Shown here: positions 1-64,000 of the stretch, one piece after another | Layout of the letters: every line of letters begins with the position of its first letter | Position numbering within the stretch: position 1 is the stretch's first letter | Made by a program: the position numbers and the translations under genes | Notes under the pieces: model-generated | Database searches by the model: none | The model's input: only the letters and a program-made list of their open reading frames with translations | What the model was told of the DNA's origin: nothing | Assembly (NCBI GenBank): GCA_037447605.1 | Contig: CM074816.1 | Coordinates: forward strand, 2,322,525 to 2,386,524 | From: Zygnema circumcarinatum SAG 698-1b | Taxonomy: Eukaryota; Plantae; Zygnematophyceae | Reading direction: 5' to 3' | DNA length: 64,000 nt

Positions 1-280
1 AATATTCAAACAAAGCAGATATTTCGTTCCTAGGGCGAGCGAGCGCATGCGCTTAAACAAAGAGGCCGCATTGGGAACTCGCCTGTTTGGGCAGCACCTA
101 CGGAAAAATGGCGGCAGGAGGGTTCTTTCTGACCTTTCCGGTATTTTTGATCAACGAGAGGGTGTTGTGTGACTTCTGGGTAAACTTGGGGTTCTGAATT
201 CGGCGTTCAAAAGTGCTCATGTTCATGGAAGCATCTTGCTCGGCCAGTCCGTGCTCTCTTGGTTGCAGACGACTGAACTT
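1..280 (+). other. Probable 3' end and downstream flank of a third, upstream paralog of the LRR-papain-LysM gene
   Basis: agcgcatgcgcttaaac...gcagcacctacggaaa (40-105) matches the stop regions at 17345-17410 and 48580-48645. Bases 145-260 match 17588-17695. The coding frame cannot be fixed. Confidence 0.6.
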
Positions 281-339
281 TTTTTTTTTTTTTTTTTTTT
301 TGTACTGAAGTACGCGTTCTATTAGTGACGCGGACACGC

Positions 340-425
340 GGCAATCCATGAGCCCCCCTCCTCCAACTCCACCTCCCAGCCCCCCTCCTCCGACTCCACC
401 TCCCAGCCCCCCTCCTCCAACTCCA
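340..425. repeat. About 27-bp C-rich tandem repeat, 3 copies
   Basis: Unit agcccccctcctcc(a/g)actccacctccc; absent from the homologous spacer at 30520-30545. Confidence 0.75.
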
Positions 426-672
426 TGGTTTGAGGCCGAATGTGATGATTCAATTCGTGGTGCTTTGAAAAGTGTGCGCGTATCCTTTTGAAGCAAGTGC
501 GCATACCCATCCCGAGCTCGGCGCCGGGCGGTGCGCGCACACCCCTCAGAGGCGGAGAACAGTTCGCTGCCAGTTCCGCGTCGCAGCGCACGGAGGGATT
601 GGCGGAGGCCACATGGCGGAACACGGCTTCGGCAGTTCCGTTGTGATGTACGGACTGGAAAAGCTGGGACCA

Positions 673-1486
673 CAGTCAACAGTCCTCATATTTTCGCCAT
701 GGTTTTGGCAAATATGAGGCGAAAATATTAGGGGGAGTCAGACCTTGACCATCGCCCGCGGAATTGGAAGATTCCGCCGGCGGAAAGGTATTGATTTCGA
801 TTGCAGAATTCGGTTCGGAAACTGCGGCTCCCCCGAACCTGTCTGTCCCGTCCGTACTTCGAAATAGGTTACAAAAATGAGATATAGGCTCGGCGCCCGA
901 GCCTGTCGAACGTCCATTTTTGGCGAAAAAGGCCTGCCGTACAACGCGGAATTGGCCCGACGGGCTCGCGGAATTAGTTTGGCGATGGACAAGGTCTGAC
1001 TCCCCCTATTGATTTTTGCAAATAGATGGTTCGTGTTACCAATTGACGGGTGGTATTGTTAGAGTTCATGTTGGACCGTACGTATCGTACCGTACCATAT
1101 CGTACCGCATCGTACCGTGTCGTTCAGTATCGTGTCGTATCGGAGCCAAGAAGGAAGGAAAGACGAGCGAGCGCCTCTTACGGTATCGTGTCGTATCGGA
1201 GCCAAGAAGGAGGAAAGACGAGCGAGCGCCTCTTACGGCGGCACTTGCGGGAAGATTCGGTGAGTTTTGCTGAAGCCCGTAACGGCTAGTACAGGAAGTA
1301 CGGAAAGTACGGCTAGTACGACTAGTACGGTTTTGAGGGTTTCTAGGGTTTTAGGGTTTTAGGGGTACGAATAGTACGGGTACTACGGCTAACACAGAGT
1401 TACCGTACAAGAAGGTGGTTTCGGCAAAATCGGGGCGAATTTCTTGGAGACGCACTGTACAGGGAGGAAAATATGACTGTTGAATG
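673..1486. mobile_element. Tc1/mariner-like MITE with degenerate ends, carrying a nested MITE
   Basis: Ends cagtcaacagtcctcatattttc / gaaaatatgactgttgaatg are inverted repeats. The interior is homologous to 30820-31601 and (reverse complement) to 55654-56079. Confidence 0.6.
730..1007. mobile_element. PIF/Harbinger (Tourist-like) MITE, 278 bp
   Basis: About 27-bp TIR AGGGGGAGTCAGACCTTG(A/T)CCATCGCC; 3-bp TSD ATT (727-729, 1008-1010). The empty site aaaatattgatttt is seen in the homolog near 30870. Confidence 0.85.
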
Positions 1487-4400
1487 CATACGGACTCAGG
1501 TCGTCCGTATTGTACAAGTGATTGCGGCGACTGTACCAAGTCGAGCGGCGGTGAGGATCCGATTCTGCAGCGAATCGAGCCACGTGGCATGCCACGTGTT
1601 GGCTAGCGAATGGGAACGCCGCCCCATCGACATTGGATCGTTAATAGCGCGCTTAACGCGTACGGACACTCTACGACGTCGCTCGCAGCCACGAACTTGA
1701 GGGAAGCCAGGAGTCAACCAATTGTCGCGTGGCAAAAAATGCGGCGTCATTCCCACGATGTCGTTTTCGAAATCTCTCAAATTTCGGTAATAAATTTTCG
1801 CTTACAAACTTGAGAGATCGGTTTGTCTTTTAGCTCTCGACCGGGGTCGAAACTTTTCAATTTCCGCGACGTTCCACGTGTGCAGGCTGCGCGGTGCTTT
1901 TCCCCTGACCGCGGGCAGCCGGGACTGACCGCGTCAGCCTCGTTGTCGTGTCAGAGGAGGGAGAGGCGGTGAGGGGAAGCCACGGCTGGGAGTGGGAATG
2001 GAGACGGAGTGAGAGAGGGAAGGGGTGAGGGAAAGGGAGAGGGAGTGGGAGGGGGAGAGGGAGGGGGAGAGAGAGGGGGAGGGGAGAGGGAGAGGGAGAG
2101 GAGGAGGGGGAGGGGGAGAGGGAGAGGGAGAGGAGGAGAAGGAGGGGAGGAGGTGGGGGAGGGGGGAAGGGACAGAAAGAGCGCGAGTGGGGAAGTGGGA
2201 CGACGAGAGAGTGAGAGGGAGTGAGCAGCTAAAGCAAGTGGGGCAGAGGCTTTAAAGCTCGAGGAATTTGAGCCGCGGCAGAGGGCGGTGTTGCACGATA
2301 AAAGGAGGGCGTTGAAGGTAGAGGGGTTGCGGGACATACGGGGGAGGGGTCCAAGCAAAGCAATGCACTTTTTTTTTTTTCGTAAAGTTGAAGTATCGTA
2401 GCATTGACTTGTGCTCTGCTGTTCAGGGCTGTTTGGTGTTCCTGTTGAAAGATTCTGCCGCCATGGCGAAGTGGGGCGGCTTCGCAGCTCTGTTCATGCT
2501 CGCTGTGACGTGTGGTCGAGCTCAAGGTGGGTCGGATGCGCTGGAGTGCGAGGAAGGGAGAGAGGGATGGAGGGAGGGAGGGAGGGGGAGAGGGGAGAGA
2601 AGGGAGAGAGAGAGGGAGGGAGGGAGGGAGGGAGGGAGTGAGGGAGGGAGGGAGGGAGGGAGGGGGGGGAAGTGGGAAGTAGAGGAGGAGGGTTAGCGGA
2701 CATGGAAGCTGGGAGTCTTGGCGTCGGTGGGAGTGGTGAAGAATGTGTGGGAGAGGTTGAAATTGGAAGAGTAACCCGCGTTCAACCTGTATCCTGCTGT
2801 TCAGCTCAGGAAATATATCTCTTCAATTTGAGTTGATCTCACATTGTCATTGCTGTCTTCGTTCCAAGAAGAAAAACTTGTGTGCTTTTTGTGGTTTCTC
2901 TGCTTGTAGTCTTGTTGCATTCTTGTTTCAGAACATCTAACTCCGCCTCTGCTAAGCTTAATGGAAGACATTGGTCCCAATTCAGGTCCATTTTGGAAGA
3001 ATCACTTGCTCCTGTCGCTATGTTTGGCTTTGTAAGAAAATGTGTTGGGCTAGCAGATGCGTTTGACTATGTTCCCAATATTGAAATAGACGGGAATGAC
3101 TTGGCATCTGTCAGTGTTTCTTCTTCGGGGGAAGGCGCCCAGCTCTGCGTCCAGTCTTGCCAGTGTGTCTGTTTTTCTATAGAGTCATACAACTACTTTA
3201 CTGATACCGTNNNNNNNNNNGTATCGTGTCGTATCGGAGCCAAGAAGGAAGGAAAGACGAGCGAGCGCCTCTTACGGTATCGTGTCGTATCGGAGCCAAG
3301 AAGGAGGAAAGACGAGCGAGCGCCTCTTACGGCGGCACTTGCGGGAAGATTCGGTGAGTTTTGCTGAAGCCCGTAACGGCTAGTACAGGAAGTACGGAAA
3401 GTACGGCTAGTACGACTAGTACGGTTTTGAGGGTTTCTAGGGTTTTAGGGTTTTAGGGGTACGAATAGTACGGGTACTACGGCTAACACAGAGTTACCGT
3501 ACAAGAAGGTGGTTTCGGCAAAATCGGGGCGAATTTCTTGGAGACGCACTGTACAGGGAGGAAAATATGACTGTTGAATGCATACGGACTCAGGTCGTCC
3601 GTATTGTACAAGTGATTGCGGCGACTGTACCAAGTCGAGCGGCGGTGAGGATCCGATTCTGCAGCGAATCGAGCCACGTGGCATGCCACGTGTTGGCTAG
3701 CGAATGGGAACGCCGCCCCATCGACATTGGATCGTTAATAGCGCGCTTAACGCGTACGGACACTCTACGACGTCGCTCGCAGCCACGAACTTGAGGGAAG
3801 CCAGGAGTCAACCAATTGTCGCGTGGCAAAAAATGCGGCGTCATTCCCACGATGTCGTTTTCGAAATCTCTCAAATTTCGGTAATAAATTTTCGCTTACA
3901 AACTTGAGAGATCGGTTTGTCTTTTAGCTCTCGACCGGGGTCGAAACTTTTCAATTTCCGCGACGTTCCACGTGTGCAGGCTGCGCGGTGCTTTTCCCCT
4001 GACCGCGGGCAGCCGGGACTGACCGCGTCAGCCTCGTTGTCGTGTCAGAGGAGGGAGAGGCGGTGAGGGGAAGCCACGGCTGGGAGTGGGAATGGAGACG
4101 GAGTGAGAGAGGGAAGGGGTGAGGGAAAGGGAGAGGGAGTGGGAGGGGGAGAGGGAGGGGGAGAGAGAGGGGGAGGGGAGAGGGAGAGGGAGAGGAGGAG
4201 GGGGAGGGGGAGAGGGAGAGGGAGAGGAGGAGAAGGAGGGGAGGAGGTGGGGGAGGGGGGAAGGGACAGAAAGAGCGCGAGTGGGGAAGTGGGACGACGA
4301 GAGAGTGAGAGGGAGTGAGCAGCTAAAGCAAGTGGGGCAGAGGCTTTAAAGCTCGAGGAATTTGAGCCGCGGCAGAGGGCGGTGTTGCACGATAAAAGGA

Positions 4401-5304
4401 GGGCGTTGAAGGTAGAGGGGTTGCGGGACATACGGGGGAGGGGTCCAAGCAAAGCAATGCACTTTTTTTTTTTTCGTAAAGTTGAAGTATCGTAGCATTG
4501 ACTTGTGCTCTGCTGTTCAGGGCTGTTTGGTGTTCCTGTTGAAAGATTCTGCCGCCATGGCGAAGTGGGGCGGCTTCGCAGCTCTGTTCATGCTCGCTGT
4601 GACGTGTGGTCGAGCTCAAGGTGGGTCGGATGCGCTGGAGTGCGAGGAAGGGAGAGAGGGATGGAGGGAGGGAGGGAGGGGGAGAGGGGAGAGAAGGGAG
4701 AGAGAGAGGGAGGGAGGGAGGGAGGGAGGGAGTGAGGGAGGGAGGGAGGGAGGGAGGGGGGGGAAGTGGGAAGTAGAGGAGGAGGGTTAGCGGACATGGA
4801 AGCTGGGAGTCTTGGCGTCGGTGGGAGTGGTGAAGAATGTGTGGGAGAGGTTGAAATTGGAAGAGTAACCCGCGTTCAACCTGTATCCTGCTGTTCAGCT
4901 CAGGAAATATATCTCTTCAATTTGAGTTGATCTCACATTGTCATTGCTGTCTTCGTTCCAAGAAGAAAAACTTGTGTGCTTTTTGTGGTTTCTCTGCTTG
5001 TAGTCTTGTTGCATTCTTGTTTCAGAACATCTAACTCCGCCTCTGCTAAGCTTAATGGAAGACATTGGTCCCAATTCAGGTCCATTTTGGAAGAATCACT
5101 TGCTCCTGTCGCTATGTTTGGCTTTGTAAGAAAATGTGTTGGGCTAGCAGATGCGTTTGACTATGTTCCCAATATTGAAATAGACGGGAATGACTTGGCA
5201 TCTGTCAGTGTTTCTTCTTCGGGGGAAGGCGCCCAGCTCTGCGTCCAGTCTTGCCAGTGTGTCTGTTTTTCTATAGAGTCATACAACTACTTTACTGATA
5301 CCGT
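1127..5304. other. Apparently exact 2084-bp direct duplication (1127-3210 = 3221-5304) flanking a 10-N gap; most likely an unmerged contig overlap
   Basis: The ORF track is identical at offset 2094. The copy starts at a 54-bp tandem repeat and breaks mid-exon at the gap. Confidence 0.8.
3674..3693. promoter_or_regulatory. Paired G-box/ABRE-like motif upstream of gene copy 1 (also at 1580-1599 in the duplicated segment)
   Basis: CCACGTGGCATGCCACGTGT, identical to 31648-31667 upstream of copy 2. Confidence 0.4.
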
Positions 5305-8300
5305 GTTCCAAAATTGGCTGAAACGTGCAACTGACATTCTCGTGGTTAGTGGCTCTTTTTACGACACATACGTTCTCACGAATGAGTCTCCAAAGTCAAC
5401 TCCTGAGTCGGTTTTTGATATCTATCAGATAGTGTCTGCCATGGTTTGAGGATTCTGAACGCTTTTGAACTCCAGCTCCACTAAATGGTTCTTTGAACTG
5501 ATTTCAGTGCTCACTAAATGCAGCTAAATCAAACTTTCTTCTGTACAATGCACATCGATGGACGAATACAACCGCAAACCTTTCTTGTCAGTACAAAAGT
5601 GGAAATTTCTCGGAATATTGCTTGACGATTCATTGCTTGATTACTTCCAAGCGCTATCCTTTGGAATCAGTCCTGAATGCGTCCGTCCCCCCACTCTCTA
5701 TCTGGTTTGGGTGTTGAGTGTTGTTTTCAGGGCTTGGTTCTTACCCTTGTGCCGGACTCTTGAACGAATATGACCCCTATGAAAAATTTGACTCAGAAGG
5801 GTTTGACTTAAGTGGAGAACTTGTAAGCTCCGTCGCCTATTGCAAAACCGCCTGCGACCGTGAGTGCAGGTGCCTCGCCTTCGCAGTCCAAGATCAAGGG
5901 GACGGGAGCTTTATTTGCGCAACAAAATACTATACTCGCCCTGTCTCAGAATGGGCGAGAAGACCGACCCGGGTACTGTTCAGGCGGCGAGATATGGGTA
6001 TGTGTCCTATGCCAGCTCAAGATATCAGTTCTAACACAGGTGCAGAAAATCTGTCCAGCATCGAAGGTTTTAGGTTTCGTTCAGCCAGACATGAAGTTTA
6101 ATAAAGGATAAGAAATAGATATCCAATACAGTCAGCAGCACGAGAAAGTTAGAAAGGAATGACTCTTGAAGCACACCACACTCTGACACACTTTTCTGTT
6201 TTGGTGCTTGATAGCTTGTTGTGAGAGCTTGACTAATTTACTGCAAGACTAAACCGAATTAGTTTCATACTTCAAGATTAATCTGCCCTTACACGTTGGA
6301 ATCAACGGGTATTGCAGGCAATTTGGCTCTCAACAGGCCCGCTTTTCAGTCCAGTACCTATGCAGATTGGCCATCTTTAGCACTGAATGCTGTGGATGGC
6401 TTCTCTGGCGATGGGAACTTCTTTACGGCTTCATGCACCCACACTCTTAGCGGTTCACCACAATGGTGGAAAGTGGACCTGTTGACCTCCACGGTGGTGG
6501 GCTCGGTGATGCTGTACGGCCGGACGGACTGCTGCCAAGACCGGATGAACGGAGTGACGGTGTGGGTGGGCGATGGCAACTCCACCTTCAATGGGGACGG
6601 GAATCAGGAGTGTGACCCCGGCAATGTCTTCGCATATTCAGACACAAGCAGCGGCTTTCCCTTTGTTAAGAAGTGCGCTTCTCTGCGCGGACAATTCGTT
6701 TGGGTGTACCCCAGTAATTTTAATCCTGTCACTTTATGTGAAGTGAAGGTCTTTGGAGGCTCTAGAGGTACGTCTTCCGCTCTTAATTTATACCCAAACC
6801 AATATCCAAACCATCCAAAATAATAACATGCATTACATATATTCTTCTGTCCGCACCTCCTTTTGCAGGAGAATGCGAGCTAACAGAACCATCGTTCCTT
6901 ATAAAAGTGATATTCTGTTTTGTATTTGTGCTGTAAAGATTGCCGGTTATATGGGCTACATGGTTAACTGATATGACGATTCTTTTTTCTTCTCTTTGTG
7001 CATGAATCCACATTGCAGAAAACTTGGCTCTGAACAAGCCTGCCTCGCAGGTAGACGATCCAATTCACGCTCCTGCACTGAGGGCTGTGGACGGCTCCGA
7101 TGGTGGTGGTGACTTTAATAGCGGTACATGCACCCGCACGAACAATAGCCCGTCCAGTTGGTGGAGAGTGGATCTGCTTGCGACCGTGAGGGTGGACTCA
7201 GTCGAGTTGTGGAACCGCTTAGACTGTTGTTCAGATCGCCTGAACGGAGTGATGGTGTGGATCGGCAGCAATGACGCCACATGGAACGCCGACGGAAATG
7301 AGGAGTGTGACCCCAGTAACGTCTTTCAATACTCAGACACAAGCAGCGGCTTTCCCTTTGTCAAGCAGTGCTTCCTGTTAGTTGGACGATTCGTTTGGGT
7401 GGTCATCAACAGCGGCCAGCCCCTCACATTATGCGAAGTGAAGGTTTTTGGATCGATTTTAGGAGCGTTGGAAGGTACATATGGCATCCTCATAATCACT
7501 TTTGAGAACCAAAATAGGTGAAGAAAAGCTAGTCCAACCATCAATGGATTAGCACTGGTAGATAGCAGAGCTGATTACACGAAGGTGAATAAAGAACAAG
7601 CCATAAGCTACAGTCAATAAAAAACTTTATGAAAAGACTCGCTCGTGCAGTATATCACACTCCGACACACTTTTTCTGTTTTGGTGCTTGATAGCTTGTT
7701 GTGAGAGCTTGACTTTTTTCCTGGAAGACAAACGAATTGGTTTCATACTTGAAGATTAATCTGCCTTTACACGTTGGAATCAACGGGTTTTGCAGGCAAT
7801 TTGGCTCTAAACAGGCCCGCTTTTCAGTCCAGTACCTATGCAGATTGGCCATCTTTAGCACTGAATGCTGTGGATGGCTTCTCTGGCGATGGGAACTTCT
7901 TTACGGCTTCATGCACCCACACTCTTAGCGGTTCACCACAATGGTGGAAAGTGGACCTGTTGACCTCCACGGTGGTGGGCTCGGTGATGCTGTACGGCCG
8001 GACGGACTGCTGCCAAGACCGGATGAACGGAGTGACGGTGTGGGTGGGCGATGGCAACTCCACCTTCAATGGGGACGGGAATCAGGAGTGTGACCCCGGC
8101 AATGTCTTCGCATATTCAGACACAAGCAGCGGCTTTCCCTTTGTTAAGAAGTGCGCTTCTCTGCGCGGACAATTCGTTTGGGTGTACCCCAGTAATTTTA
8201 ATCCTGTCACTTTATGTGAAGTGAAGGTTTTTAGGAGCTCTGAAGGTAGGCCTTGAACTCTCCCTAAGTAGTCCTCTCTTACTTCAACCCAATCTTGTTT

Positions 8301-11300
8301 GTAACAGTGATGGTAGAAACAATGCTTCACCGCCTCTCCCTGGCATAGGGAATGTTTGTCACAAGGGAAGTATAACGTGAACTTGAACTAGTGGCGGAGA
8401 GTGGTTTAACTGAAAATTCTGATATGAGTATGTGCGTCTGCTCCTTCACTGTGTTCGGCTGTGCAGGAACATGTGTAGGAGGTCCAGCAGAAACGTACGA
8501 ATATGTTCCAAATAAAGTTGCTAATTTGAATGACATTGGCAGCGCTTTAGTTTCTTCTGCGGGAGACTGCAAACAGCTTTGCACAAGCTTCTGCCAATGC
8601 GTCGGTTTTTCAATAACTCAAGGAATCGGTTATGGAGACGGAAGCCAGTTCCAATGCTGGCTGAAATATGCAATAGACTCTCCCACAGATAGTAGCTCTG
8701 TTCACACATACATACGCCGAAGTAAGTCACCATACCTTGGTTTGAGTCCTTGGCTTTGCTCGAGTAGTTAGTGGTTGAAATTGTTGAGTGCTCTGACCAC
8801 GACTGACTCTTTGCCTTCACCAGAAGAATCATAATTAATGTCCTTGATCTTATTTTACAGTACAAGAAAGTGGTAAGGCTCATATTTCGTACGTATGTCC
8901 AACTCAGGGTAATACACTATTCAAAGGAAGTTATTCTTGCGAGAGTTGTTGTCAATAGTCTAGCTGTGTGTATGCTTCAGAAATTGGCGAATTTTATGAT
9001 CTTTTTGTTTTCGTAAAACCTTGCAGCGTACTCTTTCCCTCCTCCAAGACCGCCATCAAGTCCACCTCCTCCTCCTCCTTCTCCTCCTCCTCCTCGAAAA
9101 CAGCCTCCACCTCGGTCTCGTCCGCCCCCTCCAAGGCCGCCTCCCTCTCCGCCTCCTCCGCGATCGCCGCCACCTCGACCTCCCCCAAGGCCGCCACCGC
9201 CGCCGCCGCCGCCACTTTCTCCGGAAGGTAATGGAAAGTTATAACTATTGTTGCGTTCCTCTGTTCTTTTAATCTCTATCTTTTGTTTGGTTGCACAGAC
9301 ATTCGTCATCGTTGAACTAGTACTACCTTTGAGGAAAATCATTCCTCCTATATGAGAAAGGTTTGCTGGCTGCGAGCTCGAAGCATCACGGGGATAGCAA
9401 CCATACAAAGTGCGGTGTTCAATAGTAAGAGGGAAGAGAGCACAGTCACTCATCGTTCTCGTAGAGATCTGGTGCTTGAGCCTGCTCTCCCGATGCCTAT
9501 TGAGCTTACTGTGTGGCTTCAAGCTAGTCTAAGAATTTCTCAATGGCTGTCTCTTCTGGCAATTGGTACAGTCGTTGCTCTTTTGGAGTTCAAGAGGGCG
9601 ATTGCAAACGACGTCCTTCGTAACTGGAAGCTGCAGAGCTCTGTATGCGACTGGGAAGGTGTAGGATGCACCACAACTTTGCCGAAAAGAGTCAACAAAC
9701 TGTGAGAAATCCTTCCTTGTCAACTCTTCATTCTTCAAATGTGATTTTTAGGGATGGAGGCAATGCTTATTTTGGTTATTTAAGAAATAGAAGTACAAAC
9801 GTGGATTGCCTGTCGCTAAACAAAACGAACTTTGATCCAAAAAAGGAAAATATTGACTCAGAATTATTCAAGTTTTGTCCTTTGCTGTAAAAATCGTGGT
9901 GACTTATCAGAGAAGGAAAATCCTACTTAGTTGAAGAGTCTCCTTGGTAATGAGTCTGTGTGGAGGTCATGAAGGGAACAAGAGAGAGACAAACAGAAAA
10001 GGCTCTGCGCTTTCAAGACCAAAAAAAAAAAAACAGGAATACACCTAAGATCTAACGCCTGACGAAGAGTATCAGCTATTATGTCTGAAGTGAAGAAACT
10101 CTTATTGAGAGAAACAGAACTTTCCAAGACAACCATCTGAAGCGCGCGTGTCGGTTTTGACAGCTTGTTGCCCGGAGGTAATCTGGTCAGTCCGCTGAAC
10201 GGCACGATCTCCCCCTCCATCGGCAGCCTTGCAGCTTTGGAAGAATTGTGAGCACCTCTTCCCCCTGTCGATCTTCGATAGCCAACTTTGGCATAGGGAA
10301 GCGAATAATTTCGTGCATGCCTGCAAAATGTGTACTGTGACCTAAACCTGTCGTATGAAAAGTACTCTACGAAGTTTTTTTTCCATATTTGTACCTTCTA
10401 GCTACGAAAATGCCACTACCTTATGCTCAGATGCACATTGTGTGCAATGTCGCAGGGATTTGTCGAACAACAAACTCAGCGGCGTCATTCCGGACACACT
10501 TGGCCAACTTCAGAATTTGAAAAAATTGTGTGTGATATTCACCTTTGGCCATTGTTTTGTAATGGAAAAAGTGTGATATGGTCTGCGACAAAGGACGAAT
10601 TGGACGTCTGCCTACCATTGAGCCTATTTTGTGTTCATTTCTCAAAATCCGCCGCTTTGATCCTGTGCTTGCTTTGCCAGGATTATTTTTTATGTGACTC
10701 ATTTGTTTACTACGGGTGCCTTTCGCTATGGCAGGACTTTGTCAAATAATGATTTGACGGGCGTTATTCCCTCTTCCTTCAGCAACCTCACCTCTCTGAC
10801 TGAGATGTAAGTGCCGAGTTGACTGCCCGACCAAGATGAGTGCCCACGTTTCTGCTATGTGTGTTAAGAAAAGCTTGCAACCTCCAACTGTTTGATCGAG
10901 TGGAATTTCAATCCTGCGGATAGGATATGAGTCAGTGCTTCAAAGGAGTATCAACCCTATCCACTGAAACGGATCGGATTGACATTGACTTGTGGCTGCT
11001 TTCGTGCAGATCATTGTCAATAAATCGGCTTACTGGGGGGATTCCCACTTCCTTCGAAAATCTAAAGTCTCTTTCTATACTGTGAGTGTCATTCTGGTCT
11101 TCACTAATTTACTCTGCTGTTTCAGAAAATACTGTTATTTTTGTCATCATGTAATAAAAAGACATAGTTCATCAGCTGTGCGGCAACTAACTGGATGCAG
11201 ATAGCTTAACACAAGTGATCGCAATTGACCAAACGACCAAGCATTCTCGTCGGTCAGTTCTATGACGGAATGAACAGAGAACTGGAGACTCTAATGAGAG

Positions 11301-14300
11301 AGGCTTGACGATGAGAGGCATGAGAGGTTTTGGATTCAATCATTTCTTACTCACGTAAGAGTTTTGTGTGCATGGTAGCTCAAAGTTTTCGAAAACTAGG
11401 AGTTGATTGATGAAGCATTTAGTCGAGGTTTCCTAAACATATGGGGCGCACCATGTCTTTGGAAGGCTCAGGTGACTGATTGTTCGTATTTTGACTCTTA
11501 AGTAGAACATGGTGGGTCCACAGAAACTTCGGAAGCAATCAGCTGAGCGGCCCAATCCCTGCTTCAATTGGCACACTGAGGGGCCTCAAAGAACTGTGAG
11601 TCGTTCTGCTTGAATCTGTGTCATTATCGCAATAATCTTATCCACGGCTAGAAAGGGATTCTGTGCATTTACACGAAAATGAGGAAACCTCGAATACTTG
11701 TCACCTTTCTTGTCTTGATGTCGGTGCACAAAGTTTCGCTGCAATTTGCAATGGCCAAATTTGTATCCTTATTTTTCTGTTGTGTCTTCTCCGCGGCTGA
11801 TGTGGCAGGCGCTTGTCAAATAATCTATTGACTGGAACCATTCCAACAACTTTTGGAGGGCTCTTATCCATTCGGAGCCTGTGAGTTAGCTAAACAATAA
11901 ATTCATTGATCTGAATGACAGTCGAGATAGATGAAGACTAGAAGCCCATGATGACGAGGTACAATGAAAATTTAGAATGTAGGATTGTTGCACTTGGCAT
12001 TTTCCTTTTCAGCATTAACTGGGGTCCTCTCACTGTCACAATACAATCACTAGAATTGAATACGGGCAACAAGACTTCAGGAAGTCTGTACACTATTGGG
12101 ATTTGAACAAACTGTTTATGTTAATTTTCCTGCAGGTCGTTAGCACAGAATCTTCTCATCGGCCCAATCGTGTTTGACTTCGGACTACTCGAAGACGTGT
12201 CCTTGAGCTTCGACAACAATTACTTTTCGGGTGAACTTTCGATTACTGTGAATGGCAAGACACAGAACTGCGCTGGAATTGACAACAACTGTTTTGCTGA
12301 TTTAGATGCGAACTGCACCGATCAAATACAAAGAGGTGACGATTCCTGCAACAACTTCTGCAATGCAAGACAGCCGCAGGGCGCGTGTGGTGGGAACGGG
12401 TACTGCTCTTATAATGGAAGCCAGCCGACCTGCACTTGCGATATTGGGTACAACATCGCCTCAGATACGAAGAGTTGTGTTTTTGGTGAGATCTCGACTA
12501 TGACGTCGATTTCGGTGTGGGCTATATTGAGATTCACATTCTTCTCGCTTGTAGCCCAGTAGAGGGTAAATGTTTGAGGATTTTCCAAAATGAGCATCTA
12601 AGATGTCCCTTTTGCAAAGAAGGTATGCGATGCAGCTTCATTCCACATTTCTAAGCAATCTGGGGAAGGCCGCGCGCACCCAAATGTAGGTAAATAAAAG
12701 GATAATTGATAGCTTTGCATCCATAAATCTATTCTGCTTGTGCATTTCGCGGTTGGGTTATCTTCTTATTTACTGTTGGAGGAACCCATAATACACAGCA
12801 GAAATCCTTTCTGAAATTGTTGCATTGCTCCTGTCGATCTTTAGGGGGACGAGGGTTCGGCTTAAACACGAGCCTCCCCATCACACCATATGCAAAACTG
12901 AACCGCTATTTTCGATATGCGACAACGGGATACTTGAGAAGGAGGAGCGGCAAGGCGTCGTGGCAGGTCGCCATCGCCTGGAATTGGACGGAGGAAGGAG
13001 CCGTCCAAGGCGTCAAGGATCAAGGAAGCTGCAGTGAGTGCTCAGCTCCTGCTCCCGCATTGGACAGACCTAACTCATTATGGCTGTATTGCCATTCTAC
13101 AAATATGAACCAGGAGGACATGTATCTCAAAATCATTCTACATTGCATGCACTTGGTCCTCAAAAACCTTGGCAGAACTTTTCTATAGAGATGTTTTACT
13201 TATCTTTAGTTAGGCAGAGACATCGGGTCAAACTGGTTTTCGCCGTTTGAGGCATTTTAGAGAAGGGTGCTGACTTAGGACATGGAGAACTCAAATGCAT
13301 GTCAGGATTCATGTGGCTGTTTTCTTGCAGGCTCTTGTTGGGTATTTTCTTCTATATCTGCCATTGAAAGCGCAATTTTCATCGTTAACGGTGGAAACCC
13401 TCCGCCCCCGCAGTTGGCAGAGCAGCAGCTCCTGAGCTGCTCCCCCGCCGGCAAGACCTGCGCGTCCGGGGGTTGGCCCCAGGAGGCGCTTGACTATGCC
13501 GCCAACAACGCCCTCACTTTAGCATCGAATTTCACGGGGCAAACGAGCTGTGGAAAGGTACAAAAAACGTCTGCTGAAATAAAAGCTGGCCAAGGAGATA
13601 GGAGAAAGAGTGACCTGCACAGCAGCAAGCTACCTTTGTAGCAATTTCTGCTCATCCTTCTTTGACAACCAGTCTGCGAAAAGGAAAAGAAGAGCACAAA
13701 CTGACGATGCTTGGATTCCTTGAGTTTTCTCTCTCCTTCATGGCAGGACATTGTGCACAATTAGGAAAAACGTCTTCATAAAGATTTATTTGACCTATTA
13801 TGGGTGTGTAACTTGCAGGGTGATAACAGGTTTAAAATTACATCGTTTGAGCAAGTGGCCTTCAACGGCTGGCTGGGCTTACTGCTCATTCTGCAGCAGC
13901 AACCGGCCATTGTGAATATTGAAGCGAGCAGTTCCAACTTCATCAACTACAACGGAGTAATGACAATATAAAGCTCTTCTGTCCCTGCTGGAAACTCATC
14001 GATTCTTTATTTCATTTTGATCCTCTGCATATAGGAAACGACCTTGCTTCTATTTTCCCAAGACGCTCACGTGATTGACTCTTTATTGTTGGCATCAGAG
14101 ACGTCACCTACTAACTTCTTTTCCGATATTCATCTGGCACCACTCATTTTTATAGCAAAATCCGTTGCGTTGCAGGGGGTGTTTGACGATGAAGACTGTT
14201 TTTCTAACGGAGTGGATCACAGCGTGATGGTGGTCGGATACGACTTGAGTGCGGATCCACCATTTTGGATCATCCGCAACTCGTGGGGGCGCAACTGGGG

Positions 14301-17300
14301 CGAGCAGGGCTACATGCGCCTCAAAATATCCTCCGGTTTGGGGACATGCGGGATCAACAGCCTTCCGGCACTCATGCCTGTAGTGAAGGCTGCAGGTGAG
14401 AGGGAGTTGTCGTTTTCATTCACGATCTTCAACTTTCATCACCGTGGCAGTTGACGTTGTAGCTTTCTAGCCTGGCTCCAACTAACTAGCTTGCTTTTAG
14501 CTTAGCGTGAACCACGCTAATGAGCTGATGGTACACTCAACATGCTTGCAATGCGTAAGGCTAAGACTGCCCTTGTGATTGTCCCATCAATTCTAATCAA
14601 CCATCAGATGAAATCACACAGCTAAACGGCCAGCTAGTCGAGAGGATGGCGATATTTCTCTAGCTCATTCGAATGAAAGCATGTACTCTATAAGTTTTTG
14701 GTGTTTCGCGACCATTACACCGCTCCCTTCCCAGATTCTGACAAGTAGTAATTATTGATCTTGATCGTACTCTCGTGTCTGGTGGATGCAGACAATGATC
14801 CATGCTTTATGAGAAACTATGCCAGTACAGTCCTTATGACCACAAATGGACCAGGTACAATGAACCCGTGCGGAAATGGTGTGTGTACTGTAAATGGTAC
14901 TACGAACCAATGTCTCTGCTCGGCGGGATTCGTGGCAGTGATCAACAGCGACAACTCGCAAACATGTGCACCACGTGGGTGGTCAATTCCATTAAGTAGA
15001 TGTTCATGTCCGTTCATGGTTGTTCAATGAACTAACCTTCGAATTTCTTTTTAATCAAATGGTATACCACTCCGTACATCTCTGACCAACGCGTATGCAT
15101 GTAACTAACAAGACCAATAACGTATAGTGTAAAAGCTTTTTCACCTCTGATTTCCATCCTATTTCCAATGCAAGCTCTAATCAAACGATCAGGAAAGCGC
15201 TTAATTGTTGCTACATGCGATTTGAAGTACTAGTAAACAACCGTATGAGTGTCTCCTGTGGAGCAGTCTCCCCCTGCACCTTCGCTGCAAGCAACCCCTG
15301 CGGCGTGGGGACGTGTCTCAATGCGGTGGCGACACCTGGCGCGTACGCCTGCGCCTGCCCGCTGGGATATGCCGCCGACTCGCCGGATGGCATCCTCACA
15401 TGCGTGCCAGGTCAGATCTGCGTTCTTTCTAAAACTGATAAAAATTCTTAAGCAAGGTCATTATTTCAATTTCAGATAAAGGGAGCGTTACAGCGATGTG
15501 ATCGAACGAAAATTCCTTCTTGACTTGAAGAACATGGAAATGACCCGAATTATGACGACACTACTACCTAAACAATCACACGAATGTACTATCACTTTTT
15601 GCCTCTCCTTTTTTCTAGGAAAGGAACTAATCGTTTCTGAGGCCATTCTAAACTGAAAGCTCTGATTGGTTTTGGTGTCGCCTTCAGCCGCAATAGCTAC
15701 AGGATTGCAGTCCTTTACTGTACCAGCCGGCGCCAACATGAGTTGCTACGACATATTTATCTTGTATGGCATCAAGAACGACGTTTTCTCATCCCAAAAT
15801 AAGGTCAGTGAGAGAGCGCACATCCTCTCACAACAACTTATCGTCTCACTTTCCTTGGATCTACATCTAGTAAAAGCCACGGGTCGGTGTTTCTAGCCTC
15901 TTTCTTCGTCTAATACGCTCGTATTGTGCTCATATTTGGTTCGATATTTCACAATCTCTTGTGCGTTTTTCAGATGCTGAACTGCCAATTGCCCTTGCCG
16001 GGAGGTACGGTGGTGAATGTCACCAATTACGGAAACTGCTCTGTGGTGTACGCTGTCAATGAGGTCAGCCTCCGTACTGTCTCCCGCACTTTTTCTCGTT
16101 AAGATCTCTTCTTGATTTTTTCCCTCCAACTTCAATGTTTCACTCATGATCGAAGGTGCAGCTGACAGTTACCTTCTCAAATTTTGCTTCCTTCAGGGTG
16201 ACACGTGTGAGGCAATTGCAGCATATTTCAACGTTACATCGATATATGGTCCAGGATCTCCCAATCCGGACTTAAGCTGCTCGCAGCTTCGACCTTTCCA
16301 GCAGGTACAGCCTCTGAACGTGGAAGGAGTTCAGCTCAATGTTTAACATGTTCAGTTCAGTGAATTCTACTTATAAGATAAGAGCCCTCATTTGCACAAA
16401 AGCGTGGAACATAGCTTAGCTTGTGTGCTCAAATAACTTCAAAATTTAACGTTATTTGCTTAATAGCACTGCTTCTTTGCACGCTGCATACCCAATGGCC
16501 AAAGATCCGTAATCTCGCATGCTACAATCCAAAAGTCACAAAAAAAGAACAGATTTATTTAAAGAATCTGATAAAATTCTGGGAGCAACGCGAAGTATAC
16601 GTACCTACTAAATCTTTTCGTCTTTAATCGTTCGTAGTCCGAGGAGCAGTGTTACATCATGAAACGACGTTAATACTTGCAAAGTATGAATGTCGAATAC
16701 TCTTGCAGGTCTGCATTCAGAGGGGAGCCCTTGTCTATCCGGGGCCATGCACGAAGACGTACGATGTGCAGCCCGAGGAGTCGTGCTTCTCCATCATAAA
16801 GAACAAACTCGATGGAGACATCAAAAAGTTCTACACGCTCAATCCTGGGGTGTACTGCGGCAAGCTGCTGCTCTCCACGAGCGGCAGCGCTTCAATTGGG
16901 CAGCATGTAAGAAATGGACAAAGAAAGCGCAGAAAATTATCGCAAGGTCATGCACGTGTCAAACTCGTTACAAATATAGTTTGAATTTCTTTTTGAGTTG
17001 GTTTTAAATCATTTGTTCGACTTGGTCGGAGTGAATGAAGATGTGGTTAGCTTATGTGGTTGAATTGGGTAAGTGGCGGTCTCGCCAATTGACGAAGTAA
17101 CTCATTTTTTTTTGTTCTAACGTCAGAACTATGTCCGGCCTGCATCCTGCAGGTGTGTCTGAAAGCTGCGAATCTTGGCGCCAGTGCGGACTGCAGTGGC
17201 AACACGTACACATTGAAGGCAGGAGATAAATGCGCCAATCGTAAAACGTGCTTCAACAAGAAGGAGAGTTTTAAAAAACTCAATGGCTTCCCATGCACAA

Positions 17301-17359
17301 AGACAGCCTTGAAAAAAATGAAGGCTATTTGTGTTCCTAAGATTAGCGCATGCACTTAA
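4557..17359 (+). CDS. Secreted multidomain cysteine protease, copy 1: SP - PAN - 3x F-type lectin - PAN - Pro-rich - LRRNT/LRRs - EGF - C1A - 2x EGF - 4x LysM (about 1628 aa)
   Basis: GT-AG exons: 4557-4620, 5731-5997, 6318-6767, 7019-7474, 7796-8245, 8467-8721, 9027-9227, 9572-9701, 10164-10247, 10456-10527, 10735-10806, 11010-11081, 11524-11595, 11809-11880, 12136-12485, 12845-13033, 13331-13557, 13819-13956, 14176-14395, 14792-14974, 15267-15410, 15688-15803, 15974-16063, 16197-16304, 16709-16906, 17153-17359. All phases are compatible and the total is 4887 nt. N-terminus MAKWGGFAALFMLAVTCGRAQ is signal-peptide-like. Confidence 0.8.
5130..5381 (+). pseudogene. PAN/Apple pseudo-exon with both splice sites mutated
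   Basis: Aligns to PAN exon 8467-8721 (KCVGLADAFDYVPN vs TCVGGPAETYEYVPN). The expected acceptor reads AA and the expected donor reads ATGAGT; QCWLK has become QNWLK. Confidence 0.6.
5731..5997 (+). CDS. PAN/Apple domain exon (gene copy 1)
   Basis: EGFDLSGELVSSVAYCKTACDRECRCLAF...FICATK Cys pattern; phase 1-1 exon. Confidence 0.65.
6318..8245 (+). CDS. Three F-type lectin (fucolectin/FTP) domain exons
   Basis: NLALNRPAFQSS...CTHT...WWKVDL...RTDCCQDR...LCEVKVF. Repeats 1 and 3 have the H-x26-R-x-D-x4-R motif; repeat 2 has R in place of H. Confidence 0.9.
8467..8721 (+). CDS. PAN/Apple domain exon (gene copy 1)
   Basis: YEYVPNKVANLNDIG...DCKQLCTSFCQCVGFS...QCWLK. Confidence 0.7.
9027..9227 (+). 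CDS. Extensin-like Pro/Ser/Arg-rich stalk exon (67 codons)
   Basis: FPPPRPPSSPPPPPPSPPPPRKQPPP...PPPLSPE; phase 1-1. Confidence 0.7.
9572..12485 (+). CDS. LRRNT cap, plant-specific LRR array and EGF-like domain
   Basis: ALLEFKRAI...NWKLQSSVCDWEGVGC cap; five 72-nt exons such as DLSNNKLSGVIPDTLGQLQNLKKL; ACGGNGYC...CTCDIGY EGF. Confidence 0.9.
12845..14395 (+). CDS. Papain-family (C1A) protease domain, 4 exons
   Basis: VKDQGSCSSCW (catalytic Cys), EQQLLSC, GGWP, VDHSVMVVGY (His), WIIRNSWG (Asn), GYMRL. Confidence 0.95.
14792..15410 (+). CDS. Two EGF-like domain exons
   Basis: NPCGNGVC...CLCSAGF...TC and NPCGVGTC...YACACPLGY...TC. Confidence 0.8.
15688..17359 (+). CDS. Four Cys-containing LysM-type domains
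   Basis: YAVNEGDTCEAIAAYFNV...NPDLSCSQL; YDVQPEESCFSI...FYTLNPGVYC; YTLKAGDKC...FKKLNGFPC; FTVPAGANMSCYDI. The last two listed are more divergent. Confidence 0.75.
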
Positions 17360-17755
17360 ACACGATGCTGCATTAGGAACTCTCGTGTTTGGGTAGCACC
17401 TACGGAAAGATAACAAGAGGGTGCTTTATGACTGCTGGGGTATCAAACTCCTCATTTTTATGAAGGCATCGTGCTCGGCCGGTTCATGACTTTTTGGTTG
17501 AAGACGACTGAACTGCTTATTGCATTCGTAACGTGCACTCGCTGCCCGGGGATGCACCTCTCTGCCTTCTCCTGCCTCTGCGCCTCTTTTTGATCAACGA
17601 GAGGGTGTTTTGTGACTTCTGGGTAAACTTGGGGTTCTCAACCCGGCGTTCAAAAGTGCTCGTGTTCATGGAGGCATCTTGCTCGGCCAGTCCCGTGCCT
17701 TCTTGGTTGAAGGCGATTGAACTACGCCTTCTATTTGTAGTGTACAATAGGGGTA

Positions 17756-18448
17756 CAGTCTAATCACGTTATAGTGACTGTGTCGGTCCCCACATGTTTG
17801 TGTCACTATATCGGTAATGACCCGTTTGTCATTTCACATTTATAGTAACAATGATGTTTGATTGAACTCACGATGGCAAGGCCATCAAATGTACATGGAG
17901 AAAATCGACATAAAGAACCAAAAGAGGCGGTCACAACGGACATAAGGACAGAAAGAAAGCCTTGAAACGGAAATCAACTTCTAGGCGCAACAACACGGCA
18001 CTAGAAGCAGCCGCGAAGGTCGCCAATGTGGGGCGCAGTACGCGCCCCACATAGTAACAATGTTATTAGATATGTTTTTGCGGTATATCCGTACGCCTTT
18101 GATACCGTACATTGTACTTTTTGGGCAGTCGTCACGTGGGTAGGTGTGTACGAACCCTAGTGAACATGTGTACGGACAAGTTGATATGTACGGTCAAGTC
18201 GATATCTGACGGTATTAGTCGATAATGTGTACGGTCGTAATATATTTGTAACGCATATTCCAATACGTGGGTGGATAATATCGACACTGTGAACATATAG
18301 TATCAATTAGGGCTTTTCAGCGTCGTTATATCCGTAATGGCGTCACTACTGGCGCAGGATCTGCAGTGGTGCAATTCCGTTCCCGGAAAAAAAGTCAGTA
18401 TATCCATGCTGTTCTCATAAACAGTGTCACTATAACGTGATTAGACTG
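17756..18448. mobile_element. Tc1/mariner-like non-autonomous element, 693 bp, inside LTR D
   Basis: TIR CAGTCTAATCACGTTATAGTGAC; TA TSD at both ends. Confidence 0.85.
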
Positions 18449-21400
18449 TATTGGCTATCGTAGTACACTTTACGGTCCTTAGCTTTTGTTGGCGGTCCTT
18501 GGCAGATTCGGTCACAGTCTGAACAGAGCGCTAGAGTGCTGTTCTTAGTGAGAAGACGACAGGTTTAAATAGGACACGTGGAGGGGGGCGATAGGCCGCG
18601 CCACCAGTGGAGTCCACTTAGTACGATAAGTGATGTGTAGACACGTAGCGTGCGACGATTGGTCGCGCGTCTGCGAGCTAGCTTAGTACGGATTATTGGA
18701 GGCGCGAAGGGGCGCGGAAGGTTCGGAGCGACGGAGGAGGTTTTTGTCCTGGCGACATGGAGGTGGCACGCGGTGGCACGCGGTGGAACGTGGAGTTGCT
18801 TCAATGGCTAGTACATAGTGTTGTAAATTAAGGCCCGGTCCGTCTCACTCACTTCACTCACTGCCATGTTTGCAATCTGAATCAAGGAAAGCTCTCAAGT
18901 GCACACACTGAAAGATAACTGAAATCAAACGAGCAAAAAACACCGTAAGGAAATGTAAGGAGAAAGCACCCGGCCTCAAAACTCCTTAATAAAGTAAAGG
19001 AAGTTACAAGCACAAGTTTCAGCCCTCAGGCTTCTACTTCAGCTCTGACTAACTCCCGACNNNNNNNNNNAAACTTAATGAAGCCATTATCTCTCAAGAG
19101 GTTGTCAATTTTGCCATACCAGATGCGTGGAGCCTGTTTCAGCCCATACAGGCTTTTCACAAGCCTGCATACCAAGTGTTCTTCTCCCTTCTTCACTGTC
19201 CCTTCCGGCTGGTCCATGAAGATTTCTTCCTCCAACTCTCCATATAAAAATGCTGTCTTTATGTCCAGCTGGTGAACATGCATCCTTTCAGCTGCTGCAA
19301 TGGATATCAAAGATCTGAGGGAGCTAAACTTGACTACCGGAGCAAACGTTTCTGTGTAGTCAAGCCCATATTTCTGGCTAAACCCTTTTGCGACCAGCCT
19401 AGCCTTGTATCTATCGACGCTCCCATCTGACTTCCTTTTCACTTTGAAAACCCATTTGCACCCTATAGCCTTCCTCCCCTTTGGCAACTCTACCAGCCGC
19501 CAAGTCTTGTTCTCTTTCAAGCTACCCAACTCACTCTCAATGGCTACTCCCCATTTCTCAGCATCTGCCCCCTCTACAGCTTCAGAGAGGGTTTGGGGTT
19601 CACCGATGGTCGCCATCAAGACTTCAGCGACGCTGGCAAATTCAGCAGAGTCGGTCGGCATCCTCCATTCGCTTGCTCCATTTACCTCCCACTCGGAAGG
19701 GGGGTAGCGCCTGTTCGGTCTCCGGAGGCGAGCTCCTTCCTGCTGTACGGCCACCCTGGTTAGCGGCACTCTTGTCGTTACTGGTACAGCAGATAACAAG
19801 GGAGAAGGTACGGTAGGTCGTTTGACCGAAGGTCGGTCGAGTGACTCGAAAATGTCACTCAACGACCTCTCTCGTTGCGCCACGTCGTCGTGAACAGCTG
19901 TAAGTGTCGGTGAGTCAATCTCCGTTGATTCCGAATGATTTGAAGGTGCCGCGCCGCCAGGCGCATCGTCACCGTCCGATTCAGAATGCGTTGGTGACGA
20001 GGTCTCCGCTAGCGCATCTCCGCCGTTCGGTTCGTTGTCTCGCACCACTGAATCGCCACCGTCTGATTCGTAGGAGATTTCAAATTTGTCGTTTTGCGAG
20101 AGTTTGACCTCCAAGTCCATTCGGATTTCAACCGGAGGATTTTCTTGGAATCTAACATCTCGACTCCTCTCTACCTGTTTGGTTAAGGGATTCCACACCC
20201 GATACGTGGGACTATCCTCATTATAGCCAATCAGGTACCCGAGAGTGGATCTACTCTCGAACTTGGAATTTCTCCTGGGCTTCAGTACGGTCATGAAGCA
20301 CCGTGCTCCCCATACTCTGAAGTAAGCCACTGAAGGCTTCTTTCCGCTCCACACCTCCTCTGGCACCCTGTCCTGGAGTGCTCTCGTCGGGCACCTATTT
20401 CTGATGTGAGCTGCTGCCATTACTGCCTCACCCCAGAAGGTTAAGGGAAGTGGGGACTCACTCATCATGGTCCTCACCATGTCCCCAAGCGTGCGGTTCA
20501 CTCTCTCCGCAGCTCCATTACTTTGAGGTGAGTAAGGGGCTGAAAACTGATGCTTCATGCCAAAAGCCTCGAAGTGATCTTTGAAATTCTTGGAGATGTA
20601 CTCCCCTCCATTGTCTGAACGAAGGGACTTAACCTTCAGTCCGGTTTCTCTCTCCACTTCCACCTGCCACCTTTTAAAGACATCAAAGGTTTCAGCTTTA
20701 CTATCAATCACCCTTACCCAGATCTTCCTAGAGCAGTCGTCTAGAAAAGTGATGAAGTATTTCGCCCCTCCTCGGCTGGTGGGAGTGATGGGTCCACATA
20801 AGTCCGTGTGGACCAACTCGAGCCGTTCCTTGGCTCGGCTGTCCTCTGAATTCCGGTGGCTGAACGGCAGTCGGTGGGCTTTGCCAGCGAGGCAGTCCTC
20901 ACAAAAGCCAGCCTCTGATTCCTTCATCTGCACGTCAATTCCTCTCACAAGGCGTTTGTCCACCAGTTTCTTCAGACTTTGGTAGCCGAGATGGCCCATT
21001 CGGCGATGCCACAACTTGGCCGCCGGATTTTCAGAGAGAGCATTGACTTGGTGTGAGAGGACCCCTCCTCCCTTTAAGAGGTAAAGGCCGTTCTTTTCTG
21101 TGCCTCTCAAAACAACCTTCCCGGTTAGTTTTTCCACCACCTTGCACTCCTCTCCATCAAACCAAGAAACATATCCTCTTTTGCCAAGCTGGCTCACGGA
21201 AATGAAGTTGCTTTGAAGACCAGGGGTAAGTAGAACGTTGCCCATGGTAACGGTTCTTCCCTTCTCTCCTCCATGGGTGATTAATCTCACGGATCCTCCT
21301 TGAGTAACTTTCACTCCTTCTCCGGTTGCTGCGTAAACGGATCTTGCCGCTTCCAACGTTCGCAACTCTGCAAAAGAAGACTTTTGGGAACACATGTGTT

Positions 21401-21967
21401 TAGAAGCTCCAGAATCAATTATCCAAGGCAGTTCGGGTTTCCCGGACCTGCATGGACCTTCTCGAATCCCACCCACGAACTCCTTGTTATGCGCTTCTGA
21501 GCTCATCATCAAGTTTGTCTCGCTTGCTCCATCTTGACAAGCCACAGACTTGTGGCCCTTCTTGCCGCACTTAAAACACGTTCCACCGAAAGTAGGCTTC
21601 TTCTTCTTGCTCGGATCTCCACCTGAAGACTCCCCTTTCTTCTCGGGTCGTCCCTTGGTCTGGTAGCAGTCCGTTGACAGATGTCCACGCTTGCCACACG
21701 TGTAGCATGTAGGGGGAGGACGATCTCCTCCATCTTTCTTCCCTTTGCTCTTGCCGAATTTCGCAGCCTGGAATGAGAGGACACTATCTGCAGTTCCTTT
21801 CCCACCCTCTAGCAACATTTCTGCCTCTCTGATTCTCCCTTTGATTTGCACCATAGACATGGGCAAGCTAGCAAGGTGAGTTCTTAATGACTCTACAACT
21901 CTTTCATATTTGCTTGGAAGTCCTATTAAGAAGTGATGAATCTCGCTAGGCAAGGTTATAGGCTGCT

Positions 21968-24338
21968 TGTTGGTGCAAGGACTCCTCCACTGCTGCCGGC
22001 TTCTCCACTCGCATCACCTTCCATCGGAGTTCGCGTTCCAATCGATGATGACATTTCCCAAACTCTCACATTCACTCATAGCCCATTTTACTCACAGAGT
22101 GAACCTCTCAGAATATGCACAGCGGAATAACAGAGAGAAAAGGATAGGAGAAAGCTCTCGGCTCTAAAACTCCTTAATAATGATCTTAACACCACAATTG
22201 AGAGACCCCCTCTCAACTAGCCCAATAAACTCAAAAGCCCACTACCTCGCAGCACAAGCAAGTGTAGTGTTAAGCAACACGAGCAACAGCTTCTCAGAGT
22301 CTACAATAGCTACGCTGGTGATCCAGAAGTTAAGATAACAACCATACAAAAACAACACACTATATACTATGTCACAACATCCGTGACACTACCATACAAC
22401 GAAGCTCGCTGTTGGTGCAAGGGGCAGCAAGAAAGGAAAGACACAAGGAAAGGGCAACACATGCCCTGGGTATCAGAGCTCAAAACTTTTCTTTTGCTTC
22501 TCCTTGGGGCACATACCGCTTCCGCCACGATATGCCTTCTCGTCCACCTCTCGCCAGGTGCGCACAGCGGACAACTAAACACCCCACCTACAAGTGCACT
22601 TCTTCAACTCCTCCATGGTCTCGGCTCCTCAACTCCACGCTCCTCCAATGATCTCCTCGTGTGGAGCAACACACCGCCCATACAATGGTCGCCTCCACTC
22701 ATCCACCACGTCAATCCAACACGAGGACTCACATGACAAATGATACAGTAGTAAGGAGAAAGCCCACGGCCCCAAAACTCCTTAAACTTCATGAGTGTAA
22801 TACAAGCTCTTCTAGGAAATCTACATAATCCCTTATGCTAGATTCTCCTCCTCTCATGAGCACTATCCTATCCTCTCATAGATAGCCTACACCCCAACTG
22901 CAGTAGCCAAGCACTACCTGCCTCCATGAACTCCTCCTCTACCTCAACACATGAGGGACACACCATCTAGCTTCTTCACTAAAGCTTAGCATGATGAGAG
23001 CTAGTTCCTTCACGACCTTCATACACAAGGCCGGACTCCTCTAGGCCTCAGCCTCTGCCTACTCTTCCTATACAACAACGGTCGAGCAGCATAACATTCA
23101 GAGAGAGTGAGTGAGTGAGAGAGCCAAGCTTGCTCCCTCTTAAACTATGGCGGCCGGCGTGACGTGACACCCGATGTCACGTCACAGGCGCACTAGCAAG
23201 CGCATGCATTCAACAGCCAGCAAGCCGTTCAACGGCCAGCTACGCGTTCAACAGCCAGCTACACGACTTCACGTAAACCTACGCCAGCACCGACCTACGC
23301 AAGGTCGTCCGTACTGTTCCGCCGCCCGGCCGTACACGTCCGCCGCCCAGCCGTACATATCCGCCGCCCGCTCAAGTGCTGACTCGGTCCCCTTCTGAGT
23401 TGACCTTGTCAGAGCCGCGGACCGCACAAAGGGTCCACGCAATGCCACGTGCCGCCTCCTCATTCGCCGCCGACATCTTCAGTCTCTCAACCGTCTTCCG
23501 CATCACGTCACGCCCGAAGACTGCGTCGCTATCTGCACGCTGGCGCGACCAATCATGTCGCTTCGTGCAGATCCGCCTCTCGCGCCAAATATCTTCGCGT
23601 CCATACGTTTCGCGTCGTCCGTACAGTCGCGCGCCGTCCGTACGGCCGCGCTCCTTTTCGGTCAAGCACATTCCGTGCACCCCCTTTGGTACGGTCTAAG
23701 CCTAAGCCGTAATTCTACGACCCTAGACCTTCCCTAGACCTGCCGTACCATGCCCTAACGATACGGGCACCCCCCATGTTCGGTCCTACACCAAACATGA
23801 CCATTCATACATGACATTGTCCCTATACCACCACATTGATGTCCCGGACAACATTCATGCTAGGAACTAAGTACCAATACCTTGATGTACTCCTATATTA
23901 TCATTGCAACATCAGGCTGAAAAGCAGGTCTGCAGTAGTTCCTTATCTCGAGATCGCGCCAAAGCGACGCCAAGAGCGGATGTTATGTTGCATGATGCTT
24001 CTAAAGTATACGCCGCCGCATGGAGGATACGTTCCGCGCTGTCGGTTGCCGCATAACATGGTCAGCGCCGCCGAAGAGACGCCGCAGGCCGCGCCGTGCC
24101 GAATGCTGTTCGCGTTGCCGCTGCCGCCACTTTTCGACTGCCGCAGCGGCAGCCGCCGCCATTAGCTGGTCGCCGCCATACTTTTCGATGCATATATGCC
24201 GCCGTCATTTTCGATTCCCCAGTCGCCGCGCCATCGACGCTTCATTAAAGCGCGCATCGCCGCTAAGTGGTATTGCCGGTCATAAAACACACAAAACCAA
24301 TTCCAAACGTAAAACATGCTAACTATCATACACTAACA
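21968..24338 (-). mobile_element. Solo LTR of the Copia-B family inserted in Copia-A gag
   Basis: Its ends match Copia-B LTR ends (reverse complement); TSD CTGCT (21963-21967, 24339-24343). Confidence 0.85.
22410..23903 (-). mobile_element. Probable solo LTR 'C' (1494 bp) inside the B-family solo LTR
   Basis: TG...CA ends. It shares the end ttgcaccaaca and the aaaactccttaa motif with the other LTRs. Flanks are TCGC/TTGC (4 bp, one mismatch). Confidence 0.6.
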
Positions 24339-24515
24339 CTGCTTAGCAGCTATGCATTTCTGCATCAAGCTATCATATTTTACAAAGTACTGAGTGAGTG
24401 TGTCCCCCTTCTCCATTTTGCATGCTCCTAATTCTGCATACAAATTTACAGGTAAACCACTTTCTGCTACTTCATAAACTGACTGCAAACTGCTCCACAT
24501 AGTTGCTGCACATTT

Positions 24516-27500
24516 TGTTAGTGTATGATAGTTAGCATGTTTTGTTGGAACATTAGTTTTGTGTGTTTGTGTTGTGTGTTTCCTTGGCGGCGGTGCGCGC
24601 CTAAGTTAGTAGGCGGCGGTACGGACATTTGGTCGGTGGAAGAGGATATACGCGCCGCAAGGAGTCGTAAGCGACGCAGGCGCAGCCACGCCACGCAATC
24701 GAAAGTGACGCGGGCGCTGACGCTGCCGCGGAGCCAATTGAAGATGGGCGCGACGCCAGCTGACCCGCGCCGCTGTAATCGGCGTGACGCGCTACGCGCC
24801 AACCTTTGGATTGAACGACTCGACTCTGACGCTGAGCGCGGCCAAAATGTCGGCCATTCATCATTATTGCACGGAGCTGCCGGGGATGTCGGTGGCGTGC
24901 GACGACGCTGAGTTTGACGCTGGGCCATCAATCTTGAGGCGGGCCAGATCCTACGGGCGCAAAGACGCGGATTAGCTAGAGGCCGAAGTCGGATCTCGAC
25001 GGAGGGAAACGTGACGGGATCTGTGTGAGCCGACGAGGATCCGACGGCGCAGGATGAGGATCGGGATAGGGCCCTTGCGGGCCGCTTGCCGATGTTGTGA
25101 GCTTCGTTGTACGGTAGTGTCACGGATGTTGTGACATAGTATATAGTGTGTTGTTTTTGTTTGGTTGTTTATCTTAACTTCTGGATCACCAGCGTAGCTA
25201 TTGTAGACTCTGAGAAGCTGTTGCTCGTGTTGCTTAACACTACACTTGCTTGTGCTGCGAGGTAGTGGGCTTTTGAGTTTATTGGGCTAGTTGAGAGAGG
25301 GTCTCTCAATTGTGGTGTTAAGATCATTATTAAGGAGTTTTAGAGCCGAGAGCTTTCTCCTATCCTTTTCTCTCTGTTATTCCGCTGTGCACTCGAGGTT
25401 CACTGCGAGTAAAATGGGCTATGAGTGAATGTGAGAGTTTGGGAAATGTCATCATCGATTGGAACGCGAACTCCGATGGAAGGTGATGCGAGTGGAGAAG
25501 CCGGCAGCAGTGGAGGAGTCCCTCCACCAACAAGTGGTATCAGAGCTCATGGTGACGCGGAGGACCACGTCAAGTTCAGCATACCGGCGTTCGATGGGCA
25601 GGATTACAAGGCATGGAGATGGAGGTTGGTGCCTTTGCTTGTGGGCAAAGGGTTGCTTGGGTACGTTGATGGCAGCATCAAGGCGCCGGAGTTACCGGTT
25701 GGAGCCTCAGCGGAGCAGCAGTCGGAGCACGACGTGGCGCTCGCACGATGGAAGGCCAAGGACAACAAAGCCCTGACGCAGATTGTTATGAGCGTAAGAG
25801 GAAGTCCATCCTCTATGCTGTATGATCTGAAAACCTCTCATGCTATGTGGAAGTGTCTAGAGGAGATGTATGATGTGAAAGACAATGTGACTATAGTCAG
25901 TCTTTACACTCAGCTAGGCAAGATGAAGATGACTTCAGAGGAGAAACTAGAAGCTTATATGGTCAGATTTGATGCATTGATGGAGAGGTTCATAGCCTTA
26001 GGGAAACCGTTAGATGCAGACCATAAGATAAGCCAGTTTCTAGGGGGTTTGCCCGGGAGATTCGAAGTTTCAGTGGCAGCCTTGAGGACAGTTCTGACCA
26101 ATACCTCTATGACGCTTGAACAAGTTAAGCGTAGGATAAAGGAGGAGGATTCGATTCAGGATGTCGGCGGCCAAGAAGAGAAGGTGCTCGCGTTGCACAC
26201 TCGACCGAATCGAAGAGGAGGAGGCGCCCCGAAGTCAGCCCGAGGAGAACGCTCGAATGTGACATGCTTCACATGTGGCAAGACCGGCCACTACTCCAGC
26301 GACTGTTTCAAGAACAAAAGCAGTCCAGAGAAGGGAGGAAACGCGACTTCATCCGGCAAGAAGGAGAAGAAGGCGTTCAGCGGCACTTGTTTCAAGTGCA
26401 AGAAGAGAGGTCACAAGAGTTCAGACTGCAAGGTAGCAGTTGAGAGCAACCTCATGCTGGCAGAGAATACTGAGCACGATTTTGTGGGAAGGATTCAGGC
26501 AGAGGACCTGAAGCGGCCGTGGCTGATTGACTCCGGCGCATCCACACATATGTGCGGGGACACATCGATGTTCTCCAAGCTCGACACCTTGGAGCAGACT
26601 CGCTCNNNNNNNNNNGGTATAAGGCATGAATTCTCAGCCCCCTATTCCCCACAGAGTAATGGAGCAGCTGAACGTGTGAATAGGACATTGGGGGACATGG
26701 CCAGGACCATGTTGATTGATTCCCCCTTTCCGGCTTCCTTTTGGGGAGAAGCAGTTTCTACGGCTGCTTACATTAGGAACAGATGTCCGTCTTCTGTTCT
26801 GAAAGACCAGGTCCCTGAGCAGATGTGGAGTGGGAGGAAGCCCACAGTTTCCCACCTGAGGACCTTTAGCGCGCGATGCTGGGCTGCACTGCCCAAGGCG
26901 CGGCAGAAGAAGAAATTCGACCCTCGAGCCGTGGAGGGCTACGTGCTCGGCTACAACACCAGCAGCCGCACCTACAGGGTTTGGAACCCTCGACTGAAGG
27001 AAGTTCTCCAGACGAGAGACATTACAGTTGATGAAGATAGTGTGGTTGAGCGTGTTGCAGACTCTCAGATCTTACCTCCGTCGAAGACCGACCTCGAGAT
27101 CGTGTACGAGGAGGGAGAAACAGTTGGAGAGAAGGGTGGTGCTGTGCAGGGTGCCAGCACGTCGGCAAATGAAGGAGCCGAGCCAGCGGCAGCGACAAGT
27201 GAGCCGGCTGATGATGGAGAGACGCCCGTGGAGGCGCATGCGGAGGAGCCGCACAGTTCAGCGGAGACGATTCCCCTTCACACTCACTCCAGTGGTGAAG
27301 AGGAGAACTCAGTGGAGACGGTCCCGCTTCACGCGCAAGATTCAGAGGATCTTGAAGCGGCCGAGAGGGAGGCAATGTTAGCGAACATGCCCCCAGGTTT
27401 TGTTCCCGGACTCTACTTCTACCCGAGAGGACGAAGTGCGAAGACAGTCCGGAGGAGCGGCCGAGACACGAGGCGACCAGATCGGTTTTCGCCTGGTACC

Positions 27501-29370
27501 AATCTGATCCAAGAGAGAGTGCCATCAGATTCAGCTGACCTTGTGGGAGTTGCCCACTGTTTCATTATTACAGAGCCACAGACCTTTGAGGAGGCGCACG
27601 AATGGAGTCGAGCGGCTTATGTTGGCGGGTTGCGACCGATAATAATGGGACAGCCCGACGAATCCATCGGAGATTGGAGTGAGCTGCCTCAAGGGGAGGC
27701 GAAGCATCGGGCTGCAAATGGGTCTTCAAAGTCAAGAGGAAGGCAGACGGAAGCGTGGATAGGTACAAGGCGCGGTTAGTGGCGAAAGGATACGGCCAGC
27801 AGTATGGGATTGACTACATGGAGACGTTCGCTCCAGTGGTAAAGTTCAATTCCCTGAGAGCCTTGATTTCCATTGCAGCGGCTGAAGGAATGCACGTCCA
27901 TCAATTGGACATCAAGACGGCATTTCTGTATGGTGATCTCACGGAAGAGATTTACATGGAGCAGCCGGAGGGGAAGGTCGTCCCCGGGAAGGAGCACCTA
28001 GTCTGTCGACTGGTGAAGAGCCTGTACGGCTTGAAGCAGGCGCCGAGAGTGTGGTACGAAAAGATTGACGATCTTTTGAGGAGGAATGACTTTGCTCGGT
28101 TTGAGACAGATCATTCAGTGTACCGTCAAGGAGAGGGGGCAGACATCATGTTCGTTGGGATCTATGTCGACGATCTCATCATGGTGAGCCTCTCCCTTGA
28201 AAGAATCAGATCTTTGAAGGAATTGCTTCAGGCAAATTTCAAAATGTCAGATCTGGGAGAGGCGCAGTATCTGCTGGGAATGCAGCTGAAGAGGGGGCAG
28301 GATGGAAGCTTGTTTCTATGTCAAAGGAAGTATGCTTCAGATGTGCTTGCCCGATTTCGAATGGAGGATGCTAGGCCGTGTTCCAGCCCCATGGAGATCG
28401 GCACTAGGCTTTCGAAGGAGATGTCACCTTCGTCGGATGCGGAGGCACAAAAGATGTTCGGAGTGCCATACAGATCCGCGATTGGGAGTCTAATGTACTT
28501 GATGATCGGAACGCGTCCGGACTTGGCGAAAGCGGTGAGCTCGGCCAGCCGATTCATGGAGAATCCGGGCCTCGAGCATTGGGAGGCAGTGAAGAGGATT
28601 TTCAGATATGTGAAGGGGACGCTCGATTATGGAATCAGGTATGAGAGGGGGCCAACCAGAGTGATTGGCTATACAGACTCAGATTGGGGAGGAGATGTCG
28701 ATACGTCACGCTCGACTTCGGGTTTCGTTTACCTGAATGGAGGAGGAGCGATTTCGTGGAGTTCCAAGTTGCAGGACTCGGTGGCGTTATCGAGCACGGA
28801 GGGCGAGTACATGGGTGCTTGTCATGCTTCGAAGGAAGGAGTGTGGTTCATGCAGTTCTTTGAAGAATGCAAGAGGGACCAACGACCGATTACCTTGTTT
28901 ACCGACAATCAATCATCGATTGCCCTGGTGGGGAACCCGGTGTTCCACAAGAGGACCAAGCACATTCGAGTGCAGTACCATTACGTACCGGAGTTGGTCG
29001 AGGAGGGCCTGATTGAGGTGAAGTTCGTAGGCACCAAGGAGCAGGCCGCAGATATGCTAACAAAGGGAGTTAGTGGGGAAACACTATTAGTCAACGGGAG
29101 GTTGATTGGGCTGGGGCCCGCGCAAAACTAGAAGTTCCAAAGAGGGGGATTGTTAGTGTATGATAGTTAGCATGTTTTGTTGGAACATTANNNNNNNNNN
29201 CTCTCTGTTATTCCGCTGTGCATATTCTGAGAGGTTCACTCTGTGAGTAAAATGGGCTATGAGTGAATGTGAGAGTTTGGGAAATGTCATCATCGATTGG
29301 AACGCGAACTCCGATGGAAGGTGATGCGAGTGGAGAAGCCGGCAGCAGTGGAGGAGTCCCTTCACCAACA
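24516..29370 (+). mobile_element. Ty1/Copia retrotransposon B, near full length
   Basis: 5' LTR 24516-25532, PBS 25535-25546, gag-pol 25446-29131 (two CCHC knuckles, DSGAS, YVDD, RNase H; one gap and frameshift(s) near 27600-27700), PPT AGAGGGGGAT, 3' LTR 29151-29370 (gapped), TSD CATTT. Confidence 0.93.
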
Positions 29371-30819
29371 CATTTTATGTCTAGCAGCATGGTGCCAGGA
29401 CCATTTCCTACTGACATAGCAATATAGCCTGCTGTTTTCTTATTGTTCACTTGCCATAGGTCGAAGACTTTCGTTTCCGCTGCGTTGGTTGGAGGAGGTG
29501 GTTCCGCGAACTCCCATCGACATACTTGAACAGGTTCTTTGTCTCCAGCATGTAAGTCATCCGCCACCTCCAATGTCTGTACTGGGTCCCTTCGAAGGTC
29601 GGGACCTTGAACCTGGGTTCCTCCTCGGAGGTTGCTCTGATACCACTGTTGTAAATTAAGGCCCGGTCCGTCTCACTCACTTCACTCACTGCCATGTTTG
29701 CAATCTGAATCAAGGAAAGCTCTCAAGTGCACACACTGAAAGATAACTGAAATCAAACGAGCAAAAAACACCGTAAGGAAATGTAAGGAGAAAGCACCCG
29801 GCCTCAAAACTCCTTAATAAAGTAAAGGAAGTTACAAGCACAAGTTTCAGCCCTCAGGCTTCTACTTCAGCTCTGACTAACTCCCGACCCCCTGCTGCCC
29901 ATACAGCCAGGCAACCGCACTTAGCAACACGAGCTAAGCTGCGGCTGTATTAGAATATCTATTACCNNNNNNNNNNTCCAGTGTCGACGCGGCCTATAGC
30001 CGCTCGCCACGTGGCCAGAGACTAATTCTGCGCGTTCCCACTACGAGACTAAGACTGTCGGTCAGTCCACATCCGGACCGAATCTCCTAAGGACCTTTGA
30101 CAACTGCTAAGGACCGTACGGTGTACAGTTCGGGGCTATACCCCTATTGTACACATCACATAGTTTGCATTGTGCTTAGTGGTAGTAACTCTTCGAACCT
30201 TATACCTTGGCTCGCGGTGCTGAGTGTAGAGGTCTGCTATATGGGCAGCAGTAGATAGGCGTGCTGGGCAGAGCATTAGGAATCAGCTGTGGGCTGAGTT
30301 TCAGAATAAAACCCTTTCCTATTTATTTAAGGAGTTTTGAGCCGGTGGGGCTTTCTCCTCGTACTTTACCTATTGGTGTCTTTACCTTCAGTTTTTCATT
30401 CTCTCTTTCCGGTGTGTGCATTGGGGGAGGTTTTGTTTGCTGAAGTGCAAGAATGTCTGAGAGTGAAGCGAGTGAAAGAGACCGGGCTCTAGTTTCCAAC
30501 ACTATTCCGCACACGCGGTAATCTATGATTCATGATTTGAGGCGGAATCTGATGATTCAATTTGTGGTGCTTTGAAAACTGTGCGCGTATCCTTCTGAAC
30601 CGAGTGCGCATACCCGTCCTGAGCCTCCCGCCGGGCGGTGCGCGCACACCCCTCCGAGGTGGCGAACAGTTCGCTGTCAGTAACGCGTCACAGCCCACGG
30701 GCGGATTGGCGGAGGGCCCATGGCGGGAACGCGGAACGGGGCTTCGGCAGTTCCGTTGAGATGTACAGGAAAAAAAAGCTGGGATCGTACGGACCGTACA
30801 CGTGATTGAGGCGACTGTA

Positions 30820-31601
30820 CAGTAGGGGGTCCTCATATTTTCTCCATGGTATTGGCCAAAAAGGGGCGAAAATATTGATTTTGCAAATATGAGGTTCGTG
30901 TTACCAATAGGCTTTCGGTACCATGTTAGAGTTCATGTTTGTCCGTACGTATCGTATCGTCTAATATCGTATCGTATCGTACTATATCTCTCAGTATCTA
31001 TCGTACCGTGCAGTATCGTATCGTATCGTACTATATCTCTCAGTATCTATCGTACCGTGCAGTATCGTATCGTCCAATATCATACCGTATCGTACCGTAT
31101 CGTGTCGTATCTATCGTACCGTATCGTATCGTATCGCATACACGTAGTTTTCCGCTCTTCGCGTTGTTCGTCTCATTGATGATGCTATAATTATCAATAG
31201 TGGAAGAGCACACCCATGATAAAATAAATGAGTGAGTTAATATTAGGCTGGGGGTTGACGGGCTTCCACGGCAATGAAACAAAACTGGGTGCCTTGTGCG
31301 ACTTGGAAGACGCTCAATACCAAAACACCGCTTAAAGTCAATATGCTTGCCGTGTAGATGGTTGATGTGGATGGTATATGGAGCAGACGAGGAGAGGAGC
31401 GAGCGCGTCTTACGGCGGACACCTGTGGGAAGATTCTACAACTCGTACGGCCAGTACGAATAGTACGGACAGTACGGACAGTACGGACAGTACGGATAAC
31501 ATTGAGTTACCGTACAAAAAGGTGGTTTCGGCAAAATCGGGGCGAATTTCTTGGGAGCGCACTGTACAGGGTGGAAAATATTATATGAGGACCCCCCACT
31601 G
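30820..31601. mobile_element. Tc1/mariner-like MITE, 782 bp, upstream of gene copy 2
   Basis: TIR CAGT(A/G)GGGGGTCCTCATAT, TA TSD, internal (GTATC)n tract. Confidence 0.8.
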
Positions 31602-31647
31602 TACCAAGTCGAGCGGCGGCGAGGATCCGATTCTGCAGCGAATCTCG

Positions 31648-31667
31648 CCACGTGGCATGCCACGTGT
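31648..31667. promoter_or_regulatory. Paired G-box/ABRE-like motif upstream of gene copy 2
   Basis: CCACGTGGCATGCCACGTGT, identical to the copy 1 promoter motif. Confidence 0.4.
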
Positions 31668-32601
31668 TGACCAGCGAATGGGGACGCCGCCCCGTCCCAT
31701 TGGCGCGAATGCGATTGGTCCGTAGCCCGCGGCCGCCCCTGGCCGGGTCTTTCGCGCGTCCGCGGGCGGCCGTGACGCTGTGCGGCCGCTGCATCTGTGA
31801 CGCCGTATGGCGCCGCTCACAGTCAAGAACTAGAAGGGACAAACTTTCGCTCTCAAACTTGAGAGATTCGGTTTGTCTTCGTGCGCTCTTAAAAAAACTT
31901 AAACCGAGGTCGAAACGTTCCAATGGCGGCGCGACGCGCCACGTGTGCAGACTGCGCTGTGCTTTTCCCCTGACCGCGGGCAGCCCGGACTGTCCGCGTC
32001 AGCCTCGTTGTCGTGTCAGCGGAGAGAGGCGGAGAGGGGAAGCCTCAGCTGGGAGTGGGAGACGAGACGGAGTGCGAGTGGGAGAGGGTGAGGGAGAGGG
32101 AGAGGAAGAGGGAGAGGGAGAGGGAGAGGGAGAGGGAGAGGGANNNNNNNNNNGAGAGGGAGTGGAAGAGGCAGCAGCTGGGAGAGGGGGAGGTAGGGGA
32201 GGGGGGGAGGAGGGGGAGGGAAAGTAGGAGAGGGAGAGCGAGGTGGAGGAGGTAAGGGAGGTATGGCGATGGAGAGGGGGTGAGAGACAGGGAGAGGGAG
32301 GGTGAGGAGTTAAGGGAGGGGGGGGCGAGGGGGCGGAGGTGAGGGATAGGGAGAGGGAGAGAGAAGAACGGTAGGAGAGAGGTCGGCGGAGGGAAACAGA
32401 GGTAGGGAAAGGAAGAGGAAGAGCGAGAGTGGGAGGGGAGTGGAGAAGGGGAAAAGAGACGGAGAGGGAGAGCGAGAAGGTGAAGGGGTAAGAGGAGAGG
32501 GAGAAACCAGCCCGTGGCCATTGGAGGCACGAGGACGCGTTTGGTGCATGGCAGGGGCGGCGTTGCGCGATAAAGCAACTACTTTCAGAGAGGAGAGAGA
32601 A

Positions 32602-35600
32602 ATGGCAACCCCTCCCTCCCTCCTCGGGTTGCTTCTGGCGCTCCTCTCCTTCACCCTTCCCCTACGTGTGGACTCTCTCACACGTGCGGACATGGTCCCG
32701 TACGGCCCTGCGAGCGGCGACACGACGTTGCCAAGCTGCGACGACTGCATCAGTGACGCGATAGCGCTGCCCGCCGCCATGGCCTTCTTCAACAGCACGT
32801 ACATGACCCTCGGGGTCTCCAACAATGGCTACTTGACTTTTCCCACAGGCCGTTCCGAGACTAATGCGTGCGCGCCTTTCCCTTCCTCGCCTTCCCTGCT
32901 CCTTGCGGTGCTCGCGTTCTTGAGAAGTGCCTCTCATCGCTTACTTCGCTCCTTCCCCAGATTTGCCTTTTCATCGTCTGAGCTTCCCCTTGCTGGCGTC
33001 TTTCGGTTTGGCGTCTTGTGCTTTCGTTTCTTAGGCAATTTCAGATTACTTCGACCAGTTTACTTTTTTTTTTTTTTTTCTGAAAATGAGTAGCAAATGA
33101 CATGGAAAGCATATTTTGGGTGAATCCTTTGGTATAAAAAATAGACTGTAATTTTCTGGTTGCAGGTCTTACTCACCCTACCCCTACATCGCTCCGTTTA
33201 ATTACGACATAGGTGAGTGATAGGCAGCTTTCTTAATATTTTCTAATCACTGAAAGCTTCCATACCTAATTCTTTCAGCTTGAGAACATTCATTCATTCA
33301 TTCATTCTAGCATTGTGTTGATCCAGAAAATCTCCAATTGCATGCAATTTCTTTCCATTGCATTCGCTTAGAGCCATTATTCTTTCATCAACCCTTACAA
33401 TCTACTTCTGATGGCAACAAAAAACATTTGAAGACATAGAAGATCTGTGAAATGGTAGTGGCAACAATATTATTCCGTTTGACTTTCCACGCTTGAGATT
33501 GGCATGCGTCACACATTTTCATATCGTGTGTAAAAGGGCAAAAACCGAGAAATGCGTGAAAAAATACCAAATTTACACTCAAGGATCTTTTACTGAACTA
33601 TTTTTTCTGTTTCTGATTTTATTGTCTTTTCTCTCCTCTCCCTGTCGTCCTCTTAAACACTCCCATCAACTTCCTACTTCACTCCGTCACCTGCTTTGCC
33701 TCAGACACCAGGGCCTCCGGATCCGTGTCCTACAGGACGCTGAGCAGAAGCAGTAGTTCGGCGGACCTCTCACGCCTCACACAGGATGTGATGAATCTGT
33801 TTCCAACTGATGTCGAGGCTCAAAATTTTCAGCCGGATGGAGGGTTTGTGCTGTCATACATCGATGTCGGATATTGGAAGTGAGTAGGCACTCGCCGTTG
33901 TTTGACTCTGACAATTATTTCGCGTCTCCATGAATTCTTCCCTACCATCCATCTCCACTATGTATCGGCCCTATTGCAAAGTTGGTCTGTGTGGCGCCTC
34001 AGTGCTGCTTTAACGATGACAATGGAGCAGCGGAGTGGCGCTGTATAGTCCATCTTGGACTTAGTCATGCGTACAGGTTGAATCTCATATTTCGTTGAAA
34101 TTGGTTGACACTCGCAAGACTGTTCAGAGTTTGAGTTTTGCTCACAAATTGAGTTCGTTAAAGGGCACCGTTTCCTTCCTCCCAGTGCTTATCTGGTTTT
34201 TTGAAGAGTTAGGTGCTACGATGCCTAATGCAAGTAGGGAATATGGCGGCAGGACGAGTTTTAGCTTTGAAACTTTTTATGTTCTTCTTGATGATTCTGT
34301 GCGACCCGTTTTCATCCTTGGATTCAATGAGCAACAGCTTTCTTTTCCAGCACGATTTTGTTCATTCAAATGTGTGCTACAGACTTGTTCGCGACTATCT
34401 CTCCATTCTCTTGTACGTGTGCTTTTATCTTTGCAGCCAGCAGACAGATCGTCTGAACACCTTCCAAGCCTGGCTGGCATGGACCTCGTCTGCGCTCTCG
34501 CCTCGGACATTTTGCTGTTTTCTCTACCCCGAGGGTGGACTGCAATACGACAGTAAGCGAGCCTTTACTTTGAATGTCGATATCTGCAACTTTGAACTTT
34601 GAACTTCCAGATTCTCCCTTTGGGAGCGTAACAAATACTGTTTGGTTGTTTTTAACAAAAAGAGTAATGAAGGCCTCAGCTATATTTCGGTTTTATCATA
34701 CCTAAGCCGTTACATGGCGTTGTACGATATGGAGGCCGCTTGGCTGCAGCCCTGAATCCAGATTTATTTGCATGCTTTGACCCCCACAGCATGCGTGCAC
34801 GGGCGCCCTCCTCGTCTCAAGGGGTCCCTCTTGAGCGAACAAAACACCTCGCACATTTCTCATGTCCCCGGGCCCCTGAATTTGAACGACTTGCGATAGA
34901 TTAGCCGGATCCCATGCGCCTCATTGGCTCCCCCATGCATGATGACGTGGCACCATGCACCATGCACCATGCGTCATCATGCGTGCAAGGAGTAACTGTG
35001 GCACGTGGCAACCAATGGTAGGCCGGATTCAGGAATCTGCCATGTGTCCGTACGGCGGCAGACATGTCCGGGCCGTGCCGTGTCTACTCGCCGTCATGGG
35101 ATCCTCCATTACTCTTTCACTTAGATTACTTAGATTTGTTTACTGTTTGATTACCAATCAAGCGAGCTGAACAGAGGCAAAGAAGAAAGTTTGAATATTG
35201 GCCAGTTGCTGCAATTCCCCCTTTGCTCTATACCATCGCTGCTTTATATTGAATGGAAGGAGGAAAGTCTAGCGAAAGCTGACATTGTGCTTACAATATT
35301 TTAAGATAAATTCGTCACATCAGTGCCGTTACTTTTGTCGACATCGACTCATGTAAGGAGTAAGGAAATGAAACCCCGATATCGCAGTTCCTGATCCTTG
35401 AAACTCGTGCAGTACTTAGTCGAGTCTCAAATTTAACATTTTCCATCACGACTCCTAATCTCTTCTAGTGAGATACAGCATTTATTTGGCTACTTGATGG
35501 GGTGGAAGGTTAAATTCGCCTCAAATGGCGATAAGATTCACAACAACAGAATGATGTCCTGCGCATTTTCGAACACGCAAATGCTCAAGTTGTTATTTCC

Positions 35601-38600
35601 TAAAATGCTGGAAGGGAGGGAGAGAGCGAGTCCATAGGAGTGAGCAAGAGCACGGAGGAGAGAACACAAGCCTTGAAACCATACCTGACATGGCGGAATG
35701 CAGGCTATCAGAATGTAGGATACGACACACGCAACGGAGCAAATGCCGTGAATCTGTTAACATCAAGAAGCGTGTCGGATCTTCCTCTGCAATCAAATGT
35801 CAACATTCCTGGAAAGTGGTGCTTCAAATTGTCAGGTAGGGCTTTCATGCAGCTCCTATTGTAAGGTTTATCTTCTTCCAAGCAACGAGTGTATGGTAAC
35901 ATAAATATTCCACCAGAAACATTACATGCAGTGGTGACCTTTGCAAATAGTTATCTTTGTTGCAACAAATATGACATATGCAAGGTGTGCCGGAAAAACA
36001 AGCATTAAAAGATAGTATGTGACCGCAGGATTGTCATTGCAGCTGCGGCCTATTCTTATTTATAAAATCCTCGTACAGGAGTGCGTGCGCATGCGCTCCT
36101 TTCAAGGTTGCAGTTCTAACTTCAGCTTTTACGAATCGCACATGTTATAGTTACTACGCAGCGCGCACTCACACGTGCGGACATGCTCCCGTACGGCCCT
36201 GCGAGCGGCGACACGACGTTGGCGAGCTGCGACGACTGCTACAGTGACACGATAGCGCTGCCCGCGGCCATGGCCTTCTTCAACAGCACGTACACGACCC
36301 TCGGGGTCTCCAACAACGGCTACTTGACTTTTCCCACAGGCATTTCCTACACTAATGCGTGCGCGCCTTTCCCTTCCTCGCCTTCCCTGCTCCTTGCGGT
36401 GCTCGCGTTCTCGAGAAGTGCCTCTCATCGCTTACTTTGCTCCCTCCCCAGATTTGCCTTTTCATCGTCTGAGCTTCCCCTTGCTGGCATTTTTCGGTTT
36501 GGCTTCTCGTGCTTTCGTTTCTTAGGCAAAATCAGATAACTTCGGCCAAGGTTTTTTCTTTTGTTTTTCTGTCTTTGAGAAGCAGAAGACAAGGAAAGCA
36601 TATTTGGGTGAATCCTTTCGTATAAAAAACAGACTGTAATTTTGTGGTTGCAGGTCCAGCTCAGCCTACCCCTACATCGCTCCGTTTAATTACGATACAG
36701 GTGAGTGATAGGCAGCTTTCCTAATATTTTCTAATCTCTGAAAACTTTCCATACCTAATTCGTCAGCTTAAGGACTAGCATTTTGTTGATCCATTATATC
36801 TCCAATTGCATGCAATTCCTTTCCATTGCATTCGCTTAGAACCATTATTCTTTCATCAACCCTTACATCATCTACTTCTGATGGCAACAAAAAACGTTTG
36901 AAGACATCAAAGCTCTGTGAAATGGGAGTGGAAACAATATCATTCCGTTTGACTTTCCATGCTTGAGATTGGCATGCGTCACACATTTTCCTGTTGTGTG
37001 TAAAAGGGCGAAAAACGAGAAATGCGTGAAAAAGTACCAAATTTACACAAGGATCTTTTACTGAACTGTTTGTTTTTTTGTTTCCGTTTGTTTGTCTTTT
37101 CTCTCCTCTACTTTTCTTCCCTTATACACTCTCATCATCTTCCTACTTCTCTCCGTTCACCTGCTTTGCCTCAGACACCAGGGCCTCCGGATACGTGTAC
37201 TACAGGACGCTGAGCAGAAGCAGTAATTCGGCGGACCTCTCACGCCTCACACAGGATGTGATGAATCTGTTTCCAACTGATTTCGAGGCTCAAAATTTTC
37301 AGCCGGATGGAGGGTTTGTGCTGTCATACATCGATGCGGGATATTACGAGTGAGTAGGCATTCGCCGTTGTTTGACTCTGACAATTATTTTGCGTCTCCA
37401 TGAATTCGTCCCTACCATCCATCTCCCCTCCATGTATCGGCCCTATTGCAAAGTTGGTCTGTGTGGCGCCTCAGTGCTGCTTTAACGACGAGAAGGAGCA
37501 GCGGAGTGGCACTGTATAGTCCATCTTGGACTTGGTCATGCGTACAGGTTGAATCTCATATTTCGTTGAAATTGGTTGACACTCGAAAGACTGTTCAAGT
37601 TTGAGTTTGCTCACAAATTGTTAAGGGGCACCGGCACCCTGTCTCCCAGTGCTTATCTGTTTCTTTGAAGAGTTAGGTGCTACGATGCCTAATGCAAGTC
37701 CTGAATATGGCTGCAGGACGATTTTTTAGCCTTGAAACTTTGTCACGTTTGTTGAACAGCAAAGTAGGAGTCGGTGCCCGTCTGCACGTAAGGCATTTGT
37801 TCTTTTTGATGATTCTGTGCGACCCGTTTTCATCCTTGGATTCAACGAGCAACAGCTTTGTTTGCCAGCACCTTTGTGTTCATCCAAATGTGTTCTACAG
37901 ACATGTTCGTGACTACCTCGCCATACTCTTGTAAGTGTGCTTTTGTCTTTGCAGGCGGGGTACAGATCGTCTGAACACCTTCCAAGCCTGGCTGGCATGG
38001 ACCTCTTCTGCGCTCTCGCCTCGGACATTTTGCTGTTTTCTTTACCCCGAGGGTGGACTGCAATACAACAGTAAGCGAGCCTGCACTTTGAATGTCGATA
38101 TCTGGAACTTGGAAATTTGAACTTCCAGACCTCCCTTTGGGAGCTTAACAAATACTGTTTGGTTGTTTTTAACGAAAGAATAATCAAAGCCTCAGCTATA
38201 GTTCGGTTTTATCATACCTAAGCGGTAAGCGGATGGCGTTGTACATTGTGGAAGCCGCGTGGCTGCAGCCCTATTATATAGAATCTGGATCACGTGGATC
38301 CAGATTTATTAGCATGCTTTGAGCCCCACAGCATGTATGCACGATCGCCCGCCTTGGCTCAAGGGGTCCCTCATGAGCGAACAAAACACCTCGCACATTT
38401 CTCATGTCCCCCGGCCCCTGAATTCGAACGACTTGCGATAAACCGGATCACATGTGGCAGGCGGACGGCCCCTCTCAGAGGGCCCTCTCCGAAAGGAAGA
38501 ATGCCCTGCTTGCTGCCAATCACAGAGGGCCACGTGTGTGGGCCCTCGGTGATTCTGCTCATGATCATGTGATCATGCTTTGTCGAACACGCAAATGCAT

Positions 38601-41600
38601 AAGTCAATTTTTCCCAAAAAGCTGGAAGATAGGCAGAGAGCGAGTCCATGGGAGTGTGCAAGTGCACGGAGGAGAGAATACAAGCCCTGAATCCATACCT
38701 CACATGGCGGAATGCAGGCTATCAGAGTGTAGGATACGACACACGCAACGGAGTGAATGCCGTGAATCTGTTAGCATCAAGAAACGTGTCGAATCTTCTA
38801 TTCCAATCAAATGTCAACATTCCTGGAAAGTGGTGCTTCAAATTGTCAGGTAAGGCTGCCATGCAGTTTCTCTTGTAATGCTTATCTTCTTCCAAGCAAA
38901 AAATGTATGGTAACAGCAAAATTTCACCTGAAACATTAAAGTGCCGTGGTGACCTTCGCTGCTTTTGTACAAATTGTTATCTTTGTTGCAACAAAAGTGA
39001 GATCGCGAGATGACTGCCTTTGCTTGGTTTTAGCTCAGTCTAGCTGTGTGAAGCCAATAAAGTGCATAGTGATGCAACGTATGGCGACAAACATCAAATG
39101 GCATGATGGCATGTGACTGCAGGATTGTCATTATTTTTTAGAGTCCTCGCACAGTAGTTGAGGATCTACATTACAATGGCAAGAACAGATCCATAATAAA
39201 ATGACTTTATCTTGTTGTGAAGGTGTCCTATTTAAGAAATAGCTTCTGCTAAATTGTATAGATCACCTTAACCAATTTGATCAAACAAGCAACAAAAAGA
39301 AAAAGGAAATGATTTCATAACGCGAAAATATTAAAATTTGGCAGTTTGAATTTTTCAGCTTGTCAATACAGTTACATTTTTTCATTTTTCTCCACTGCAG
39401 TTCCCACACCGAGTCCGCCGCCGATTCGACCGCCTCCGCCATCACCTCCATCTCCGCCCCCTCCAAAGCCGCCTCCATTTCCGCCTCCTCCGAGGCCGCC
39501 TCCACCTCCGCCTTCTCTAAGGCCGCCTCCATCTCCACCTCCTCCGAGGCCGCCTCCATTTCCGCCCCCTCCGAGGCCGCCTCCACCTCCGCCTTCTCTA
39601 AGGCCGCCTCCATCTCCGCCTCCTCCGAAGCCGCCTCCATCTCCGCCTCCTCCGAGGCCGCCTCCATCTCCGCCTGCTCTACGGCCGCCTCCATCTCCGC
39701 CTCCTCCACGATCACCGCCACCTCGACCTCCCCCAAGGCCGCCACCCCCGCCACTTTCTCCGGACGGTAATGGAAAGTTATAAAGATTGTCGCTTTCCTT
39801 TGTTTTTTATCTCTATCTTGTTTTTGGTTGCACAAACATTAGTCATCGTCAAAAAAATACTACCTTTGGAGAAAATCAGTTCTCCCCACGTGTCTTTTGA
39901 TCATTATGTGAGAAAGGTTTGCTGGCTGAGCGCTAGAAGCATCACGAGGACAGCAAATCAACCATACAAAATGCACTGTTCAATACTAAGATGGAAGAGA
40001 GTACAGTCACTCATCGGTCTCGTTCAGATCTGCTGCTTGAGCCTGCTCTCCCGATGCTTATTGAGCTTACTGCGTGGCTTCAAGCTAGTTTAAGACTTTC
40101 TCTATGGCTGTCTTCTGCCAATCGGTACAGTCGTTGCTCTTTTGGAGTTCAAGAGGGCGATCGCAAACGACGTCCTTAGTAACTGGAAGCTAGAGAGCCC
40201 TGTATGCAACTGGGACGGTGTAGGATGCACCACAACTTTGCCAAAAAGAGTCAACAAACTGTAAGAGATCCTTCCTTGTCACCTCTTTATTCTTCTAACG
40301 TGATTTTTAAGTATGAAGAAAATGTTTATTTTGGTTATTTAAGAAATAGGAGTACAAACTTGGATTGCCTTCGACTAAAAGAAACGAACTGAAAAAATAG
40401 GAGAATGATAGACCCTCCCCCCTTTTGGATATCCCCTCCCCTTTTCAGGAAATTTCAAACTTCCATTTTGGCTATCCACTCCCCCTGTTTTGGGTTTTTT
40501 GGGAGAAGATATCCCCTCCCCTCCCCTCCCTTGCCCTCCCCTCCCCTGCCCTCCTCTTCGCTCCTCTTCACGGTTTCCAATGTCCACAGAAATGCTACCA
40601 ACTGTGTATGAGACTCGCTGCGATGAGCTCGTACAAGTCATGACCGAGCAACAAAAGCATGAAGGATTTCACATCAAGATCGGCATCAGAAATTGAAAAT
40701 CCAACTTAGTTGAAGAGTCTCCTTGGTAATGAGTCTGTGTGGAGGTCATGAAGAGAACAAGAGAGAGACAAACAGAAAAGGCTCTGCTCTTTAAGACAGA
40801 AAAAAAAAAGGGAATACTACTGAGAACTAATGCCTGAGGAAGAGTGTCACCTATTATGTTTGAAGTGATGAAACTCTCGTTGAGAGAAACAGAACTTCCT
40901 AAGACAGGCATCTGAAGTGCGTGTCTCGCTTTTGACAGCTTGTTGCCAGGAGGTAATCTGGTCAGTCCGCTGAACGGCACGATCTCACCCTCTATCGGCA
41001 GCCTTGCAGCTTTGGAAGAATTGTGAGCACCTCTTCCCCTTATCGATCTTCGATAGCCAACTTTGGCAAAGGCAAGCGAATAATTTTGTGCATGTCTGCA
41101 AAATCTGTACTTGAAACCTCCGTATACTTGGGTGCATGCTGCCCACTCCTAACTATCTTTGTTGTGGACGTACCATCGAGCAAGCCACACGAACTTTCTC
41201 ATGTCCACAAGAAAGGCATGAAAGGCATGGGTCACGAGTTCTGTGCGGAAACTGGTTTGACATGTGAATATACCAGCAAATTATGTGTAGGGTTTGATCA
41301 TTTCTCTTGGGTTTTGTAAGACTTTTAAAGGAATTTTGTTTCCAAGAAGATAAAGTTGAACGTGCATGCCTGCATTCGCTGTCGCACCTGCCGTTCTTGC
41401 TCGTTCCTGCCAACGATGTGGACAGATGTGCCTTTTTTTGATTGAGCCTAAGACTCACACATGTTTGAGTCAACATTGACATGTTAGTCGTACCCAGGAT
41501 TATGGCTTCATGGAGTGCATGAAAAATGAGCTACAAAGAATTTCGTCACTTAATCTGTGCTGGGTAACTTGGATGTCTCCAAAGGCACAATCAAATTTCG

Positions 41601-44600
41601 AATCTGTGACCTAAATCTGTCATATGAAAAGTACTCTACGGAGTTTGTTTTCCATATTTGTACCCTCTAGCTACGCAAATGCCACTACCTTATGCTCAGA
41701 TTCAATGTCGCAGGGATTTGTCGAACAACGAACTCAGCGGCGTCATTCCGGACACACTTGGCCAACTTCAGAATCTGAAAAAATTGTGTGTGATATTCAC
41801 CTTTGTTTTCTGTTTTGAAATGGAAAAAGTGTGATATAGTCTGCGACAAAGGACGATCATGGACGTCTTCCCTGCCATTGAGCCTATTTCGTTTTCATTT
41901 CTCAAAATCGGTCACTTTTATCCTGTGCTTGCTTCGACAGAATTATTTTTATTCGATTAATTTGTTTACTATGGGTGACCTTCGCTATGGCAGGACTTTG
42001 TCCTATAATAAGTTGACAGGCGTTATTCCCTCTTCATTCAACAACCTCACCTCTCTGACGGAGTTGTAAGTGCCGAGTTGACTGCCCGACCAAGATGAGT
42101 GCCCACGTTTCTGCTGTGTGTTAAGAAAAGCTTGCAACCTTCAACTGTTTAATCGAGTGGCATTTCAATCCTGCGGATATGATATTAGTCAGTGCTTCAA
42201 CGAAGGAGAATCAACCATATCCACTGAAACGGATCGGATTGACGTTGACTTGTGGCTGCTTTCTTGCAGATCATTGTCAGTAAATCGGCTTACTGGGAAG
42301 ATGCCCGCTTCCTTCGAAAATCTAACGTCTCTTTCGATACTGTGAGTGTCATTCTGGTCTTCACTAATTTACTTGGCTGTTTCAAAAAATACTGTTTTTT
42401 TTCGTCATGTAATAAAAAGTCATAGTTCAGCAGCTGTACAGCAACTTACTGGATGCAGATATCTTATCACAAGTGATAGCAATTGAAAACGACCAAGCAT
42501 TCTCACTGCAGTTCTATGACGGAATGAACAGAGAACTGGAGACTCTAATGAGAGAGGCTTGAGGATGAGAGGCATGAGAGGTTTTGGATTCAATCATTTT
42601 TTACTCACGTAAGAGTTCTGTGTGCATGGTAGTTCAAAGTTTTTGAAAACTAGGAGTTGATTGATGAAGCATTTAATCAAGGTTTCCTAAACACATGGGG
42701 CGCACCACTTTGGAAGACTCAGGTGACTGATTGTTCGTATTTTGACTCTCAAATAGAACATGGTGGGTCCACAGAAACTTCGGAAGCAATCAGCTGAGCG
42801 GTTCAATCCCTGCTTCAATTGGCACACTGAGGGGCCTCAAAGAACTGTGAGTCATTCTGCTTGAATCTCTGTCATTATCGCAATAATCTTATCCACGGCT
42901 AGAAAGGGATTCTGTGGCATTTACACGACAATGAGAATATCTCGTTGTTAATCTCTTGTCTTGATGTCGGTGCACAAATTTTCGCTGCAATTTGCAATGG
43001 CCAAATTTGTATCCTTATTTTTCTGTTGTGTCTTCTCCGCGGCTGATGTGGCAGGCGCTTGTCAAATAATCGATTGACTGGAACGATTCCAACAACTTTT
43101 GGAGGGCTCTTATCCATTCGGAGCCTGTGAGTTAGCTGAACAATAAATTCATTGATCTGAATGACAGTCGAGATAGATGAAGACTAGTAGCCCATTATGA
43201 CGACTTACAATAAAAATGTAGAAAGTAGGACTGTCACACTTGGCATTTTCCTTTTTAGCATTAACTGGGGTCCTCTCACCGTCACAGAAAAATCACTAGA
43301 ATTGAAGACGGACAATCGGACTTCAGGAAGCTGGTACACGATTGAGATTTGTTAATTTTCCTGCAGGTCTTTAGCAAAGAATCTTCTCATCGGCCCAATC
43401 GTGTTTGACTTCGGACTACTCGAAGACGTGTCCTTGAGCTTCGACGACAATTACTTTTCGGGTGAACTTTCGATTACTGTGAATGGTGCGCCACAGAACT
43501 GCGCTGGAATTAACTACAACTGTTTTGCTGATTTAGATGCGAACTGCGATGCGCAAAAACGCGATGACGATTCCTGCAACAACTTCTGCAATGCAAGACA
43601 GCCGCAGGGCGCGTGTGGTGGGAACGGGTACTGCTCTTATAATGGAAGCCAGCCGACCTGCACTTGCGATACTGGGTACAACATCACCTCAGATACGAAC
43701 ACTTGTGTTTTTGGTGAGATCTCGACTATGATTTCGATTTCGGTGTGGGCTATATTAAGATTCACATTCTTCTCGCTTGTAGCCCAGTAGAGGGTAAATG
43801 TTTGAGGATTTTCCAAAATGAGCATCTAAGATGTCCCTTTTGCAAAGAAGGTATGCGATGCAGCTTCATTCCTCATTTCTAAGCAATCTGGGGAAGGCCG
43901 CGCGCACCCAAATGTAGGTAAATAAAAGGATAATTGATAGCTTTGCATCCATAAAACTATTCTGCTTGTGCATTTCGCGGTTGGGTTATCTTCTTATTAA
44001 CTGATGGAGGAACCCATGTTATTCAGCAGAAATCCTTTCTGAAATTTTGCATTGCTCCTGTCGATCTTTAGGGGGACGAGGGTTCGGCTTAAACACGAGC
44101 CTCCCCATCACACCATATGCAAAACTGAACCGATATTTTCGATATGCGACAACGGGATACTTGAGAAGGAGGAGTGGCAAGGCGTCGTGGCAGGTGGCCA
44201 TCGCCTGGAATTGGACGGAGGAAGGAGCCGTCCAAGGCGTCAAGGATCAAGGAAGCTGCAGTGAGTGCTCAGCTTCTGCTTCAGCATTTGAAGGACCTAA
44301 CTCATTATGGCTGTATTGCCATTCTACAAATATGAACCAGGCGGACATGTATCTCAAAATCACTCTACATTGCATGCACTTGGTCCTCAACAACCTCGGC
44401 ACAACTTTTCTATAGAGATGTTTTTACTTATCTTTAGTTAGGCAGAGACATCGGGTCAAACTGGTTTTCGCCGTTTGAGGCATTTTAGAGAAGGATGATG
44501 ACTTAGGACATGGAGAACTCAAATGCATGTCAGGATTCATGTCGCTGCTTTCTTGCAGGCTCTTGTTGGATATTTTCTTCTATATCTGCCATTGAAAGCG

Positions 44601-47600
44601 CAATTTTCATCGTCAACGGTGGAAACCTTCCGCCCCCGCAGTTGGCAGAGCAGCAGCTCCTGAGCTGCTCCTCCACCGGCAAGACCTGCGCGTCCGGGGG
44701 ATGGCCCCAGGAGGCGCTTGACTATGCCGCCAACAATGCCCTCACTTTAGCAACGAATTTCACGGGGCAAACGAGCTGTGGAAAGGTACAAAAACCTCTG
44801 CTGAAATAAGAGCTGGCCAAGGAGATAGACAAAAGAGTGACCTGCACAGCAGCAAAGCAATTGTTTTCCTTGGTAGCAATTTCAGCTCATCCTTTTTTGT
44901 ATACCAGTCTGCGTGAAGGAAAAGAAGAGCACAAACTGAAGATGCTTGGATTCCTTCAGTTTTCTCTCTCCTTCATGGCAGGACTTTGTGCATAATTAGG
45001 AAAAACTTCTTCATAAAGATTTATTTGACCTATAATGGGTGTGTAACTTGCAGGGTGATAACAGGTTTAAAATTACATCGTTTGAGCAAGTGGCCTTCAA
45101 CGGCTGGCTGGGCTTACTGCTCATTCTGCAGCAGCAACCGGCCATTGTGAATATTGAAGCGAGCAGTTCCAACTTCATCAACTACAACGGAGTAATGACA
45201 ATATAGTTCACTTCATGGCCCTGCTGGAAACTCATCGATTCTTTATTTCATTTTGATCCTCTGCCATTTAGGAAACGACCTTGCTTCTATTTTCCCAAGA
45301 CGCTCACGTGATTGACTCTTAATTGTTGGCATCAGTGACATCACCTACTAACTACTTTTCCGATATTCATCTGGCAGCACTCATTCCTACAGCAAAATTC
45401 CTTGCGTTGCAGGGGGTGTTTGACGATGAAGACTGCTTTTCCAACGGAGTGGATCACAGCGTGGTGGTGGTCGGATACGACTTGAGTGCGGATCCACCAT
45501 TTTGGATCATCCGCAACTCGTGGGGCCAAAACTGGGGCGAGCAGGGCTACATGCGCCTCAAAATATCCGCCGGTTTGGGGACATGCGGGATCAACAGCCT
45601 TCCGGCACTTATGCCTGTAGTAAAGTCTGCAGGTGAGATGGATTTGTCGTTTTCATTCACGATCTTCAACTTTCATCACCGTGGCATTTGACGTTGTAGC
45701 TGTTTAGCCTAGCTCGAACTGGCTAGCTCGCTTAGCTTAGCTAAGCGTGAACTATGCGAAAGAGCTGATGGTACACGCAACATGCTTGCAATGCGCAAGG
45801 CTAAGACTGTCCTTGTGATTGTCCCATCAATTCTAATCAACCTCCGGATGAAATCACACAGCTAAACGGCCAGTTAGTCGAGAGGATGGTGATATTTCTC
45901 TAGCTCATTAAAATGAAACCATGTTCGCTTTTCTTTTTCTGAGTTTCGCGACCATTGCACCGCTCCATTCTCAGCTTCTAGCAAGGAATAAATATTGATC
46001 TTGTTCGTACTCTCGTGTCTGGTGAATGCAGACGATGATCCATGCTTTACGAGAAACTATGCCAGTACAGTGCTTATGACCACAAATGGACCAGGTACAA
46101 TGAACCCGTGCGGAAATGGTGTGTGTACTGTGAATGGTACTACGAACCAATGTCGCTGTTCGGCAGGATTCGTGGCAGTGACTAACAGCGACAACTCGCA
46201 AACATGTGCACCACGTGGGTGATCAATTCCATGAAATAGATGTTCATGTCCGTTCATGTTTGTTCAATGAATTAACCTTCGAAAGTCTTTTTCATCAAAT
46301 GGTATACAACTCCGTGCATCTCTGACCAACGCGTATGCATGTAACTACCCAGACCAATGACGGATAGTATAATTGCTTTTCACGTTTGAGTTCCATTTGA
46401 CTTCAATGCAAATTTTTATCAAACGATCAGGAAAGCGCTTAATTGTTGCTACTTGTGATTCAAATTACTAGTAAATAACCGTATGAGTGTCTCCTGTGGA
46501 GCAGTCTCCCCCTGCACTTTTGCTGCAAGCAACCCCTGCGGCGTGGGGACGTGTCTCAATGCGGTGGCGACACCTGGCGCGTACGCCTGCGCGTGCCCGC
46601 TGGGATATGCTGCCGACTCGCCGGATGGCATCCTCACATGCGTGCCAGGTCAGATCTCCGTTCTTTCTAAAACTGATGAAAATTCTTAAGCAAGGTCATG
46701 TTTCAATTTCACATTAAGAGAGCGTTATAGCGATGTGATCGAACGAAAATTTCTTCTTGATTTGAAGAACATGGAAGATGACCCGAATTATGACGACACT
46801 ACTACCTAAACAATATCACGACTGTGCTATCACTTTTAACTTCTTCTTTTTTCTAGGAAAAGGAAGTAATCGTTTCTGAGGCCATTCTAACTCAAAGCTC
46901 TGATTGGTTTGGGTGTCGCCTTCAGCCGCAATAGCTACAAGATTGCAGTCCTTTACCGTGCCAGCCGGCGCCAACATGAGTTGCTACGACATATTTATCT
47001 TGTATGGCATCAAGGCCGACGTTTTCTCAGCCCAAAATAAGGTCAGTGAGAGAGCGCACATCCTCTCACAACAACTTATCGTCTCACTTTCCTTGGATCT
47101 ACATCTAGGAAAGGCTACGGGTTGGTGTTTCTAGCCTCTTTCTTCGTCTTTTACGCTCTCATTGTGCTCATATTTGGTTCGATGTTTCACAATCTCTTGT
47201 GCGTTTTTCAGAGGCTGAACTGCCTATTGCCCTTGCCGGGAGGTACGGTGGTGAATGTCACCAATTACGGAAACTGCTCTGTGGTGTACGCTGTCAATGA
47301 GGTCAGCCTCCGTACTGCTTCCCCAACTTTTTCTCGTTAAGATCTCCTCTTGATTTTTTCCCTCCAACTTTAATGTTTCACTCATGATCGAAGGTGCGCT
47401 GACAGTTACCTTCTCAAATTTTCCTTCCTTCAGGGTGACACGTGTGACGCAATTGCAGCATATTTCAACGTTACATCTATATATGGTCCAGGATCTCCCA
47501 ATCCGGACTTAAGCTGCTCGCAGCTTCGACCTTTCCAGCAGGTACAGCCTCTGAACGTGGAAGGAGTTAAGCTCAATGTTTAACATGTTCAGTTCAGTGA

Positions 47601-48594
47601 ATTCTACTGATTAGATAAGAGCCCTCCTTTGCACAAAATCGTGAAGGATAGCATAGCTGTGTGCCCAAATAATTTCAAATTTTAACGTCCATTTGCTTAA
47701 TAGCACTGCTTCTTTGCACGCTGCATACCCAATTGCCAAAGATCCGTAATCTCGCATGCTTCAATCCAACGCTCACAACAAAAAAACAAATTTACGTAAA
47801 GAATCTGATCAATTCTAGGAGTAACGCGAAGTATCCGTACCCACTAAACCTTTTCATCTTTAATCATTCGTAGTCCGAGGCGCAGTGTTACATCATGAAA
47901 CGACGTTAATAGTAGCGAAGTATGAGTGTCGAATACTCGTGCAGGTCTGCATTCAGAGGGGAGCCCTTGTCTATCCGGGGCCATGCACGAAGCCGTACGA
48001 TGTGCAGCCCGAGGAGTCGTGCTTCTCCATCATAAGGAACGAACTCGCTGGAGACATCAAAAAGTTCTACACGCTCAATCCCGGGGTGTACTGCGGCAAG
48101 CTGCTGCTCTCCACGAGCAGCAGCGCTTCGATTGGGCAGCATGTAAGAAAGGGTCAAAGAAAGCGCAATAAAATATTAGAGGGTTATGCACGTGTCAATT
48201 TTGTTACAAATATAGTTTGAATTTCTTTTCGAGTTGGTTTTAAATCATTTATTTGACTTCGTCGGAGTGAATGAAGATATGGTTAGCTTATGTGGTCGAA
48301 TTGGGCATGTGGCGGTCTCGCCAATTGCAGAATTAACTCATTTTTTTTGTCTTAACGTCAGAACTATGTCCGGCCTGCATCCTGCAGGTGTGTCTGGAAG
48401 CTGCGAATCTTGGCGCCAGTGCGACCTGCAGTGGCAAGACGTACACGTTGAAGACAGGAGATAAATGCGCCAGTCTTAAGAAATGCTTCAACAAGAAGGA
48501 GAGTTTTAAAAAACTCAATGGTTTCGCATGCACTGCGACAGCCATGAAAAAAATGAAGACGATTTGTGTTCCTACGACAAGCGCATGCGCTTAA
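32602..48594 (+). CDS. Secreted multidomain cysteine protease, copy 2: SP - 2x NIDO - Pro-rich - LRRNT/LRRs - EGF - C1A - 2x EGF - 4x LysM (about 1506 aa)
   Basis: GT-AG exons: 32602-32867, 33166-33212, 33705-33879, 34437-34552, 35704-35835, 36151-36358, 36654-36700, 37175-37349, 37955-38070, 38718-38849, 39401-39766, 40131-40260, 40939-41022, 41714-41785, 41994-42065, 42270-42341, 42775-42846, 43055-43126, 43367-43713, 44072-44260, 44559-44785, 45054-45191, 45413-45632, 46032-46214, 46505-46648, 46926-47041, 47212-47301, 47434-47541, 47945-48142, 48388-48594. Total 4521 nt, in frame; catalytic residues intact. Confidence 0.82.
32690..38849 (+). CDS. Two tandem NIDO (nidogen-like) domains, 5 exons each
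   Basis: MVPYGPASGD...AFFNSTY...VSNNGYLTF; YIAPFNYD; DTRASG.V.YR; NTFQAWLA...FLYPEGGLQY; SNVNIPGKWCF. The introns are also duplicated. Confidence 0.8.
39401..39766 (+). CDS. Extensin-like Pro-rich stalk exon (122 codons) with an internal 81-nt tandem duplication
   Basis: SPPPP/RPPP repeats. Its 3' part is homologous to 9130-9227. Confidence 0.75.
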
Positions 48595-49097
48595 ACTAGA
48601 GGCTGCATTAGGAACCCTCGTCTTTGGGAAGCACCTACGGAAAGATAACAAGAGGGTGCTTTATGACTGCTGGGGTATCAAACTCCTCATTTTTACGGAG
48701 GCATCGTGCATGACCGGTTCATGACTTTTTGGTTGAAGATGACTGGACTGCGCATTGTGATTGTAACGTGCACACGCTGCACGTGGATGCAATTCACGCT
48801 TAATTAGGGCTTGTCAGACTTAGCCCGGAGCGTACTAAATTTCCGAATTTAGTATACTAAAGGGTACTTATTTCGATTGAGAAATTCGGGTTGGGAACTG
48901 CGACTCCGCCGAACCTATCCATACCGTTCCCTGATTTGCAGGATTACTAAAGGAAAATTCTATATCACACCTTTTTTGTCTACACACAGACCTTTTTTCA
49001 CCGGGCAGATTTCAAAATAGTAATAAAAGGATTGAAGCAGGAAATGCTCTTTTCACACTTTTTTGGAATCGACACACACCCGTTTTCCGTCGGGCAG

Positions 49098-50255
49098 AGT
49101 TTTTTTACAATCCGCGCGGAGTGGAAGATCCGTTCGCCACGAGATCAATCGCGGGTGTGCGTACTTCACACGTGCGTTTAATATCAGCCATCGATTCTCT
49201 CGCAGATCGCACCACGGCAGATCACCGTTCGATCTGCAGCTGGTCTCGGTCCCAGCAAATGGCACGCCCCACGTGTCACACAAGCCGGCTTCGAGAACAG
49301 TAACAATAAACAATAACAGTGAGCGAATGATTTTTGATTGAACTCACGATGGCAAGGCCATCAAATGTGCATGGATAAAATCGACATAGGGAACCAAAAG
49401 AAGCGGTCACAATGGACATAAGGACAAAGAGAAAGCCTCGAAACGGAAATCAACTTCTAGGCCAATAACAGGTTTAATAACAGTAACAGTTACAGCTTCT
49501 CTAAGAATCTAATCAGAATTTGCCATGTTATAAAGAATAATACGTGGCAGGTGCTGATTAGTCGAGGCTCATAATGTACGGTATTTCGCCTTTCCTCGAA
49601 GCTGTTAAAGTAACATTTGTACAACATTTGTACAACAACAACAACAACATTTGTAAGGACCTTTGAGCTGGNNNNNNNNNNCCAGCTCAAAGGTCCTTAC
49701 AAATGTTGTTGTTGTTGTTGTACAAATGTTGTACAAATGTTACTTTAACAGCTTCGAGGAAAGGCGAAATACCGTACATTATGAGCCTCGACTAATCAGC
49801 ACCTGCCACGTATTATTCTTTATAACATGGCAAATTCTGATTAGATTCTTAGAGAAGCTGTAACTGTTACTGTTATTAAACCTGTTATTGGCCTAGAAGT
49901 TGATTTCCGTTTCGAGGCTTTCTCTTTGTCCTTATGTCCATTGTGACCGCTTCTTTTGGTTCCCTATGTCGATTTTATCCATGCACATTTGATGGCCTTG
50001 CCATCGTGAGTTCAATCAAAAATCATTCGCTCACTGTTATTGTTTATTGTTACTGTTCTCGAAGCCGGCTTGTGTGACACGTGGGGCGTGCCATTTGCTG
50101 GGACCGAGACCAGCTGCAGATCGAACGGTGATCTGCCGTGGTGCGATCTGCGAGAGAATCGACGGCTGATGTTAAACGCACGTGTGAAGTACGCACACCA
50201 GCGATCGATCTCGTGGCGAACGGATCTTCCGCTCCGCGCGGATTGTAAAAAAACT
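49098..50255. repeat. 574-bp-arm inverted repeat centred on an N gap
   Basis: Arms 49098-49671 and 49682-50255; a few substitutions in the outer part only. Confidence 0.85.
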
Positions 50256-50361
50256 ACAGGCTGCGGATCAAGATCCTCGTGCGTTGCCTTTTTACAGAAA
50301 TGTCTTCGAACCTTAATTATGTGAAGTGAACTGAAACGGAAACTGATCGAACACATAAGCT

Positions 50362-50695
50362 GAATGGGTACGCGATATACCCCATTTTCTGCGCATTCGA
50401 TCCAACGAAACGTACAACCAATCAGGTCACGCGACGTGGCAACGTCAGACTTGCGGCAACTATACCCCATTTTATTTAAATTCATCTTTGACAACCTAAT
50501 CGAATCCGTAGGTCATATAAAACATTCAAATCGAACGCTGTCGTACGTAGAAAACGACACTTGGCAATGACTGAATGGTTACGCGATATACCCCATTTTC
50601 TGCGCATTCGATCCAACGAAAAGCACAACAAATCCGGACGCGCGACGTTGCAACGTCAGACTCGTGGCAACTATACCCCATTTTCATTAAATTAT
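50362..50695. repeat. About 210-bp tandem unit, also present at 54765-55125
   Basis: tacgcgatataccccattttctgcgcattcgatccaacgaaa...cgacgtggcaacgtcagact repeated at both sites. Confidence 0.75.
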
Positions 50696-52329
50696 TTTTT
50701 TAGCCTGGTATGTTGGAGCTATGATTAATTTGACCAACACCATAACCGTTTCGGGCGTTGTCAACCGAACCATTCCAAATCTTGCGTGTCCCGTGTTTGA
50801 AAAAACAAGTTGTTACGGTTTACCAACCCACCCCGGTACAAACATGCCATTTCGGGCATTGTCAACCGACAATCACAATCCCCCGATTACGAAAACCGTA
50901 CAAAAAAGGGCCACATCCTCGTCCAAAAGACGATTGTCCGAATAGAGCCGTTTCGTGCCGGTACGGTGACGTCGACGACGTTCCGACGTTGACGTTCGAC
51001 GACCGACCTACAGATTGACTGCCGTACAGATTCTCTGCCCGTCAGGTCCCTTCGCCATTTTCCGGCTGCTACATGAGTGGTCCACGTGGCGCCACTTGAT
51101 TCGTAGCCGACATTCTGAAGCGACTCCACTGACGCTTCGTTCCGCCGCTTCGTGCACCACCGTTGATCTCCATCCGTCGCGCCACATGTCGCGCGCTCCA
51201 CGCTCCGCACTCGCGCCGTGACCAATCAGCGCTCCGCTGGCCGTACACCAGCGCGCCGTTCCGTACAACTACATTTCTGCCCAATCTTCATGCGCGCGCT
51301 ACGCGCAAACCCCCGACGACTTGTACGGTCGCTAAGGCGGTCCTCCATGCAATATGGACGCTATAAGCACACCACTTAGAACTCAGCCGGGCGCCGTCCG
51401 GGCGTCGCATTTGCGCGTCGTATGCGCGTGTCGCATGAACGACGTCGCCGGTGTCGCACGCGCGCGTCGCCGGCCACGTGGCGAACCGCCACGGGCTAGC
51501 AAGAGCCACGCGGCGTCTCGCCACTGGCCAGCCCTGCTTCACGGTTATTGTTCCGCCTTTTGGCGGCGCCGCGCGCGCGGGTCGGCCGCGCGTCGCATCT
51601 GCGCGTCGTATGCGCGTGTCGCATGAACGACGTCGCCGCTGTCGCACGCGCGCGTCGCGCGGGCGCGAATAAAAATTGACGGAAAAGGAAAGTTACGTAC
51701 TCCTCTATAGCAGGGTCGCGATGTCACCGGAGTACTCGTTCTAGTGTCAAACATACTGACGTTTGTTACGTTTGGTTTGGGTGGTATCAAACCGAACAAA
51801 AATTGACGGAAAAGGAAAGTTACGAAAGTCAACAGGCCAACCAATCTGCCGCGCGTCGCATCTGCGCGTCGTATGCGCGTGTCGCATGAACGATGTCGCC
51901 GGTGTCGCACGCGCGCGTCGCGAATTCTGCACCGTCCGATCAGCCATTATTCATTAATGATGATGTCAGCCATCCCCTCTGCGAGACACCGCGTAGTCGT
52001 GACGCCGCGTGGAGCCGCGCGCCACGCGTGNNNNNNNNNNAATAGAGCCAAATAGAGCCGTTTCGTGCCTGTACGGGGACGTCGACGACGTTTCGATGAC
52101 GAAACTCTTACGGAACAACCGCGATATCATCTTCCCCTGTTCTTCACCTCCTCCCGACTTCCATTTCTTACACTCGCCTGTCTAGCTGAAGAGTTGCTGG
52201 TGGTGCTTGCTGCCGTTTTGTTCCGAAATCTACCGTAACCAACACTTATGTCGCTGCGGTTTCTCTGCCGTTCTGCTGCTGCAGCTACTGCTGCATTTCT
52301 TCCTACCAGAGAAACCGAAATGACCGACA

Positions 52330-54420
<2,091 letters not shown>

Positions 54421-55339
54421 CACATGTTGTAATATTTAGATTGATTATGTTTTTTTTTTTTAAACCACACACAAACTGCGCCGACAGAATGAGGCCTCAT
54501 TCTGTCTTTGCAGTTTGTGTGTGGTTTTTTTTTGGTTTTTTTCCCATTTTAGGGCTACGTGGCAACACCTGACTGGATAACAGACATCCAAAAACACACT
54601 ACAGCACCAACGTGGCAATTTCTGACTGGATAAGAATTATAACTAATTCCGTTCGTGCTAACCAATAGGAATGCACCACGTGGCCACTTTAAACACGCTA
54701 CGCAAATACCCTATTTACAACAATACGTCCCGTAAAACATCCAAACCACAAACTGTCGTACATAGAAAACGACACGTGGCAATGACAGAATGGGTACGCG
54801 ATATACCACATTTTCTACGCATTTGATCCGACGAAACGCACAACCAATCATGACGCGCGACGTGGCAACGTCAGACTCGCGGAAACTATACCCCATTTTC
54901 ATTAAATTCATCATTCACAACCTAACCGAATCCGTACACCACATAAAACATCAAAATCGAACGCCGTCGTACGTAGAAAACGACACGTGGCAATGACACA
55001 ATAAGTACGCAATATACCCCATTTTCTGCGCATTCGATCCAACGAAAAGCACAACCAATCAGGACGCGCGACGTGGCAACGTCAGACTCGCGGCAACTAT
55101 ACCCCATTTTCATTAAATTTATCTTTCACAACATAATCGAATCCGTCGTACGGATCAAAACGACCGCAAAGCTTTTGCCTACGGCAACGCAAAAACTCTG
55201 CCCGACGGAAAACGGGTGTGTGTCGATTCCAAAAAAGTGTGAAAAGAGCATTTCCTGCTTTAATCCTTCTTTTACTATTTTAAAATCTGCCCGATGGAAA
55301 AAGGTCTGTGTGTAGACAAAAAAGGTGTGAGAATAGAAT

Positions 55340-56392
55340 TTGGAAAATGATACAGCGGCCCCACTTTTTGGATATCGGCGCCCCCTTTTGGGAAAAAATG
55401 TACTTTTTTTTTTTTGGCTAATCACCCCCCCCCCTTGGATCTTTCGGGAGGAGAGATCTTGTAGACAATCGGACCCCGCGCCTCGCGCGCAGGATCCGAC
55501 CGTGCACCGACGTACGGCGCCGCGCATCGCGGCACGGCCCGCGAGATGCGGCGAGCCTACGGAAACGTTGTCCTCACCTGACCCGTTTGGGTCGAGGTTG
55601 CCACGTGGCAGTCTGCCATTGGACAGCCCTGCTGCCGGTCCCCCATGCCGATACAGTGGACCCCCATAATATTTTCCACCCTGTACAGTGCGTCCCCAAG
55701 AAATTCGCCCCGATTTTGCCGAAACCATCTTTTTGTACGGTAGCTCAATGTTAACGTATTAGGGGTGTTAACCTAACCTGACCTATTCTCCAATACAAAA
55801 TCTGTTCATCGAAACGGGTTTCAAACATGGGTCACGCTTTTCCCCTGTACGGTAAGTACGAATAAAATCTCTAAGTCGTACGGTATATGTACGGCACCAA
55901 TAGGAGCTCGTGTATCTAAATCACGGTACGATACGATACGATACGATACGTACGAACAGACATGAACTCTAACATAATACCGCTCGCCTATTGGTAACAC
56001 GGACCTTATATTTGCAAATTGCAATATTTTCGCCCAGTATTTGCCGAAACCATGGCGAAAATATTATGGGGGTCCACTGTATCGGCATGGGGGACCGGCA
56101 GCAGGGCTGTCCAATGGCAGACTGCCACGTGGCAACCTCTGACCCAAACGGGTCAGGTGAGGACAACTTTTCCGTAGGCTCGCCGCATCTCGCGGGCCGC
56201 GCCGCGATGCGCGGCGCCGTACGTCGGTCCACAGTCGGATCCTGCGCGCGAGGCGCGGGGTCCGATTGTCTACAAGATCTCTCCTCCCGAAAGATCCAAG
56301 GGGGGGGGGTGATTAGCCAAAAAAAAAAGTACAGTTTTTTCCCAAAAGGGGGCGCCGATATCCAAAGAGTGGGGCCGCTGTATCATTTTCCT
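55340..56392. repeat. Near-perfect hairpin element (about 310-bp arms) with a MITE at its axis
   Basis: TA-CAGCGGCCCCAC...GTGGGGCCGCTG-TA ends; the arms are reverse complements. Confidence 0.85.
55654..56079. mobile_element. Tc1/mariner-like MITE, 426 bp
   Basis: TIR CAGTGGACCCCCATAATATTTT, TA TSD; interior is the reverse-complement homolog of 30820-31601. Confidence 0.8.
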
Positions 56393-56418
56393 AGAATTTT
56401 CCTTAATTTATTTGGGGA

Positions 56419-57349
56419 AGGTGCTATTTACACTCACTTTTTTTCTGAAAACGCTCACTTTTTTCGCCGGGCAGCTTTTACACACGATTAATAGCGAGAA
56501 ATGCTGTTTCATACTATTCAGAATAGATACAGACCTTTTTTCGTCGGGTGTACGGATGGTGATTTGAATGTACGCGCGTGATTTGAAGCGCGCGCGTCTA
56601 CAAGGTATAAGGGCGCAACACGTGGAGCGACATGATTGGTCACAGCAACATATGACGTGACAAGTATGTTTGGGTCCGTGACGTGACGAAACGAGACGCG
56701 AAAAAAGTGGAATCCGCGGACGGCAGTTGGAAATTGCGGGAAAAAAACTGACAGACTTTAAAAACCCATTTTAGGGTTTTTGAGTGCCTATAAGGAGACT
56801 TTTTGATTAACAGAAAATCCCCAGCCACACCATGGCTGGGGTACGCTTCAAGAAAATTCTGTCATTTCATATGTCCAACATCCTGTTCACTTCATTCAGA
56901 AATCAGCTCCACCATTTCCTCGATGGCACTGCGGCCCTTTAACTCTTCCGAACAACTCTTTGAACTGTACAAAGGAGGTGCGGCAGACGCACTCAAAAAC
57001 CCTAAAATTTGGTTTTTGAAGTCTGTCAGTTTTAATTCCCGCCATTTCCGACTGCCGTCCGCGGACCTCCACTTTTTTCGCGTCTCGTTTCGTCACGTCA
57101 CGGTCCCAAACATACTTGTCACGTCATATGTTGCTGCGACCAATCATGTCGCTCCACGTGTTGCGCCCTTATACCTTGTAGTCGCGCGCGCTTCGTACAT
57201 TCAAATCACCATCCGTACACCCGACGAAAAAAGGTCTGTATCTATTCTGAATAGTATGAAACAGCATTTCTTGCTAAAAAATCCCTTTGTACAAGCTGCC
57301 CGGCGAAAAAGTAACTGTTTTCAGAAAAAGGACACTGTAAATAGTACTT
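56419..57349. repeat. Inverted repeat with about 360-bp arms and an about 200-bp spacer (foldback/MULE-like)
   Basis: 56420-56790 is the reverse complement of 56990-57349. Confidence 0.8.
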
Positions 57350-57371
57350 TCCTGCCCGAATTCCTTATACT

Positions 57372-57506
57372 AGGGGGTGTCAGACTTAAAAAATTCTCGT
57401 AAGTTTGAGACCAGAACGAGTACTTCGGTGACATCGCAATCCTGGTGCGGCGGAGTACTTACAAAACTTTTTTGTTCGTAAGATTTTGTTAAGTCTGACA
57501 CGCCCT
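57372..57506. mobile_element. PIF/Harbinger-like MITE, 135 bp
   Basis: TIR AGGG(G/C)GTGTCAGACTT, TSD ACT. Related ends occur at 48806 and 57640-57668. Confidence 0.75.
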
Positions 57507-58530
57507 ACTGTACTAAAAAGTCAAAGTTTCGTGTACGAATTCCGGGTCGGGATCCGCGGCTCCGCCGTACACATCCGTACCGAAATGAGTACAGTACCTA
57601 GCCAATGCTTAATTCGCCCGACAGGCTTACGAAATTAATTTGGCGATGGTCACGGTCTGATTCCCCCTAACTGGGTGAATTGGAAGAAAATGAATTGAAG
57701 AAACTGTACGAATCAATAGAGGGCCGAATGTGAATGGATTTGCTTTAAAAATGCACACTGAACAAGAGGGAAAATGGCACATTTCTTTGAAGAGCTTGGA
57801 CATGCCCGCCCTGAGATTGTGACCTCCGTGTGCCTCCTTCTACCCTCGTACGGACGGCCCTGCCGGTAATAGCACACCTCTCATAGGCGGCAAACTGTTC
57901 GCTGTCAGAACCGCGTCGTGGCGTACGGAGGGCAAATGTAGGGAGAACTCCGTACTGGAGGAACAGAACGGCGAACTGGCCGTTACACGGCGCACTGCGC
58001 GCATGTGCTGTGCTCGGAGATAACATTTTTCGTTAGTTTTCTAAGGGCAGAGACCGCTAACGCGGAGTGGAGAGGTGCGAAGCCTTCAGAAGGCGCCAAA
58101 GGATGGAAGGAAGTACTTCGGCTTTCGCTGAAACTACCTATTTCGCGGAGAGACGTGTACTCAGTTCAAATTCCAAATGTGCAGGACTTTTCTATGTCTG
58201 GAACCCTCTAGTGTGTGTAAACGGTTCCATGTTGTACAGTTTTACTGGAAACTCCTCCCACGTGTGCCCCACTGAACATGCAAACCCACACTTTGATAGA
58301 AATTGATCTTTTTTTGGACGACTTCCGAAAGCATGGTCGGCTCCCCAACCTTCCGTAAGCAAAACCTTCCATCTTGCTTTTTAAGGGAAACGGAATTAAC
58401 AAAAGGGGCAATGAAAAGAGAGTTGGGAAGGAGCACAAAAGGGGGAGCGGCGAGTGAGAGAGAATTGGCTTTGAGCAAAAAGCAAAAGAAAACTGACGAT
58501 GCACAAACTTGGAAGATGGAGTGAAAAAAA

Positions 58531-61500
58531 TCAGATCCCGGATCCCGCGTCAAATTCATCGTGTGCTTTTCTCCGCACGGCATCTTCCCACTGAACGCAA
58601 AAATCCTTTGTAGCATCTGCAAGCAGAATTTATATAATGATTCATAAGTTTAAGAATTTACCCAAAACATGCAGAAAGAAACGCACAAAAACTTTCATTT
58701 CTTAATTTAACTCGACTTCTTTTTATTAGTGAAATCTGAACGCATAATGTAACGAAGAGTAACTGCTGGAATGGAGACCTATAACAGCATTGGCAAAATA
58801 TGGAATGAGATAGCTCGAATTCATACCATGCTTCATTGTGAGAGCGGGAGTGGGCTCCTCCAACATGCCCACCACCTTTGCAGGAGTTCCAGCAACCATG
58901 CTGAAAACGTACAGAAAACTTCCTTATCAGCTCCCCTTTCTCTTTCAGTAATTGAAATAGTAGAAGTACATTTTTTTTTTTCACTAACCATCACAATTCC
59001 TTCTTTAAAGCTGCTCTAAACACCTGCAAATCGATAGAATTCTCTGCATTCGCACTAAACCCACAACCTTAAACCTTATTTTACTATCATACCTGTGCGG
59101 CGGCACGTTCTTGAGCACAAGGGAGCCCGCCGCCACCATCGCCCCCCTCCCCACAACAATGTTTCCGAGCACTGTGGCCCCCGCCCCTATCAGAACTCCT
59201 TCGTGAATTTTAGGGTGCCGGTCTCCGGCTTCCTTTCCCGTTCCTCCCAGAGTCACTCCCTACATCCTCCCGCAAGCATACTGTTGAATAGAGTACAAAA
59301 TTAACATCAGCTACAAATGAATTTGAGATGGAGGTGATTGGGTTGGTTTATCCTTTTAACGGTAGCTGAATTGGTACTACATCTTCGGACACAGGACAGG
59401 CGCTTCGATTGGAATAGAAAAAGGGATTAGGGACTTGATTTTGATATGCAGAAGATGGATTACTTTTTTGTGTATGTTTAATGCATAGAAGAAATTGGAA
59501 AGACCTAACGTCGATGATATTCTGCAAACCTTTCAGAACCTTTCATCGTTAGATTCTATCTCTTGTGTAAATTGGTGCAGACGCTGGACCTCAAAGATTC
59601 TGAATCGTTCATTGATGATAAGACAAATTTTGCTCGTCAGGAAATTTGCAGGAAAGAAGCAGGAGCAGGAGGACTTTTAGAAGTAGAACTTCGTCAATAC
59701 TTGCAACATGGAAACTCGATCCCGAACCACCGCTGTTTCTCCAATCACTACGCCCGTTCCATGGTCCATTAAAATTCCGTATCCGATCCTTGCAGCTGAA
59801 AAGCCCAACTGAAACAGTTCAGCTATATCAACATGGAACGTGCAATTAGAATGGAGGACTACCAGTCAGCCAAGGCTCAAATATGATCCGGAAGGTGAAA
59901 TTCTATGAGAGTCCAAAGAAATGAAACTGCGAAATATAAAGAGCTAAATGCGGTTCCATGCAGCTGTTCTCACCTGGATGAATATCCACCGCAAATACCT
60001 GCATAACCCCTGGCCTAACTGTTACATGCGAATGATTTCATAACGGAACTGAAAGAAGGAAGTTGATATTCCTTTATCCGCATGCTTTTTTTTTCAGACT
60101 CAACAAGGAAATGTCACGATCCTGATTTCCATTCTGAAGAGAATGAAAAAATGTTGTTTACCTCACTAATACGACTTTGAAGAGCAAGAGCCAAAACCTT
60201 CTGCCCTCTTTTCCAGAGCGCATGCGCGATGCGATATGACTGCAGCGCATGGTAGCCCTGCACGCATCATGATGCGATGTGATGTGATTCTTTAGCCGTT
60301 TAAGGGATACGCCCAAACAGACTGTCATCAAACGGATAGTGATATTATTATTATTATGATTAGTGATATTAGATTGAGGGGGGAAAGAACTATAGGAGAG
60401 GAGATAGAGAGGGAGAGAAAGCAAGCGGAAGTGAATGGAGGGACGAACAGAGAGAAGGGAAGGATAGAGAGCGAGAAGGGAGGGAGGACAGAAACAGACA
60501 TGGGTTTCAGGGTATTTAGACGGAGAAAGCAGTCACCTTATAATAGAGAAGCGCAGAGCTGTATGAGCGGCAAGACGGATCTCGATCCTTAACAGCCTGC
60601 AGAATGACAATGCATGTGGTTGGATCAGCTAATGAATCCCTACATGCGTTACAATCATCAAATTACCCTTTCCTTTTCCTCAGCTTCAAAAGACTACGCA
60701 AACCAATGACGAAAAGGTTTCCAAGTGCTCCTACAATTCCTCCATGTTCAGAACTTTCCCACTATTTCATGAGATTCAGGAGTTTTTAAGGTTTGTAGTT
60801 TGAAATATTCACACCTGCACATCCGCCCTTATTGCATGCCGAATGGATTCTTGAGTGAGCACGTCATCGAACACATCAAGAAGTTGTGTTGCCAAAAGTG
60901 TCGCATTCTTTAATCGATTTGCGAGAACGAATCCGAGGGAGCGTTCAAAGCATGAGTGCGCCAAAATGCTCGCATAAAGGAAGCTGCTAAGAAGCGGTTC
61001 CCGTTCCGCCTTCACACTCACCGAACATTTAAGTTTGAAACAAAAACGGTCAGCTTACAAGTAAAGCACATTCAAACATGCATGGAGCTTGAGATTGAGC
61101 ACACATGAGCTTGTCCTTGTGCGGAAAAATTTAACTCTAAATCTCAAAGACTCTTCAAACCATATAAAGCGTGTATCCCAAAGAAGAAACAGAAAACAAG
61201 GATTCCCGAAGGAGAACAAAAACCAAGGAAGGGAGCGACATGGTACAAATAAATTGCTACAACAAATTGATATTTATTGCTTATGTGGACCTACCTCCAG
61301 CCTCGCTTCCGCCCTAATAGCCGCCCAGACGGGGTCATCATCGATGAGCTTCGGAAGGCTTGTGCCAGCTGTCACAGGAGGCTGCGCTGCGGAGCTTGCA
61401 GGCGTGACAAGTGTCACATCCTCATCCATAGCTTTCTTAGCAGCCTTCACCGCTGCATTGACTTCTCCATTTGGGTGGTCGGCTGGGGGGGATGTGGATG

Positions 61501-62170
61501 GCCCCATAGAAAATTTTGGATTAGAGCGAGAATTAGGGTTGGCATTGCTGTCGGTGGGGGGCTCCTTCATTGCGTGTTCTGAAGCCATGGATTCCCCGCG
61601 GAAGGCGTTGTTGGATTTGTTGTCCTCCTTGCTCTGCATGTACGCAGGGAACGCGTTTCGCCACTGCGGCTCGTTGGCGTCGACGGAAGGTTCGTGCTGG
61701 GAGGGGCCCTTCTTAGTGTTGGAAGAAGCTGGTTGAGAGGGGGAGGGAGTGGAGGGAGAGGGAGAGGGGGAGGCGGAAGGCGAAGGAGAAGAGGTAGAGG
61801 AGGAGCAGGAGGGAGGAGGAGAGGAAAACGAGGGAGAGGAGGAGGAGGAGGAGGAGGGGGGGGAGGAGGAAGGGAGAGAAGCGCCAAGCGCTTCGAAGAT
61901 GCTTTCCGCAGAAACCTTGCCTGCTGCATCATGCGATGATGATGATGAGGATGATGCAGAAATAGTATCCCTTATTTTTCTAAACTGAAATCCACTGCGT
62001 CGAATATGATCATGACCTGCATCCCTCCATGCAGCCAGTGGGCTGCCGCTGCTGCACTCGTGCCCGCGCTCAACCCTAGCCGGCGCACTCTGCTCCCTGG
62101 CAACGCATTTGCAGCCCCTCTGGACTGCGAGGGAGATAGCTTCCCCCCTGAACAAGCATGGCGCAGCCAT
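58531..62170 (-). CDS. SERAT: Serine O-acetyltransferase (plant SERAT / CysE family), about 557 aa with a long Ser/Pro-rich N-terminal extension
   Basis: Exons 62170-61295, 61009-60815, 60596-60537, 60257-60162, 59998-59974, 59795-59701, 59259-59093, 58900-58827, 58616-58531. Motifs: DPVWAAIRAEA, EPLLSSFLYASIL, KDRDPSC, GYHALQSYR, VDIHPAARIG, DHGTGVVIGET, TLGGTGKEAGDRHPK, VAGTPAK. The start codon is uncertain. Confidence 0.92.
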
Positions 62171-62217
62171 GGCCGACCTGTAGCACTATCCTCAAACCTG
62201 CTGCTATTTATGGTTGG

Positions 62218-62358
62218 AATTAGGGTTAGAATTAGGGTTAAAATTAGGGTTAGGGGTAGAGTTAGGGTTAGGATTAGGGATACGATAGGCCTGAAAGAAG
62301 GGTTAGGGTTACGGTTAGGGTTAGGAATTAGGCTTAGGGCTAAAATTAGGGTTGGGGT
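62218..62358. repeat. Degenerate telomere-like (TTAGGG)n tract
   Basis: Repeated ttaggg/attaggg units. TTTAGGG telo-box units also occur at 62963-62980 and 1343-1364. Confidence 0.75.
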
Positions 62359-62539
62359 TAAAGCTCCGTTGAGCGCGAGGAGCCGATGACGCGGACGGCC
62401 CTCTATGTCACGTCACGATAACAGTTCCCTGTGAAATCTGTTCAACGGCCGAATCGCGTCGCATGGAAGTCGACAACATCCGTACCGTAAGAACGAACCT
62501 CCGTACCTCCGTACTTTACTTGTACGCAACTGTGGATGT

Positions 62540-62540
<1 letters not shown>

Positions 62541-62632
<92 letters not shown>

Positions 62633-62669
62633 AAGGCATAGGCAGGGCATGGGCATGAAGGCATAGGCA

Positions 62670-62712
<43 letters not shown>

Positions 62713-62791
62713 AGCATGGGCATGAAGGCATAGGCATGGGCATGGGCATGAAGGCATAGGCATGGGCATGGGCATGAAGGCATGGGCATGG
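62541..62791. repeat. (GGGCAT)n hexamer array
   Basis: Directly visible, about 40 units with GAAGGCATA variants. Confidence 0.9.
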
Positions 62792-62885
62792 GTCCATGCG
62801 GATCATGCAGTACAGCATGTATGCATGCATGGCAAAATTCACACATGGCATGGAGCTGGACAGTGCCGTTTAGCGGGGCGAGGCC

Positions 62886-63620
62886 ATGGCGAGCGGCCTG
62901 CTCCTGCTTCTGCTGCTTGCCGTCGCCGCGCCAGGTACTACTGCCTCCAGCGCGGGCGAGGGTTTAGGGTTTAGGGTTGAGGTTTTATTTGATCTTCACA
63001 GTAAGCAGGTCGTTGAAGCGGTCATTTTGGATCATCTTTCTGCTGCCACACAGGCTGTTTCTAAGCTTTAATGAGGGCCTTCACTACTTTCAGGACTATT
63101 GGCGGACGCTCGGACTCGACCAAATTTTGATCACAATGTAACCATCAAAGGAAGCGGGCGAGTTGGACCTCTCACTCCTTCAGAAACAGGGTAAATGCCC
63201 ACTCTTTCTTATCGTTTTTTTAGAATGCAAGTTTCACCATGTTCAAGTTAGTGCCAAAAAGGTTAAGCATGTATTTTTTTCAAATCAATTACCCTAAAAA
63301 CCCTAAAACCCAGTAAGCCAGTCTTCAATTTTATTCTCATCAGAAAAATGAGGGAGATGATGAGATTTACAAAGTGGGGGAGCTCCACAACTATTCTGTG
63401 TCAGGGCCAACGGTTTCCGTTCAACGGAACACACGGAAACAGTCGCACGGAACCTGCAGGAATGGACCGTGACAAGGAACGGATCCTCCGTAGAATGCAA
63501 CGGAGGCAGGGGTTACCTGTACAAGAAGGAGATGCTGACGTGGCAAAGCCTTCAAAATGGGCTGTGGCAGCAGCCCTGGTTACCGGACGAGGGAAAATTT
63601 GTGCTCCCATTTTGTTACTC
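62886..63620 (+). CDS. 5' exons of an unidentified gene with a signal peptide; probably continues beyond the modelled part
   Basis: MASGLLLLLLLAVAAP|GT donor at 62934; exon 63094-63190 (AG..GT); phase-compatible exon from 63344. No recognisable domain. Confidence 0.4.
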
Positions 63621-64000
63621 TGGAAGGGTTCGTTTATAATTTTTTTTTCATTTTTTCTTAAAAAAAAAAATTAATAAAATTTCACTTCTGTTTTTTCATG
63701 GTCTGAAGGCGTAGAGAAATTGAGGCAATTGATAATGTTTTGGTCAAGTTGACTCGGTCAAGTTAGTCACGCATATTAACCGCGCGAATAAGATATTCAA
63801 TTTCCAATTATGTTATTCGAGCATTTTTTGCCGCTATGGTGCTTCTATGACAATTTCAATCGAGTGCTGAATAATTTGAACAAGCCTTATGGGAATATTT
63901 TTCCGACAGGCTAGCAACCGTATTCAATGCTTACGTGGCGCCCTCCTATTCGCCGGAATCCTTAATCGAACTCTCATTGTCCCTTTCAATTCTGTAAGTT

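Follow-up and report, generated by a model that had tools for sequence, protein, structure and literature searches.

Tandem genes for a predicted secreted papain-type protease with unrelated N-terminal heads: a probable head-cassette replacement in a streptophyte alga

Gene organisation of the locus

The window, the whole 64,000-nucleotide stretch of DNA that was analysed, contains two neighbouring genes, A and B, which from their sequences are predicted to be tandem paralogs encoding a secreted stalk-LRR-papain-EGF protease of a streptophyte alga. All gene features described below lie on the forward strand. The order of the predicted protein parts is signal peptide, variable binding head, Pro-rich extensin-like stalk, plant-type LRRs, EGF knot, papain-type protease, EGF and LysM-like modules. 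The gene parts were analysed exon by exon rather than as joined spliced proteins; in the exon chains of both genes the reading frames were open with GT-AG sites, and contained neither stops nor stop-creating junction codons. Several splice sites are weak, among them the donor of the first NIDO exon (TGC/GTGCGC) and that of the first PAN exon, and their placement relies on conservation from one NIDO module to the other or on phase logic alone.

Comparison of the window with itself using BLASTN revealed colinear homology flanking both heads. Approximately 1.9 kb upstream and 8.5 kb covering the end of the stalk and the body are common to A and B, introns included. The upstream homology (424–4257 and 30531–32234) falls into five blocks with 75–83% identity with gaps and 85.6% gapless, while the homology of the stalk and body (9038–17556 and 39592–48791) rises from 82% to 92%. 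A further matching segment is found at 17850–17995 and 49326–49470. The two genes are adjacent, in the same orientation and colinear at the DNA level through both introns and intergenic flanks, as is characteristic of a tandem segmental duplicate. The spacer between them (18463–30505) is transposon-derived, with four N gaps, large inverted matches and a copia-type reverse transcriptase at 27683–29128 (RVT_2, E 2e-70).

At 1–279 lie the 3' end and downstream block of Z, a third member of the family located upstream of A. Positions 26–133 resemble the 3' ends of A and B (42–133 is 80% identical to 17345–17432, and 26–133 is 79% identical to 48568–48667), and positions 144–279 are 91% identical to 17587–17723, which belongs to the block downstream of A. 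These matches indicate a probable tandem array of at least three genes, of which A and B are neighbouring members.

The upstream region of A spans 424–4396 in the assembly. Positions 1127–3210 are a 100% copy of 3221–5304 (2,084 bp) across the N gap at 3211–3220. This repeat is an unmerged contig overlap, an assembly artefact, so that part of the A upstream region and the first exons are present twice and the true length of the region is approximately 1.9 kb. The 5' junction of A is covered by two overlapping contigs.

The shared body and its relatives

The body of A (9228–17556) contains LRRNT_2, LRR exons, an EGF-like knot, Peptidase_C1, EGF and LysM-like exons, and is homologous to that of B (39767–48791), introns included. 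The Peptidase_C1 matches gave 47.7 and 68.4 bits, and the GSCW, VDHS and NSWG motifs are present in both genes. Over 862 codons of the body the comparison of A with B gave a dS of 0.105 and a dN of 0.051, with the catalytic Cys, His and Asn retained; the body of both copies is under moderate constraint.

Twenty-seven family proteins were retrieved with region 700–1200 of P0020. They were mostly from Closterium species and mostly without head and stalk; in no exon was any of them more than approximately 55–65% identical to A or B, and neither head was matched by any of them. The best match of the family-specific exon 12125–12559 among representative proteins was just 37% identical. A search with the first NIDO exon found no homologous protein within its length window, which left out long proteins, and the alignment search with family proteins and A exons was dominated by generic LRR proteins and gave no match in the window at an E value below 1e-10. 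The literature search found no paper on the LRR-papain-EGF-LysM family and nothing relevant on exon shuffling in streptophyte algae.

The heads of A and B

The start codon and signal peptide of A are encoded in its first exon (4557–4620), whose end is in phase 1 (donor AAG/GTGGGT). The signal peptide is followed by two putative PAN modules, three F-type lectins and a third putative PAN module, in this order. The first two PAN/apple-like exons lie at 5004–5324, where the donor is uncertain, and 5731–5997; their PAN_2 matches (17–18 bits, E 0.004–0.006) are below the cut-off of 21.1 bits. The third, which is the final head exon (8467–8721), gave a PAN_4 match of 25.5 bits against a cut-off of 27, and the cysteine pattern of the PAN exons is consistent with this fold assignment. 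The three single-exon F-type lectin modules at 6318–6767, 7019–7474 and 7796–8245 matched F5_F8_type_C_2 with 51–54 bits (cut-off 27.8), and their identity as F-type lectins was given by FBP32 (3cqo, E 3e-37) and eel agglutinin (1k12, E 4e-17). The exons of modules 1 and 3 are 98% identical and both contain the fucose-binding motif H-x26-R-x-D-x4-R, while module 2 has an arginine in place of the motif histidine. Every exon from PAN1 through the three lectin modules to PAN3, as well as the stalk exon, is phase 1-1.

Head B has two NIDO modules of five exons each, to which its signal peptide is fused. The exons of module 1 lie at 32602–32867, 33166–33212, 33705–33879, 34437–34552 and 35704–35835, the first of these holding the start codon and signal peptide joined to the start of NIDO and the last ending in phase 1. 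Module 2 (36151–36358, 36654–36700, 37175–37349, 37955–38070 and 38718–38849; 678 nt in total, phase 1-1) is a tandem copy of module 1, with introns 89% identical. Both modules matched the NIDO profile (PF06119) colinearly, exon by exon, over profile positions 40–91, 94–131 (26.0 and 26.4 bits, cut-off 25) and 142–184. The introns within a NIDO module are of mixed phase.

The first-pass annotation had each head starting and ending in phase 1. This holds for both ends of head A, where a phase-1 intron marks the signal-peptide boundary, and for the end of head B. The start of head B departs from it: signal peptide and NIDO start share one exon with no phase-1 intron between them, and the second NIDO module alone is 1-1 within this head.

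The 5' and 3' breakpoints

The last sequence common to the two upstream regions is a 20-nt block, GGGCGGTGTTGCACGATAAA, located at 4377–4396 in A and at 32555–32574 in B, where it closes the upstream region at 30531–32574. It consists of GGGCGG(T/C) followed by GTTGC(A/G)CGATAAA, with 2 of the 20 positions differing between the genes. The block is confined to these two sites in the window, barring the artefactual copy at 2283–2302, and 0 chance matches are expected. It had been described previously as part of a shared core promoter; in B it stops just 27 nt before the ATG and may therefore equally be a shared 5' leader.

Beyond the block the two genes are unrelated, including the signal peptides, in agreement with the first-pass annotation, for which residual homology through the head region would have been contrary evidence. 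Comparison of 4397–9026 with 32575–39400 gave no similarity between the heads, with a best E value of 0.41 by tblastx and 1.9 by word-7 blastn. GA-rich tracts lie on either side of exon 1 of A (4040–4330 in the upstream region and 4637–4800 in intron 1), and another lies upstream of B (32010–32500), containing the N gap at 32144–32153. An exchange within the GA tract was considered for the 5' side and rejected, since the tracts of A match only as low complexity and the block sits 3' of the tract.

The introns preceding the stalk exon are unrelated between A and B, and homology resumes inside the exon itself, as had been proposed. The Pro-rich, extensin-like stalk exon of A (9027–9227) has a length of 201 nt and that of B (39401–39766) a length of 366 nt with internal 81-nt repeats; both are phase 1-1 and contain SPPPP-type repeats. 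Unambiguous homology restarts at approximately 9130 in A and 39690 in B, leaving only about the last 80 nt of the B exon uniquely alignable, and runs to the end of the exon with 92% identity; beyond the exon it extends through the introns of the body. The earlier start given by BLAST (9038 and 39592) reflects the low complexity of the proline codons, which match in other registers too. The junction thus falls inside a low-complexity Pro-rich exon, and the two breakpoints are bracketed to a few bases on the 5' side and approximately 100 nt on the 3' side.

Divergence and gene conversion

The baseline identity of A and B was 85.6% in the upstream blocks (n=743) and 86.9% in the six slowest-converted introns of the body (n=1856; Fisher p 0.37). 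Identity over all the introns compared was heterogeneous, ranging from 86 to 97% (chi-square 44.7, df 9, p 1e-6), and this heterogeneity test alone is unbiased, the low and high intron classes having been picked after seeing the data. Some body introns contain patches with 94–97% identity, above the neutral baseline, and in this comparison of two sequences the pattern fits patchy gene conversion between A and B in both introns and exons. Since the upstream region and the slow introns are equally diverged, the baseline age of the body is that of the upstream region and only the patches are younger. The possibility that the upstream region is older than the body was rejected because it fails when the introns are taken singly.

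Proposed origin of the two genes

The history that we favour, with a probability of about 0.7, is the duplication of the whole unit followed by replacement of the head cassette in one copy, a join in the stalk exon and patchy conversion. The duplication of one unit comprising upstream region, gene and downstream block would date back approximately 13–14% of neutral divergence. One of the copies would then have lost everything between the end of the 20-nt block and the mid-part of its Pro-rich stalk exon, and received instead the 5' part of another secreted head-on-stalk gene, with the leader, the signal peptide, the head exons and introns, and the front of a stalk exon. The 3' join may have arisen by recombination between two stalk exons with proline-codon periodicity; such exons are phase 1-1 and of low complexity, so that any in-register exchange preserves the reading frame. 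Internal duplication of modules (NIDO x2, F-type lectins 1 and 3) would later have enlarged the heads, and gene conversion over short tracts would have evened out parts of the body. As a result of the replacement, one LRR-protease-LysM effector would carry a different ligand-binding head in each gene, fucose-type lectins with PAN in A and NIDO in B. Cassette replacement after tandem duplication, as the first-pass annotation proposed, is supported in part, by the homologous flanks, the non-homologous N-terminal cassette with its own leader and signal peptide, and the equal baseline divergence on either side.

A less probable explanation reverses the roles of head and body: A and B would be older paralogs whose heads have long been different, and the likeness of stalk end and body would come from a later unequal crossover or a long gene conversion with its 5' limit in the stalk. 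Conversion patches are clearly present, many stretches of the body are 90–97% identical compared with 75–83% by BLAST upstream, and Z likewise shows mosaic identity, with 80% at its 3' end and 91% in the adjoining block. However, the six slow introns span the whole body, including the intron next to the stalk, and their identities of 86–89%, pooled at 86.9%, correspond to the 85.6% of the upstream blocks. We consider still less probable that the assembly is chimeric, with a NIDO segment from another locus, perhaps that of a relative in the family whose upstream block is similar, joined to the body of B in the Pro-rich exon or the GA tract. Join errors do occur in this scaffold, as seen in the 2,084-bp overlap and in a 242-bp exact repeat at the gap at 19061, and the flanks of head B, a GA microsatellite with a gap 420 bp upstream of the head and a stalk exon with 81-nt repeats, are sites where an assembler could misjoin. 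Against this, a gap-free contig (32154–49671) extends from the GA tract over the block, both NIDO modules and the stalk into the body, frame and phase are maintained through the junction exon, the BLAST match to the upstream region of A crosses the gap colinearly, and the two differences within the block are as expected of a diverged paralog.

Very improbable is a common ancestor that carried both types of head in one gene, with different parts then lost from the two copies. Neither gene was found to contain a relic of the other's head, the 5' leader and start codon are not common to A and B, and the signal peptide, also not shared, has a separate exon in A and is fused to NIDO in B. As each head has its own leader and signal peptide, differential loss in its simple form is excluded.

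Comparison with known modular proteins

The proposed replacement of a head cassette resembles the class 1-1 module shuffling of animal extracellular proteins, in which kringle, EGF and finger modules were placed before the protease domains of clotting and fibrinolysis (Patthy; PMC8001218), a process that is treated as restricted to Metazoa (PMC8001218). The modules at this locus are likewise autonomous, mostly beta-rich binding modules between phase-1 introns, a phase-1 intron follows the signal peptide of A, and modules have been duplicated, and probably exchanged, ahead of a protease with the frame intact. The 1-1 module boundaries were found for the exons PAN1 to PAN3 and the stalk in A, and for NIDO module 2 and the stalk in B. 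The differences are that the host is a streptophyte alga and the protease of the papain type, that a whole multi-module head was probably exchanged, leader and signal peptide included, that the join lies within a Pro-rich exon rather than an intron, and that NIDO is itself split by introns. The same phase 1-1 grammar is seen here in a young tandem pair of a streptophyte alga.

The stalk invites comparison with the chimeric extensins and HRGPs, such as the volvocine pherophorins, sexual agglutinins and GP1 and the plant LRX proteins, which carry one or more globular heads on a Ser-Pro(n) rod. These rods are repetitive and their length is altered by gain or loss of repeats, to which the repeat-bearing stalk of B corresponds, although the rod here is short and links the head, lectin or NIDO, to the LRR-protease-LysM body. 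LRX proteins have their LRR ahead of the extensin and lack a protease, whereas in A and B LRRNT_2 and the LRRs come after the stalk and are followed by the protease.

The position of the 3' join suggests that Pro-rich linker exons can serve as joining points for head exchange. A broader proposal, which we regard as tentative and rather doubtful, is that the Pro-rich stalk exon is a general recombination adaptor in this alga, by which heads are movable among proteases, receptor kinases and wall rods, the tandem pair being a fresh product with a donor traceable in the genome. Many secreted genes carry a head, a stalk and a third part, so exchange from stalk to stalk would move whole heads. If true, the plant lineage would possess in this adaptor an equivalent of the class 1-1 exon shuffling that is regarded as confined to animals. 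The pair itself offers a concrete case of head-domain exchange, clean and fairly recent, that probably proceeded by exchange of an exon block. It also provides two natural chimeras of one predicted protease, one with a lectin head and one with a NIDO head, with which the function of the heads could be tested.

Tandem paralogs with unrelated heads

The window was compared with itself using BLASTN, which revealed a tandem pair of units, A (424–17995) and B (30531–49470), both on the + strand and each carrying one paralog (genes A and B) of a predicted secreted stalk-LRR-papain-EGF protease. The upstream regions have five colinear blocks in common (424–4257 and 30531–32234), and unbroken homology, introns included, runs from the Pro-rich stalk exon to past the last exon (9038–17556 and 39592–48791). 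The first-pass annotation had proposed homologous flanks with unrelated heads between them. This pattern was reproduced in the dot plot, and the residual homology through the heads that would have spoken against it was not detected between 4397–9026 and 32575–39400 (best E value 0.41 by tblastx and 1.9 by word-7 blastn). No further copy of either head was found within the window. The matches of 26–279 to the 3′ ends of both genes and to their downstream block indicate that a third family member ends at the start of the window and that the array contains at least three genes.

On the 5′ side the alignment crosses a GA-rich tract, reaches TTTG..GGCAG(A)GGGCGG[T/C]GTTGC[A/G]CGATAAA and stops at 4396 and 32574, exactly at the gttgc(a/g)cgataaa where homology had been said to end. 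The 20-nt core (4377–4396 and 32555–32574) is confined to these two break sites in the window, apart from the artefactual copy at 2283–2302, with 0 chance matches expected, and the ATG lies 160 nt downstream of it in gene A (4557) and 27 nt downstream in gene B (32602). Its designation as a core promoter is doubtful, because a TATA-like reading would leave gene B nearly without a leader; it could as well belong to a shared 5′ leader. Long GA-rich purine tracts were observed upstream of both genes (4040–4330 in A; 32010–32500 in B, with an assembly gap inside), and a second tract in intron 1 of gene A (4637–4800) leaves exon 1 flanked by both.

The Pro-rich stalk exon is 201 nt long in gene A (9027–9227, + strand) and 366 nt in gene B (39401–39766, + strand), where it contains 81-nt internal repeats. 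The introns preceding it are unrelated and unique alignment begins only at ~9130 and ~39690, at 92%, which places the 3′ join inside this exon, where homology had been predicted to resume, introns included.

Gene models and domain identity

The sequence comes from a eukaryote other than human and its introns are spliceosomal; gene models were read exon by exon, relying on open frames and GT-AG splice sites. The head of gene A comprises, on the + strand, a signal peptide exon ending in phase 1 (4557–4620), two PAN-like exons (5004–5324, donor uncertain, and 5731–5997), three F-type lectins (6318–6767, 7019–7474 and 7796–8245) and a third PAN exon (8467–8721), and all exons after the first, through the stalk, are phase 1-1. 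The head of gene B, also on the + strand, consists of two five-exon NIDO modules with internal phases 2, 1, 2, 1, the first (32602–35835) ending in phase 1 and the second (36151–38849, 678 nt) being phase 1-1. The claim that each head starts and ends in phase 1 therefore holds for both ends and for the start of head A, but not for that of head B, where a single exon encodes the signal peptide together with the start of the first NIDO module.

The F-type lectins matched Pfam at 51–54 bits, striped-bass FBP32 at E 3e-37 and eel agglutinin at E 4e-17, and modules 1 and 3 contain the H-x26-R-x-D-x4-R motif. The middle module has Arg for the motif His (CTRT vs CTHT) and keeps R-x-D-C-C-x-D-R. The NIDO exons gave colinear matches to profile positions 40–91, 94–131 and 142–184; the PAN exons score below the Pfam cut-off. 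In the shared body LRRNT_2, Peptidase_C1 and EGF were above cut-off, LRR and LysM were weak per exon, and the protease Cys, His and Asn are present in both genes.

The stalk recalls the chimeric extensins of algae and plants; an LRX identity was ruled out by the reversed domain order and the protease. Protein searches reached no close relative, and the only public relatives of the body retrieved were unnamed Closterium-strain proteins and EukProt transcriptome or genome proteins. Most of these family members have neither head nor stalk, so that head and stalk look like a subfamily add-on. The head modules follow the same grammar as class 1-1 module shuffling, which has been described as restricted to Metazoa (PMC8001218). 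A literature search found no description of the gene family or of exon shuffling in streptophyte algae. The head exchange is an event of a known kind, exon shuffling, in an unusual lineage and an unstudied family.

Divergence of the two units

All identities were calculated without gaps. Between A and B these were 85.6% for the upstream blocks (K2P 0.16, n=743), 94.9% for exon-like and 90.1% for intron-like parts of the body. Intron identity was heterogeneous (chi-square 44.7, df 9, p 1e-6): for classes chosen after viewing the data, six slow introns pooled at 86.9% could not be told apart from the upstream blocks (p 0.37), whereas three fast introns pooled at 94.9% differed from them (p 2e-11). 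The introns of NIDO modules 1 and 2 are 89.1% identical. The simplest reading would be one whole-unit duplication followed by patchy gene conversion of the body, with modules inside the heads duplicating at about the same time or more recently. Across 862 codons, protein identity between the two bodies is 90%, with dS 0.105, dN 0.051 and omega 0.48, and both copies are under constraint yet diverging. F-lectins 1 and 3, compared over 6152–6776 and 7631–8254, are 98.4% identical in the exon and 87.7% in 146 nt of the preceding intron, a contrast that points to an older duplication of the module, followed by conversion centred on the exon or by strong constraint.

Origin of the head exchange

The exchange of head cassettes between the tandem paralogs is real and cleanly delimited. 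The first-pass annotation had the N-terminal cassette replaced after tandem duplication, with the stalk as a likely recombination point. The homologous flanks, the unrelated heads with their own signal peptides and the join inside the Pro-rich exon agree with this; the replacement, in at least one copy, of everything between the conserved block and the middle of the stalk, and its order, we infer. The incoming segment would derive from the 5′ portion of a different secreted gene with a head on a stalk. In a simple scenario such a fragment was inserted and a deletion then ran from its stalk exon to the resident one, which would yield exactly the observed hybrid exon, and the codon-periodic CCN repeats would keep the frame wherever an in-register exchange fell. 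It is unlikely that an ancestor carrying both heads lost a different one in each copy, since each head comes with a separate leader and signal peptide and neither gene was found to retain a relic of the other's head.

An assembly mis-join at head B is conceivable, given a gap 420 bp upstream, within the GA tract, and a 3′ junction inside a repetitive exon, but the head, both junctions and the body share one gap-free stretch (32154–49671). In unit A, 1127–3210 and 3221–5304 form a 2,084-bp direct repeat of 100% identity adjoining a 10-N gap (3211–3220) on both sides, which doubles the promoter-proximal region, exon 1 and part of the first PAN exon. This appears to be an overlap between two contigs left unmerged rather than a biological feature, so that both contigs cover the 5′ junction of A.

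Repeats and neighbouring sequence

The spacer between the units (18463–30505) is transposon-derived with four N gaps, and contains a copia-type reverse transcriptase ORF (27683–29128, RVT_2 E 2e-70), large inverted matches (18463–22407 vs 25099–30505, 70–97%) and an exact 242-bp repeat at a gap (18819–19060 and 29647–29888); the order and orientation of its pieces are doubtful. A 146-bp element, probably a small repeat or MITE, occurs once downstream of A (17850–17995) and twice downstream of B (49326–49470 and 49883–50027) in inverted orientation, at 92%. A 335-bp inverted repeat pair (55342–55676 vs 56391–56057, 97%) encloses ~380 bp, and parts of the element (55666–56064) recur colinearly upstream of A (1007–1474) and B (30835–31584) at 82–95%; 55342–56391 probably represents a foldback element or a transposon bearing terminal inverted repeats. 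Microsatellite of the (CA)n/(GT)n type, together with similar low-complexity repeats, fills approximately 1.8 kb at 52600–54400, close to an N gap (52031–52040). On the - strand, an exon-like ORF at 59008–59259 matches Hexapep (bacterial-transferase hexapeptide repeats, E 2e-9) and resembles a gene for serine acetyltransferase or another acetyltransferase.

Follow-up and report, generated by a model that had tools for sequence, protein, structure and literature searches.

The question raised by this locus is whether two very large genes in the window, i.e. the whole 64,000-nucleotide stretch that was analysed, each encode one secreted protein joining a variable N-terminal head to a constant protease-bearing chassis, and what such a protein would do. 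The model of gene 1 (4557-17359) has ~ 27 exons and encodes 1636 aa, that of gene 2 (32602-48594) has 30 exons and encodes ~ 1506 aa; both lie on the + strand, as do all of their exons given below. Each reading frame is intact, with a single stop at the end of the model. The earlier note had described two intact frames of 26 and 30 exons, of which the intactness and the second number stand while gene 1 comes to 27, its 5' PAN exons being ambiguous. The span 4557-48594 assigned there to the family does run from the ATG of gene 1 to the last base of the gene 2 stop codon. Both genes encode a signal peptide, and scanning the hydrophobicity of 19-residue windows found no membrane-span-like window outside these peptides in either predicted protein. 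We consider it fairly probable (about 0.6) that gene 1 and gene 2 are expressed paralogues in a Closterium-like zygnematophyte family of secreted proteases that are large, modular, glycan-targeted and head-exchanging.

Both genes display the same chassis order, namely an SPPPP stalk, an LRRNT with ~ 8 plant-type LRRs, an EGF, a C1A protease, two EGF and four LysM modules. The LRR-EGF-papain-EGF-LysM architecture first proposed, together with its junction coordinates (8721-9027-9572 and 38849-39401-40131), matches the independent models. In gene 1 the LRR block and EGF-like 1 occupy 9572-12485 (LRRNT_2, E 2e-9), with RNA joints or loose ends at every LRR exon boundary; the LRRNT exon (9572-9701) is accompanied by six short ones (10164-10247, 84 nt, and five of 72 nt) and by the exon 12136-12485, which holds the last LRRs and EGF-like 1. 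The C1A protease, of the cathepsin-L/papain type, is spread over 12845-13033, 13331-13557, 13819-13956 and 14176-14395 (Peptidase_C1, E 3e-12 and 1e-18). The motifs QGSCSSCW, DHSV..VGYD and NSWG can be read in the spliced models of both genes, and the catalytic Cys, His and Asn are indeed intact as had been claimed, with the Gln kept as well in both copies. An Inhibitor_I29 prodomain is absent from the C1A of gene 1, gene 2 and every family member examined, unlike ordinary papain matches, which do carry it. EGF-like 2 and 3 follow at 14792-14974 and 15267-15410 (EGF, E 1e-5; colinear with family members), and four Cys-type LysM modules make up the tail of gene 1, which is encoded by five exons at 15688-17359 (stop 17357-17359). 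This tail matches positions 4-234/235 of a family-tail HMM, built without the window's own rows, at E 7e-53, and the gene 2 tail matches it at E 5.5e-54. The Pfam LysM model scores the window's modules at E 0.019 only and the LysM call is based on the family profile, a point that counts against the preferred reading. The same profile matches solved LysM structures (5bum, E 1e-12; Ecp6, E 6e-10), the nearest being the chitin-binding LysMs of fern and Volvox chitinases and fungal Ecp6. The gene 2 chassis (40131-48594, stop 48592-48594; LRRNT_2, E 6e-10) has 19 exons corresponding one-to-one with those of gene 1, with conserved splice sites.

The heads, of a glycan-binding or adhesion kind, differ between the copies, in line with the unrelated modules of the earlier note: gene 1 carries PAN and three F-type lectins and gene 2 two NIDO units. 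Gene 1 exon 1 (4557-4620), from the ORF and splice model, provides the start codon and the signal peptide MAKWGGFAALFMLAVTCGRAQ, and its donor at 4620 scores highest in its region. The next exons (5094-5997) are PAN/apple-like, with weak PAN_2/PAN_4 matches, and enumeration of the in-frame models leaves two options, either one hybrid PAN (..5256|5870..) or two PANs (..5324/5348|5731..); from the donor at 5997 an RNA loose end is connected to the start of an F-type lectin exon. The three F-type lectin exons (FTP1 to FTP3; 6318-6767, 7019-7474 and 7796-8245), each phase 1-1, match Pfam F5_F8_type_C_2, and against the PDB such an exon matches FBP32 (3cqo, E 3e-37), eel agglutinin (1k12, E 4e-17) and Streptococcus fucolectins. 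Over 450 nt, FTP1 and FTP3 show 7 differences, the His of the motif is replaced by Arg in FTP2, and RNA loose ends support both FTP1|FTP2 and FTP2|FTP3. The last head exon (8467-8721) is a PAN domain (PAN_4, E 3e-6, which exceeds the gathering score) with RNA joints on both sides, and leads to an extensin-like SPPPP stalk exon (9027-9227, phase 1-1) whose Pro-rich frame is set by the RNA joint 8721|9027. In gene 2, an in-frame 10-exon model (32602-38849) encodes a signal peptide and two NIDO units in tandem, each with five exons and 87% identical to the other in DNA, the second being a phase 1-1 module; NIDO matches fall on three consecutive exons, colinear with consecutive parts of the profile. 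The stalk exon of gene 2 (39401-39766) is 366 nt long, SPPPP-rich and phase 1-1, with homology to gene 1 confined to its 3' half.

Alignment of the two loci indeed shows homology from mid-stalk exon onward only, beginning at ~ 9038 inside the gene 1 stalk exon, and the duplication boundary thus lies within that exon. The exons of head and stalk have phase 1-1, an arrangement that fits head exchange. The idea of a constant chassis with variable heads is supported by the mid-stalk start of homology, by exon phase and by the other heads found on database relatives (legume lectin, CBM14). Downstream of the boundary the two chassis share 92% amino-acid identity; mismatch is 4.7% in exons against 8.8% in introns, and ~ 800 gap columns in the introns compare with one in-frame 3-nt indel in the exons. 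Between the paralogues dN/dS is 0.45 for the chassis, 0.31 for C1A and 0.14 for EGF2-3. The shared chassis is under purifying selection, with a relaxed value of 0.66 in LysM that counts against the preferred reading.

The statement that no characterised protein has this architecture was overstated: the chassis and C1A+LysM mosaics are already catalogued, while the search turned up no functional work on the form with LRRs. The family is real and uncharacterised, though with green-algal precedent. Indeed, the LRR-C1A-EGF-LysM chassis is annotated in hypothetical or unnamed proteins of eight Closterium strains (NIES-67 CLOP_g11111/g5629/g11113; Naga37s-1 CAI5502628.1; NIES-64/65/54/53/68; Yama58-4), of Mesotaenium (ME000166S01720) and of Spirogloea (SM000281S10751). 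Like the window's proteins, these are colinear to the C-terminus, with LRRNT, LRR, EGF, C1A without I29, EGF and three to four LysM, but they are ~ 35-48% identical and most are headless (1050-1260 aa); neither the PAN/F-type-lectin head nor the double-NIDO head was seen among them. The nearest relatives of the window's protease, at ~ 40-55% identity, are EukProt Trinity transcripts: P0006, P0151 and P0180 contain a legume lectin, a Pro-rich linker, C1A, two EGF and LysM in one ORF, and P0182 and P0183 contain LRR, C1A and LysM in one ORF, the ORFs of P0006, P0151 and P0182 being complete and P0182 41% identical and colinear, with matches to plant LRR-RLK ectodomains of the GSO1, FLS2 and PEPR1 type. 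These transcripts differ from the window in coming from another species and in their heads, and the LRR block is missing from those headed by a lectin. For the C1A of a relative, ananain, actinidin, ficin and cathepsin S/L come out as the top PDB matches. Volvox carteri, a chlorophyte, reportedly has a pheromone- and wound-inducible secreted cysteine protease that also contains three chitin-binding (LysM-type) repeats and an extensin-like module, and which is said to differ from the window in having no LRR block, EGF modules or lectin/PAN/NIDO head. For Chlamydomonas reinhardtii, Van Holle and Van Damme (2019, PMC6362431, Supplementary Table 3) list mosaics that combine C1A and two to three LysM with EGF-like, fucolectin (F-type lectin), galactose-binding-like and other lectin modules; compared by catalogued domain architecture alone, they have SRCR, WSC and C-type lectin instead of LRR. 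Land plants share the protease subfamily (apoplastic papain-like proteases of the RD21 and Rcr3/Pip1 type), the LRR type (FLS2, GSO1, PEPR1) and LysM, but as separate proteins, the proteases with I29 and the receptors membrane-spanning or membrane-anchored and usually equipped with a kinase, whereas the window encodes one soluble secreted chain. Among animals, horseshoe crab Factor C and insect modular serine proteases also fuse EGF or lectin-like recognition modules to a protease, so that proteolysis is localised or set off where a microbial polymer is bound, but their protease domains are of the serine type, with defined zymogen activation and unrelated sequence.

The putative function is that of a wall protease acting on glycan-marked targets, in defence or in mating. 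The protein of gene 1 or gene 2 would be secreted into the wall or mucilage, where the LysM tail could dock on GlcNAc polymers, either the chitin of parasitic chytrids or fungi or the peptidoglycan of bacteria. The head would supply a second specificity, the F-type lectins for fucosylated glycans, while the hydroxyproline-rich rod may be glycosylated and act as a spacer or as an anchor in the wall, and the LRR block may bind a protein or peptide partner; the C1A protease would then cut proteins at the bound surface. New specificities could arise by swapping phase 1-1 head exons and by recombination in the repetitive Pro-rich exon. A recognise-and-cleave function of this kind, for defence or for mating and wall remodelling, is plausible on purely inferential grounds. 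Defence is the more likely role and gamete or wall remodelling the main alternative. With the same gene structure, the proteins could act on the alga itself, in remodelling of its own wall or in gamete recognition or release during conjugation, rather than against microbes. We regard this as unlikely, even though NIDO, PAN and EGF heads are adhesion or matrix modules, heads diverge fast as mating proteins do, the Volvox relative is reportedly induced by sex pheromone besides wounding, and the SPPPP rod is reminiscent of glycoproteins of algal walls and agglutinins. The nearest solved LysMs are chitin binders of chitinases and a fungal effector, and GlcNAc polymers, the LysM ligands, are not known from zygnematophyte walls.

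That head and chassis belong to one gene depends on the splice joints. GT..AG joints were seen in RNA-derived contigs from four runs, with gene 1 depth exon-only. Spliced Logan contigs confirm the gene 1 joints 8245|8467, 8721|9027, 10806|11010, 11081|11524, 11595|11809, 11880|12136, 12485|12845 and 13033|13331, and loose contig ends back six more, including 13557|13819. The silence of the locus that had been named as a possible refutation does not hold for gene 1, whose RNA is spliced at high depth. As for the head-chassis junctions proposed for RNA verification, the passage from head to stalk (8721|9027) is seen at a contig depth of 130 in run X2 and 80 in run X4, while 9227|9572, from stalk to LRRNT, is not among the RNA joints listed for gene 1. 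There, one unspliced contig covers 9223-9599 at depth 11 and another starts exactly at 9573. For gene 2, RNA support consists of exon-level word shares only (for the head, 0.13-0.35 in transcriptome-sized runs), words from its head-to-LRRNT region (36100-40300) being present in such runs.

These data bear on the idea of two separate genes, in which a lectin-extensin protein would end shortly past the stalk, and an internal promoter together with an intronic ATG would give rise to an LRR-protease-LysM protein. The unspliced frame after the stalk does read ..LSPEGNGKL and then a stop, an in-frame ATG in gene 1 with the hydrophobic stretch MPIELTVWLQASLRISQWLSLLAIGTV leads straight into the LRRNT exon, and headless forms prevail among database family members. 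Yet the depth of 11 stands against 130-143 on the flanking stalk exon and is close to the retained-intron depth of the next intron, and a contig starting exactly at the acceptor is expected with two upstream contexts. Moreover, the gene 2 chassis needs upstream exons, because the stop-free stretch that precedes LRRNT lacks a Met and the upstream ATG is thrown out of frame by a 2-nt indel between the copies, yet the chassis is conserved. The stalk-LRRNT donor and acceptor are kept in both copies although the intron has 2-, 5- and 19-nt indels, exon phases agree, and in transcript ORFs elsewhere a Pro-rich linker connects lectin head and protease. Two separate genes are hence quite improbable, and we infer that 9227 is spliced to 9572 in gene 1.

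It is very improbable that the protease is mainly a binding or decoy module of a secreted sensor, or that one or both copies of this recent, retroelement-flanked duplication are decaying and non-functional, for although the prodomain is missing, LysM is relaxed and gene 2 has lost an acceptor AG at 46939-46940, the catalytic residues and oxyanion Gln are kept in both copies under the low dN/dS of C1A, the frames are intact over 27 and 30 exons with an in-frame substitute acceptor at 46926, and gene 1 RNA is abundantly spliced.

The preferred reading of two paralogous genes lies in an assembly with N runs at 3211, 19061, 26606, 29191, 29967, 32144, 49672 and 52031 of the window. Scanning both gene spans found no N within 4557-17359 or 32602-48594, and no gap is crossed by an exon or intron of either gene. 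Five gaps (19061, 26606, 29191, 29967 and 32144) fall in the 15 kb separating the genes, and their tandem adjacency depends on scaffolding over these five; the gap 32144-32153 is only 449 nt 5' of the gene 2 ATG. The intergenic DNA also holds ORFs of Ty1/copia type (gag/integrase/RT) at 19026-21953 (- strand) and 25425-29131 (+ strand), with matches to Pfam RVT_2, rve, gag_pre-integrs and Retrotran_gag_2.

The models of the two genes were built from stop-free pieces with a splice-aware dynamic-programming script, together with RNA joints and family alignments. Gene 1 (4557-17359, forward strand), whose head carries PAN and three F-type lectin modules (FTP1-3), is modelled with 27 exons encoding 1636 aa, from an ATG at 4557 to a stop at 17357-17359. 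Gene 2 (32602-48594, forward strand), whose head carries two putative NIDO units, is modelled with 30 exons encoding 1506 aa, from an ATG at 32602 to a stop at 48592-48594; this model keeps both NIDO units consistent, and the first exon is longer with an alternative donor. The earlier note had counted 26 exons in gene 1, a discrepancy confined to the 5' PAN region (5004-5997), where splice scores favour a hybrid PAN (5256/5870; joints are written donor last base/acceptor first base) over two full PANs, although both halves are open. Furthermore, the acceptor AG that one gene 1 model uses (15703) reads AA in gene 2 (46939-46940); an in-frame acceptor 15 nt upstream, at 46926 (15688 in gene 1), occurs in both genes and probably serves instead. 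Both gene products start with a signal-peptide-like leader and neither displays a membrane-span-like hydrophobic window beyond it.

Runs of N occur in the window at 3211, 19061, 26606, 29191, 29967, 32144, 49672 and 52031, and a gap scan of the window found none inside 4557-17359 or 32602-48594. Five flagged gaps all lie in the 15 kb separating the two genes, and neither gene needs continuity across a gap for any of its exons or introns. Scaffolding underlies the adjacency of the two genes and everything more than 449 nt upstream of the gene 2 ATG. With single-stop models and no gaps inside the genes, the pair of intact ORFs described in the earlier note was confirmed. At the first gap (3211-3220), the flanks of 2084 nt on the left (1127-3210) and right (3221-5304) are 100% identical, and the left copy repeats gene 1 exon 1 (at 2463-2526) together with some of the first PAN exon. 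This repeat looks like unmerged contig ends, that is, an assembly artefact and not a real duplication.

On self-comparison, 9038-17556 matches 39592-48791 at 82-92% identity with nothing in common upstream. The homology begins inside the exon encoding the Pro-rich stalk, which separates the head from the common chassis (LRRNT, LRRs, EGF1, C1A protease, EGF2-3 and four LysM modules); neither the intron before this exon nor its 5' part aligns. From the LRRNT to the stop, the two chassis show 92% amino-acid identity and a single indel, which is in-frame and of 3 nt. Mismatches reach 4.7% in exons versus 8.8% in introns, the latter also containing ~ 800 gap columns. The possibility that the two genes are alleles or haplotigs was ruled out by the unrelated heads, the 4.7% difference between chassis exons and the many intron indels. 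Over the chassis, dS is 0.085 and dN 0.038 (dN/dS 0.45), with regional dN/dS values of 0.14 for EGF2-3, 0.31 for C1A, 0.48 for the LRRs and 0.66 for LysM. Judged by these substitution rates, the chassis is under purifying selection and both gene copies look functional.

The three F-type lectin and the PAN exons of gene 1, the second NIDO unit of gene 2 and both stalk exons are all entered and left in phase 1. Such phase 1-1 exons, with a homology boundary in a Pro-rich exon, would fit head exchange by exon shuffling and stalk-repeat recombination, as a pattern rather than a demonstrated event. Hence the view that a constant chassis carries different heads is upheld by alignment, while the exchange of heads that the earlier note proposed stands as a compatible pattern only.

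Four RNA runs of the same organism behave as transcriptomes, in which ~ 0.1-0.2 of the words sampled across 9000-17600 are found. In these runs gene 1 depth falls on exons and GT..AG joints are present, observed directly at 8245/8467, 8721/9027, 10806/11010, 11081/11524, 11595/11809, 11880/12136, 12485/12845 and 13033/13331. Moreover, loose ends compared letter by letter with the genome support the joints from 5997 to the FTP start, from FTP1 to FTP2 (with one SNP) and from FTP2 to FTP3, as well as 9701/10164, 10247/10456, 10527/10735 and 13557/13819. The 8721/9027 joint, which links the last head exon to the stalk, has RNA depths of 130 and 80 and fixes the frame, so that the stalk reads in the proline frame as SPPPP repeats.

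Concerning gene 1, the continuity from head to chassis put forward in the earlier note is thus seen in RNA at 8721/9027; the following joint, 9227/9572 (stalk to LRRNT), is absent from the RNA contig joints, the contigs breaking in the low-complexity stalk. One 410-nt contig is unspliced across 9223-9599 at a depth of 11, compared to 130-143 on the stalk exon, and the retained-intron signal in the next intron is similar to that depth of 11. Another RNA contig begins exactly at 9573. Donor and acceptor of 9227/9572 are kept in both genes around an intron with indels of 2, 5 and 19 nt. In gene 1, an in-frame ATG followed by a hydrophobic stretch precedes the LRRNT acceptor (9492-9571) and reads straight into the LRRNT. 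In the corresponding gene 2 segment (40050-40130), a 2-nt deletion disrupts the frame of the upstream ATG, and Met is lacking from the stop-free stretch that leads into the LRRNT, so the gene 2 chassis cannot start alone. The gene 1 stretch may be the remnant of an ancestral first exon of a headless form, or else a minor internal start. Expression of gene 2 is indicated only by word shares, of 0.13-0.35 in transcriptome-sized runs, among them words from the head-to-LRRNT region 36100-40300; a homologous-protein search with the last head exon of gene 2 found no transcript fragments bridging it to the stalk. Taken together, head and chassis very probably belong to a single gene.

The F-type lectin exon of the gene 1 head matches solved F-type lectins (3cqo, E 3.3e-37; 1k12, E 4.2e-17; 2j1r, E 1e-11). 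The fucose-binding motif of this fold, known from eel agglutinin, is His ... Arg-x-Asp-x4-Arg/Lys. It is intact in FTP1 and FTP3 (CTHT ... RTDCCQDR) and altered in one of the three sites, FTP2 (CTRT ... RLDCCSDR), where Arg replaces the motif His. FTP1 (6318-6767) and FTP3 (7796-8245) differ at 7 of 450 nt, and six of these differences fall within the final 17 bases; the repeated block including upstream intron sequence is 95% identical over 626 nt. This likeness points to duplication or gene conversion inside the head in the very recent past. The same head gives a PAN_4 match (E 3e-6). In gene 2, three consecutive exons match NIDO (PF06119) at profile positions 26-91 (E 0.005), 98-127 (E 3e-5) and 143-184 (E 1e-3); scored singly, each exon is below the 25-bit gathering score, and their sum is ~ 61 bits.

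In the chassis, LRRNT_2 matches (E 2e-9 and 6e-10) are followed by plant-type 24-residue LRRs (LxxLxLxxNxLSGxIP), mostly on 72-nt exons and of the type of plant receptor kinases, as judged from a database relative (P0182); an EGF match has E 1e-5. No kinase-like sequence was found between the LRRs and the stop, and given this and the lack of a membrane span, the window proteins are neither RLK nor RLP.

The protease exon pieces match the Peptidase_C1 profile above the gathering score (E 2.7e-12 and 1.3e-18), and both spliced models contain QGSCSSCW(V/I)F, VDHSV(M/V)VVGYD and IIRNSWG, providing the catalytic Cys, His and Asn and the oxyanion Gln. An I29 N-terminal propeptide is typical of plant and animal cathepsin-L-like enzymes. 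This inhibitory propeptide is absent from the window proteins, where EGF1 and the N-terminus of the mature protease are only ~ 45 residues apart; Inhibitor_I29 was likewise not found in six relatives (P0006, P0010, P0051, P0054, P0125 and P0151) and is present in ordinary papain matches (P0002-P0004). The lack of a prodomain raises the concrete question of how a C1A protease folds and stays latent.

The LysM tail gave one weak Pfam match on single window pieces (E 0.019). Against a family-tail HMM of 235 positions, built without the window's own rows, the spliced tails match at 4-234 (gene 1, E 7e-53) and 4-233 (gene 2, E 5.5e-54). The family profile matches the solved LysM structures of fern chitinase-A (5bum, E 1e-12) and Ecp6 (4b8v, E 6e-10), as well as Volvox chitinase and bacterial LysMs, and the relatives' own Pfam LysM scores reach E 9e-28. 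In the family alignment, four LysM modules can be made out by the pattern YTV..GD(T)C...NP.L.C...GQ.(I/V)C.

An exhaustive representative search with the papain exon revealed relatives, none above ~ 50% identity; since no near-identical protein appeared, the proteome of this organism lies outside the searched library. Over the proteins compared, relatives share 35-55% identity with the window proteins. They include CAI5502628.1 of Closterium sp. Naga37s-1, apparently a fusion of two tandem copies, ME000166S01720 and ME000065S09004 of Mesotaenium, SM000281S10751 of Spirogloea and many LRR-C1-EGF-LysM proteins of 1050-1260 aa from eight Closterium strains, every one annotated as hypothetical or unnamed. 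One EukProt transcriptome of another species holds complete ORFs with legume-lectin heads (P0006, P0151, P0180) or LRRs (P0182, P0183), and further Closterium architectures combine LRR, C1 and legume lectin in one protein and C1 with CBM14 in another.

The occurrence of C1A domains with LysM outside vascular plants has been reported (PMC6362431). Indeed, the mosaics listed there (Supplementary Table 3) include LysM x2/SRCR x2/EGF x2/fucolectin/peptidase C1A/galactose-binding x4 and peptidase C1A/LysM x3, and the main text assigns a LysM and fucolectin combination to Chlamydomonas (PMC6362431). The window genes belong to a green-algal family of lectin-targeted papain proteases, catalogued yet uncharacterised, to which they add new heads and a form with LRRs. 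In the literature on Closterium, Zygnematophyceae or Chlamydomonas, no characterised LRR-C1A-LysM protein was found. Amon et al. (1998) reportedly described a Volvox polypeptide composed of a cysteine protease domain, an extensin-like module and three chitin-binding repeats, said to be induced by sex pheromone and wounding. By module content it is alike to the window proteins, which also combine C1A, an extensin-like module and repeated LysM-type modules.

From the properties of its modules, the LysM tail would dock on GlcNAc polymers, the F-type lectins would bind fucosylated glycans and the LRR block would bind protein or peptide, the hydroxyproline-rich rod may serve as spacer or wall anchor, and the protease would act where the protein is bound. 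Most economically, the proteins would serve in defence against organisms with chitin or peptidoglycan walls, the main alternative being a role in mating or in remodelling of the alga's own wall, to which the reported Volvox precedent points. No algae are more closely related to land plants than the zygnematophytes, and LRR and LysM are the two main plant pattern-recognition ectodomains. Returning to defence, LRRs and LysM fused to a papain protease may constitute a secreted recognise-and-cleave immune arsenal, its specificity diversified by phase 1-1 shuffling of lectin/adhesion head exons via extensin-exon recombination, and an effector-type forerunner of, or alternative to, receptor-kinase immunity; we give this full proposal a probability of roughly 0.25. 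LRRs, LysM and a papain-like protease, which are separate immune components in land plants, are here on one polypeptide predicted to be secreted, next to animal-like matrix modules (NIDO, F-type lectin, EGF and PAN), in genes that may have been assembled by symmetric-phase exon shuffling. If microbial glycans are bound and cleavage occurs on site, the proteins would exemplify direct attack as a mode of extracellular defence close to where plant immunity originated, and a clear case of new recognition specificities built by head exchange. Given that the family is multi-copy and expressed and that Closterium is genetically tractable, these ideas are testable.

Two Ty1/copia coding regions lie between the genes, one at 19026-21953 on the reverse strand (zf-CCHC, gag_pre-integrs, rve and RVT_2), cut by the gap at 19061, and one at 25425-29131 on the forward strand (Retrotran_gag_2 and RVT_2), interrupted by the gap at 26606. 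A segment of ~ 120-146 nt from the gene 1 3' flank (17850-17995) recurs at ~ 91% identity downstream of gene 2, at 49326-49470 and 49883-50000, one copy direct and one inverted. Long microsatellites of (CA/GT)n-type and related dinucleotides at 53483-54390 and 62413-62851 produce spurious His-Thr or Cys-Val-rich ORFs, and an ATG ORF of 298 aa with a long Ser/Pro-rich middle is found at 61274-62170 on the reverse strand.
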